Source of the DNA: a virus
Lineage: Duplodnaviria > Caudoviricetes
Virus record (IMG/VR): IMGVR_UViG_3300037751_000502
Coordinates: 1 to 33,445 of that record
Reading direction: 5' to 3' (one strand)
Length of the DNA: 33,445 nucleotides
Position numbers and translations under genes: made by a program. The notes under the pieces are model-generated. The model searched no databases and was not told where the DNA came from. It saw only the letters and a list, made by a program, of their open reading frames with translations. Of the stretch, positions 1-33,445 are shown in pieces. Within the stretch, counting starts at the first letter, position 1. The number at the start of each line of letters is the position of its first letter.

Positions 1-1205
1 ACCGCAAACTTGCCTGTCAGAAAATCGATAAGGTTAACCTTGCGTGCGTAGTCGGTATCCACATCCTCCACCCAATTGGTGCGTTCTGTCAGTACAGGGT
101 ACCCTCTGTACGTGGCAGCTTCTGTGGCCGGGGTGATGGCTTGCTCGTCCTCCTGAGAAAATTGCATCGTGGCTCGGGCCACCGAGTCCGTCATGTAGGG
201 CAAGTTGAAGCTCTCCTGCACCCTAGCCAGACAGACTGGGTATATCTTGGACCCGACCGGCCACGTATCGATTAGGGGCGACTTGATCGTGACCGAGTCG
301 GCCGCCACGGCGGTAATCTCTGCGGTCTCCCCCGCCTGACCGTACGCTACTCCCACCAGCCCACCAACTACGTAGTCCAGATTCGCAGTAGGTACAGAGA
401 GGGTGAGGGCCCCAGCAGATAAGGCAACAGGGGAGAGGTACCCTTCTGCCCACACCGGCACCCCATACGGACGAGCCTGCCAAAAAATAAGCAGGTTCTC
501 CATCCGGACGCGGTCGATATTGTTGCTGGCCAAGGTCTCGTACTCGAAGAACCGGCGCGGGTTCTCCCGAACCTTTACTCGTTGTTCTTTGCCAGAGTAC
601 GCCTCCAATACATCCGTCTTCCACTCCAGCCTCTCCACTACCGGAGTATCCCAGTTAGGGCCAAAAAACCAGCTGATCGCCCGGCGCCCTTGTATCTCTA
701 AGGTACCTGACCCTGAATTGAAAACGATTTCAAACGAGGCATCGATAGTCGGGGGACCGTCTACCTCCAGAACTACATCGTAGATATAGGAGCCCAGAGG
801 GGGCCACGAAAACAGAACGGCGGGGCCGTTAGTCAGCTCCAGCCCTTCCGCGTTCGAGGGGGTTACGCTCTGTAGTTGGTTGGCTACTAAGTACGCGTTA
901 AAAACCTCTACCTGAAGAGTCTGCGCACTTAGCAACGTCCCGACATTGATGCTTCTAGGAGCTACGTGTATTCGGTTGTAGAAGTCGTCGAAGTAGCTGC
1001 GCGCGACGCTGCCCGACTTGACGTAGGGCGTGGTCGACACCGGCCAGTTGGTTGTCATCGGCTGCGCGCCGGGGCTCGGCGTGGCGGCCCAGTAGACGAG
1101 GTCGTCGATCCACGCGTCGGTATAGTCGTACAGGTCGTCAGTCAGGTACGGGTTGTCGTGCCCGTAATCTGACGATCCCGCGAAGAAGCCTGTGATGACT
1201 GCCAC
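1..1205 (-). CDS. Tail-tip / virion structural protein (D3112/YuA-like), truncated by the window edge
   Basis: Not in the ORF track. Manual translation from GTG at 1205, directly after the TAA of the upstream gene, stays open to position 1: VAVITGFFAGSSDYGHDNPYL...SYFDDFYNRIHVAP...ERLEWKTDVLEAYSGKEQRVKVRENPRRFFEY. Confidence 0.8.
   Translation of the reverse strand, partial: MAVITGFFAGSSDYGHDNPYLTDDLYDYTDAWIDDLVYWAATPSPGAQPMTTNWPVSTTPYVKSGSVARSYFDDFYNRIHVAPRSINVGTLLSAQTLQVEVFNAYLVANQLQSVTPSNAEGLELTNGPAVLFSWPPLGSYIYDVVLEVDGPPTIDASFEIVFNSGSGTLEIQGRRAISWFFGPNWDTPVVERLEWKTDVLEAYSGKEQRVKVRENPRRFFEYETLASNNIDRVRMENLLIFWQARPYGVPVWAEGYLSPVALSAGALTLSVPTANLDYVVGGLVGVAYGQAGETAEITAVAADSVTIKSPLIDTWPVGSKIYPVCLARVQESFNLPYMTDSVARATMQFSQEDEQAITPATEAATYRGYPVLTERTNWVEDVDTDYARKVNLIDFLTGKFA
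719..732. promoter_or_regulatory. One-mismatch copy of the 14-bp palindrome (TGAAAACGATTTCA), inside a CDS
   Basis: AATTGAAAACGATTTCAAA at 716-734 is identical to 19193-19211. Confidence 0.55.
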
Positions 1206-2129
1206 TTACGGCCCCTCATACCGGATCGCCCAGCCGAAAGTACCTGTGTGGTTGATCATAAAACCGCCGTTACGCGCAGCTGCGTCTTTGCGATACCACG
1301 GGAATACCTTCCACTTGTCCGACCCGATGGTCAGGATGTCGCCCGGCGTCAGGTTGTCTACACGGCATCTTCGGGAGTGCTCCAGATCCGCGATCAGGCT
1401 CAACTTGCTAGACGGCCGACTCGCGTATGCCCGCATCGGGAGCAGGACAGACTCAGAGTTCCATACGCTAGGTAAAAGGGCTAGGAGTGGCGCTATGGGC
1501 TCTGCTCCGGGACCGGCATCCTCAACGCTCGATCCATACGCAACAACCCAATCTACGCCATCCAATTTTGCGTTCAGATACCAATTTCTGAGCCCTACGA
1601 AAGCTGCCCCTGTGCCATGAAACAGTGCCGCAGTCGTCATACGATTGTTACCAGTATTTCCTCCATTCGATGACGAGATGTATATAGGACCCCCTGCCGA
1701 TAACCCAGCACCGATGACGGTCGCCCCTATCGTAGCCCCGCACCATCCCCCCAGCCCGGCCAGAACCGGCACCGTCGACTTCCCGAAGGCCACCCACTGG
1801 TAGCTATCCACGTCGTAGTTGACGACCAAGTAGAGTTCTTGTGCGAAACCGAACACCTCATAAGTGCACGGAAAACTAATCTCACCGGTAGGAGACCCCG
1901 CCAGTGAGTAAATACGCCCGATCTGCACCACATACGGGGCGGGATTGCCGACCGCGTTGCTCTCGCATGCTAGGCAGGTGACGTTACTCCCCGTCACTTG
2001 TATCTGGAAGAACACGCCCGCTTTTGAGAGTACGTCCCCGGTCAATACCCAGCCATCGCTCTGCGCGTGGGTAAGCAGTGCAGTTCTGAGGTCAGCAAGA
2101 CTGGAGGCAGCGCCTGAGTAGTAGGCCAT
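1206..2129 (-). CDS. Virion structural protein, tail tip (D3112-like)
   Basis: 307 aa, MAYYSGAASSLADLRTALLTHAQSDGW...WKVFPWYRK...HTGTFGWAIRYEGP. Second gene after the tape measure. Confidence 0.8.
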   Translation of the reverse strand: MAYYSGAASSLADLRTALLTHAQSDGWVLTGDVLSKAGVFFQIQVTGSNVTCLACESNAVGNPAPYVVQIGRIYSLAGSPTGEISFPCTYEVFGFAQELYLVVNYDVDSYQWVAFGKSTVPVLAGLGGWCGATIGATVIGAGLSAGGPIYISSSNGGNTGNNRMTTAALFHGTGAAFVGLRNWYLNAKLDGVDWVVAYGSSVEDAGPGAEPIAPLLALLPSVWNSESVLLPMRAYASRPSSKLSLIADLEHSRRCRVDNLTPGDILTIGSDKWKVFPWYRKDAAARNGGFMINHTGTFGWAIRYEGP

Positions 2130-2142
2130 CGTGTTTGTCCTT

Positions 2143-2982
2143 TTATGCGTCGAGCCGCAGTGCGTAATAGTCGGTGTGGCCCGTGCGCGATACGCTCTGC
2201 ATCACCACGTAGGTTACTCCGCCAATGACGAGCGTGTTTTCAACGGCGTTGTTGAACCCGCTCACGTGGTAGACGCCGTCCAGTTGTCCATACAAGTTCG
2301 CCGTGTTGTCGTGGATCTCCACTGGGTGCAGCGGGTACTCACCACCCGTGTCGCGTGCTTGAGTCGTGCCACCGGTTATGTACTGGTTCCCCCATGGGTA
2401 ACAGTGCATGTTTATCCAGCCGGACGGCGTGCGCATCTGGCCCCGTGCGCTGTTACCCCGCAGGTAGAAGTCGTGCGTGGTCTCGCTGAACCGCGTGCCA
2501 GAGGCGCCGACCAACATACCCCCCGCGACCACCGGGTAGGGGAACTGACTGGGGCGGGCGTAGGGGAACATCTTGCCCAAGTACAGATGCTCGTAGACCG
2601 GCGTGCCGACCTTCATCGCCAGTACGATCCGCTGACCGTTCAGCGTGAGCCAGTAGTCGATCCGGTTGTTGTGCGCCGGGCAGCCCACCAGCGCCGCCCC
2701 CGGCTGCGTGTCGAACGTATTGCCCGGCACGTAGCCGGTGAATACCCCGGCCAGAAAGTTGTAGTAGTCCGCCCCGACATCGTGGTAGGTGCGGATGCCG
2801 ATAAAGATTTCCTCGGTGCCGGACAGCCCAATGCCCTTCAGGATCAACTCACGGTTCTCCGCTGCGGTGTCGTAGCGCAGCACCGTCCATCCGTTCGCGA
2901 CTGCAAAATCCTTGATCGTCTCAAGCATCTTGTAGTGCGCGAGCATCGTGGAATTATCCACAAAACCAATTTGATACGCCAT
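2143..2982 (-). CDS. Virion structural protein, tail tip (D3112/YuA-like)
   Basis: 279 aa, MAYQIGFVDNS...GWTVLRYD...YARPSQFPYP...GQLDGVYHVSGFNNAVEN. Directly after the tape measure; GAGG RBS. Confidence 0.82.
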   Translation of the reverse strand: MAYQIGFVDNSTMLAHYKMLETIKDFAVANGWTVLRYDTAAENRELILKGIGLSGTEEIFIGIRTYHDVGADYYNFLAGVFTGYVPGNTFDTQPGAALVGCPAHNNRIDYWLTLNGQRIVLAMKVGTPVYEHLYLGKMFPYARPSQFPYPVVAGGMLVGASGTRFSETTHDFYLRGNSARGQMRTPSGWINMHCYPWGNQYITGGTTQARDTGGEYPLHPVEIHDNTANLYGQLDGVYHVSGFNNAVENTLVIGGVTYVVMQSVSRTGHTDYYALRLDA

Positions 2983-3003
2983 GCTTTGCCCCTCTAATGA
3001 TTT

Positions 3004-6000
3004 TTAGCCTAGTGTCTGTCGCACTGCTCCGGCATTGCGCCGCAGGATGTTAAGGATTGTCTTCTCCCCCGCAGATGAGGTCAAGTAGTCGGCCGCCATC
3101 TTCGGGTCAATTACGTTGATGATCCGCACCCCGGCCCCGCCACTCTGCGGCTGCGCGGGAGCAGTCTGTGTGACCAGACCACCGTCTGCGAACGCGGGCA
3201 TGCTGGGCATACGCAACGTGGGCAACCAGTCATCCAGAACCCCCGCATTGATCGCCGACAACAGTGGCAACCACTTACGCGTCTGGGTTGCACGAGTGAT
3301 GTGCTCGCCGTGAGACACCCGAGCGATGATGGAGTCACTGGTCCCCGTCCCCGCTCCCCGGATCACACCGCCTTCCGCAAACGATCCTGCAAAGCTCTTC
3401 GCCAGCAAGAAAGCCGCGATCAGCGCCGCGACACCGATCGCTGCCGCACTACCGAACGAACCGACTGACGCGGCTGTCGCCGCAGGAGTCCATGCTGCCG
3501 TAGTTGTCGCTGCTGCAGGAACCTGCGCTGCCGCGACAGTACCAGTCGCTGCAACGGCGGACGTGGCACGAACCGTATCCGCAGCCGTAGCCGCAGTCGT
3601 AATCGTACTGATGGCGGAAACCTGCTGAGCGGCCACTTCTGCCGCCTTGGCCCCACTGTCCGGGCTGAAGATGCTCAGTAGGCCATCGATAAACCCACTA
3701 TCCCCGCCATCCCCCGTTGCGGTAGAGAATAGCTGGCGGAGGTTGTCGAAAGCCGTGCCAAATACCTTGAACACATCGGTGCCGAACTGTTGGATCACCT
3801 CCATGATCCCGGCCTTCCCGGAGAATATGTTTCTGATGCCCTCGCCGAGGTTGGTGAAGCTCTGCATCACCCCTGCGAAGAACCCTGTAGAGGGGTCACC
3901 CGCCGCGCCGCCCGGCCCGGCTATCTGGCCGCCAAGCGCACCCCCCAAGGAAGGAGCAAGGCCGCCTGCCGCTGCGACATCCTGCACATACATCGGGGTC
4001 AGGGGGGTACCGCCTCGCTGCAGTCCCGGCACGCCCGGACCGCCCGACACTAGGCTATTCGCTGCTGCGGTTGCCGCAGTGTTGGCGGTGGCCGCATCCT
4101 TGCCCGCCATGAACTTGGAGAGTACATCGCCAATCGAGCCCGTGCCCTTCAGCAGGCCGCCGAACGCCTTTTCGACAAGCTGCTCGGACGCCATCCGCCC
4201 CAGCGTCTCGGCGATCTGCAGGCCCAAGTTGCGGAAGGCATCCCCGATATTCTCGATGTCGCTGGCCGCGTTCCACAGGAAGTCGCTGAAAGCGCCACTC
4301 AGCTCTTCGTTGATCGTACCTGCCAGATCGGAGATTGTGTTGGTAAGGTCCAGATACTGCAGGTTTAGGAAGTTGAGGCGGCTGGACCACTGGGCCAACT
4401 GCTCCGGCGTCCCCGCCCCGCTGGCGATCTTCTCTTGCAGTTCGTTGATCGGGCCGACAAGGCTCTGTGCCGTGTCCCGGGCGAACGCGGCTACCTGCTC
4501 ACTGGCATCTGCGATGTCGATGAGGCCGAGCCGCAATTTGATATCGATTTCATTTCCGAACGCAGAGATAGCGGTGCGGTGTAGCTCGATCAAGTCATTC
4601 TGTAGCTCTACTGCCGCCTCGGACGCGAGTGCCAGCTTTTTCTCCAGAACGGCCCGTTGCGCTTCATCCTGAGTTGCCGCCAGTTCGGCGCGGATACTCT
4701 CCAGCCTCTGTTCAAGTTCAGGGCCGCTCTTGGCCATCTGGGTAAGAACCAGCGCCCCGACTTCGGTCGGCGCAGACAGACCGAGACGAAGTTTGGCACT
4801 GGTGCGGGAGATGAACTCATCTACTTCCGCCTCGACCCGGCCGAGCGACTTCAGTTCGATGACAATTGCGATCGTACGATCAAGCTTCGCCGTCTCTTCC
4901 GCCAGCTTTTGCAGGCGTGCAGTATCGTCCGCCAGTGCGGCGGCGGCCGTTTCCCCGTTCAGGCGACGACGCTCGGTCTGCAACCGGGTCATCAGCTCCT
5001 CGTGCTCTAGGTCCGTGCGCAAAAGCTGGGCGCGCTGTACGTCTCCGGTTTCCTCGGCAAGCTGGATCTCCAGATCCAGTATCTCCCGATTACGGTCTTT
5101 GATATCTGCTACGCGGTCACGGTCGACTTCGCCGGCAACGGCCCCCAGACGCTTTTCGAGAACGGCAATGTCTCCTCGGATGCGCGCCTGCGCCGCACGT
5201 GCCGACTCCTGCTGCGCCGCGCGGTCGTTGGGGTTGTTCTGTCCTGCTGTGTTGAACGCGTGCGTTGCCTCTACCAGTTCCTGCTGGCGTAGCTTGATCT
5301 CCCCCTTCAGCCCCTCTTCGATCAGGACCTTTCGGCCTTGGTAGTAGTCCTCCAGCGCCACCAGACCACGGGAGTAGCCGTCGCCGTATTCGTCTAGTTC
5401 CTGATTGATGGTTTCCCTCAGCAAACGAACGCGGGCGTCCAGAATCTCCTTCTCGGTACGCAGCCGGGCGAGGGCCAAATCACTACCGCTGATGTTTGCG
5501 GTGCCGTCCGCCGCTTCAGGCCCTTTGGTTGCGCCAAGGGTAATCGTACCTACAAGAGCGTTTTCGTCCCGCAGCCGGCGCAGAATCACCAGTACCGCTT
5601 CGACCTTGCCCGGGTCCATGGCATTGATCATACCGAGCAGGGTATCTCTAGAGGCATCTTTCTGGTTGGTGTCCCCCAGCTTGCTGAGCGCGGTATTTGC
5701 CTGCTGGATTTTTGAGGTAGCAGCGAGGGCTGCATTCTCCAGCACGACCATTTGCGCACGCGCGGCGGCGAGACTGACTTCTACGTCAGTACCGTCCGGT
5801 CCTTTGGTCTTGACCAGACCCCCATCCTTCGCTGCGGACATGGCTCGGCCCAGATCCTCGATCTGTGTCTTAAGTTCCGACAGTTGCTTTTTGGCCACCA
5901 CTGCAGGAAGTACCGCTGACTCAACAAGCGCAGCCATTTCGCTGGTAAAAATCTGCTTCAGTGCCGGAACGAAATCCTCTGCGGCCTCTTGAATTTCGTC

Positions 6001-8763
6001 GAAACTACCGATAACCCGTGCAGCGGCGGCGCCCTGTCTCTGTTCGATCTGGGACTGGGCTTCCGTCATATCTTGAAGCAGGGCAGTAAGCGCGTCCTTG
6101 TCTTTCTGTAGCTGATCGCGTGCCTGCCCCAGACCGAACGCATCGCCGATCTGCTCCATCGAGGCGATCTCTTTGTCGAGTTCTGCCACTCCCTTTCGGG
6201 CCTTGGCGATCTCCTCGGACAGCTTCTTGTACCGTACACTCAGGTCCGCGTTTTCGGCATCGAAACTCTCCTTGATGCCCTTGCTCTGCTCCCCCGCCAG
6301 CTTGCTGACCGCAAACTTATTGACGGCTTCGACAGACGCTTCTGCAGTCTCCTTTCGGCGACCGTCTGCCTGCTTGACCTTGACCCCGAACACTTCCGGG
6401 TCGAGCCCGCCCTGTGCCAGTGCTAGGTTGATGTACTCGTCCCGTAATGCCGCCAGCCTCTTGGTCTCGTCCTCTAGCTTTTTGTCGCGGATGCGCTGCT
6501 GCTGGTCGTGCTTACGCATTGCCTCCGAGGTCAGACCGACGGCATCTGTGACTTTCTGCCAAGCGTTGGCAAGAGGGCCCAGAAGACCCGTCATGTCCAG
6601 AATGGTAAAGATCAGGGCGCCCCACAATCCGAGGCTGAACAGCCGCATCAAACCGGCCATGATCTTTTTCAGGCCGGCGACGAGGATGGCCCCCGACGTG
6701 AGAACTTGCGCAGTAGATGCAGCGGTAAGCGCAGCGATTGCAGCGACTTCTGCTTCGGCAGCGGCGCGGGCGATCGCCACACGCTCTGCGTAATGGATAC
6801 GAGTAGCATTGAGGTCAGCGGCGAGGATGGTGCGACGAGCGGTATACACACTCTCGGCAAGCGCAATTTCGTCGCGTGCTGCCTTTTTGGCGACCCCGAC
6901 CCGCGCGGCGTAGGAAGCGTTCGCTGAAGTGATCTGGGCTGGGGTTGTCGCTACCGCCAGCGCCGCAGTGCGGGCATGGCTGGCCGCAATGATTGCGTTG
7001 GTCTCTTTAGCGTTCGCAGCAAGCAGGGCATTTGCACGGATACCCGCCGCGAGCGTCTTCTGAGTTCCGACAATCCGCTTCTGATCATTCAGGGCGAACT
7101 CGGCCGCCGTCTGCTGACCCAGTGCGGTGATCTTGGCAGTAGTGGCAGTCTCTTTGGCCTCCCGGGCCGCCGCCAGTACGAGGGAGTTGGCCTGTATCTC
7201 CTGTAGCCCGAGGTAGGCCGCCATCTGCTCTTTGAGCGCGGCCGAATGGGCTTTCGCTGCGGCGACTGCAGCAGAGCTTTGCGCGGTATTGGCATTCTGT
7301 GCCACGGTATTGGTGGCGGGAATGAACGGGCGAGAAGCCGCGCCGAGGATAACGGTAGAGGCAGAGGCGGCGAGTCCTGCGATGTGTGTTGCCGTTGCCT
7401 TGGCGCTATTTGAAATCGTTTGCAAACGGGTAGCAAACGCCTTCATGCCTGTGCCGTCAATTGCAGAAATCGCCGCGCGTACTGCCCCGAGCGTACCGAG
7501 CCACGTGGTCATGCTCCGGGCCATGTTCAGGGCGATCCACGCCGCCCCGATCTTGACCATGTTGTCCCAGTTGACATTCAAGTCGGCGACAAAGCGGACA
7601 AGGTCCACAAACGCCAGAGCCGCGCCGCCGACTGCTTCGGATATCCGAATCACGCCATCGAGCACTTCCGGACTATCTGCCCATTCCTGAAAGCGACGCA
7701 GCAGCGTGGTGACGACTGGGAGGGCCCTTTCCCCGACTTCGGAAGCCAGCGCAGTGAAGTGGTTACCGGTAATCTGGAGTTGCGCGTTGAACCCCTGCAA
7801 TACCGTTTGTTGTTCCTTGATCGCGGACAGGCCAGAAACTATACCGCTGTCAGCAAAACCGATATTCTTGTCCAGAATGGTGTTGTTGGTGTCCTGCGTC
7901 AGCTTGTTGATCAACGCAGCGATACGGCCGCCACCGGTTATCTGCTCCGACACACGCGCCCGGTCCACGTTACCGAGCGTACGCAGCACCGCTAGGTAGT
8001 CCTTCAGCGCCTGTACGGGCTTGTCCTGAACGTGGTCAGCCCACTTCTCTGCCGTTGTCCCCATTAGCTGCGCGAGTTGGGAAGACTTCGTTTGCAGGTC
8101 AAGGAATACCTTGCTGAATGACGTACCGATCGTTTCCAGCGTCAGGCCCAGATCGACACCGGTCGCGGCAAGGCCCAATGACTCAGACAGGTCCAAGCCT
8201 ACGCTGGCATCACCGATCCGTTGCACCACGTCAAGGAGGTCTTCGCCTGATGCCGTGGAGTTGTTCGACAGCTCGTTGAAGCCGGATACGATACTTTCTG
8301 CATCCTTCAGGCCGATCTTGAAGATGTTGGTGATCTTGGCGATACCGTTCGCCGCGTTCTCCACCGACACGTCCAGCACCGATGACATGCGCGAGGCGGA
8401 ATCGGTAAATGCGAGCAGGGCTTCAGAGCCTTGATTGCCCAGACCAAGCTGCCCGCCCACCGCAGCTATTTTCGCGAGGTCGGTTGCGGTGACATTGACT
8501 TGGCGGGACAAAACACGCAGAGAAGAACCAAGTTGCTGGATAGTTGCATCCGTGAACTCAGTGGTCTTCTGTACGTTGATGAGTTCTTCTTGCAGATCCG
8601 CCGCAGAGGTGATCTGGAAGGAAGCCGCGCGGAAGGCGACAATGGAGGCCGTGATGGCCCCCACAAACCGGATGATTCCGGATTCTATCGCCCTGAGCGG
8701 CAGCGTGACATTGTCGTGTGCATTGACATCAATGTCGATGTTGTTGCTACTTTTCTTGGCCAT
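3004..8763 (-). CDS. Tail tape measure protein (1919 aa)
   Basis: Very long Ala/Leu-rich helical ORF with a TP901-type N-terminal region (INVQKTTEF...DLAKIAAVGGQLG) and C-terminal FAEGG...GTGTSDSI...GEH motifs. ATG at 8763 (MAKKSS) has a GAGG RBS and is preferred over the track start at 8826. Confidence 0.95.
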   Translation of the reverse strand: MAKKSSNNIDIDVNAHDNVTLPLRAIESGIIRFVGAITASIVAFRAASFQITSAADLQEELINVQKTTEFTDATIQQLGSSLRVLSRQVNVTATDLAKIAAVGGQLGLGNQGSEALLAFTDSASRMSSVLDVSVENAANGIAKITNIFKIGLKDAESIVSGFNELSNNSTASGEDLLDVVQRIGDASVGLDLSESLGLAATGVDLGLTLETIGTSFSKVFLDLQTKSSQLAQLMGTTAEKWADHVQDKPVQALKDYLAVLRTLGNVDRARVSEQITGGGRIAALINKLTQDTNNTILDKNIGFADSGIVSGLSAIKEQQTVLQGFNAQLQITGNHFTALASEVGERALPVVTTLLRRFQEWADSPEVLDGVIRISEAVGGAALAFVDLVRFVADLNVNWDNMVKIGAAWIALNMARSMTTWLGTLGAVRAAISAIDGTGMKAFATRLQTISNSAKATATHIAGLAASASTVILGAASRPFIPATNTVAQNANTAQSSAAVAAAKAHSAALKEQMAAYLGLQEIQANSLVLAAAREAKETATTAKITALGQQTAAEFALNDQKRIVGTQKTLAAGIRANALLAANAKETNAIIAASHARTAALAVATTPAQITSANASYAARVGVAKKAARDEIALAESVYTARRTILAADLNATRIHYAERVAIARAAAEAEVAAIAALTAASTAQVLTSGAILVAGLKKIMAGLMRLFSLGLWGALIFTILDMTGLLGPLANAWQKVTDAVGLTSEAMRKHDQQQRIRDKKLEDETKRLAALRDEYINLALAQGGLDPEVFGVKVKQADGRRKETAEASVEAVNKFAVSKLAGEQSKGIKESFDAENADLSVRYKKLSEEIAKARKGVAELDKEIASMEQIGDAFGLGQARDQLQKDKDALTALLQDMTEAQSQIEQRQGAAAARVIGSFDEIQEAAEDFVPALKQIFTSEMAALVESAVLPAVVAKKQLSELKTQIEDLGRAMSAAKDGGLVKTKGPDGTDVEVSLAAARAQMVVLENAALAATSKIQQANTALSKLGDTNQKDASRDTLLGMINAMDPGKVEAVLVILRRLRDENALVGTITLGATKGPEAADGTANISGSDLALARLRTEKEILDARVRLLRETINQELDEYGDGYSRGLVALEDYYQGRKVLIEEGLKGEIKLRQQELVEATHAFNTAGQNNPNDRAAQQESARAAQARIRGDIAVLEKRLGAVAGEVDRDRVADIKDRNREILDLEIQLAEETGDVQRAQLLRTDLEHEELMTRLQTERRRLNGETAAAALADDTARLQKLAEETAKLDRTIAIVIELKSLGRVEAEVDEFISRTSAKLRLGLSAPTEVGALVLTQMAKSGPELEQRLESIRAELAATQDEAQRAVLEKKLALASEAAVELQNDLIELHRTAISAFGNEIDIKLRLGLIDIADASEQVAAFARDTAQSLVGPINELQEKIASGAGTPEQLAQWSSRLNFLNLQYLDLTNTISDLAGTINEELSGAFSDFLWNAASDIENIGDAFRNLGLQIAETLGRMASEQLVEKAFGGLLKGTGSIGDVLSKFMAGKDAATANTAATAAANSLVSGGPGVPGLQRGGTPLTPMYVQDVAAAGGLAPSLGGALGGQIAGPGGAAGDPSTGFFAGVMQSFTNLGEGIRNIFSGKAGIMEVIQQFGTDVFKVFGTAFDNLRQLFSTATGDGGDSGFIDGLLSIFSPDSGAKAAEVAAQQVSAISTITTAATAADTVRATSAVAATGTVAAAQVPAAATTTAAWTPAATAASVGSFGSAAAIGVAALIAAFLLAKSFAGSFAEGGVIRGAGTGTSDSIIARVSHGEHITRATQTRKWLPLLSAINAGVLDDWLPTLRMPSMPAFADGGLVTQTAPAQPQSGGAGVRIINVIDPKMAADYLTSSAGEKTILNILRRNAGAVRQTLG
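4539..4552. promoter_or_regulatory. One-mismatch copy of the palindrome (TGATATCGATTTCA), inside the tape measure gene
   Basis: 13 of 14 positions match TGAAATCGATTTCA. Confidence 0.45.
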
Positions 8764-9465
8764 ATTTGGTACCCTCTCCGAGCGCGTCCATGTGTTCTTT
8801 GGTCGCATCCTTGCCCGAGAGGACACCAGCTATGGCGACACTCGTATCTACAACGTAGTCGAGACGCTTCCTGCAATCCCTGCGATGCACCGACCGCAGG
8901 TATAACCGAAACTTCTCAACGGTGTAGTCCGGTATATCACTTTCGTGGTGCCCGTACTCGATCAGAAGCGATACTGCGTCTACTAACTCCTCCGGGTCCG
9001 CCGCACCTTGCTGATCTCGGCGGCGACGGTCGCGGCTTCGCTTTGCGGAATTTCTGCGCGAGCCAGCATCCCCGTCAGCAGCGGTGCTACCCGGGCGGTA
9101 AAAAAAGCGCGATTCACCTCACCGATCTTCATGATCAGTGCAAGCCCCTCCGCCGTGTCGAGTTCCCCCACCCGCTCCACAGACAGGTCCGTCATGGTAG
9201 CGATCAGTTGGTTGATGTCGTTGGGGAAATTTGAAATCAATTGCAACATCTTCACCGGGTCACCGATCGGGATCGACAAGTTACCTTGCGAGTCCGTACC
9301 GAGAATGCCGATGACCTTGGTCAGTAGCCCCAGCACAAACTCGTTGTGCTTCATCCGGACCTTGTTGACCGTGACGACGGTACCATCTTCCAGTCGTACA
9401 TCCGTTGCATCATTGAAAAGCGAGTCGGAGACTTGCGCAGCATTTGTGGCAGTTTGCGTTTCCAT
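8747..9465 (-). CDS. Tail assembly chaperone, long -1 frameshift product (lambda gpGT analogue)
   Basis: The -1 frame is open from the T-TTT-TTT run (9100-9106) to TAG at 8747: ...ADPEELVDAVSLLIEYGHHESDIPDYTVEKFRLYLRS...GTKYGQEK. It fills the gap before the tape measure. Confidence 0.8.
8983..9465 (-). CDS. Tail assembly chaperone, short form (gpG analogue), 160 aa
   Basis: Between the major tail and tape measure genes; METQTATN...EVNRAFF...KVRRTRRS. Confidence 0.85.
   Translation of the reverse strand: METQTATNAAQVSDSLFNDATDVRLEDGTVVTVNKVRMKHNEFVLGLLTKVIGILGTDSQGNLSIPIGDPVKMLQLISNFPNDINQLIATMTDLSVERVGELDTAEGLALIMKIGEVNRAFFTARVAPLLTGMLARAEIPQSEAATVAAEISKVRRTRRS
9100..9106 (-). other. Programmed -1 ribosomal frameshift slippery site T TTT TTT
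   Basis: GCT TTT TTT ACC forms an X XXY YYZ heptamer in the correct phase within the chaperone gene. Confidence 0.8.
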
Positions 9466-9501
9466 AGTGTCACCGATACCTTGAATGGTCCTGCGTATGG
9501 T

Positions 9502-9524
9502 AAAGGGGCCGGCGAACCGGCCCC
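9502..9524 (-). terminator. Hairpin or weak intrinsic terminator after the major tail gene
   Basis: GGGGCCGG-TTCG-CCGGCCCC followed by TTT. Confidence 0.65.
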
Positions 9525-9553
9525 CGTCCAACTAACCCCGCATTACTGGGGGA

Positions 9554-10315
9554 TTAGAAATTGCGCTGACGGAAGAACTTGGAGCCGGAGGTGCGGAGCG
9601 GATCGGCAAGGATCGTGCCCTTCATATCGACCGAAGCCAAGTCTTCATTCAACAGGCCGTAGCCGGTCAGCGGGTCGAACTGCGCCTTGAAGATGTCGAT
9701 GACAACCTTCGAGTCATCCACCGTGTTCAGGCCCTCGAAGCGCAGCCAACGTTCCGGCGCGGCCGACGACATGAACGCGTCCATCTGCGTGTACGACGCA
9801 AAGGTGTAGGCCACGTGCAGCACTTCTGCAGCCGTGATGGCACCGGTCGACAACGGAGTGATGGCGCCATTGACTGCATCGACGGTGTAGTCGGTATCCA
9901 CCACGTAGGTCGTGGTGCCGGGGGCACCCGCAACGTCGTCCTTGACCACAACCGAGGTCACGCCGGGGTGGGCCAGTGCATACTTCTGGTCGAGGCCGGC
10001 GGCCGCGACGGTGACAACTTCGTCGGTCACGGTGGAGCCGGTCACGGATGCCTTGGTGCCCCACAGACCGAGCGCGAGGTTATCGAGGGACAAGTTCTCC
10101 AGCTTGAAATTGAACTTGCCCTTCTTTTCCTTGATGATCGTAAGGTCGGTCAGGCGCGAGCCAGATTCCGATTCCTTGTGCTCGAAAATCGAAGTCTCGA
10201 TGTCGATCGTGAGTTCGGGCACGTTGCCCACCGCGAGGAAGCCCTGCGGGGCGCCCGCCACGGTGCGGGTGGCTACGAGCAGACTGCCCTGTCCGGAATA
10301 GTAATTGTTCGCCAT
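9554..10315 (-). CDS. Major tail (tube) protein
   Basis: 253 aa, MANNYYSGQG...VGNVPELTI...HKESESGSR...LRFEGLNT; AAGGAG RBS; located before the chaperone. Confidence 0.9.
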   Translation of the reverse strand: MANNYYSGQGSLLVATRTVAGAPQGFLAVGNVPELTIDIETSIFEHKESESGSRLTDLTIIKEKKGKFNFKLENLSLDNLALGLWGTKASVTGSTVTDEVVTVAAAGLDQKYALAHPGVTSVVVKDDVAGAPGTTTYVVDTDYTVDAVNGAITPLSTGAITAAEVLHVAYTFASYTQMDAFMSSAAPERWLRFEGLNTVDDSKVVIDIFKAQFDPLTGYGLLNEDLASVDMKGTILADPLRTSGSKFFRQRNF

Positions 10316-10327
10316 TGCTGTACTCCT

Positions 10328-10801
10328 TTACTGCGCGTTGAAAGATCCCGAAAATGGGAGGAACGTGAGCCACACCTGAGAATAGAAGGCGAGCCCGTCG
10401 ACCGATAGTTCCGACTCGGCCTGCTCACCACCGAAGCGCCACACCCGGCTGTTGACACCCTTGTAACCATTCACCTTGTTGCGCAGATCATCAAGAAGGT
10501 CAGTTGCCTGCTTCTTATTGTCGACCTGCCCAGCGTTCTTGTATTGCACCGCGACGATGATGAGGAACTGCGCCTCGACCATTGTCACGCTATGGCTACG
10601 GGACTCTACCGCAGTTCCCGCATTACTGATAGGCCGTGCACCCACATACCCCACCCCCGCTGCCGGGGGCCGCTGCATCTCGGTCACCACCTGTTCCATG
10701 TCCTCCAGACTTACTACGGAGAAACAATTGGTCGCAAAGGAGGGTACTTCCGATACCAGCCCCTGCAGCTCTTTGTCCAGTTGGTCAATCGTTGCTGCCA
10801 T
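10328..10801 (-). CDS. Putative tail terminator / tail completion protein
   Basis: 157 aa from ATG 10801 (GGAGG RBS), directly before the major tail gene; PPAAGVGY motif and mixed alpha/beta pattern. Confidence 0.65.
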   Translation of the reverse strand: MAATIDQLDKELQGLVSEVPSFATNCFSVVSLEDMEQVVTEMQRPPAAGVGYVGARPISNAGTAVESRSHSVTMVEAQFLIIVAVQYKNAGQVDNKKQATDLLDDLRNKVNGYKGVNSRVWRFGGEQAESELSVDGLAFYSQVWLTFLPFSGSFNAQ

Positions 10802-10802
10802 G

Positions 10803-11300
10803 TCATCCTCCAATCGTGCTACGCAGGATGATCGCGCGGAGCGCCGAATCTACTGCCTTGCGGTCTAGCTCCCCTACGCCTAGGAACCGGCGCGGTTGGA
10901 TCATGCGCTTGGCTCTCACGTGGTAGAAGCCGTTATTCATGAGTCGCCCGTACTCCGCTGCTTCCGGGTCCGATACCCCGATACGGAACCCCGCCCCGGT
11001 CGCCGATGCGAACAGGCCCGCATGCGTACCCTGAATAACCTTGATTGCGTCGTACAGCGTACCGGTGCGCTTCAGGGGGTTCTGGTGCTTGCTAGAGCTT
11101 TTGCGCCGCTTGGTGGCGGGCTCCAGAGGAGGCCACTTGACCCCGTCCGCATCGACACCGCGATTGAAGCGAGCCTTGACCCGCTTCAACAGCAGTTTTT
11201 CCAGCATGCCGGAAGTCAAGGCGACATTAGTAGCCGCCTGAATGGACGCGATACGTCGCCGTACCCGTGAGGCTCCACGGACGAAGCGGGTATCAGTCAT
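10803..11300 (-). CDS. Virion morphogenesis / neck protein (Mu gpG, P2 gpS-like)
   Basis: DADGVKWPPLEPAT...PLKRTGTL...EYGRLMNNG...IQPRRFLG motifs. Confidence 0.85.
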   Translation of the reverse strand: MTDTRFVRGASRVRRRIASIQAATNVALTSGMLEKLLLKRVKARFNRGVDADGVKWPPLEPATKRRKSSSKHQNPLKRTGTLYDAIKVIQGTHAGLFASATGAGFRIGVSDPEAAEYGRLMNNGFYHVRAKRMIQPRRFLGVGELDRKAVDSALRAIILRSTIGG

Positions 11301-11943
11301 GGATCACCGTGCGGATAGGGAATGTCATGCCGTAGCGTTCCCGAAGCTCGGGATGGACCAAGGCCGTGATCCGGTCCTTCAGTCCTACCGTGATGTCCTT
11401 CACCGCAGTGATCTTCTTGGACGAGACATGTGCCGGGTTCAAGTTGATGTAGTGCTGTGCCGCAGACTTCCCGGCCTGCACCAACCAATCGGGGGCGTCT
11501 GCGATGACCTTGTCGGTACCCCTGGCCGGGAACCCGGCACTGAACGTAATAGACAACGTGTGTGCGCCGACCGGAACGTCCCTGAGCACGGTCACAGTAC
11601 CTTTGCGGTGATCGACAATGTAGTCGGCCACCGCGACGACCAGCCCGTCATCCTTCGTGCGCAGTGGCAGCGAGCTTTCCGCCTCGCGAACGACAAACGA
11701 CATGGAGGTATCCACAAAACGACTGGACAGGTAGAACATGCGGGGACTGAACCGGGTACGCATCCGGGAATACTCGTAATCGAAGAAGTCCGTGTAGGTA
11801 CCCTCTTCCAGCCTCGTCTCCAGCGCCGCCTCCACAATGCGGGAGGTAATGTCCAGCGCCGCCGCCGCATTCCCCAGCGAGCCCGTGTTGCTGATAATGC
11901 CGAGCAGGTCAAGTACCTGTTGGGGTGTGGCGAGCTTCATCAT
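11293..11943 (-). CDS. Putative head-tail adaptor
   Basis: 216 aa in the neck position; KLATPQQV...SRIVEAALET...ITFSAGF...APDWLVQA pattern typical of adaptors. Confidence 0.7.
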   Translation of the reverse strand: MMKLATPQQVLDLLGIISNTGSLGNAAAALDITSRIVEAALETRLEEGTYTDFFDYEYSRMRTRFSPRMFYLSSRFVDTSMSFVVREAESSLPLRTKDDGLVVAVADYIVDHRKGTVTVLRDVPVGAHTLSITFSAGFPARGTDKVIADAPDWLVQAGKSAAQHYINLNPAHVSSKKITAVKDITVGLKDRITALVHPELRERYGMTFPIRTVIHD

Positions 11944-11964
11944 TACCTCCCGAAAACGTGGCGA

Positions 11965-12279
11965 TTACTTTGAGGCGCGACTGCGACGGGGGGCGGCCGG
12001 TGCCTTGGGCGCTTCGTCGATCGGGGAGGCGTCCGGCACGTCCTCTTCCTCTTCGATCTGCTCGGGGTCGGCTTCCACATCGGCCGGCAGAAGATGGGCG
12101 GGCACTTGCTTGAAATACTTGCGTGGGTTGTCCTTCAGGTCGGTGAAGCCCTGCTTCTTCACGTCTTCCGCGACGAGGTCGTCTTCAATCACGACGGTGT
12201 TGCCGAGGTACACCGGCTCGCCCTTGTTGATACGGGCGTCGATATAGGTTTTGCCATTCACCATTTTAAGCGTTTGCAT
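11965..12279 (-). CDS. Hypothetical protein with acidic, Pro-rich C-terminus (104 aa)
   Basis: ATG 12279 with GGAG RBS right after a palindrome; MQTLKMVNG...APRRSRASK. Confidence 0.7.
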   Translation of the reverse strand: MQTLKMVNGKTYIDARINKGEPVYLGNTVVIEDDLVAEDVKKQGFTDLKDNPRKYFKQVPAHLLPADVEADPEQIEEEEDVPDASPIDEAPKAPAAPRRSRASK

Positions 12280-12294
12280 GTCCACCACTCCTGT

Positions 12295-12308
12295 TGAAAT
12301 CGATTTCA
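12295..12308. promoter_or_regulatory. Perfect palindrome TGAAATCGATTTCA (copy 1)
   Basis: Intergenic, 15 nt upstream of ATG 12279. Confidence 0.85.
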
Positions 12309-12321
12309 AACTTAACGAAAT

Positions 12322-12347
12322 GGGCGGCCCCCGTCAGGAGACCGCCC
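12322..12347 (-). terminator. GC-rich hairpin after the putative decoration gene
   Basis: GGGCGGTCTCC-TGAC-GGGGGCCGCCC followed by ATTTCGTT; weak U tail. Confidence 0.5.
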
Positions 12348-12361
12348 GATACTGCTACTGC

Positions 12362-13003
12362 TTAGGTATTCTTGTTGAACCAGAACAGCACGATCTGGTC
12401 GGTGGCGCCGGTGGACTTGATGCCGCCCGTTGCGGTGCCGCCAAGCAGAGTTGCCGCCGACGCAGTGATGTTGGTGTCACCGACCAGCGTGTAGGCATTC
12501 GGGCCGGTGCCCTCCGCCGTCGCCAGAACCGTCACCACACCCGCCGCCGAGGTCGCCGTCACGGTGTTGCCGTAGTTGGCTTCCCGTGCGTTGATCGCGG
12601 CCGCCAGCGAAGCTGCCGCTGCGGTGTCACTGGTGTCGATCGAGAACTCAAGGAAGTTCGCCGGGACTCCGGCCACACCCGTGTAGGTGATGCCGTTGAC
12701 TTCGACGGTCTCCGCCGCGACCGCACTGACCAGCGTGAGCGTACCGGCGGCCCGGCAATCCACCATGCTGATCGTGGAGGTGATGTCAGTCAGCACCCCG
12801 CCGGTCGCGTTGTTGATGGCCTTGACGACAGTGTCTTCTTGGCGAATTGCCGCCAGATCGAACTTGGTGTTGGCGCTGCCGCCGGTCACCAGCGAAATGG
12901 TCAAGCCCTGAAGTTCCTTGGCGATTGCGAAGATGCCACCCGCGTCCTGCCCTTGCGTGCCGGCCCCGCCTTTGCCCAGATCGGAAATTACTTGAAGCGT
13001 CAT
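12362..13003 (-). CDS. Putative capsid decoration or head-associated structural protein
   Basis: 213 aa, Ala/Thr/Gly-rich beta pattern; first structural gene after the capsid gene once the HNH is skipped. Confidence 0.6.
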   Translation of the reverse strand: MTLQVISDLGKGGAGTQGQDAGGIFAIAKELQGLTISLVTGGSANTKFDLAAIRQEDTVVKAINNATGGVLTDITSTISMVDCRAAGTLTLVSAVAAETVEVNGITYTGVAGVPANFLEFSIDTSDTAAAASLAAAINAREANYGNTVTATSAAGVVTVLATAEGTGPNAYTLVGDTNITASAATLLGGTATGGIKSTGATDQIVLFWFNKNT

Positions 13004-13012
13004 ATCCTGCCC

Positions 13013-13495
13013 CTATCGATTCTGATTCGTTACGTAGTTCAGTATGTTGCTGACCGTGCCAGAACTAACGCCATACTTCTCTGCGAGTTGCCGCATAGTA
13101 TGGGTCGTACCGTCGATCCGCAACTGCCGTAGTTGCTCATCCGTCAGTTTACTCTTTGCTCCGGTGCCCGGATGGGGTCCGCTTCTGCTTCGCCTACCTT
13201 TAGCAAGCATGTCTGCAATATTGTCCGCCTGTGTCCCCAAAAACAGATGATCTGGGCGGACACACTGAGGGTTATCACATGTGTGCAGAACCTTTAACCC
13301 TTCAGGTACGGGACCGTTGTGGATCTCCCACGAAACACGATGGGCATATAGCGTCCCTTCCCCGCGCCGCCCAGCGCCAATAAGACCGTATCGCTTACTG
13401 CCATCGCGCCCTCTAGTACGGTTTGCCGTCCACAGCCAGCAACTGCCTGTACGCGAAACCTTAGGCCAAAACCGTTGCTCTAGCGAGCCGTGCAT
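13013..13495 (-). CDS. Free-standing HNH homing endonuclease with C-terminal HTH
   Basis: CWLWT...YAHRVSWEIHNG...VLHTCDNPQCVRPDHLFLGTQADNIADM...RQLAEKYGVSSGTVSNI. Confidence 0.93.
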   Translation of the reverse strand: MHGSLEQRFWPKVSRTGSCWLWTANRTRGRDGSKRYGLIGAGRRGEGTLYAHRVSWEIHNGPVPEGLKVLHTCDNPQCVRPDHLFLGTQADNIADMLAKGRRSRSGPHPGTGAKSKLTDEQLRQLRIDGTTHTMRQLAEKYGVSSGTVSNILNYVTNQNR

Positions 13496-13549
13496 AGCAT
13501 GCCCCTCCGTGAAAAAGCACTACCCTATCACTTTGGTGCATGCTACACA
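13491..13549 (-). promoter_or_regulatory. mRNA hairpin covering the start codon and SD of the HNH gene
   Basis: UGUGUAGCAUGC (13549-13538) pairs with GCAUGCUAUGCA (13502-13491), which includes AUG 13495; inner GUGA/UCAC stem. Confidence 0.6.
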
Positions 13550-13558
13550 ACATCTGAA

Positions 13559-14512
13559 CTAGATATTAGTGAACTTGACCGCTGCGTCGCCGTCGTCGAT
13601 CTGGAACCCCAGACGGGCGGTCACGACAACGATGATTTCACGGGCACGGATTTCACGGACGCTCTCAACCTGAATGTCGCGGCGGATGCCGAAGATCAGG
13701 TTTTGCGGGAAGGTCATGAAGCCCACGTTACCGGTACCGGCAGCGGCCAGCATCGGCGCTGCTTCGACGGCCACGCCGCCCGCGAAGATCGGTGCAGCTT
13801 GTTGCAGCATCGTGTCGCCATAGCCGGTGGCACGTTGTGCAACCTTCTGGCGATAGCGGATGGTGTTGGCCACGGTAACAAAGTGACGCATCAGCGCGAG
13901 GTCGCGCAGATACTTCTGCGGCATCGCCAGCATGCCATTGACGAACATGTCGGGCGAGATACCGGCCGAAGCGTTGTTCACCACGTGAGCCGTCATGCGC
14001 TTGAGCCAGCCATCCTGCAGCAGCAGATCGGCGTCGCCGGATGCGGTATCGGACCACAGTGCCAGTTCTTCGAAGTCGACCGCAGCACGAGTCGCGATCT
14101 GACGCATCAGGTGGGCTTCGAAACCGCCGCGCTCGATATTGTCTTCCAGAACTTCGTAGGGGACATGGACTTCCGCCATGTATTCCTTGGTGGTGACGCT
14201 GATCTGCGCAGTCGTCGGCTTGGAACGCTTGGCGGCGGCGAGGTGGCGATCATTGGTGCCGTCGTCGTCTGCGAACGGCGAGGAACCCTGCGGCGCAGCG
14301 TGGAAGATCCGCGAGCCGAAGCCCATGCGGTCAATCTTGGTCTCCGGCTTGTTCATGCGGAGGTGGCGCGACTGCTTCAGAACGGTCGGCGTCTCCATGA
14401 TCATGTCGATGAAGGCGTCAGCCTGTTCCGGCTGGAGATACCCGCCATCGGTGGTCAGGTCGCTGATGGCAACGTCGGCGCGCTGGGCGAGTGCAACATT
14501 ACTGGTGGTCAT
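13559..14512 (-). CDS. Major capsid protein (HK97 fold, PBSX XkdG/T5-like)
   Basis: 317 aa; DGGYLQPEQADAFI...YEVLEDNIER...DGWLKR...PQNLIFGIRRDIQVE. Confidence 0.93.
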   Translation of the reverse strand: MTTSNVALAQRADVAISDLTTDGGYLQPEQADAFIDMIMETPTVLKQSRHLRMNKPETKIDRMGFGSRIFHAAPQGSSPFADDDGTNDRHLAAAKRSKPTTAQISVTTKEYMAEVHVPYEVLEDNIERGGFEAHLMRQIATRAAVDFEELALWSDTASGDADLLLQDGWLKRMTAHVVNNASAGISPDMFVNGMLAMPQKYLRDLALMRHFVTVANTIRYRQKVAQRATGYGDTMLQQAAPIFAGGVAVEAAPMLAAAGTGNVGFMTFPQNLIFGIRRDIQVESVREIRAREIIVVVTARLGFQIDDGDAAVKFTNI

Positions 14513-14528
14513 GTTTGGTTTCCTGTAG

Positions 14529-14542
14529 TGAAATCGATTTCA
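14529..14542. promoter_or_regulatory. Perfect palindrome TGAAATCGATTTCA (copy 2)
   Basis: Intergenic, 16 nt upstream of the capsid ATG. Confidence 0.85.
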
Positions 14543-14566
14543 AATCTGGTGAGAGTCGAATCAGTG

Positions 14567-14989
14567 TTACTTGACGCTGGGGAACATGCCCTTGAACACA
14601 TCCTTGCGGGTGACCGTTTGCGGAGCGTCTCCAGCGTCGGAGCGCAGCACGGTGGCCCCTTCGATCTTGCCGAGACGGCTATCCACACCCTCGGCCATAC
14701 CGGCAACGGTCTTGGCCAGTGCCTCCAGCGAGCGGGTCACGTTCTCCAGATGGGTCGCTTCGGCCGAGACAGCGGCGGCAGCGGGGGCTGCCTCGACCGG
14801 CGCGGCTTCGGCGGCTGCCGGGGCGGCGCTGTCGGTGCGCTGGACAGTAGCCATGGCGGCCTTGACGGCTTCGGCCACGACAGCAACCAGCTCGGCACGG
14901 GTCACATGCTCAACGGTCGGGGTGGTGGGTGCTGCGACGGCTGCAGCGGCGTCGCTGCGTTGAACTTCATCTTGCTTCTTGTCAGTCAC
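14567..14989 (-). CDS. Nested in-frame scaffold protein from an internal start (140 aa)
   Basis: AAGGAG-N6-GTG at 14989, in frame (VTDKKQDEVQRSD...); analogous to lambda C/Nu3. Confidence 0.55.
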   Translation of the reverse strand: MTDKKQDEVQRSDAAAAVAAPTTPTVEHVTRAELVAVVAEAVKAAMATVQRTDSAAPAAAEAAPVEAAPAAAAVSAEATHLENVTRSLEALAKTVAGMAEGVDSRLGKIEGATVLRSDAGDAPQTVTRKDVFKGMFPSVK

Positions 14990-15964
14990 TTGACTCTCCT
15001 TGGATTCATGAATGGACCGATTGGCCAGAACTACCTTGGCCGGCAGGGCGTCCAGAAGGCTACCCATATATGTTGCATACTGCGTTGCGGCACGACTTAC
15101 CAGTTCCTTGCGTACCGACACCGGCAACGGGCTGTAGAACAGAATCTGGTCTGCTACCCGTCTCAGTGTGTAGCCTGCTTCCTCCGCCGCGTTGCAGAAC
15201 TCCTTGTCTGCCATGCACGATGCGAAGTCCAGTTGCCCCCACCCCCACGAACCGTAGGAAGTCTCCGATACCACTTCGATAAACGCGGAAGGTACATCCG
15301 CCAAGTCTGCGCGGGCGATGACAAACGTCACACCGTCCTCGACTTGAATTTCCCTTGTTTCCTCACCATCCGGACCGCCAGTTCGGCAGACCAGTGTTGC
15401 AGTGGGCCCATTCTTCACACCATCCGGCAGAAAGTCAATATCATGACGCTCGATCCACGCCATAACGTCACTCTCTTCCGAATACTGTTCCTTGTCGAAG
15501 CGCACCGCCACGACGGACAGGTTACCCTTCTCGCCAGCCACCAGCACGGGGTCGGCACGCTCGATGGAGGCGAACACACCGTTGCCGATACCGATATTGG
15601 TGACGTTGGCGGGCACCGCTTCGAGGTCGCTACGCAGTGCCACGACACTGTCGCCGGCACGGGTCAGGGTATACCCCGTCAGGCCGAACTCGTCCATGGT
15701 CTTCTTGGCATCATCTTCTGTGGTGCCGGCCGGGAACATCACGGATACCATGGGGCCCATACTGCGCTGCGCTCGCACCCGCCGAACACGGATGTCTGCG
15801 GTCTTCTCCGTCATATTCTGCTCCTTATTGTCTTCCCGAATGATTTTGAAACCTACCTGATTCGCTGGCTTGTCGGTCAGTGTCAAGAAAGCAGGTTCGA
15901 CGAGTGTAGTCACGTTCACCTTCTTCTGTACAGCCGCCGCGCCGGTGTCGCTACGCTTGGTCAT
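14567..15964 (-). CDS. Capsid scaffolding protein carrying an N-terminal protease-strand motif
   Basis: 465 aa between protease and capsid genes; N-terminal VEPAFLTLTDKPANQVGF; Ala/Glu-rich coiled C-terminus ending DVFKGMF; ATGA overlap with the protease gene. Confidence 0.75.
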   Translation of the reverse strand: MTKRSDTGAAAVQKKVNVTTLVEPAFLTLTDKPANQVGFKIIREDNKEQNMTEKTADIRVRRVRAQRSMGPMVSVMFPAGTTEDDAKKTMDEFGLTGYTLTRAGDSVVALRSDLEAVPANVTNIGIGNGVFASIERADPVLVAGEKGNLSVVAVRFDKEQYSEESDVMAWIERHDIDFLPDGVKNGPTATLVCRTGGPDGEETREIQVEDGVTFVIARADLADVPSAFIEVVSETSYGSWGWGQLDFASCMADKEFCNAAEEAGYTLRRVADQILFYSPLPVSVRKELVSRAATQYATYMGSLLDALPAKVVLANRSIHESKESQVTDKKQDEVQRSDAAAAVAAPTTPTVEHVTRAELVAVVAEAVKAAMATVQRTDSAAPAAAEAAPVEAAPAAAAVSAEATHLENVTRSLEALAKTVAGMAEGVDSRLGKIEGATVLRSDAGDAPQTVTRKDVFKGMFPSVK

Positions 15965-16560
15965 ATTCCGCCCGCCCCTTTTACAATATTGAATCTGTGG
16001 AAGTGCCCGGCCGATTCGTCGGTCACCGTGGTCCTGCTGATGATGTGGCTGTGGCCGTTTGCTGTGGAGGTCCCGCCACTGACTGTCCGCCCCACCTCGT
16101 CGACGATCACCAGAAACTCATGGGTATGTCCGTCATCAAGATCGGCTTCCGTAACGCCCGCCCGGACTCCACTCTCCTCATAGGTGAAGATGGCGGGGAG
16201 GAACGACACCAGTGCCTCGTAAGAGTATCCATTGATTTCCCCGGACAGGATACCCTCCCACACAACATCGTCGTGGATACGCATGGCGGCGACCCATGAG
16301 CCCTCTATGAACGTCGGATCACCGGCCCGGGCGATGAAGGACTCCACGACATGCACGCCACCCGTGCGATCCACCTTGTCATGCTCCAGATCGATACCGT
16401 AGCCACGCTCTGCGAAGGCATAGGCAGCCTCCCGGATCTTGCCGGCGGTCCAGTAGTCCCCGAACGTATTGGGTACATCCGGCACTAGGACTTCGGCAAA
16501 CACGACACGCTCGAACTCTCGATCACTGCGGAGGTGTAGCCGCACTTCTGGACCCGACAT
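15961..16560 (-). CDS. Prohead protease (XkdF-like) with His-repeat tail
   Basis: ERVVFAEVLVPD...GD...IREAAYAF...IDLEHD...VVESFIA...GSWV...WEGILSGEINGYSYEA; AAGGAG RBS. Confidence 0.88.
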   Translation of the reverse strand: MSGPEVRLHLRSDREFERVVFAEVLVPDVPNTFGDYWTAGKIREAAYAFAERGYGIDLEHDKVDRTGGVHVVESFIARAGDPTFIEGSWVAAMRIHDDVVWEGILSGEINGYSYEALVSFLPAIFTYEESGVRAGVTEADLDDGHTHEFLVIVDEVGRTVSGGTSTANGHSHIISRTTVTDESAGHFHRFNIVKGAGGI

Positions 16561-16574
16561 CACCGTCTCCTTGG

Positions 16575-17120
16575 TTACTGCTGTGCGTGGATCTTGACCG
16601 CGCCCGTTCCGGACGAGCGCCGGGTACGAACGAAGTTATACCCTGCAGCAACAGGTACTAGCGTGCCGTTATCCGCGTTGGTCAAGCTCGCCCCTACCTG
16701 CTTCCAGCCAAGCGATCTACGGATACATGCCTCGACCAGCACAGTGGTGGCCGCCGCAATCGACTCGACGAATAGCACGGCCGGATGGTTCATGCAGAGC
16801 GATTGGGTAACGGCAGACGCGGTAATGTCTCCAGTCGCCGGGGTTGCCGGGGTACCAGACACTGCGAAGGTGTAGGTATCCGCATCCACAACGGTGATGG
16901 TCTGGTCCCCGTTGTACTCTGCCTCCCCGGCCCCGGCCCCGGCGATAGCGACCACGATACCAGACGGGTAGCCGTGCGCCGTCTGGGTTGCAGTGGCGGT
17001 ACTCCCCGTACGGGTGATGGACTGTACCCCTCCGACTTGACATACCGGCGGCTCGGCAGCCGTGTCATGCACTGCGCGGACTTGATTCTTTTCCTGTTCG
17101 GCTACAAAAATCGTGGTCAT
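16575..17120 (-). CDS. Putative accessory structural protein with a beta-rich 'TAHG...YNG...ITVVD..TYTF' module
   Basis: 181 aa, GGAG RBS; the module is common in phage virion proteins and is often annotated as FCCH-like. Confidence 0.6.
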   Translation of the reverse strand: MTTIFVAEQEKNQVRAVHDTAAEPPVCQVGGVQSITRTGSTATATQTAHGYPSGIVVAIAGAGAGEAEYNGDQTITVVDADTYTFAVSGTPATPATGDITASAVTQSLCMNHPAVLFVESIAAATTVLVEACIRRSLGWKQVGASLTNADNGTLVPVAAGYNFVRTRRSSGTGAVKIHAQQ

Positions 17121-17136
17121 ACTCCACTCCCTGATT

Positions 17137-17150
17137 TGAAATCGATTTCA
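17137..17150. promoter_or_regulatory. Perfect palindrome TGAAATCGATTTCA (copy 3)
   Basis: Intergenic between the portal stop and the RBS of the next gene, 16 nt from the ATG. Confidence 0.85.
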
Positions 17151-17160
17151 ACGTCCGTGT

Positions 17161-18744
17161 TTACTCTTGACCGTGCTCAGGAGCCGTCGTACTGATGTCC
17201 CCTTCCGCCTCAACATCCTTGGTCCCTTGATCCTTGACGGACTGTTCTACTTGGCTGTTATCACTGTTTGCGTTCTTGATGGAAAACGCGATAGGACGAT
17301 CCATCCACGGCTCCCAGCCTTCTGTACCACGCTCGGGGTACTGGGGCATGGCGGCTTGCAGCACGCTGTTGGCGGCACCAATCGCGGTACGAGGAGTCAC
17401 GCCGCCCATGACGTTCAGGGCAGTCAGCGCCTTGATCAGCATTTCCGGGTTGGTGATCGCAGGCACCCTGCTCTTGAGCATGACTGTCTTGATCCCCAGT
17501 CCTTTGGGGTGATGCACTAGACCTTTGTTGTACCTTTCGTCGTAGATTTTCCGCTGCGGTGCAAAGACTTGCGTCTCCGCGACGAACGCACTGACGTTGG
17601 CTGTGGCGTAGGTGGCGTCCTGTGACGCCCCGACCGATACGCCCGGCAGACGGAAGGCAGAACGCGCCTTGTTGCGGTTGGATTCGTCGTACGCGGTGAA
17701 CAGGCCATCGCTCTGCCGGGTGTCCGCCAGCTTATGGACATCCAGACGGATCGGGGTGCCCTTGTCGTCGATCCCACTGCTTTCGGGGACGGCCTCCACC
17801 AGCATGATCTGGTGCTGACGATCCTTGCCCACCCCTTGTTGCTGCAGCATCTTCTGCAGCTCGCGATACGAGGTCGCCGTCAGCCGTCCGCCCGACACGG
17901 TCAGCATCATCGGGGGCACCGTGTTGTCCTCGAAGTACCGTAGATTGACTTCCTCGGCCTCCCGGCTGCCCAAGATCGAGGGCAGTTGGGCAATCCACCT
18001 CGGCACACCATACGGGTCTTCGGAATCCTGCCGGAAATGCATCAGCTCGGTCGCTTCCTTGTCCTTGGGCACATTGCCTTCGGTATGGAACTCCCCGGTC
18101 TCGCAGTTCAGCCGGCGCGGGTCGCCGAACTCCTTGAAATACACGGTCTTGCCAGACACGATCTGGACGAAGCGGCGAAAACGCCGATACTCCGTCACGT
18201 AGGAGGTTCGTGGCCCCCTGCGGATATCGTAGACGACCTTTATGGGGTCTTTGTGGCGTGGCATCAAGCGGGTAATGCTGGATTTGGCGTGCCGCAGAAC
18301 GGAGACGGAGCCGGTGGTGTCCCGGATGACTTCCAGAAACCCGTAGCCAACGCCTTCGTTTTCACGAACGACCTTGCTATTGACAGTGGTCAGGGATTCT
18401 TCGGAGTTTGCCGAGTCGATAAATGACTGCAGAATCTCCCGTTCATTCTCATCAACCGGGATGTCCTTATGCACCGGCACCACATCCCACCCGCACATGG
18501 CGATATTGGTCACCATTGCATCGATACACGGACCCAGCATGTTGGACCGTTCGATGATGTTCAGCAACTTGGTGGGGGAGTACGGCGGGGCTAGGAAGAA
18601 AGTCGAAATGGCGGACGCCTGAAACTCGTCCTCCACAGTCATCTGTCGGCTGGTATCCGCCCGCTCGACGGGCACACCAAAGGATGCGACCCTTGCGGTT
18701 ACTTGCGGGTCCGTAGTGCGTACGCGTCGGATACGTGTCGTCAT
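17161..18744 (-). CDS. Portal protein (PBSX/XkdE-like)
   Basis: 527 aa; APPYSPTKL...GYGFLEVIRD...YFKEFGDPR...ELMHFR...YGVPRW...NLRYFEDNTVP...SAFRLP. Confidence 0.93.
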   Translation of the reverse strand: MTTRIRRVRTTDPQVTARVASFGVPVERADTSRQMTVEDEFQASAISTFFLAPPYSPTKLLNIIERSNMLGPCIDAMVTNIAMCGWDVVPVHKDIPVDENEREILQSFIDSANSEESLTTVNSKVVRENEGVGYGFLEVIRDTTGSVSVLRHAKSSITRLMPRHKDPIKVVYDIRRGPRTSYVTEYRRFRRFVQIVSGKTVYFKEFGDPRRLNCETGEFHTEGNVPKDKEATELMHFRQDSEDPYGVPRWIAQLPSILGSREAEEVNLRYFEDNTVPPMMLTVSGGRLTATSYRELQKMLQQQGVGKDRQHQIMLVEAVPESSGIDDKGTPIRLDVHKLADTRQSDGLFTAYDESNRNKARSAFRLPGVSVGASQDATYATANVSAFVAETQVFAPQRKIYDERYNKGLVHHPKGLGIKTVMLKSRVPAITNPEMLIKALTALNVMGGVTPRTAIGAANSVLQAAMPQYPERGTEGWEPWMDRPIAFSIKNANSDNSQVEQSVKDQGTKDVEAEGDISTTAPEHGQE

Positions 18745-19115
18745 GTCGTGCCTTCACTGCCTCTGTGGTTGTCCTTGCCCCGGTAGATGTAGCCGCGACC
18801 GATCAGGGCTTCGTTGATATTGACGGGCGGGCCAGATTCGGTCTCCACCATCAGGATAGCCACCCAGCCACCGCGCCCTTGAGAGATTACATGGACTTTA
18901 CAGGCACCTAGACTGGCGAGGCGGCGGACTTCGTCGCGTACATCTCCCGCCTCTGTATCTGCCTTAGCTCTGTAGGCATTGGGCGTATCGACACCGAACA
19001 GCCTTACCCGGACACGCTTGAATAGCCCATCAATGCCTAAATCCACGAGGACAACCAAGTCATCCCCGGAATGCACTTCTTCTACAACGGCATCGTACAC
19101 CCTCGCCACTGTCAT
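18741..19115 (-). CDS. Thermonuclease (SNase)-like protein, probably degenerate
   Basis: VYDAVVEEVHSGDDLVVLVDLG...RVRVRLFGVDTPN...INEALIGRG matches the SNase pattern with altered catalytic positions. Confidence 0.75.
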   Translation of the reverse strand: MTVARVYDAVVEEVHSGDDLVVLVDLGIDGLFKRVRVRLFGVDTPNAYRAKADTEAGDVRDEVRRLASLGACKVHVISQGRGGWVAILMVETESGPPVNINEALIGRGYIYRGKDNHRGSEGTT

Positions 19116-19146
19116 GATGAATTTACCCCTTTACCTAGTCGCAGGG

Positions 19147-19176
19147 ATCATATACCAGCTTGACAGAACGTAGCAA
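19147..19176 (-). promoter_or_regulatory. Candidate sigma70-type promoter of the virion operon
   Basis: TTGCTA-N18-TATGAT between the strong terminator and the first virion-operon gene. Confidence 0.45.
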
Positions 19177-19195
19177 TGCGCTTCCGGACGTAAAT

Positions 19196-19209
19196 TGAAA
19201 ACGATTTCA
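19196..19209. promoter_or_regulatory. One-mismatch palindrome TGAAAACGATTTCA upstream of the candidate promoter
   Basis: Intergenic; flanked by T and A to give TTGAAAACGATTTCAA. Confidence 0.7.
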
Positions 19210-19221
19210 AAACCTATGGGC

Positions 19222-19246
19222 AAAAAAAAAGCCCGCCGAAGCGGGC
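19222..19246 (-). terminator. Strong rho-independent terminator ending the accessory block
   Basis: GCCCGC-TTCG-GCGGGC followed by T9. Confidence 0.92.
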
Positions 19247-19297
19247 TCTGTGGTGACGCGTGGGCGTTCACCGACAAAATGCGTTGTTCAATTGGGG

Positions 19298-19471
19298 TTA
19301 TGCAGCATGGTGGTGCCCACAGTCTGAGCAAACAAATACCCGCTTGCGGAATACCCAAAAGCTGACCGTAACGTACCAGCCGTCTCTATGTTTGCAACAC
19401 GCGCCATTAGCCCTCGTCATGGTGCGTATACCACCAAATTTCTGGTTGGCGTATTTATCCGCAATTTTCAT
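19298..19471 (-). CDS. Small Cys/His-containing hypothetical protein (57 aa)
   Basis: Manual translation MKIADKYANQKFGGIRTMTRANGACCKH...FVCSDCGHHHAA; ATGA coupling to the upstream gene; below the track size cutoff. Confidence 0.6.
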   Translation of the reverse strand: MKIADKYANQKFGGIRTMTRANGACCKHRDGWYVTVSFWVFRKRVFVCSDCGHHHAA

Positions 19472-19770
19472 CGCTTCTTCTCCAGCATAACTGTGCCTTC
19501 AACGGCGACGGCTTCGCCGCGCGTTAAGACGGCGTTGGGTGCCACTTTCCGCGCTCGCATGAGATCCTCGTCACGGAACGGCGTTACTCCGATCCCTCCG
19601 GGCTCTTGCAATACGTAGGTCGGCGGCTCGTGAGGCCGAAACCAGTGCGCCGCCACAACTTCGAGCACCGCGCGCGGGTTGTTGATCCCCTCGTGCTCGC
19701 CGGGCCGGCGCAGTCGCACACGGTCGCCAACCGCGAATTTGCCCGGCGGCATCGTGCAGTGCTGTACCAT
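19468..19770 (-). CDS. Hypothetical protein (SH3-like KFAVGDRVRL start)
   Basis: ATG 19770 with GGAGG RBS; 100 aa. Confidence 0.6.
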   Translation of the reverse strand: MVQHCTMPPGKFAVGDRVRLRRPGEHEGINNPRAVLEVVAAHWFRPHEPPTYVLQEPGGIGVTPFRDEDLMRARKVAPNAVLTRGEAVAVEGTVMLEKKR

Positions 19771-19987
19771 GCCAATCCTCCCCGAAATACGCACAGTGCG
19801 TTTCGAGTCCTTCCTTACGCGAGATATACCCGCCCCATGGTACCGGGGCGTCGCCGATCCAGTGCATCGAGGCGGGTAGCTGTGGCATCTTCCATGGGTA
19901 GGTGCAGCGCCCCTGCCCGGAAGGGGGTAGCCGGCCGGCTGTGGTCCTCTCCCATTCTGCGTACTTGCATTTCGTGCAGTCTTTCAT
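19571..19987 (-). CDS. Cys-rich hypothetical protein
   Basis: MKDCTKCKYAEW...GRCTYPW...HCAYF with GGAG RBS. The C-terminal ~200 nt overlap the next gene, so the end is doubtful. Confidence 0.5.
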   Translation of the reverse strand: MKDCTKCKYAEWERTTAGRLPPSGQGRCTYPWKMPQLPASMHWIGDAPVPWGGYISRKEGLETHCAYFGEDWHGTALHDAAGQIRGWRPCATAPARRARGDQQPARGARSCGGALVSASRAADLRIARARRDRSNAVP

Positions 19988-20020
19988 CTGTAGGTACTCC
20001 TTCCACATCGCCAAAGTAAG

Positions 20021-20227
20021 CTAGGGCTTCAAGGCCACGGTACTGTCCTGTCGACGAAATTCGTACTGGGGGAACCGTTCTCGCCACCCTTGTGCATCCG
20101 CCGCCGCGAGTTCAGAAAACAACTTCAGGATGGCGTACTGGTGCTCCACCAACCCCAACTTCTGCCGTAGGTGCTCCGCCTCCGCGTGCGCCTTACGGAT
20201 TGCTGCGCGTTTCCGTGACGAACTCAT
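20021..20227 (-). CDS. Hypothetical protein
   Basis: MSSSRKRAAIRK..., 68 aa, purine-rich RBS. Confidence 0.55.
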   Translation of the reverse strand: MSSSRKRAAIRKAHAEAEHLRQKLGLVEHQYAILKLFSELAAADAQGWRERFPQYEFRRQDSTVALKP

Positions 20228-20255
20228 GGTCTCTTCCCTCTTTCCCCGGGGCCCA

Positions 20256-20591
20256 TCACTTGATACGTACCGTTGATTGCCTGCCACTGACTACAAGCCT
20301 GCTACCCCTGTTGTTGCGCCAACAGCGCAACCCCCTCTTGCGGGAAAGAAGTTCTGCATGGATACTTCCACCGTCAAATACCAGAACATCGCAGGTATTA
20401 CTGATAATCCCCCATTTACCCTCACGAGTGCCCAGTATGGTGGCGATCGGAAACCCTGACTCGTGTCTACGCTTTGTGTAGTGGATCTGCACGTCATCGT
20501 ACCCACCCGGGTCATGCTCCTCCCCCCATAGCGGAAGCGCCGCGATCTCTGCGACGCTCATCAGTTCTGGGTCCTTACCGTACGTAGTCAT
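20256..20591 (-). CDS. Hypothetical protein
   Basis: 111 aa; ATGA coupling to the upstream gene. Confidence 0.65.
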   Translation of the reverse strand: MTTYGKDPELMSVAEIAALPLWGEEHDPGGYDDVQIHYTKRRHESGFPIATILGTREGKWGIISNTCDVLVFDGGSIHAELLSRKRGLRCWRNNRGSRLVVSGRQSTVRIK

Positions 20592-20908
20592 ACGCCATCC
20601 CCCTTACAAGAACACTTATCTTCCACCTTGATAACCCTCCTAGCCACTACCGTCGGCCCCGCCCGGGCAACCGACTGCCTTCGATAATACGTCCGGGCTT
20701 TCTCTAGGACACGCGCAATGAAAGCCCGCGCGGACTCCTCGGTCAGAAACCTCGCGGCATCTGCCGCATACCGGGTTTCCATGTTTCTCTGCAGCATCCA
20801 TCCGGATGTGTCGGCGTCCTTCTGAAGGAAGCGCCATGATCTGAACAGGCCCGGCTTGAACTGGGGGAAGAACTCCCCGTCCCGGGTCTCGATGATTCGG
20901 ACTTTCAT
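20588..20908 (-). CDS. Hypothetical protein
   Basis: MKVRIIETRDGEFFPQFK...; GAGG RBS behind a palindrome. Confidence 0.65.
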   Translation of the reverse strand: MKVRIIETRDGEFFPQFKPGLFRSWRFLQKDADTSGWMLQRNMETRYAADAARFLTEESARAFIARVLEKARTYYRRQSVARAGPTVVARRVIKVEDKCSCKGDGV

Positions 20909-20931
20909 GATCCATCCCCTCTTGCCGATTA

Positions 20932-20945
20932 TGAAATCGATTTCA
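20932..20945. promoter_or_regulatory. Perfect palindrome TGAAATCGATTTCA (copy 4)
   Basis: Its TGA is the stop codon of gene 20943-21167; 23 nt upstream of ATG 20908. Confidence 0.85.
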
Positions 20946-21167
20946 CTGCTTGGGCAGCGTGTATTCGCCGTCGTGTCGTACGCGAAGGGGGATATCGTCC
21001 GGGTAGGCCCGAAACCACTCTTCCTCATAGCTGCCGGGCGTCGGGGCGATTGCACAGCGGTGTATGTCTACTCGGTACAGCCGGGCAAGCTCCTCCGCCC
21101 CGACATAGTGACACTTGCCATCTGCTAAGGGCTGGGACCACCCCGGGTACAGCACATATCTTGGCAT
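20943..21167 (-). CDS. Hypothetical protein, single RYxLxPG...DG..HY domain
   Basis: MPRYVLYPG...DGKCHYVGAEELARLYRV...LRVRHDGEYTL; AGGAG RBS. Confidence 0.7.
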   Translation of the reverse strand: MPRYVLYPGWSQPLADGKCHYVGAEELARLYRVDIHRCAIAPTPGSYEEEWFRAYPDDIPLRVRHDGEYTLPKQ

Positions 21168-21176
21168 GATGCTCTC

Positions 21177-21782
21177 CTACTCCTTTCGTCTGACACGTAT
21201 GATTCGCTTGCTGAAGTCTTGCGGGGGCGCCGTCTTTTTAGGGGGCGTCTGCTCTTCGTAAGGGTGTAGTAGGTTGTAGTCCCCGTCCGGCCTAGGATGC
21301 AGATGGATGTCGTTGTGCATCTGCTCGTACCCAAACATCTCGTCTGACTGCCCAACAATTACGCAGGGTCCGTTGCGAGGGACCCGGTATAGGTTCCTCA
21401 ACTGGTTGGCACTGATATAGTGTAGCTGCCCATCGAGGTTACTGATCACGCTACCCGGGTGCAGAATGTACCGTACCGGGGGGTCATAGTCCTCATCCTC
21501 CTCCGGATCTCCCTCGTCCTCCTCCTGATCGGCCTCGTCGTGCCTCCCATCGTAAACGTAGTTGCTATTGTATCCGCCATCATGGTGCAGCTCCGTTGTT
21601 CGTACCTGTAGTACGCCACCTACTGGAGGATAGAGGTGTACGTCGTCCGCCTGCGTAGGGGTTTCCTCCGATGCGGGGTCAAACTCGACGACGCCGTGCC
21701 GCATAGCCAGCGCGGCGGCGCTGTAATACATACTGCTACCGTCCTCTTCCGTACCGAAGCCGGCATGTGCAATATACCTCAT
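21177..21782 (-). CDS. Hypothetical protein with two copies of the same domain and an acidic linker
   Basis: MRYIAHAG...DGSSMYYSAAALA... and RYILHPG...DGQLHYISANQLRNLYRV...HLHPRPDGDYNL. Confidence 0.7.
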   Translation of the reverse strand: MRYIAHAGFGTEEDGSSMYYSAAALAMRHGVVEFDPASEETPTQADDVHLYPPVGGVLQVRTTELHHDGGYNSNYVYDGRHDEADQEEDEGDPEEDEDYDPPVRYILHPGSVISNLDGQLHYISANQLRNLYRVPRNGPCVIVGQSDEMFGYEQMHNDIHLHPRPDGDYNLLHPYEEQTPPKKTAPPQDFSKRIIRVRRKE

Positions 21783-22144
21783 GTTCTGACTCTCCTGACC
21801 CGCACCTTGGCGGGTGTCGCCACCTTGACCTGAAGGTCGTCAATATGTCTAGTCAACTGGAGCGCCTTGCGTGTCACCCATTCGTCTTGCGGTAGGTGGC
21901 ACCCGGTCTCTCCCGCCCAATCTGCAAACTCTGCGTCGTAAAACCCAACCGTAACCCCATGCGCCTGCTGCAGCGTCGTCAGCTCATTGGCCCACACCTG
22001 CCATTGATCGTCGGAGACCACGGGGCTGTCCCGTACGTAGTACAGGTAAGAGTGAATCAGCATCTGTGACCGGCGCTGCTTGATCTTCTCTGCAACCGCT
22101 GCAGGCATGCGCGCGGCGCTGCGAACACGACGAATGCGCTCCAT
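21779..22144 (-). CDS. Stand-alone NAD-dependent DNA ligase domain Ia-like protein
   Basis: IHSYLYYVRDSPVVSDDQWQ resembles LigA HxYxYYVxDxPxISDxEYD; start at 22144 just after the upstream TAG. Confidence 0.7.
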   Translation of the reverse strand: MERIRRVRSAARMPAAVAEKIKQRRSQMLIHSYLYYVRDSPVVSDDQWQVWANELTTLQQAHGVTVGFYDAEFADWAGETGCHLPQDEWVTRKALQLTRHIDDLQVKVATPAKVRVRRVRT

Positions 22145-22146
22145 GG

Positions 22147-22563
22147 CTACACCGAGCAATGTACGCCCGACACGTATCGGACGTTGTCTGGATGAACAGC
22201 CCCTAGCTGCCAGAACCGATGTCGCCTTCCGCCCGCTACTTCGTAGCTGTCGGTCTGGGCGAGTAGTCCGCGCGTATGCAGATGATGGATGAAGTTGCGG
22301 CAATCCCGCATGGAGATCCCTGTAGCCAGTGAAATCTGCTTGGCTGTGGCCCGGCCGCCCCGGGCGAGGAAGGCCAGATAGATTTTCTGCGTATGCGACC
22401 CGTCGACAATCGCAACCGTGTTCTCTGGGTCGGCTACGTCACCCGTGACATGAGAGGGCCACCGATTTGCGGGCCCGTACATGACCGACATAACCCCTCG
22501 CCCAAAATCGTTGTACTCGGGAAGGTCCTGTGTGCTGTCGTTCTCTTCGACCGGTGTCGGCAT
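22147..22563 (-). CDS. Putative winged-helix DNA-binding protein
   Basis: QKIYLAFLARGGRATAKQISLATGISMRDCRNFIHHLHTRGLL...RRHRFWQL; GAGG RBS. Confidence 0.65.
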   Translation of the reverse strand: MPTPVEENDSTQDLPEYNDFGRGVMSVMYGPANRWPSHVTGDVADPENTVAIVDGSHTQKIYLAFLARGGRATAKQISLATGISMRDCRNFIHHLHTRGLLAQTDSYEVAGGRRHRFWQLGAVHPDNVRYVSGVHCSV

Positions 22564-22594
22564 GGCTTCCTCTTTTTGAAATCGATTTCAGTAC
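22561..22594. repeat. 34-bp direct repeat copy A (palindrome copy 5 at 22577-22590, RBS and ATG)
   Basis: CATGGCTTCCTCTTTTTGAAATCGATTTCAGTAC is identical to 31721-31754. Confidence 0.92.
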
Positions 22595-22601
22595 GGCCTT
22601 G

Positions 22602-22781
22602 TCAGGCTCGGGCGGCGGCCCAGAAAACCATAAAGGCCCGAACAAGCTCTGTCTCTTCTCTAGCGAGCGAAAAGATTTCCGCCACCGTCATCTCCCCCCG
22701 CGCGGCCTGAAGCACTACCTTACCTTGGGGGGACTGGAAGAACGCCAAGATGTCGCTTTCCGTAAGGTGGTCGAATTCCAT
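22602..22781 (-). CDS. Small hypothetical protein (59 aa)
   Basis: Manual translation MEFDHLTESDILAFFQSPQGK...FMVFWAAARA; starts 1 nt after the kinase stop, with GAGG RBS. Confidence 0.6.
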   Translation of the reverse strand: MEFDHLTESDILAFFQSPQGKVVLQAARGEMTVAEIFSLAREETELVRAFMVFWAAARA

Positions 22782-22782
22782 C

Positions 22783-23367
22783 CTACCCCCTCAGTCCTAG
22801 CTTCTCTGCGCGCAGTTCGATCTGCACATAGAGATGGTCATGTGTGCCGTCGTTCAGAAGACGGAAACTGGCAAGTTCGGGATCGACCCCTTTCTCGCTG
22901 CTGTGCGGGTCGTAGACCTCGGTGCGCGGGTTGCTCACGTGGACCAGCACCCCGTGCCGCTTGACCCAACACACCTCGTGGTATAGGCGCACGTCCTGTA
23001 TGACGATTCTTGCGGGGCCGGTAGGGTTCCACCTCTTAGCGTAGTCCCTGATGCGTGTATCAAGTAGCCCTACCCATAGGTCCTCGTGAACCATTTCCCG
23101 CCCCCATTCGGTCCCCAGCGTCTGCAGAAGTTGTCGAAGGGTCTTGCCGCCCGCGCCGGGGACTGGCTCGGTGTCCTTATTCGCCTGCCAGTAATCGCTC
23201 CGGAAGTCCTGCCCGAACATGGTACCCAGTGCGTCGTACATCGGGTCGGCGGCTGCCTTGTCCGTAAACCCGTGCCGGGTTCGCAGATACCGGGCGACGG
23301 TACTCTTGCCCGCCAGCTTCTTGCCGGCGATGCCTATGATCACGCAGTTCTTGATTGGTTCTTTCAC
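22783..23367 (-). CDS. Deoxynucleoside monophosphate kinase
   Basis: IIGIAGKKLAGKST P-loop, RQLLQTLGTEWGR, DLWV and IVIQDVR motifs; GAGGAG RBS. Confidence 0.9.
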   Translation of the reverse strand: MKEPIKNCVIIGIAGKKLAGKSTVARYLRTRHGFTDKAAADPMYDALGTMFGQDFRSDYWQANKDTEPVPGAGGKTLRQLLQTLGTEWGREMVHEDLWVGLLDTRIRDYAKRWNPTGPARIVIQDVRLYHEVCWVKRHGVLVHVSNPRTEVYDPHSSEKGVDPELASFRLLNDGTHDHLYVQIELRAEKLGLRG

Positions 23368-23419
23368 TTCTACTCCTCGGTCAATCTACAAAGTGATGGG
23401 TACGCGCTTGGCGCCATAT

Positions 23420-24223
23420 TCAGTCCCATCCGTGCTGCACGACCCGCCATGCATCTTCGTCATGGTGTGCGAACTGCTCGGCGTCCTCGCGCCGGGCAAA
23501 ACGCAACGCCTTGTTATGGTCTTCGGTCCAATCCCAGATCCCGCCGTTGTCGTTGTTGATGAAGCGGTACGCCAAACCTTCCCCGGCATTCTTGCCGTTC
23601 TCGACCAGCCATCCGTATTCAGTTACCTTCGCAGATTTCACCGCCCCGAAAGAGGCATGCCGTTCATCCTCCTCTGCGGCAGCGATCGGACGTAGGTCAA
23701 AGACCAGCTCCTCAACTGTACCTAGACTCGCGGTAAGGTGGTCCCTCACCCTATCAAGGTACTCATACGTCACGGGGCACGGCATACCGGTATTGAACCA
23801 TGCATTGATCGCATCCTTGTACTGCTGACACACTTTCGGGTCGTCGAGCGCCGCCGACAACCACGGTGACAGTCCGTAGGCGGCCTCCCACATTTCGTCC
23901 TGCTCGGCTGGCGCGCCGCCGGCGGCGCGGATATCCCTCACACCCTCCCCCTCGACGCATCGACGGATCTCACAAGGCAGATCGGTGTCGGGTACTTTGG
24001 ATTCGATGTCTTGCTGGTGCGCATCGACCCTGCCGACCAGCAGTTGAATTGCTTCAAGGTGCGCCGGGTTCGCTCCAAGCTGCTCGCACTCGGCAAGGTA
24101 GGTGCGCAGCATCGCGGGCACGGCCTTGTCCTTTGCGAGAAACAGGATCGAGTCCTCTTCCGTATGTGTGTTCTTGCTACACGGATTTACGGCATTGATC
24201 TTGTACTTCCAGTCGATAGTCAT
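23420..24223 (-). CDS. Multi-segment hypothetical protein
   Basis: 267 aa with distinct N-terminal (FLAKDKAVPAML) and C-terminal (WTEDHNKALRFARREDAE) segments; ATGA coupling. Confidence 0.75.
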   Translation of the reverse strand: MTIDWKYKINAVNPCSKNTHTEEDSILFLAKDKAVPAMLRTYLAECEQLGANPAHLEAIQLLVGRVDAHQQDIESKVPDTDLPCEIRRCVEGEGVRDIRAAGGAPAEQDEMWEAAYGLSPWLSAALDDPKVCQQYKDAINAWFNTGMPCPVTYEYLDRVRDHLTASLGTVEELVFDLRPIAAAEEDERHASFGAVKSAKVTEYGWLVENGKNAGEGLAYRFINNDNGGIWDWTEDHNKALRFARREDAEQFAHHDEDAWRVVQHGWD

Positions 24224-24528
24224 GCTCCACTCCTTGTACGGCGAACACGCCCAGCGGGCGCGGGTTGGGTTTCTTCTCTCGGCGGTACGGTCTTGATCTT
24301 GGCATCATTGCGCAGTTTGGGGAGAAGCAAAGTATTGTGCGAGGTAGGTACCATGGCCACCCGTGGCGTGAGGCTGCGGTCGTCCCCCCAGCGAAGCTCG
24401 ATCCCGTCATCTTTAATACTAATGGCGAGGATGATGCCCCCGTGCTCCACACATACCTGCCCGCCGGGGATCTCTACCTTGTGATCCACAAACTTTGGCC
24501 CCACTACCATACGGTATATCTTCGACAC
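24220..24528 (-). CDS. Hypothetical protein
   Basis: GTG start with AAGGA RBS behind a palindrome; ends RVRRTRSGA. Confidence 0.7.
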   Translation of the reverse strand: MSKIYRMVVGPKFVDHKVEIPGGQVCVEHGGIILAISIKDDGIELRWGDDRSLTPRVAMVPTSHNTLLLPKLRNDAKIKTVPPREETQPAPAGRVRRTRSGA

Positions 24529-24542
24529 AATCGTTCCTTGTT

Positions 24543-24556
24543 TGAAATCGATTTCA
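24543..24556. promoter_or_regulatory. Perfect palindrome TGAAATCGATTTCA (copy 6)
   Basis: Intergenic, 14 nt upstream of GTG 24528. Confidence 0.85.
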
Positions 24557-24571
24557 ATTCTACCAGATGGT

Positions 24572-24841
24572 CTAGTCTAGCGCCCCCGGCGGCAACGCCC
24601 CTTTAAGGTACGCCCTGCCGACGCTCTTTGCCGCGCCACGTCGCCGGGCGGCAAAAGTGCAAGGGCTGGTGCCGTTCTTTACCATGATGGTAGCCGCATT
24701 CAGCATCAGGAGGGCCCTGTCATGGCATCGTCTACATACGTGCCGGCCACGGTGGTCTGCGACCTGTACGCTGACATACTTGGATTGATGGCACGAGTGG
24801 CACACGAAGCGTTCTTCACCCATTCTCTTCTCCAAGTGCAT
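24572..24841 (-). CDS. Zinc-finger hypothetical protein
   Basis: CHSC...CRRC pairs; the start may instead be ATG 24823. Confidence 0.6.
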   Translation of the reverse strand: MHLEKRMGEERFVCHSCHQSKYVSVQVADHRGRHVCRRCHDRALLMLNAATIMVKNGTSPCTFAARRRGAAKSVGRAYLKGALPPGALD

Positions 24842-25079
24842 CGTCAGGACGGTAATGGACAGTTCTAGAGTAGTAGAACCGCCCGTCTTCTCCTTTTCTA
24901 TATACTTCTTCAGGAGGCTTCCACGCGATAGCGCCGTCTATATCCAGAGCTTTGGACTCCTCCATCGTTATGCGTTTCTGCAGGTACGCGACCCTCTGAT
25001 ACGCATATGTAGTGTGTACCTCACCATCATGGGTCCCGCCCACCAAGCTTACCACGCCTACTTTTCTCGCTTTGGTCAC
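24816..25079 (-). CDS. Hypothetical protein
   Basis: LVGGTHDG motif; GAGGAG RBS. Confidence 0.65.
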   Translation of the reverse strand: MTKARKVGVVSLVGGTHDGEVHTTYAYQRVAYLQKRITMEESKALDIDGAIAWKPPEEVYRKGEDGRFYYSRTVHYRPDDALGEENG

Positions 25080-25152
25080 CTTTATTCTCCTCGTTCTCGG
25101 ATCGTGCTGGCGGCTTTGTACTCGTCGCTATCAGGTAGCGGGCCCTTGCATG

Positions 25153-25431
25153 TTACCCTCCATTTACCGCTCTCAAGTAATCCTCTCGTAGCATCCGGAT
25201 ATGCACTACGCCGAGATTTACCTTCGCATCTTCGTATCTGTCTTTCAAGAATTGCGGCAGGGCCTCCCGCCACCCACGGATGTAGGACTCTACCAGTTCG
25301 ACGTTAGGGTCCTCTACCCATATCGTCTGACCGTCTGGAAGAACGATGCATGCGACGTCGACTACCCCGGGTTTAGATGCCGGCCACGGCATATCCCCGA
25401 GGTCGAAGGGCTTGTTAGGGTTTTGGCTCAC
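25153..25431 (-). CDS. Hypothetical protein
   Basis: GTG 25431 with GGAG RBS; 92 aa. Confidence 0.6.
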   Translation of the reverse strand: MSQNPNKPFDLGDMPWPASKPGVVDVACIVLPDGQTIWVEDPNVELVESYIRGWREALPQFLKDRYEDAKVNLGVVHIRMLREDYLRAVNGG

Positions 25432-25693
25432 TGCATTCTCCAAATTCACGGACTGCCTGCGAGGCGGCGCATCGTTCTCGCGTCATACTCAATTCTGCAC
25501 ATTTCGTAACCCACTCGTCACGCTCCGCCCGCGCTTTCAATGCCTCGCGCTGCCAATACTCCGCAAGCAGGAATATCCTTGTCGGGGAGTCGGTAGGGTC
25601 AAGTTCTGGATCGTCAATATGGATTGTCATCGTTCGTTCCTCTTCCAATGCTGCGTTAAACGCCTCCTCGTATTCACTAGCATCGTCACTCAT
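25415..25693 (-). CDS. Hypothetical protein
   Basis: 92 aa; ATGA coupling and GGAGG RBS. Confidence 0.6.
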   Translation of the reverse strand: MSDDASEYEEAFNAALEEERTMTIHIDDPELDPTDSPTRIFLLAEYWQREALKARAERDEWVTKCAELSMTRERCAASQAVREFGECSEPKP

Positions 25694-25929
25694 TTCGGCC
25701 TATCCCTCCGCCTCTTGCAGCTCTCCGCCAAGGACTGTACCCCGGCGAGGATGCCTTCCTCGAAGGCTTTGTTGTGCATCTGCCTGAGCATCTGAGCGGC
25801 CATCTCGTACTCGTCGGCCAGCTTCTCGTTTTCTTTGGCGGCATGTTCAGTGATGGTGTGCGCGTTCGGCGTAGTCATGCGGCGAAGGTCTGCTGCATGC
25901 ATCTGCAGCAGTTGAATAGCCTTAATCAT
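25690..25929 (-). CDS. Hypothetical protein
   Basis: MIKAIQLLQ..., helical; overlaps the upstream stop. Confidence 0.6.
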   Translation of the reverse strand: MIKAIQLLQMHAADLRRMTTPNAHTITEHAAKENEKLADEYEMAAQMLRQMHNKAFEEGILAGVQSLAESCKRRRDRPK

Positions 25930-26170
25930 TTCGGCCACCTACTTCACTTGGATCGACAAACTTCACCCTATCAACTGGCACGTTTTCCAACTGCCCATCA
26001 GGCCACTCAACAATCGCAGTCGAGTAGTTCCCCGGGCCGCCGTCGAATTCCTCAAAGCAGACGCCGAACTGGTGAAACAGGGCCTCCCCTTTGGGTTCCA
26101 TCACGTATTTCTTTCTCGTTGAGTTTGGAATGTCTCTTGCTGCGAATTGGCTTACGATTACTTTTCTCAT
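25922..26170 (-). CDS. Conserved phage hypothetical protein
   Basis: LFHQFGVCFEEFDGGPGNYSTAIVEWPDGQLENVPV is a recognisable phage family pattern; ATGA coupling. Confidence 0.75.
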   Translation of the reverse strand: MRKVIVSQFAARDIPNSTRKKYVMEPKGEALFHQFGVCFEEFDGGPGNYSTAIVEWPDGQLENVPVDRVKFVDPSEVGGRND

Positions 26171-27162
26171 TTCAACCACCCCAGAAGCGTTTCGATATCG
26201 ACTTCGAAGCCTGCTGCGTTCCTGTGCCCGCCCCCGCCGAAAGCCTTGGCGATCGCGCTCACGTCATAGTCGTCGTTCGAACGGAGTGAGCACTTGACCT
26301 TGCCATCCTTGTCCATGCTCCAACAAAGGCCGAAGGTTCTGGACTGGCCGGCGAGTTCGTGCCCAACGTCGCTGGACAGGTGCGGCGGGCAGTTGGCAGC
26401 GAGTCCAGCCGCTTCGGCTACATGTGCCACACCGGGCCTTTGTTTCCACGGATGGCCGGGTGCTCCTAATGTAGTAGGGTTACGCAAAGCGGCAATCACG
26501 CACTCCCGCGCTGCACCCTTCACCACCGAAGCGACGTTCTGCTCGTGGGCGCGAAGGATCGCTTCGCCCTCGTTGATGAACGCTCTGTACCCGGAGTGGT
26601 ACTCCACGCTGTCGTCAAATGGCAAAAAGCAGGTCTGCCACTGATAAAAACTCCAAGGGGCCAAGCTCCAAAGCGCCTTGTTGAATGCCTTGGTTCCTTC
26701 GAGCTTGAACTGCCACAAATCGTAATCCGAAATGTGCTGGATCAGCATCGGGATCTCAGTGCCGGGATGGAAATACTCCCAGCTTAGATAGGCACCGCTC
26801 TTGTTGTTGTCGTGGATGACAAGGCTCCCCGCTTCATTGCCACCTTGCAGTCGACCGTGTGCATGCACATAGCTGATCGGTAGTTCTTCCGCAGTGCCTA
26901 GGCTGGACGCGTGGTGGTCGAGCCACACGACGCGCTTGGCCTCGCGGAACAGGAAATCCATCCTATCTTGCTTAAACGAGAAGTCAAGGATGTAAATCTC
27001 TCGCCCGGTGATGTCCTCGCACTGTGTCGAGTGGAACCAGTCTTCGGTCTTGTCGTGCTGCATCGGCAGATACTCGGCTTCGTCTCTGAGCACAGTCCAA
27101 GCGGCGAAGGCTGCGCCGAACCCGTCAAGGCAGTTGTCGTGGTAAATCACAAGCGACTTCAT
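26167..27162 (-). CDS. DHH/DHHA1 phosphoesterase (nanoRNase-like)
   Basis: YHDNCLDG, ILDFS, LDHH, DYDLW, SLRS and FGGGGHRNAAGF motifs; ATG 27162 with GGAG RBS. Confidence 0.92.
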   Translation of the reverse strand: MKSLVIYHDNCLDGFGAAFAAWTVLRDEAEYLPMQHDKTEDWFHSTQCEDITGREIYILDFSFKQDRMDFLFREAKRVVWLDHHASSLGTAEELPISYVHAHGRLQGGNEAGSLVIHDNNKSGAYLSWEYFHPGTEIPMLIQHISDYDLWQFKLEGTKAFNKALWSLAPWSFYQWQTCFLPFDDSVEYHSGYRAFINEGEAILRAHEQNVASVVKGAARECVIAALRNPTTLGAPGHPWKQRPGVAHVAEAAGLAANCPPHLSSDVGHELAGQSRTFGLCWSMDKDGKVKCSLRSNDDYDVSAIAKAFGGGGHRNAAGFEVDIETLLGWLK

Positions 27163-27163
27163 C

Positions 27164-27430
27164 TCACTTCTCCAATGCAGTGTGTATTCTGGTATGGCTA
27201 CGATTATGGGCGTGCCTAGGGGTTTTTCTACGGGGTACGTAGGGAATCTTCCGCCGCTCCACGAAAACCCCCTCACTGGTCATGTGGAGGGTAGGGGCGG
27301 TGTGGTCGAACAGTGCTTCATACATCCCCGATGACAGATCATCTGTAACCCTCTCCCGGGCCGCCGACTCGTTGTCCGCCTCTACCGTTACAGATACGCG
27401 CTTAACTACGTCAAAGGTATAGCGAGGCAT
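27164..27430 (-). CDS. Hypothetical protein
   Basis: MPRYTFDVVKRVSVTVEADNESAARE; GGAG RBS. Confidence 0.6.
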   Translation of the reverse strand: MPRYTFDVVKRVSVTVEADNESAARERVTDDLSSGMYEALFDHTAPTLHMTSEGVFVERRKIPYVPRRKTPRHAHNRSHTRIHTALEK

Positions 27431-27442
27431 CTTCGCTCCCCA

Positions 27443-27955
27443 TCAACGTGCCGGGCAATGTTCCAGTTCATCAGCGGGGAATGTATGCACTGCCCCCCGC
27501 GCGGTGCTGGACTCGACGACGTACCCTTCCGGCGTGAATTCCGTAGAGTAGGTGCCGACGATTTTACCGCTCCATTGTGAGCCTTTGATTTTGCGCACGG
27601 TATCCCCCATCTTGAACTTCCCGGGAATGGCGGGGCGCCTATTAAGAACAAGGTTGTAGGTGCGGAGACTTTCGATCTCGGCTACCATTCCGTTACATTG
27701 CTCTGCCGTGGTCAGGTCCTCCAGCTCATGTACCGGGTAGCCCTGCCGAAAATACGGCGGATAGTCATGGTCGAATACGGATACTACCGCCGCACGAAGA
27801 TGAAGGATCTCATCAGCCATCGCGCCGATGAACTTGTCCCCCGTAACGTCCCTCCACGTCTCCCCATACCGAAACACTTCCTGACGGCCACCCACCTGCC
27901 GATAGGTGTATTTACCACCTTCTACCATAAGTTCTACCGCTTCACCGTTATCCAT
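27443..27955 (-). CDS. Fusion protein with a C-terminal DfrB / R67 type II DHFR-like SH3 domain
   Basis: FKMGDTVRKIKGSQWSGKIVGTYSTEFTPEGYVVES...GAVHTFP aligns to R67 [36 protein letters not shown]...GSVQIYP (recalled sequence); AAGGAGG RBS. Confidence 0.82.
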   Translation of the reverse strand: MDNGEAVELMVEGGKYTYRQVGGRQEVFRYGETWRDVTGDKFIGAMADEILHLRAAVVSVFDHDYPPYFRQGYPVHELEDLTTAEQCNGMVAEIESLRTYNLVLNRRPAIPGKFKMGDTVRKIKGSQWSGKIVGTYSTEFTPEGYVVESSTARGAVHTFPADELEHCPAR

Positions 27956-27968
27956 CGTCGTCCCCTCC

Positions 27969-28157
27969 TTACGCGAAGTGCTTCTGCTAGATACCCTCTA
28001 CCGCCTCGATCTGCCTTTCACTCAAGCCCGACACATCCCTGCCGTCACTGGTTTTCTCCGAAAGCGTAGCGACAAACCCCGCCTCCCAGTCCGTAAGGTC
28101 CGAATCGGCCAGCCCGCAAACCTACTTAACCTGTGTGTTGAGCGACACAATTCTCAT
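27969..28157 (-). pseudogene. 62-codon gene with two in-frame TAG codons (pseudogene or readthrough)
   Basis: AAGGAG RBS; MRIVSLNTQVK*VCGLADSDLTDWEAGFVATLSEKTSDGRDVSGLSERQIEAVEGI*QKHFA ending in a TAA that overlaps the next RBS. Confidence 0.75.
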
Positions 28158-28167
28158 GATGCTCCTT

Positions 28168-28181
28168 TGAAATCGATTTCA
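28168..28181. promoter_or_regulatory. Perfect palindrome TGAAATCGATTTCA (copy 7)
   Basis: Directly abuts the AAGGAG RBS, 10 nt from ATG 28157. Confidence 0.85.
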
Positions 28182-28198
28182 TTCTTACCACTGAACGC

Positions 28199-28531
28199 CT
28201 ACTTCTTGCCCTTGGTACCCATGCGCATCGGGTACATTACGCATGTTTTCTCGGAAGTACATCGCGCGACTTCCCTGACATAGCCACCCATACAACTCAC
28301 ACAGAAGGCCCGAATGACGCGTAGCGGGGTGTTCGCTTTTGCGTTGTATTTGGCAATGATACGGGCGCACTGATCAACTTCACTCTCACCTTCCTGTGGC
28401 TCGTCCGCCGACTCGTCCTCCTCGGGTAGATCGCAGTCCGACAAGCTCTCCTCTAAGGGAATCGCGGCCCGCCGCTGACGCGGGGCGGGGGGCTCTACCG
28501 TTGCCAGCCTTGTCCTTCTTACTCTTTCCAT
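28199..28531 (-). CDS. Zinc-binding hypothetical protein
   Basis: VIRAFCVSCMGG...EVARC...CVMYPMRMG pattern; AAGGA RBS; N-terminal MERVRRTR. Confidence 0.75.
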   Translation of the reverse strand: MERVRRTRLATVEPPAPRQRRAAIPLEESLSDCDLPEEDESADEPQEGESEVDQCARIIAKYNAKANTPLRVIRAFCVSCMGGYVREVARCTSEKTCVMYPMRMGTKGKK

Positions 28532-28880
28532 GATCTGTCCTTTTTATCTGCTTCAGCCAAGCCGGCTTAGTCTCTGTTTCCCATAGCAACACACCCTTCT
28601 CTTCCCGGATGTAGAAAGCAAAAACTCTCCACAGCGCGTCGCCGGCCTGCATCACCTTCAGGTGTGCTGGGTGTATCGGGCTGATTCCTTGGGGGAGGGC
28701 AACCCCGACCGCGTCCGCGAACGCTTCAGTGAATCGAATCTTGCATGCGCCCTTGCCCTCCCCGTCGACGACATACACAACACTGCTGAGCGACGAGTGT
28801 CCTTGTGGTTTTCGGGCCGCGCATATCCCCCACTTAGCCATCTCGCGCGTGTATCTGCAGTTATCCAATGGAATCACCAC
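28386..28880 (-). CDS. Hypothetical protein
   Basis: 164 aa; the C-terminal ~145 nt overlap the next gene. Confidence 0.55.
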   Translation of the reverse strand: MVIPLDNCRYTREMAKWGICAARKPQGHSSLSSVVYVVDGEGKGACKIRFTEAFADAVGVALPQGISPIHPAHLKVMQAGDALWRVFAFYIREEKGVLLWETETKPAWLKQIKRTDHGKSKKDKAGNGRAPRPASAAGRDSLRGELVGLRSTRGGRVGGRATGR

Positions 28881-29652
28881 CCAGTACGTGTACGGGTATG
28901 TGGATATGCCCTATTCTCTGCCTGTGCAGAGTTTCCACTACCGTCTGCCGGATACGCCCCGCTGGAATACGCTGCTCCTCCAGCACATCAATCGGTATCT
29001 CCACCGAGGCGCTGCGCGTGGCATGGTCCCCGGTATCCGTGTCATACCGTAGATAGGTAATGATCACCCCGATTTGTCTAGGGTTGTGCCTTATCTCCAC
29101 ACGCAGTACCGTGGCGTGGATGTTCCGATCCGACCAACTATTTAGCTGCCGGGTAAACTGCTCCTCACGCAGCATGTCCATAGCGGTGTTTTGCGCCCCC
29201 GATGCTGAGACTGGCCCGTCAGGCCGAGGCATAAAAGGAAAAAAGCTGCTGTTGTGATCCGTGTCTATTTGCAGTCGTTGGAATGCCTCTACCGTCGCCC
29301 TTTCCGCCTCCGTAGATGCTGGCCTAGGCTCCTCCCCTAGGGGGCGCGGGGTAGCGCGAAAAGGCGTATCACCATTCAGGCGCCTAACGGGGGGGAGGGC
29401 ACGCAAGTGGTCAACTATCGTTTGGGCGCCCCGGCCGCCATCGGCGCGGATTGCCTCCCCAAAGTTAATAGCACTCCTTGAGGTGACGTTCACCCACCCC
29501 GTCCTGTCGGGCCCTGCCGCTAAGTCCACGGCTATCGTCGTGGGCCACTGGCCCCTGCTCAGGTCTAGGGTACCCACTTCCTCGGAAGGTGTCTTTTGCA
29601 CCTCAGCGGGAGCCACCTTGGGGCGCCCTCTAACGAATATCTGCCGTTTCAT
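28861..29652 (-). CDS. Hypothetical protein
   Basis: MKRQIFVRGRPK..., 263 aa; AGGTGG RBS. Confidence 0.65.
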   Translation of the reverse strand: MKRQIFVRGRPKVAPAEVQKTPSEEVGTLDLSRGQWPTTIAVDLAAGPDRTGWVNVTSRSAINFGEAIRADGGRGAQTIVDHLRALPPVRRLNGDTPFRATPRPLGEEPRPASTEAERATVEAFQRLQIDTDHNSSFFPFMPRPDGPVSASGAQNTAMDMLREEQFTRQLNSWSDRNIHATVLRVEIRHNPRQIGVIITYLRYDTDTGDHATRSASVEIPIDVLEEQRIPAGRIRQTVVETLHRQRIGHIHIPVHVLGGDSIG

Positions 29653-29659
29653 CCCCACC

Positions 29660-30652
29660 TTACCTCCCGGCAATCGTGATGGTCCTCGTGCGGTTATCTA
29701 CGCCGACCGAATGTTTGCAATCGATTTCAATAATCTGCTCCGCAACCTCATTGTGGTCCGCACTCTCGGGCGGGACGCACTGGAAGATGAACCCATCTTC
29801 CCAGTTGTACGGACTTTTCTCGAAAGACAGCGGAGACTCGTAAGCGCGGACGATGGACATCCGCTTGAGTCCGGTCACTTCGAGAATCTTGCTGTACGCC
29901 TTGCCCGCCCGGTAGAACGACCGCCTCGTTTCCACGTCCGGGGACGGGATGTTCCTCCTCCCCTCATTCACACATGCGGTGCTGTATAGAAAATCCAGCA
30001 ACATCGCGTAGCGCCCCAGCCTGACGTGCTGTGCCTGCCGCAAACCCCCTCCGTGGTAGGTAGGGTAGCCCGCGCCGTGCCAGTCATGCAGCAACCCGTG
30101 CGTAGCCTTCTGCATCGCCCGGTTCGGCCCATAGGTTACGTACTTGGGTTTGGCCTTGGCCTTGCCTTCGTACCGGTTTTCGTAAAAAGCGGCCCGGCAG
30201 ACGCCATCTTCCTCGGAAAGTCGGGTCGCAATACAGATAAAAGGGCTTTCAGAGTACGTAATCATGCGGCTGTACACGTAATTTGAGTCGATTTCGTGGG
30301 CCAAATAGATCGGCGCACCGTCCTTTTCCCGCAAAACATGGTCGTGAACGCAGATATCTACCGCCGCACCGGCGTTCCACAGGTGGTACGAGGGCTTGTT
30401 TGGGTCCTGATATTTGACGATTTTGGTGCTCAGCTCGGGTGAAATGTACCCGTAACTGATCGAAAATGGCCCTTTTTCGACCAAAAGTGGCTCCAAAATG
30501 GTGTCGCAGAGGTACATAATCTCTGCAATTTTGGTACTTTTGGGGTCCAAAAAGGGGTTTTTGTACCCATTTACCATCATCGAGTGGCAGATCATGAAGT
30601 CAGAGAGCAAAAAGTGCTCTGAAATACGTACAGTGGTAGGGTCAATCGCCAT
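29660..30652 (-). CDS. Peptidase M15-like protein with a duplicated, degenerate second domain
   Basis: RISEHFLLSDF...LCDTILEPL...ISYGYISPEL...SYHLWNAGAAVDI; second repeat RLGRYAMLLDF...SIVRAYESP; ATG 30652 with GGAGG RBS. Confidence 0.65.
   Translation of the reverse strand: MAIDPTTVRISEHFLLSDFMICHSMMVNGYKNPFLDPKSTKIAEIMYLCDTILEPLLVEKGPFSISYGYISPELSTKIVKYQDPNKPSYHLWNAGAAVDICVHDHVLREKDGAPIYLAHEIDSNYVYSRMITYSESPFICIATRLSEEDGVCRAAFYENRYEGKAKAKPKYVTYGPNRAMQKATHGLLHDWHGAGYPTYHGGGLRQAQHVRLGRYAMLLDFLYSTACVNEGRRNIPSPDVETRRSFYRAGKAYSKILEVTGLKRMSIVRAYESPLSFEKSPYNWEDGFIFQCVPPESADHNEVAEQIIEIDCKHSVGVDNRTRTITIAGR
29716..29729. promoter_or_regulatory. One-mismatch palindrome (TGCAATCGATTTCA) inside a CDS
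   Basis: TTGCAATCGATTTCAA, 15 of 16 matching the extended motif. Confidence 0.5.
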
Positions 30653-30890
30653 GGATATGCCCCTCCCGGATGACTGGGTAAAGCGCCAGAAACTTCTCTT
30701 CTGCCTGCTGTGTATCCGTCTCGCGCGCATGCTCCATCATTCCTAGTCCCGGCGTTAGGAATTCTGCGGGCATATCGATCATTGTCTCGTCAAACAGATG
30801 GATCACATACATCATGTCCGCATACCGATAGAAGATAGCCTGCACGATCTTCGGGACACTCTCCTCATCGCAACGTGTGAGTATCTTCAC
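30642..30890 (-). CDS. Hypothetical protein
   Basis: 82 aa; GTGA coupling to the upstream stop. Confidence 0.65.
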   Translation of the reverse strand: MKILTRCDEESVPKIVQAIFYRYADMMYVIHLFDETMIDMPAEFLTPGLGMMEHARETDTQQAEEKFLALYPVIREGHIHGD

Positions 30891-31183
30891 AGCATCCCCT
30901 CCTTGCGCAGGCGCTCAACGATCTGGTCCGCCACGGCGCGAGCAAGGTCCTCGTGGTACCGGTCTTTCTGCTCTCTCGGGGACAAGGTATCGGCCGGCCG
31001 CCTCTCAGGGGCCTGCTGCCGCCTGCGGATGCTGGCACATAGAGGGCAGGGCCACCCGTCTTGAAGCCAAAAGCCATGTTCGGCTACCTCGCCACAGATC
31101 GGCACGATACCCCCGGCTCGATGACGCGGCTCCGCCACTTCTGTGGTCTTGCTCCCACGCCGAAACCTGTCGATGAACCACAT
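30887..31183 (-). CDS. Hypothetical protein with a C/H/CxxC motif
   Basis: PICGEVAEHG...CPLCA; TAATG coupling. Confidence 0.65.
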   Translation of the reverse strand: MWFIDRFRRGSKTTEVAEPRHRAGGIVPICGEVAEHGFWLQDGWPCPLCASIRRRQQAPERRPADTLSPREQKDRYHEDLARAVADQIVERLRKEGML

Positions 31184-31557
31184 TACTTCTTCCTCCGTAC
31201 CTTTGTTATTGTGGGTATACCTTCAGGGGGTGGCGCCTCCCCATGCAACTTCTGTAGCCACTCCAGCGCCTTGGCTTTGGTGTCTCGCATTACTACAGCC
31301 GGGTTGTCCCCAAAAGCAACCGGCCCGCAGACTCCGGGTAGGTGGGTCTGCCCTGACCATTTCTTGCCAATGTGTGGCTGTGTCGACAACCCCACGATCC
31401 CGAACAATACGCTACCGATGTACAGGCAATGGGATGTCTTGTACTTCACCCATTTGATCGGGTAGGGCTCGTTCGCTTGCGGTATGCGGGTGCGCGTGAC
31501 TCGTCGTTCAGACGACGGCTCGGGCGCTGGCGAGCGCGTGCGGCGTATCCTGTCCAT
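31183..31557 (-). CDS. Hypothetical protein with basic tags at both termini
   Basis: MDRIRRTRS...TKVRRKK; G-rich RBS. Confidence 0.7.
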   Translation of the reverse strand: MDRIRRTRSPAPEPSSERRVTRTRIPQANEPYPIKWVKYKTSHCLYIGSVLFGIVGLSTQPHIGKKWSGQTHLPGVCGPVAFGDNPAVVMRDTKAKALEWLQKLHGEAPPPEGIPTITKVRRKK

Positions 31558-31723
31558 CTTCCCCCCCTTTTTCTGGACCTGCGGTAATACGTAATGTACG
31601 CTCCCGGGTGACGAACTTCGTACCGCACTTGACGCAACGCCGCCGTCGAATAACGATCCTGTACTCGGTCACCGTAGTCACCACGCGGGTGTCGCCGCCA
31701 CATTGGGGTACAGGGCAATCCAT
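31508..31723 (-). CDS. Stand-alone NrdR-type zinc-ribbon protein (no ATP cone)
   Basis: MDCPVPQCGGDTRVV...IRRRRCVKCGTKFVTRE matches the NrdR N-terminus (CP.C...TRV...IRRRR.C..C..RFTT.E). Confidence 0.75.
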   Translation of the reverse strand: MDCPVPQCGGDTRVVTTVTEYRIVIRRRRCVKCGTKFVTRERTLRITAGPEKGGEDGQDTPHALASARAVV

Positions 31724-31754
31724 GGCTTCCTCTTTTTGAAATCGATTTCAGTAC
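31721..31754. repeat. 34-bp direct repeat copy B (palindrome copy 8 at 31737-31750, RBS and ATG)
   Basis: Identical to 22561-22594; the palindrome TGA is the stop of the upstream gene. Confidence 0.92.
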
Positions 31755-32008
31755 TTGTTGCGGTCGTCTACCACAAGGCCGTCGGCGATCGCCGTCGCTA
31801 TTGCGACCTCTATGCCTCGGTCAAAGTTTGAGTAGTCGTGGAACATCTTCGACATATCCACGAAGCACTGCAGGCACAAAGGGCTCTCTGATCCCTCCTC
31901 CAGCGATTTCTTTGCGTAGTCGTACCCGCGCTGGAACTCTCTCCGCGCCGCCTTCTCTGCGCGCCGCTCCCGCCAAGCTCTCCATTTCCCTACGAGCATG
32001 TCTACCAC
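31748..32008 (-). CDS. Hypothetical protein
   Basis: Start GTG 32008 or ATG 31999 after GAGG; RREFQRGYDYA...NFDRGI. Confidence 0.65.
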   Translation of the reverse strand: MVDMLVGKWRAWRERRAEKAARREFQRGYDYAKKSLEEGSESPLCLQCFVDMSKMFHDYSNFDRGIEVAIATAIADGLVVDDRNKY

Positions 32009-32021
32009 GATTCCGCCTCGC

Positions 32022-32462
32022 CTAGTGCAGCATCTTCTTTGGGGCTTCGGCGGGCTTGTCCCCGGCCGCCGGCTCTTCCGTCTGAGCCGCCACCGTCTCG
32101 CCATGGGTCGACATCATCCTGCCGAGCGCGGACAGTACCTTGGCCGTGCGTTCGATATCCTCCTGATCGACGACAGTGAGTATCGCCCCCATCCGCTCCG
32201 GCTCCATGAACAGGATATGGTTCATCTTCTTGGCGATGACCAAGGCGTTACCCTCATCCGGCAATGCCTCCAGCGCGAGCACGAACGCGTACATCGTGAA
32301 TATCGCCATCTCCGACGAAGCACGATCCGGGGATTTGTGAAACGCATTCATGCGCCCATGAATCATCCCGTAGAGATCCGCCCACGTGGTGATGGACTTC
32401 GTCGCCCATTCATCCGCCTCGTCCAACGCCGCCTGCTGCAGTTCAAGCTGTGTTTTACCCAT
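32022..32462 (-). CDS. Hypothetical helical protein
   Basis: MGKTQLELQQ... with GGAGG RBS; 146 aa. Confidence 0.7.
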   Translation of the reverse strand: MGKTQLELQQAALDEADEWATKSITTWADLYGMIHGRMNAFHKSPDRASSEMAIFTMYAFVLALEALPDEGNALVIAKKMNHILFMEPERMGAILTVVDQEDIERTAKVLSALGRMMSTHGETVAAQTEEPAAGDKPAEAPKKMLH

Positions 32463-32485
32463 ACCATCCTCCGTTCGTACCACAC

Positions 32486-32521
32486 AAAAAGGGGGGCAAA
32501 CCGGTCTCCCCATTTGCCCCC
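32486..32521 (-). terminator. Intrinsic terminator-like hairpin
   Basis: GGGGGCAAA-N12-TTTGCCCCC followed by CTTTTT. Confidence 0.6.
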
Positions 32522-32522
32522 A

Positions 32523-32551
32523 ATTATACGCCTTTTACAGCCTTTTGACCA
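32523..32551 (-). promoter_or_regulatory. Candidate sigma70 promoter
   Basis: TGGTCA-N17-TATAAT (perfect -10), intergenic; AAAAGGC repeated in the spacer. Confidence 0.6.
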
Positions 32552-32584
32552 TGACCACCTTACCGCCCCTGCCTACCCTAACCC

Positions 32585-32848
32585 CTAGACGGACGAAGGA
32601 TTGTGCGCCCGGGAACCCTCGATTTCCGAGCGCCTATCAACAACTGTAGCCGGTGTGGAATGACTGTAGTTGAATGCCTTGATGAAGAACCAGACCTCAT
32701 AGCTGACCCGCAGAACGATCTCCCCTTCCCGGACGACCACCCCACATACGTCCCCGACCCGGTACCCATCCTCATGCAGCGCCTTGGCTCTCGCCAACGA
32801 CCGCTCCAACAATTCTGCCACTTCACGTCTGCTGTTGTTCTGCGCCAT
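32585..32848 (-). CDS. Hypothetical protein
   Basis: MAQNNSRREVAELLE..., 87 aa. Confidence 0.55.
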   Translation of the reverse strand: MAQNNSRREVAELLERSLARAKALHEDGYRVGDVCGVVVREGEIVLRVSYEVWFFIKAFNYSHSTPATVVDRRSEIEGSRAHNPSSV

Positions 32849-33413
32849 GCTGTTCTTCCCCTTCCAGTTGTTTCCGCCGATCATGGGAGCCCGGCCGAGG
32901 CACTCGCCTGCGCTCCCTCGAAATTCGCTTCTCTTCAATGAACTCTGGCACTTCTCTCTTCGTGTAGGCTGCTCCCCTTCGTTTCCTTCCATAAAACCAC
33001 TGCCACCGGGTGACATAGGGCACCAACAAAAACGCAAGATGACTCTGCTCCGCTCCTTCGCTCGGAATGAAAGGAGGGATCGTGCACCCTTGTGCCGGCA
33101 CTCTCTGCCGAAGCAACGGCGCCACCTCCGACACACTGGCCCATTGCACCGCTGCCGCATGAAGCCGACCAAACCTGTGCAAGTGTTCGTTCATCACCTC
33201 TTGGGTGTAGCCAATCGCCCAGTCCAGATTGCTCCTGCACCCCCGAGCCCACTGCACCAACTCCATCGTGGTTGCGAGGTTGTCGCAAGCCACCGTGATT
33301 CTCATCTGCCGCGCCAAGGCCGATAGCACCCCCACAGCGTCTGCCGAACGGATATCGTCATCCGCCAACAAACGTGCCGCCCTGTGAGGGTCTGTATCCA
33401 GAAAGTAGAGCAT
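32823..33413 (-). CDS. Pyrimidine-dimer DNA glycosylase / endonuclease V-like family protein, divergent
   Basis: MLYFLDTDPHRAAR...WARGCRSNLDW...EHLHRFGRLH...YTKREVPEF follows the MNIF.LD.DP..AA...W.R.S..NY.W...EY..R.GK.H...W..R..P.W pattern. Confidence 0.65.
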   Translation of the reverse strand: MLYFLDTDPHRAARLLADDDIRSADAVGVLSALARQMRITVACDNLATTMELVQWARGCRSNLDWAIGYTQEVMNEHLHRFGRLHAAAVQWASVSEVAPLLRQRVPAQGCTIPPFIPSEGAEQSHLAFLLVPYVTRWQWFYGRKRRGAAYTKREVPEFIEEKRISRERRRVPRPGSHDRRKQLEGEEQHGAEQQQT

Positions 33414-33445
33414 GCCACCCCCTTTTTCGCTGTACATCGCTATTA

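Follow-up and report, generated by a model that had tools for sequence, protein, structure and literature searches.

Several temperate phages carry many sites for one phage protein, among them the stoperators of mycobacteriophage L5, the conserved inverted repeats of phiC31, the C1 operators of P1 and the dispersed centromeres of N15. Such sites are spread over the temperate genome, mostly at gene junctions and in some cases at promoters. The sites of L5 and P1 lack symmetry and have an orientation; stoperators follow the direction of transcription and give a repressor-dependent block of elongation. N15 has four sites together with a complete SopAB system. LacI-family operators (PtxS, CcpA cre) have the shape TG.AA-N4-TT.CA with an invariant central CG. 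To our knowledge, none of the L5, phiC31 or P1 repressors combines a ParB-type DNA-binding domain with a ribbon-helix-helix (RHH), and we know of no even spacing with gap-filling inside coding sequences in the L5, phiC31, P1 or N15 arrays.

The palindromic OB operators of plasmid RK2 lie 4-10 bp upstream of promoters that KorB represses, or far from them (PMC11790492). The array described here has its peak at 7-9 nt, and its candidate binder, protein A, has a predicted ParB-type DNA-binding domain like that of KorB (Z 6.4/6.1). KorB slides by an N-terminal CTPase clamp that is locked by KorA, whereas protein A has no ParB_N domain, ends in a predicted RHH and is accompanied by 23-56 evenly spaced 14-bp sites. 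The predicted fold and the palindromic site are also shared with ParB-parS, Noc-NBS and SopB-sopC. Unlike those systems, protein A has neither a CTPase domain nor sequence-level similarity to them, no ParA was found, and the phage sites are spread evenly rather than clustered at the origin. The sites resemble stoperators in that many are at gene junctions, but they are perfect or near palindromes.

A palindrome array in the window

The 33,445-nt stretch analysed here (the window) comes from an SM1/DLP5/SIO-2-like siphovirus and is 35% complete, with its genes on the minus strand. It holds 14 copies of the palindrome, 8 perfect, 4 with one mismatch and 2 with two (Table 1); on recount, every coordinate and mismatch count in the preliminary description was correct. 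These 14 matches at up to 3 mismatches compare with a shuffle mean of 0.84 (maximum 5; 0/100 shuffles reached 14), and an iterative PWM recovered the identical 14 sites and none extra. Recurrence had been put at about 1.5-3.8 kb, and the gaps measured 1548-3820 nt. Their CV was 0.30, compared with 0.90 under random placement (0/5000 as even) and 0.91 under a junction-weighted null (0/3000).

Table 1. Palindrome sites and associated elements in the window; (-) after coordinates marks a minus-strand gene.
Feature	Position	Strand	Remarks
Site, 1 mismatch	719..732		in tail assembly gene 3-1205(-)
Site, 1 mismatch	4539..4552		in tape measure gene 3004-8826(-); retained in near-identical L141
Site, 2 mismatches	7411..7424		in tape measure gene 3004-8826(-)
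Site, 2 mismatches	9232..9245		in tail chaperone gene 8983-9531(-)
Perfect site	12295..12308		small gene preceding head-tail adaptor starts 15 nt downstream
Perfect site	14529..14542		major capsid gene 13559-14512 starts 16 nt downstream
Perfect site	17137..17150		junction of portal and gene preceding head protease
Predicted sigma-70-like promoter, TTGCTA-18-TATGAT	19147..19176	-	9/12 matches; score 9.9
Site, 1 mismatch	19196..19209		19 nt upstream of -35 box (second helical phase), after terminator
Intrinsic terminator-like hairpin and U-run	19228..19249	-	
Perfect site	20932..20945		TGA is stop of ORF 20943-21167(-)
Perfect site	22577..22590		13 nt before wHTH-like ORF 22147-22563
Perfect site	24543..24556		directly 3' of extended -10 element (TGGTAGAAT), over predicted start point
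Perfect site	28168..28181		10 nt before start codon
Site, 1 mismatch	29716..29729		in ORF 29660-30730(-) (PHROG 894)
Perfect site	31737..31750		TGA is stop of ORF 31748-32104(-)

A start codon with a ribosome-binding site (RBS) was confirmed 10-23 nt beyond the end of each of the 8 perfect copies, and the two copies said to supply a TGA stop were those at 20932 and 31737. Imperfect copies had been placed mostly inside long coding sequences; five of them do lie in coding sequence, but the copy at 19196 sits between a terminator and a predicted sigma-70-like promoter, at the head of the endonuclease-portal genes. G001, G005 and SM1 have sites upstream of the equivalent endonuclease gene, and L142 has a variant site at the same major capsid junction as site 14529. 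No promoter accompanied 12/14 copies.

The adjoining RBSs, and the 34 identical nt (site, RBS and ATG) common to 22577 and 31737, would suit a palindrome that acts as RNA, as a hairpin or protein site near the RBS, or one that is a copied mobile repeat. However, common flanks were found in only 1/91 site pairs, sites upstream of -35 boxes are untranscribed, and no tRNA or Rfam matches were found. Predicted hairpins ranged from 0 to -3.1 kcal/mol, with none for 4 sites, and five copies are inside coding sequences, so the RNA-level action proposed in the preliminary description is unlikely; we give RNA action and repeat copying together only the slightest probability.

The array is conserved among relatives and follows phage lineage

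The preliminary description had made its proposal depend on conservation of the motif in related phages. All 13 complete relatives examined, equivalent to about 11 independent genomes (Summit nearly duplicates DLP5, and L338C nearly duplicates RHph_I4), carried a regularly spaced array of 23-56 copies of their own variant of TG(C/A)A-N6-T(G/T)CA. Gap CVs were 0.39-0.71, compared with about 0.95 for random placement (p<=0.025 in each). In 15/15 sequences, sites within coding sequences kept a greater distance from junction sites than randomly placed ones did (p<0.05 in 9), and 40-76% of sites were near a stop, compared with 22-32% expected. Site positions turned over between relatives while density stayed. 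Scanned with a PWM biased against unusual site variants, 77/80 viral loci around gene A held sites (438 vs 19.4 expected).

The array was lacking in three outgroup phages whose capsid and portal are related (1, 3 and 1 matches vs 2.2, 1.0 and 0.2 expected), and so was protein A. A scan of bacterial genomes gave 3 short MAG contigs without host assignment. The exact motif had no match in a full-text literature search. Neither array nor protein A was described in the openly accessible literature found on Samunavirus, DLP5, RcZahn/RcTiptonus, SIO-2/VHS1 or a ParB-like RHH phage protein.

Some array members match the shape of LacI-family operators, the basis of an earlier lead by which the sites would titrate or recruit a host regulator of that family. 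The central CG, however, was not kept: among relatives the central dinucleotide was CG, CA/TG, TA or any base pair, and it was free in Rhizobium phages. The variant tracked phage lineage and not host. RcZahn and RcTiptonus, phages of one host, differed, while Stenotrophomonas and Rhodobacter phages had TGCAATCAATTGCA in common, and the hosts of array-bearing phages included both alpha- and gammaproteobacteria. A phage LacI gene, which the preliminary description suggested looking for, was absent (PF00356 in 0/5 complete relatives; control matched 10/14). We consider this lead unsupported and a host LacI-family regulator very improbable.

Protein A is the candidate binder

Protein A (PHROG 17202; SM1 gp050, DLP5 gp066) is a core protein present in 13/13 complete relatives. 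Its gene is absent from the window; the two are linked through contig G009, which does not overlap the window (blastn found no match) and has a tetranucleotide r of 0.954 with it. At E<=1e-10 a profile of the family, in which a low-complexity part is included, gave 1,078 clusters at 50% identity.

The structural model (pLDDT 88.8) was built without the N-terminal extension of longer members. Residues 57-173 best matched the ParB-parS DNA-binding domain 6s6h, with rmsd 2.6 over 97 aligned residues and a Z of 8.1 that sits at the noise edge of the structure-comparison tool. The next matches were Raf1 (7.8), Spo0J (6.8), KorB (6.4) and SopB (5.6), and residues 174-232 matched the RHH proteins ArtA (Z 5.6) and MazE9 (5.5). 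Foldseek returned nothing under E 1e-3, profile-profile comparison (hhalign) with four ParBs gave a probability of 0.13, and PDB sequence searches left the core unmatched, with low-complexity matches only. In an atlas comparison, protein A lay near unnamed viral clusters (0.95); the match to a DUF1016/ParB-HTH cluster, at 0.82, is no more than a lead. ParB_N (CTP-binding) was found in 0/13 members at E<=1 (12 full length), while neighbouring genes did match. The N-terminus is low-complexity and rich in Lys, Ala and acidic residues, and DLP5 protein A has only about 40 residues ahead of the core. Protein A is thus predicted to be a ParB/KorB-type DNA-binding domain plus RHH without a CTPase domain.

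The preliminary description had not foreseen a binder of this type, a ParB-type domain fused to an RHH.

Protein A is also predicted to dimerise. The homodimer score was 0.68 against 0.00 for the best control, with contact agreement of at least 98% and pLDDT of at least 80 between runs; the mark was reached by 20/30 solved homodimers and 1/23 monomers, and resemblance to RHH dimers of solved structure may account for the result.

Other conserved phage proteins might bind the sites instead: a MerR/Xis-like HTH encoded after the helicase (12/13 genomes), ParB-N proteins (10/13), or the weak wHTH ORF that follows site 22577. However, the MerR-like gene was undetected in RcZahn and had an upstream site in 0/7, ParB-N was missing from three array-bearing genomes, and the wHTH ORF occurred in 0/13 relatives. 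Such a binder appears decidedly improbable. ParB-N genes were rejected as tied to terminase/methylase genes, and the PHROG 624 'DNA binding protein' at 32823-33437, not found in SM1, DLP5 or G001, was set aside as well.

Protein A and the array could co-occur merely as clade traits. We consider it likely that protein A is the binder. The earlier idea of one protein binding along the whole genome is supported, and the repressor and organiser roles then listed both fit.

Candidate specificity residues

R173 and G201, taken as ParB specificity residues (PMC7383237), are 28 residues apart in 4/4 ParBs. Protein A has an Arg and a second-helix position in the same arrangement, with R104 and residue 132 being 28 apart in 51/63 proteins. 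Half-site base 6 was predicted best, among 180 columns compared, by column 132: Thr went with T in 45/45, and all 9 non-T motifs went with Ser or Ala, while 9 further Ser/Ala-132 proteins nonetheless paired with T. RcTiptonus has the only protein without R104 and the only relaxed G at site position 2. On a tree from which 29/92 loci were left out (<3 sites, duplicates, gappy), 5 independent pairs gave 2 changes the same way, 0 opposite and 3 unchanged (p 0.5). The tracking of site variant by the residue at the ParB G201 position is therefore suggestive; it was found post hoc and is not phylogenetically significant.

Some sites stand in fixed phase to promoters

A site was present upstream of gene A in 33/62 loci compared with 6.4 expected (18/80 loci, with short upstream or duplicate sequence, were left out). 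In 6 of the 62, among them the clade closest to the window, it covered a strong -35 box, and in 14 it preceded such a box by 6-9 nt. Among the complete genomes, gene A had an upstream site in 10/13 (background 12-24% of ORFs; none in SIO-2, CAU_VPP01 and 1.215.A), a figure equalled by the head protease gene.

Across 789 non-redundant sites (71/860 contexts were removed as near duplicates), scored with approximate sigma-70 frequencies, -35 boxes started at +21/22/23 in 11/37/24 cases, at +31/32/33 in 4/11/6 and at +42 in 3, against a background of 0.6 and 2 antisense at +22. Sigma-70 promoters thus stand in fixed helical phase to the sites. Only about one site in ten was promoter-phased, and 0/36 sites in DLP5 and 0/20 in G001 passed the cut.

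Fixed upstream helical phasing is an activator signature too. The 10-bp periodicity would suit a class I activator whose sites, with centres near -50, -60 and -70, let it touch the alpha subunit of RNA polymerase, and no phage RNA polymerase is annotated in SM1 or DLP5. However, promoters in phase with a site score 10-14, close to consensus, and should not need help, and the site holds gene A's own -35 box in the six loci noted above. Activation is accordingly improbable, and putative repression by protein A at promoter-proximal sites seems reasonably likely.

Distal sites and the prophage state

DLP3 and DLP5 have a lysogeny/phagemid state (PMC7326821), and a 109-kb circular Rhizobium replicon carries capsid, portal, terminase, gene A and 54 sites. 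UF_RH6 is described as lytic. Tyrosine integrase was absent in 5/5 genomes searched, and no induction switch was found. ParA (PF13614) was found in 0/5 complete genomes (control matched 14/14); the relatives have a core AAA ATPase of non-ParA kind.

This plasmid-like state, the even spacing with gap-filling in coding sequences, the turnover of positions at constant density, the ParB-type fold and the low-complexity Lys/Ala/acidic N-terminus could all point to a dispersed centromere or nucleoid scaffold, with protein A chiefly organising, tethering or segregating the chromosome and repression limited to autoregulation. Against this are the missing ParA and CTPase domain and the promoter phasing, which partition does not explain; absence of protein A (gp62) from the DLP3 ghost-particle protein table weighs little, as the ghosts were DNA-free. 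We regard a chiefly organising role as unlikely.

We give somewhat better than an even chance to the reading in which the palindromes are operators of protein A, and protein A a repressor of promoters, its own included, with a grid of fixed sites. A protein A dimer would dock on palindromes every 2-3 kb and repress those promoters whose -35 box is covered or closely preceded by a site. Since it has no CTPase clamp, protein A could not slide like KorB and would need a fixed site every few kb, even spacing replacing sliding. The promoter-less copies may be elongation roadblocks or bridging points, a putative role that we put a little below even, and they would place the whole genome under one switch, which could plausibly act during the plasmid-prophage state or when early gives way to late expression. 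The fullest version is tentative, and more doubtful than likely: a clamp-less ParB (DBD-RHH dimer) with an evenly spaced grid of 25-55 sites in exchange for CTP-driven sliding, which silences promoters, bridges the genome and keeps it as a plasmid prophage without ParA, the sites and the protein drifting together at ParB switch residues, in a large clade of 80-110 kb proteobacterial phages.

Significance

These results name a testable candidate master regulator and operator for an unstudied phage clade, whose cultured members infect Pseudomonas, Stenotrophomonas, Vibrio, Aeromonas, Rhizobium and Rhodobacter. Some of its phages have been proposed for therapy, and some lysogenise without an integrase. 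The clade would offer a natural test of the purpose of the ParB clamp: KorB reaches distant promoters by sliding, whereas clamp-less protein A has evenly spaced sites. Its dozens of putative cognate protein/site pairs may serve as a series for ParB specificity, orthogonal repressors and DNA labels.

Array in the window

All 14 palindromes listed in the preliminary description were recovered at the same positions, against 0.84 expected, and the eight perfect copies all ended 10-23 nt 5' of a start codon at gene junctions, as it had stated. It had also placed the imperfect copies mostly within coding sequences (CDSs), which held for five; site 19196 was the exception. Spacing was even, with a gap coefficient of variation (CV) of 0.30 versus 0.90 by chance (0 of 5000 random placements), and this also held against a junction-weighted null.

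The window, a linear virus record of 35% completeness, has minus-strand genes for a siphovirus head and tail along with small accessory genes. Identity of its capsid protein was 53% with the Samunavirus SM1-like phages; with Vibrio SIO-2/VHS1-like phages, DLP5, RcZahn, HJ05 and RHph_I4 it was 42-46%. Because the HNH gene and a short stretch are absent from the related contig G003 (96-99.9% identical), both appear to be recent insertions. The DNA ligase domain was weakly matched in SM1 too; such stand-alone domains are candidates for NAD-related counter-defence. The PHROG 624 match is presumably a pyrimidine-dimer glycosylase-type protein, not a regulator. The 34-nt repeat shared by two accessory-region junctions represents a duplicated expression cassette and a potential recombination boundary.

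Features of the window
Feature	Position	Strand	Remarks
HNH gene after the capsid gene	13013-13495		absent from G003
Stretch also compared with G003	16575-17120
Short stretch	17152-17291		missing from G003
Palindrome site	19196		between terminator and sigma-70-like promoter
Stand-alone N-terminal NAD-binding domain of DNA ligase	21779-22303	-	PF22745, E 2.8e-24
34-nt identical repeat, sites 22577 and 31737	22573-22594 region; 31721-31754		4 nt + site + RBS + ATG
Palindrome site	24543		immediately 3' of extended -10 element
R67 dihydrofolate reductase-like C-terminal domain, N-terminal PHROG 3052 part	27443-27955	-	170 aa; PF06442, E 1.4e-15; activity putative
PHROG 624 'DNA binding protein' match	32823-33437	-	E 1.8e-6

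Array across the clade

Related palindromes headed the de novo repeat counts in SM1 (TGCAA-N4-TTGCA, 30 copies) and DLP5 (31 copies). With one PWM per genome, all 13 complete relatives, two of them near copies of others, carried 23-56 sites (2.8-5.5 per 10 kb), and gap CVs were 0.39-0.71 versus about 0.95 by chance (p<=0.025 each). Palindrome variants differed by lineage: TGCAAGCGYTTGCA in SM1, TGCAATCAATTGCA in DLP5, TGCAATTAATTGCA in V-YDF132, TGCAACNNGTTGCA in Rhizobium phages and TGCAATCGATTGCA in RcTiptonus. In 15 of 15 sequences, in-CDS sites kept a greater distance from junction sites than random placement would give, with p<0.05 in 9 of them, and genome coverage itself therefore seems to be under selection. 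No such array was found in three outgroup phages whose capsid and portal are related.

RHph_I4 and L338C carried, besides the 14-mer, 8 and 13 copies of TGCAA-N3-TTGCA, in which the spacer is one base shorter. A second repeat in these phages, CGATCCTTTGTCAA (x13), contains a -35 box.

A candidate binding protein

Fifteen protein clusters were common to all 13 genomes. One uncharacterised cluster, PHROG 17202 (protein A; SM1 gp050, DLP5 gp066), has its gene 3' of ruvC, in a replication module that lies outside the window. Further unstudied core genes (sequence L146: 6109-6423, 6433-6978, 9166-10287) encode PHROG 25619, a MerR/Xis-like HTH protein and SSB-like PHROG 17226. The terminase gene is distant from the portal gene and adjoins ParB-N and methylase genes.

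The predicted model of the protein A core had a pLDDT of 88.8. VIA-align matched residues 57-173 to ParB-family DNA-binding domains (Caulobacter ParB-parS, Z 8.1, rmsd 2.6, 97 aligned; Raf1, Z 7.8; Spo0J, Z 6.8; KorB, Z 6.4; SopB, Z 5.6) and residues 174-232 to ribbon-helix-helix (RHH) proteins, with Z values at the tool's stated noise level. Since Foldseek gave no match under E 1e-3 and profile comparison with ParB gave no support, the link to ParB is a structural and predicted one. No protein A member matched the ParB_N domain. Homodimer prediction gave 0.68 versus 0.00 for the best control; for calibration, 20 of 30 solved homodimers passed the mark, as did 1 of 23 monomers. Contacts agreed in at least 98% across runs, with pLDDT of at least 80. 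The two chains were predicted to meet at the long helix (47-75) and at the RHH, and resemblance to solved RHH dimers may contribute to the score.

The surroundings of gene A held sites in 77 of 80 viral loci (438 sites versus 19.4 expected), and protein A was not found in the outgroups without the array. Shared ancestry could, by itself, explain this co-occurrence. Placement was also examined: a site lay 56-193 nt upstream of gene A in 10 of 13 genomes, compared with 12-24% of ORFs, and only the protease gene tied it; SIO-2, CAU_VPP01 and 1.215.A had no upstream site there. Among 62 non-redundant loci, 33 had an upstream site (6.4 expected), with a -35 box inside the site in 6; in 14, the site preceded a strong -35 by 6-9 nt. 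This placement is a pattern suggestive of autoregulation.

A spacing of 28 separated R104 from residue 132 of protein A in 51 of 63 proteins; R173 and G201, which are ParB/Noc specificity residues according to PMC7383237, show the same spacing in 4 of 4 ParBs. Among 180 predictors, column 132 performed best for half-site base 6: Thr accompanied T in 45 of 45 cases, and 9 of 9 non-T motifs had Ser or Ala, while 9 proteins combined Ser/Ala with T. On the tree, residue-base pairs were concordant in 2 cases, discordant in 0 and unchanged in 3 (p 0.5). The sole protein without R104 was the sole one with a relaxed G at half-site base 2. In loci bearing the window's own site variant, protein A mostly read GWAK, and the gene A belonging to the window's own genome is predicted to be of this type. 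The replication-module contig G009 combined that variant with a GWAK protein A (tetranucleotide r 0.954 to the window); it did not overlap the window and is possibly a close relative's version of the missing half.

Promoter phasing and proposed mode of action

Sigma-70 -35 boxes were counted over 789 non-redundant sites. The -35 started 7-9 nt after the site in 72 cases (background 0.6 per position), with further peaks at 17-19 nt (21 cases) and, weakly, 28 nt (3). The antisense strand showed no such phasing, and a -35 box lay within the site itself in 20 sense versus 6 antisense cases. Given an assumed standard spacing, site centres fall near -50, -60 and -70. Only about a tenth of sites, and 1 of 14 in the window, were promoter-phased. 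At phased promoters, repression is likelier than activation, since these promoters match the consensus closely and the -35 itself lies under some sites. Phage phi29 p4 is a precedent for upstream repression of strong promoters.

We propose that protein A and its sites work in a KorB/OB-like mode, as in the plasmid RK2 repressor and its operators; stoperator, phiC31 and P1 operator arrays work comparably. The sites themselves failed stoperator tests and also LacI tests, the preliminary description having noted a likeness to LacI-family operators. The array is real as a sequence feature; its binding and function are predicted. No earlier description of array or protein was found in the literature searched, mostly without full text.

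PMC11790492 places the proximal KorB operator 4-10 bp upstream of repressed promoters and has distal operators act through CTP-dependent sliding. Unlike ParB and KorB, protein A is without a CTPase domain, and no ParA was found. Lacking the clamp domain, it could not slide in the KorB manner, so even site spacing would replace sliding. Other sites would act as roadblocks or bridging points, put 5' of the RBS given free sequence and otherwise written into codons. Roles as lysogeny repressor, early-to-late switch and chromosome organiser are not separable by sequence.

Plasmid-like state of relatives

PMC7326821 describes stable DLP3 lysogens and the isolation of DLP5 in phagemid form. Tyrosine integrase and ParA were found in 0 of 5 genomes. 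The 109-kb circular 'plasmid p7' of Rhizobium bangladeshense (NZ_CP071625.1), in which no ParA or integrase match was seen, carries capsid, portal, terminase, DNA polymerase, gene A and 54 sites. Judged by this content, plasmid p7 is a phage of the SM1/DLP5/SIO-2-like clade and an unrecognised phage-plasmid.

Follow-up and report, generated by a model that had tools for sequence, protein, structure and literature searches.

A basic hexapeptide recurs at the termini of unrelated proteins in a Samunavirus-like siphophage: a candidate docking label

Tagged proteins in the window

The window, i.e. the whole stretch of 33,445 nucleotides analysed here, is a 33-kb fragment of the genome of an uncultured Samunavirus-like siphophage. 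Genes were delimited with a de novo caller which, compared with the annotation of Pseudomonas phage SM1, matched an annotated stop with 116 of its 116 called stops and recovered 99 of the 128 annotated genes exactly. A six-frame scan with the pattern [RK][IV]RR[TV]R returned nine matches, eight on the minus (coding) strand and one on the plus strand, antisense to a gene. The eight coding-strand tags are distributed over seven proteins, seven of the tags being terminal and the remaining one lying behind an internal start preceded by a strong ribosome binding site. These tags, the weaker tails and the neighbouring prohead protease are as follows:

8992..9009, minus strand: C-terminal KVRRTR of the tail assembly chaperone (gene 8983-9465; phrog_1442), no Shine-Dalgarno overlap
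11968..11991, minus strand: weak C-terminal basic tail PRRSRASK of a 104-aa head-region protein (11965-12279)
15773..15790, minus strand: RVRRVR of the putative scaffold (14567-15964), 8 residues past an internal ATG at 15814
15961..16560, minus strand: XkdF-type prohead protease (PF14550), untagged
18718..18735, minus strand: RIRRVR at residues 4-9 of the portal protein (17161-18744; PF04860 and phrog_12)
21180..21206, minus strand: weak C-terminal RIIRVRRKE of a 201-aa phrog_7644 protein
21785..21802, minus strand: C-terminal RVRRVR of a stand-alone ligase-Ia-domain protein (21779-22144; PF22745), overlapping the next gene's Shine-Dalgarno sequence
22121..22138, minus strand: N-terminal RIRRVR of the same ligase-Ia-domain protein
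24232..24249, minus strand: C-terminal RVRRTR of a 102-aa protein without known family (24220-24528)
28508..28525, minus strand: N-terminal RVRRTR of a 110-aa Cys-rich protein (28199-28531)
31186..31206, minus strand: weak C-terminal TKVRRKK of a 124-aa protein without known family (31183-31557), overlapping the next Shine-Dalgarno sequence
31534..31551, minus strand: N-terminal RIRRTR of the same 124-aa protein

Every instance quoted in the initial annotation, which had proposed a peptide tag shared by the termini of unrelated proteins, was found where it had been placed; its ten instances reside on eight proteins rather than ten, since the ligase-Ia-domain and the 124-aa proteins are tagged at both ends. 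The tail of the 104-aa head-region protein was absent from that list, and a comparable tail ends the product of a 105-aa gene in three other genomes (G002, G003 and G006). The family of the 110-aa Cys-rich protein occurs also in SM1, G020, JP1 and RcTiptonus, and untagged single-domain homologues of the phrog_7644 protein are encoded by the next gene of the window and by one gene of G009.

The tag is a protein-level motif

The strict motif occupies 7 of the 92 protein termini of the window, compared with a mean of 0.014 and a maximum of 2 in 20,000 shuffles that preserved the composition of each terminus, and the looser pattern [RK][IVL]RR occupies 10 of 92, compared with 0.58 and a maximum of 6; the order of the residues thus matters. 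Given that the strict pattern was defined on the window instances themselves, independent support has to come from relatives. The flanks of 34 tags were enriched in proline (9.5% versus 4.4%) and depleted in hydrophobic residues (12.9% versus 24.9%), in agreement with Pro/Ala-rich linkers.

Such a motif could in principle be a by-product of GC-rich codons, of overlapping Shine-Dalgarno sequences or of a translated DNA repeat. The second of these had been raised as a caveat for some C-terminal arginine codons, and the next gene's Shine-Dalgarno sequence does overlap four of the five C-terminal cases (21779, 24220, 21177 and 31183), but it accounts neither for the tail chaperone at 8983 nor for any N-terminal case; the ligase-Ia-domain gene, for instance, starts 2 nt past the upstream stop without a Shine-Dalgarno sequence. 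The third has a precedent in phage Corndog, which encodes an AAA homologue and in which about six proteins seem to share a terminal tag; this tag is the translation of a 17-bp palindrome, a published DNA repeat of cluster O mycobacteriophages (PMC4351075). Its codons were identical in 75 of 75 comparisons, and Corndog was consequently dropped as an independent case and retained as a positive control. On the contrary, when codons for the same residue were paired across the eight tags of the window, no more than 14 of the 130 pairs were identical, below the 29.7 expected from codon usage. Codons less alike than chance argue for a motif maintained at the protein level and not for a DNA repeat, as the initial annotation had concluded from differing codons. 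With the terminal enrichment also absent from eight phages of 55-66% GC (see below), the by-product explanation is already largely refuted by the codon and control-phage comparisons and is scarcely credible.

Relatives carry the tag in genome-specific dialects

In SM1, G020 and G009 taken together (303 proteins, 13% of positions being terminal), [RK][IVL]RR was found 16 times at termini and 14 times internally (p=1.8e-7), several of our patterns having been framed after inspection of SM1, whereas eight unrelated GC-rich phages (1006 proteins) gave 6 terminal and 26 internal matches and five phages of a sister clade 2 and 20. The terminal excess holds in the window and in these relatives, and it is absent from the unrelated phages. 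The enrichment of the strict hexapeptide was not replicated in SM1, G020 and G009, with one terminal and one internal match. In the complete relative G020, an unbiased k-mer scan ranked RRTR first, with 8 termini and no internal occurrence.

More distant relatives display dialects of their own on polymerase, helicase, RecA, resolvase, ParB, terminase and portal proteins. These dialects are mostly genome-specific, with one spelling per genome, and are borne at either end by about one protein in ten; the tagged end switches between orthologues, which also gain and lose tags. The term phage-specific is too narrow: although the exact hexapeptide is almost confined to this phage and its nearest relatives, the same protein classes are tagged, in other spellings, throughout the clade. 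In SM1, tagged proteins are concentrated in the DNA-metabolism and pre-portal/head blocks (10 of 44, versus 5 of 84 elsewhere; p=0.007), and its tag bearers include a protein annotated as endolysin. Basic ends were counted in 139 of 702 proteins of the window's clade, 69 of 788 of the sister clade and 131 of 1266 controls. The sister clade seems to have Lys-type N-terminal tags of its own (46 of 788 versus 14 of 1266, with a pattern picked post hoc). The codon comparison, the linker flanks and the enrichment in relatives over control phages sustain the proposal of a lineage-specific short linear motif, for which no description was found among the papers listed in searches of a mostly open-access literature.

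An alternative reading is that the tags bind DNA, or enter a condensate rich in DNA and other polyanions, and tether proteins to replicating phage DNA without any protein reader. Four arginines per six residues on a disordered linker would suit this role, DNA is the substrate of many tagged clients, the resemblance between dialects lies more in charge and beta-branched residues than in exact sequence, and their Arg or Lys flavour roughly tracks the genome-wide Arg content. Nonetheless, non-specific DNA binding needs neither an exact order held constant within each genome nor one that differs between genomes, and the tail chaperone and the SM1 protein annotated as endolysin are tagged as well; we regard direct tethering as unlikely.

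The scaffold, the portal and the prohead protease

The product of 14567-15964 is considered a putative scaffold on the basis of its position between the protease and capsid genes. An internal start at 15814 is plausible: the ATG is preceded by AAGGAG 6 nt upstream, which is also the case in the near-relative G001; the Met at that position is absent in SM1. At the position of the tag, a basic tag is retained in relatives. Sites of the form x-x-R-[SA]-[DE] recur close behind the tags of portal and scaffold; in 4 of 4 genomes checked, R-[SA]-[DE] sites were found downstream of the portal tag. From the sequence, the XkdF-type protease is predicted to cut at these sites behind both tags.

It is tempting to speculate from these sites, and from the tagging of portal and scaffold, that the tags, like the T4 capsid targeting sequence, direct their carriers into the prohead, and that the protease clips them off. 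Half of the tags are C-terminal, however, and the carriers include polymerase, helicase, resolvase, ParB-like proteins and the tail chaperone. A prohead signal, one of the functions initially contemplated, is very unlikely because many of the tagged proteins in complete relatives are replication and recombination enzymes.

A candidate reader

One dialect common to many unrelated proteins suggests a partner that reads the sequence and itself varies from phage to phage. A portal tree places the window (100/100) within a clade of siphophages of 80-110 kb, all six complete genomes of which carry a module encoding an AAA+ ATPase, a gp27-like beta protein, DUF1257 and DUF2997; the 33-kb window does not contain the module, which this phage is expected from the tree to possess. 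DUF1257 has been named ycf35 and described as clustered with DUF2997 (PMC4284462), and no established function for the module was found in the literature searched. The ATPase has a Pfam AAA domain in its C-terminal half and, in its predicted model, a preceding second alpha/beta domain of like layout, as read from secondary structure.

The AAA+ and gp27-like proteins themselves carry basic tags on their tails (pLDDT below 50 at residues 531-546 of the AAA model). A loose tail pattern fits 36 of 50 AAA tails, yet 446 of 1222 C-termini of the same loci match it as well, and a basic-basic-hydrophobic-x-hydrophobic pattern drawn from module tails was discarded as a general tag, since L338C and JP1 conform to it whereas the window and SM1 do not. 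Of the module products, the gp27-like protein is the one whose distribution best follows that of the tags, with all 8 protein matches to its profile inside the clade. It had no Pfam match, its homologue search returned only itself, an atlas search gave no usable match, and of two fold searches with its model one gave no match at E<=0.001 and the other a best Z of 4.4, which does not imply a new fold. A profile search with DUF1257 found no solved relative. The SM1 gp50 family was also weighed as a possible hub; it has an SH3-like start (judged by eye), an acidic linker and a Lys/Ala/Pro tail, and occurs in both clades.

The co-occurrence of tag and module within a single clade amounts to one evolutionary event and not to a correlation. 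The motif had no terminal enrichment (4/19) in nine contigs, unrelated or distant, that encode a homologous AAA, eight of them with a DUF1257-like gene as well, and the apparent Lys-type tags of the sister clade, which lacks DUF1257 and DUF2997, indicate that tags may not need the module, whose proteins may simply be tagged clients.

The ATPase raises the alternative that the tags are degrons or unfolding handles, for this tandem AAA+ enzyme or for a host protease or chaperone, serving to recycle or dismantle phage complexes. AAA+ proteins engage free, disordered protein ends in their pores, and the position of the tags suits such engagement; the clade encodes the two-domain ATPase, and hosts vary between dialects. 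On the other hand, tags occur at either end, on the essential and long-lived portal and polymerase, and on the ATPase itself, which makes this alternative distinctly unlikely.

We favour, at slightly less than an even chance, that the tag is a docking label: a portable address on a flexible protein end, docking on one phage-encoded partner, for which a product of the module would be the best candidate. Docking would bring DNA-replication, recombination, packaging and head-assembly proteins to one place in the infected cell. During maturation the tags of portal and scaffold would be removed by the prohead protease, in which case the label would act before completion of the virion. Extended to the whole clade, as an addressing scheme in which each lineage respells a basic tag that any protein may bear at either end and that the AAA+/adaptor module reads to organise a replication-and-packaging factory, the idea is less probable; if true, it would give bacterial viruses their own equivalent of a localisation signal with its cognate receptor.

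The docking label bears on how mid-sized phages gather their replication, packaging and assembly proteins in a cell that has no compartments. A six-residue tag, a cultured model (SM1 and relatives) and few candidate readers make it directly testable; the tag flags hypothetical genes as belonging to this machinery and would open a way into the uncharacterised AAA+/DUF1257/DUF2997 module, which is also present in cyanobacteria.

Comparison with known systems

The T4 sliding-clamp-binding motif is a hydrophobic, acidic C-terminal peptide common to gp43, gp55 and gp33, with a known receptor (PMC2988020). As described there, it resembles the phage tag in being a short terminal peptide on a variable linker of unrelated phage proteins, is interchangeable between them and docks on one phage-encoded hub, whereas the tags are strongly basic, located at either end and borne by about one protein in ten, including portal, scaffold and chaperone. 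No clamp was found among the annotated genes of SM1, an annotation that a divergent clamp could escape.

The T4 capsid targeting sequence, N-terminal and cleaved, is likewise a conserved peptide that addresses diverse phage proteins to one structure; it sends internal proteins into the scaffolding core, whereas the tags occupy either terminus and are borne largely by replication enzymes; polymerase, resolvase and ParB-like proteins are tagged. Tat signal peptides combine an N-terminal RR with a following hydrophobic stretch, while half of our tags are C-terminal and their flanks are hydrophobic-depleted (12.9% versus 24.9%).

The p97/Cdc48 cofactor motifs VBM and VIM, which bind the p97 N-domain, are similarly short, Arg-rich and present on many clients of one AAA+ hub. 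The module ATPase shares the tandem AAA+ domains (Pfam AAA plus model), but its first modelled alpha/beta domain already starts near residue 12, too early for a p97-like N-terminal cofactor-binding domain to precede it. This ATPase may be akin to Ycf46; the Ycf46-like AAA+ proteins with DUF1257 (Ycf35) and DUF2997 present the same arrangement of a tandem AAA+ protein beside both domains, to which the phage clade adds the gp27-like beta protein.

Results

The window is an entire contig of 33,445 bases (58% GC), whose genes, on the minus strand, comprise a head and tail morphogenesis set and a block of small ones. Its portal shares 51.7% identity with the portal of Pseudomonas phage SM1 (a Samunavirus of 93 kb) and 30-37% with those of other 79-110 kb siphophages, from which it would represent about one third of such a genome, without the replication block. 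In the portal tree it stands beside SM1 and the related records G020 and G002 (support 100/100), within a clade whose six complete genomes all carry a four-gene module that is absent from the window itself.

Features of the window (minus strand)
13013-13495: HNH endonuclease gene, inserted so as to separate the capsid gene from the following head gene
13559-14512: capsid, repeated x-x-R-[SAT]-[DE] at the N-terminus
14567-15964: putative scaffold, repeated x-x-R-[SAT]-[DE]
17161-18744: portal, repeated x-x-R-[SAT]-[DE] at the N-terminus
22564-22583 and 31724-31743: identical 20-base sequence immediately preceding two unrelated genes; its first 10 bases recur upstream of 24528; a possible promoter or regulatory repeat
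27443-27955: protein with a C-terminal R67 dihydrofolate reductase-family domain (PF06442)

The strict motif [RK][IV]RR[TV]R has nine matches in the six frames, eight of them on the coding strand. Seven of these lie at most 18 residues from a protein end, and the remaining one lies behind an internal start codon (ATG) of the putative scaffold, with AAGGAG six bases upstream. All ten tags listed in the initial annotation are present, but on eight proteins, two of them tagged at both ends. Shuffling the residues within each terminus 20,000 times gave a mean of 0.014 strict terminal matches (maximum 2) versus the 7 observed; it is therefore residue order that has been kept, not arginine content alone. 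Codons are identical in only 14 of 130 same-residue pairs drawn from the eight tags (29.7 expected), bearing out the proposal that conservation operates on the protein. The suspected overlap of C-terminal tags with the next gene's Shine-Dalgarno sequence holds for four of the five, but not for the tail-chaperone tag; N-terminal tags have no such overlap, which, as had been argued, cannot explain them. With these counts, an artefact is scarcely credible.

Controls and relatives were complete or near-complete phage records with genes called by our own script, which on SM1 placed 116 of 116 called stops as annotated and recovered 99 of 128 annotated genes exactly. The looser core motif [RK][IVL]RR was written after SM1 had been seen, G009 (another relative) and G020 being fetched afterwards.

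Terminal and internal matches to [RK][IVL]RR
Window: 8 terminal, 2 internal
SM1, G020 and G009 (303 proteins; 13% of positions terminal): 16 terminal, 14 internal; p=1.8e-7
Eight unrelated phages, 55-66% GC (1006 proteins): 6 terminal, 26 internal
Five sister-clade phages: 2 terminal, 20 internal
Nine other AAA-bearing contigs: 4 terminal, 19 internal

The enrichment anticipated relative to GC-rich phages is thus present (16/14 versus 6/26), and the strict hexapeptide did not replicate in SM1, G020 and G009 (1 terminal, 1 internal). An unbiased terminal k-mer scan returned R.RR in the window, RIRR in SM1, RRTR in G020 (8 termini, 0 internal), P.R.R in HJ05, R.VRL in L338C, K.RP in RcTiptonus and AI.KR in JP1. 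These dialects are enriched mainly in their own genome, in a cross-genome matrix whose diagonal is circular and whose mostly empty off-diagonal is not; their codon identity is at or below chance, HJ05 being slightly above (64 vs 57.8).

The tag has been gained, lost and moved among orthologues: the ligase-Ia protein carries two tags in the window but one, at the C-terminus, in SM1; the phrog_894 protein, untagged in the window, is C-tagged in SM1; and the Cys-rich protein has an N-terminal tag in the window and a tag at each end in G020. On their body side, 34 tags are flanked by Pro-rich sequence (9.5% vs 4.4%) with few hydrophobic residues (12.9% vs 24.9%). Tagged proteins include polymerase, helicase, resolvase, a ParB-like protein and a pre-portal/head block in SM1, and exonuclease, resolvase, ParB-like protein and polymerase in G020. 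The SM1 tags fall on 10 of 44 proteins of the DNA-metabolism and pre-portal/head blocks versus 5 of 84 elsewhere (p=0.007, for a pattern chosen post hoc). SM1 44214-45551 and its orthologues, in 10 of 10 complete genomes, encode a conserved protein without a Pfam family; its linker is acidic, and in several genomes it has a histone-H1-like tail rich in Lys, Ala and Pro. It is a candidate organiser of phage DNA.

The x-x-R-[SAT]-[DE] repeats, eight of them in the window's scaffold and a single one following the portal tag in each of four genomes, are probably XkdF-type prohead protease sites; in the sister clade Lys takes the place of Arg. Cleavage at these sites would free portal and scaffold of their tags on maturation. 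That tags load proteins into the prohead is very improbable, for all that head proteins carry them, polymerase and helicase being tagged too.

Genes for an AAA+ ATPase, a 200-240 aa beta protein (SM1 gp27), DUF1257 and DUF2997 are consecutive in SM1, G020, G009, HJ05, JP1, RcTiptonus and L338C, and this module is present in 6 of 6 complete genomes of the clade holding the window. Basic tags occur on the tails of both the ATPase and the gp27-like protein; basic ends mark 139 of 702 proteins in the module clade, compared with 69 of 788 for the sister clade and 131 of 1266 for controls. A gp27-like profile, built largely from the module clade and so of limited reach, matched there only, which makes this protein the closest companion of the tags. 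Its model has a confident beta-rich body and a low-confidence tagged tail, and fold searches gave no clear match. The ATPase is modelled with two alpha/beta domains and a disordered tail; having no separate N-domain, it resembles Cdc48 only loosely.

Discussion

The tags are real, clade-wide and selected, as portable, protein-level peptides on flexible ends. Since one spelling is common to many unrelated proteins within a genome and differs between genomes, a sequence-reading partner is probable, and it would be phage-encoded. We tentatively favour a docking label: such a partner would read the tags, thereby gathering replication, recombination, packaging and head-assembly proteins. Direct tethering of proteins to DNA or a condensate, to which basic ends on DNA-metabolism proteins would be suited, is less likely, the genome-specific spellings pointing rather to a reader. 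An unfoldase or degron signal, which the ATPase brings to mind, is more doubtful still.

As regards the module as candidate reader of a docking label, its co-occurrence with the tag amounts to one clade, and unrelated contigs encoding the ATPase together with DUF1257/DUF2997 had no proteome-wide basic tag. The sister clade may bear Lys-type N-terminal tags without DUF1257/DUF2997: replication proteins of DLP5, Summit, TM16, RcZahn, VPP01 and KarBoss show M-[AGP]-hydrophobic-x-hydrophobic-Lys leaders (46 of 788 proteins versus 14 of 1266 in controls, the pattern being chosen post hoc). Corndog (NC_004685) was rejected as an independent case: a published 17-bp palindrome (PMC4351075), always read in the same frame, yields V-R-K-P-N close to the ends of some six proteins, the AAA ATPase included, and the apparent tag is a translated DNA repeat.

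Other phages show end motifs of their own. Six unrelated proteins of Salmonella phage chi (NC_025442; genes at 942, 4848, 10743, 42230, 50916 and 53132) have an acidic C-terminal tag of D-D-E-V form, whose codon identity at chance (27 vs 26.9) argues for a protein-level tag. DPAAGL ends four proteins of Burkholderia phage BcepNazgul (NC_005091; genes at 8803, 9682, 19355 and 46204), again with chance codon identity (13 vs 13.1). In record G012, an N-terminal R-K-x-x-x-L-E-K-L leader is common to eight clustered proteins (genes 41493-42610 and 59093-61625), which may be paralogues or bear a different tag.

We found no description of the tags in the literature searched. Of known systems, the tags come closest in their working to the T4 clamp-binding motif (PMC2988020) and to the T4 capsid targeting sequence (PMC3012670), yet they lack what defines either. 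They would join the shared docking peptides of phages as a variant.
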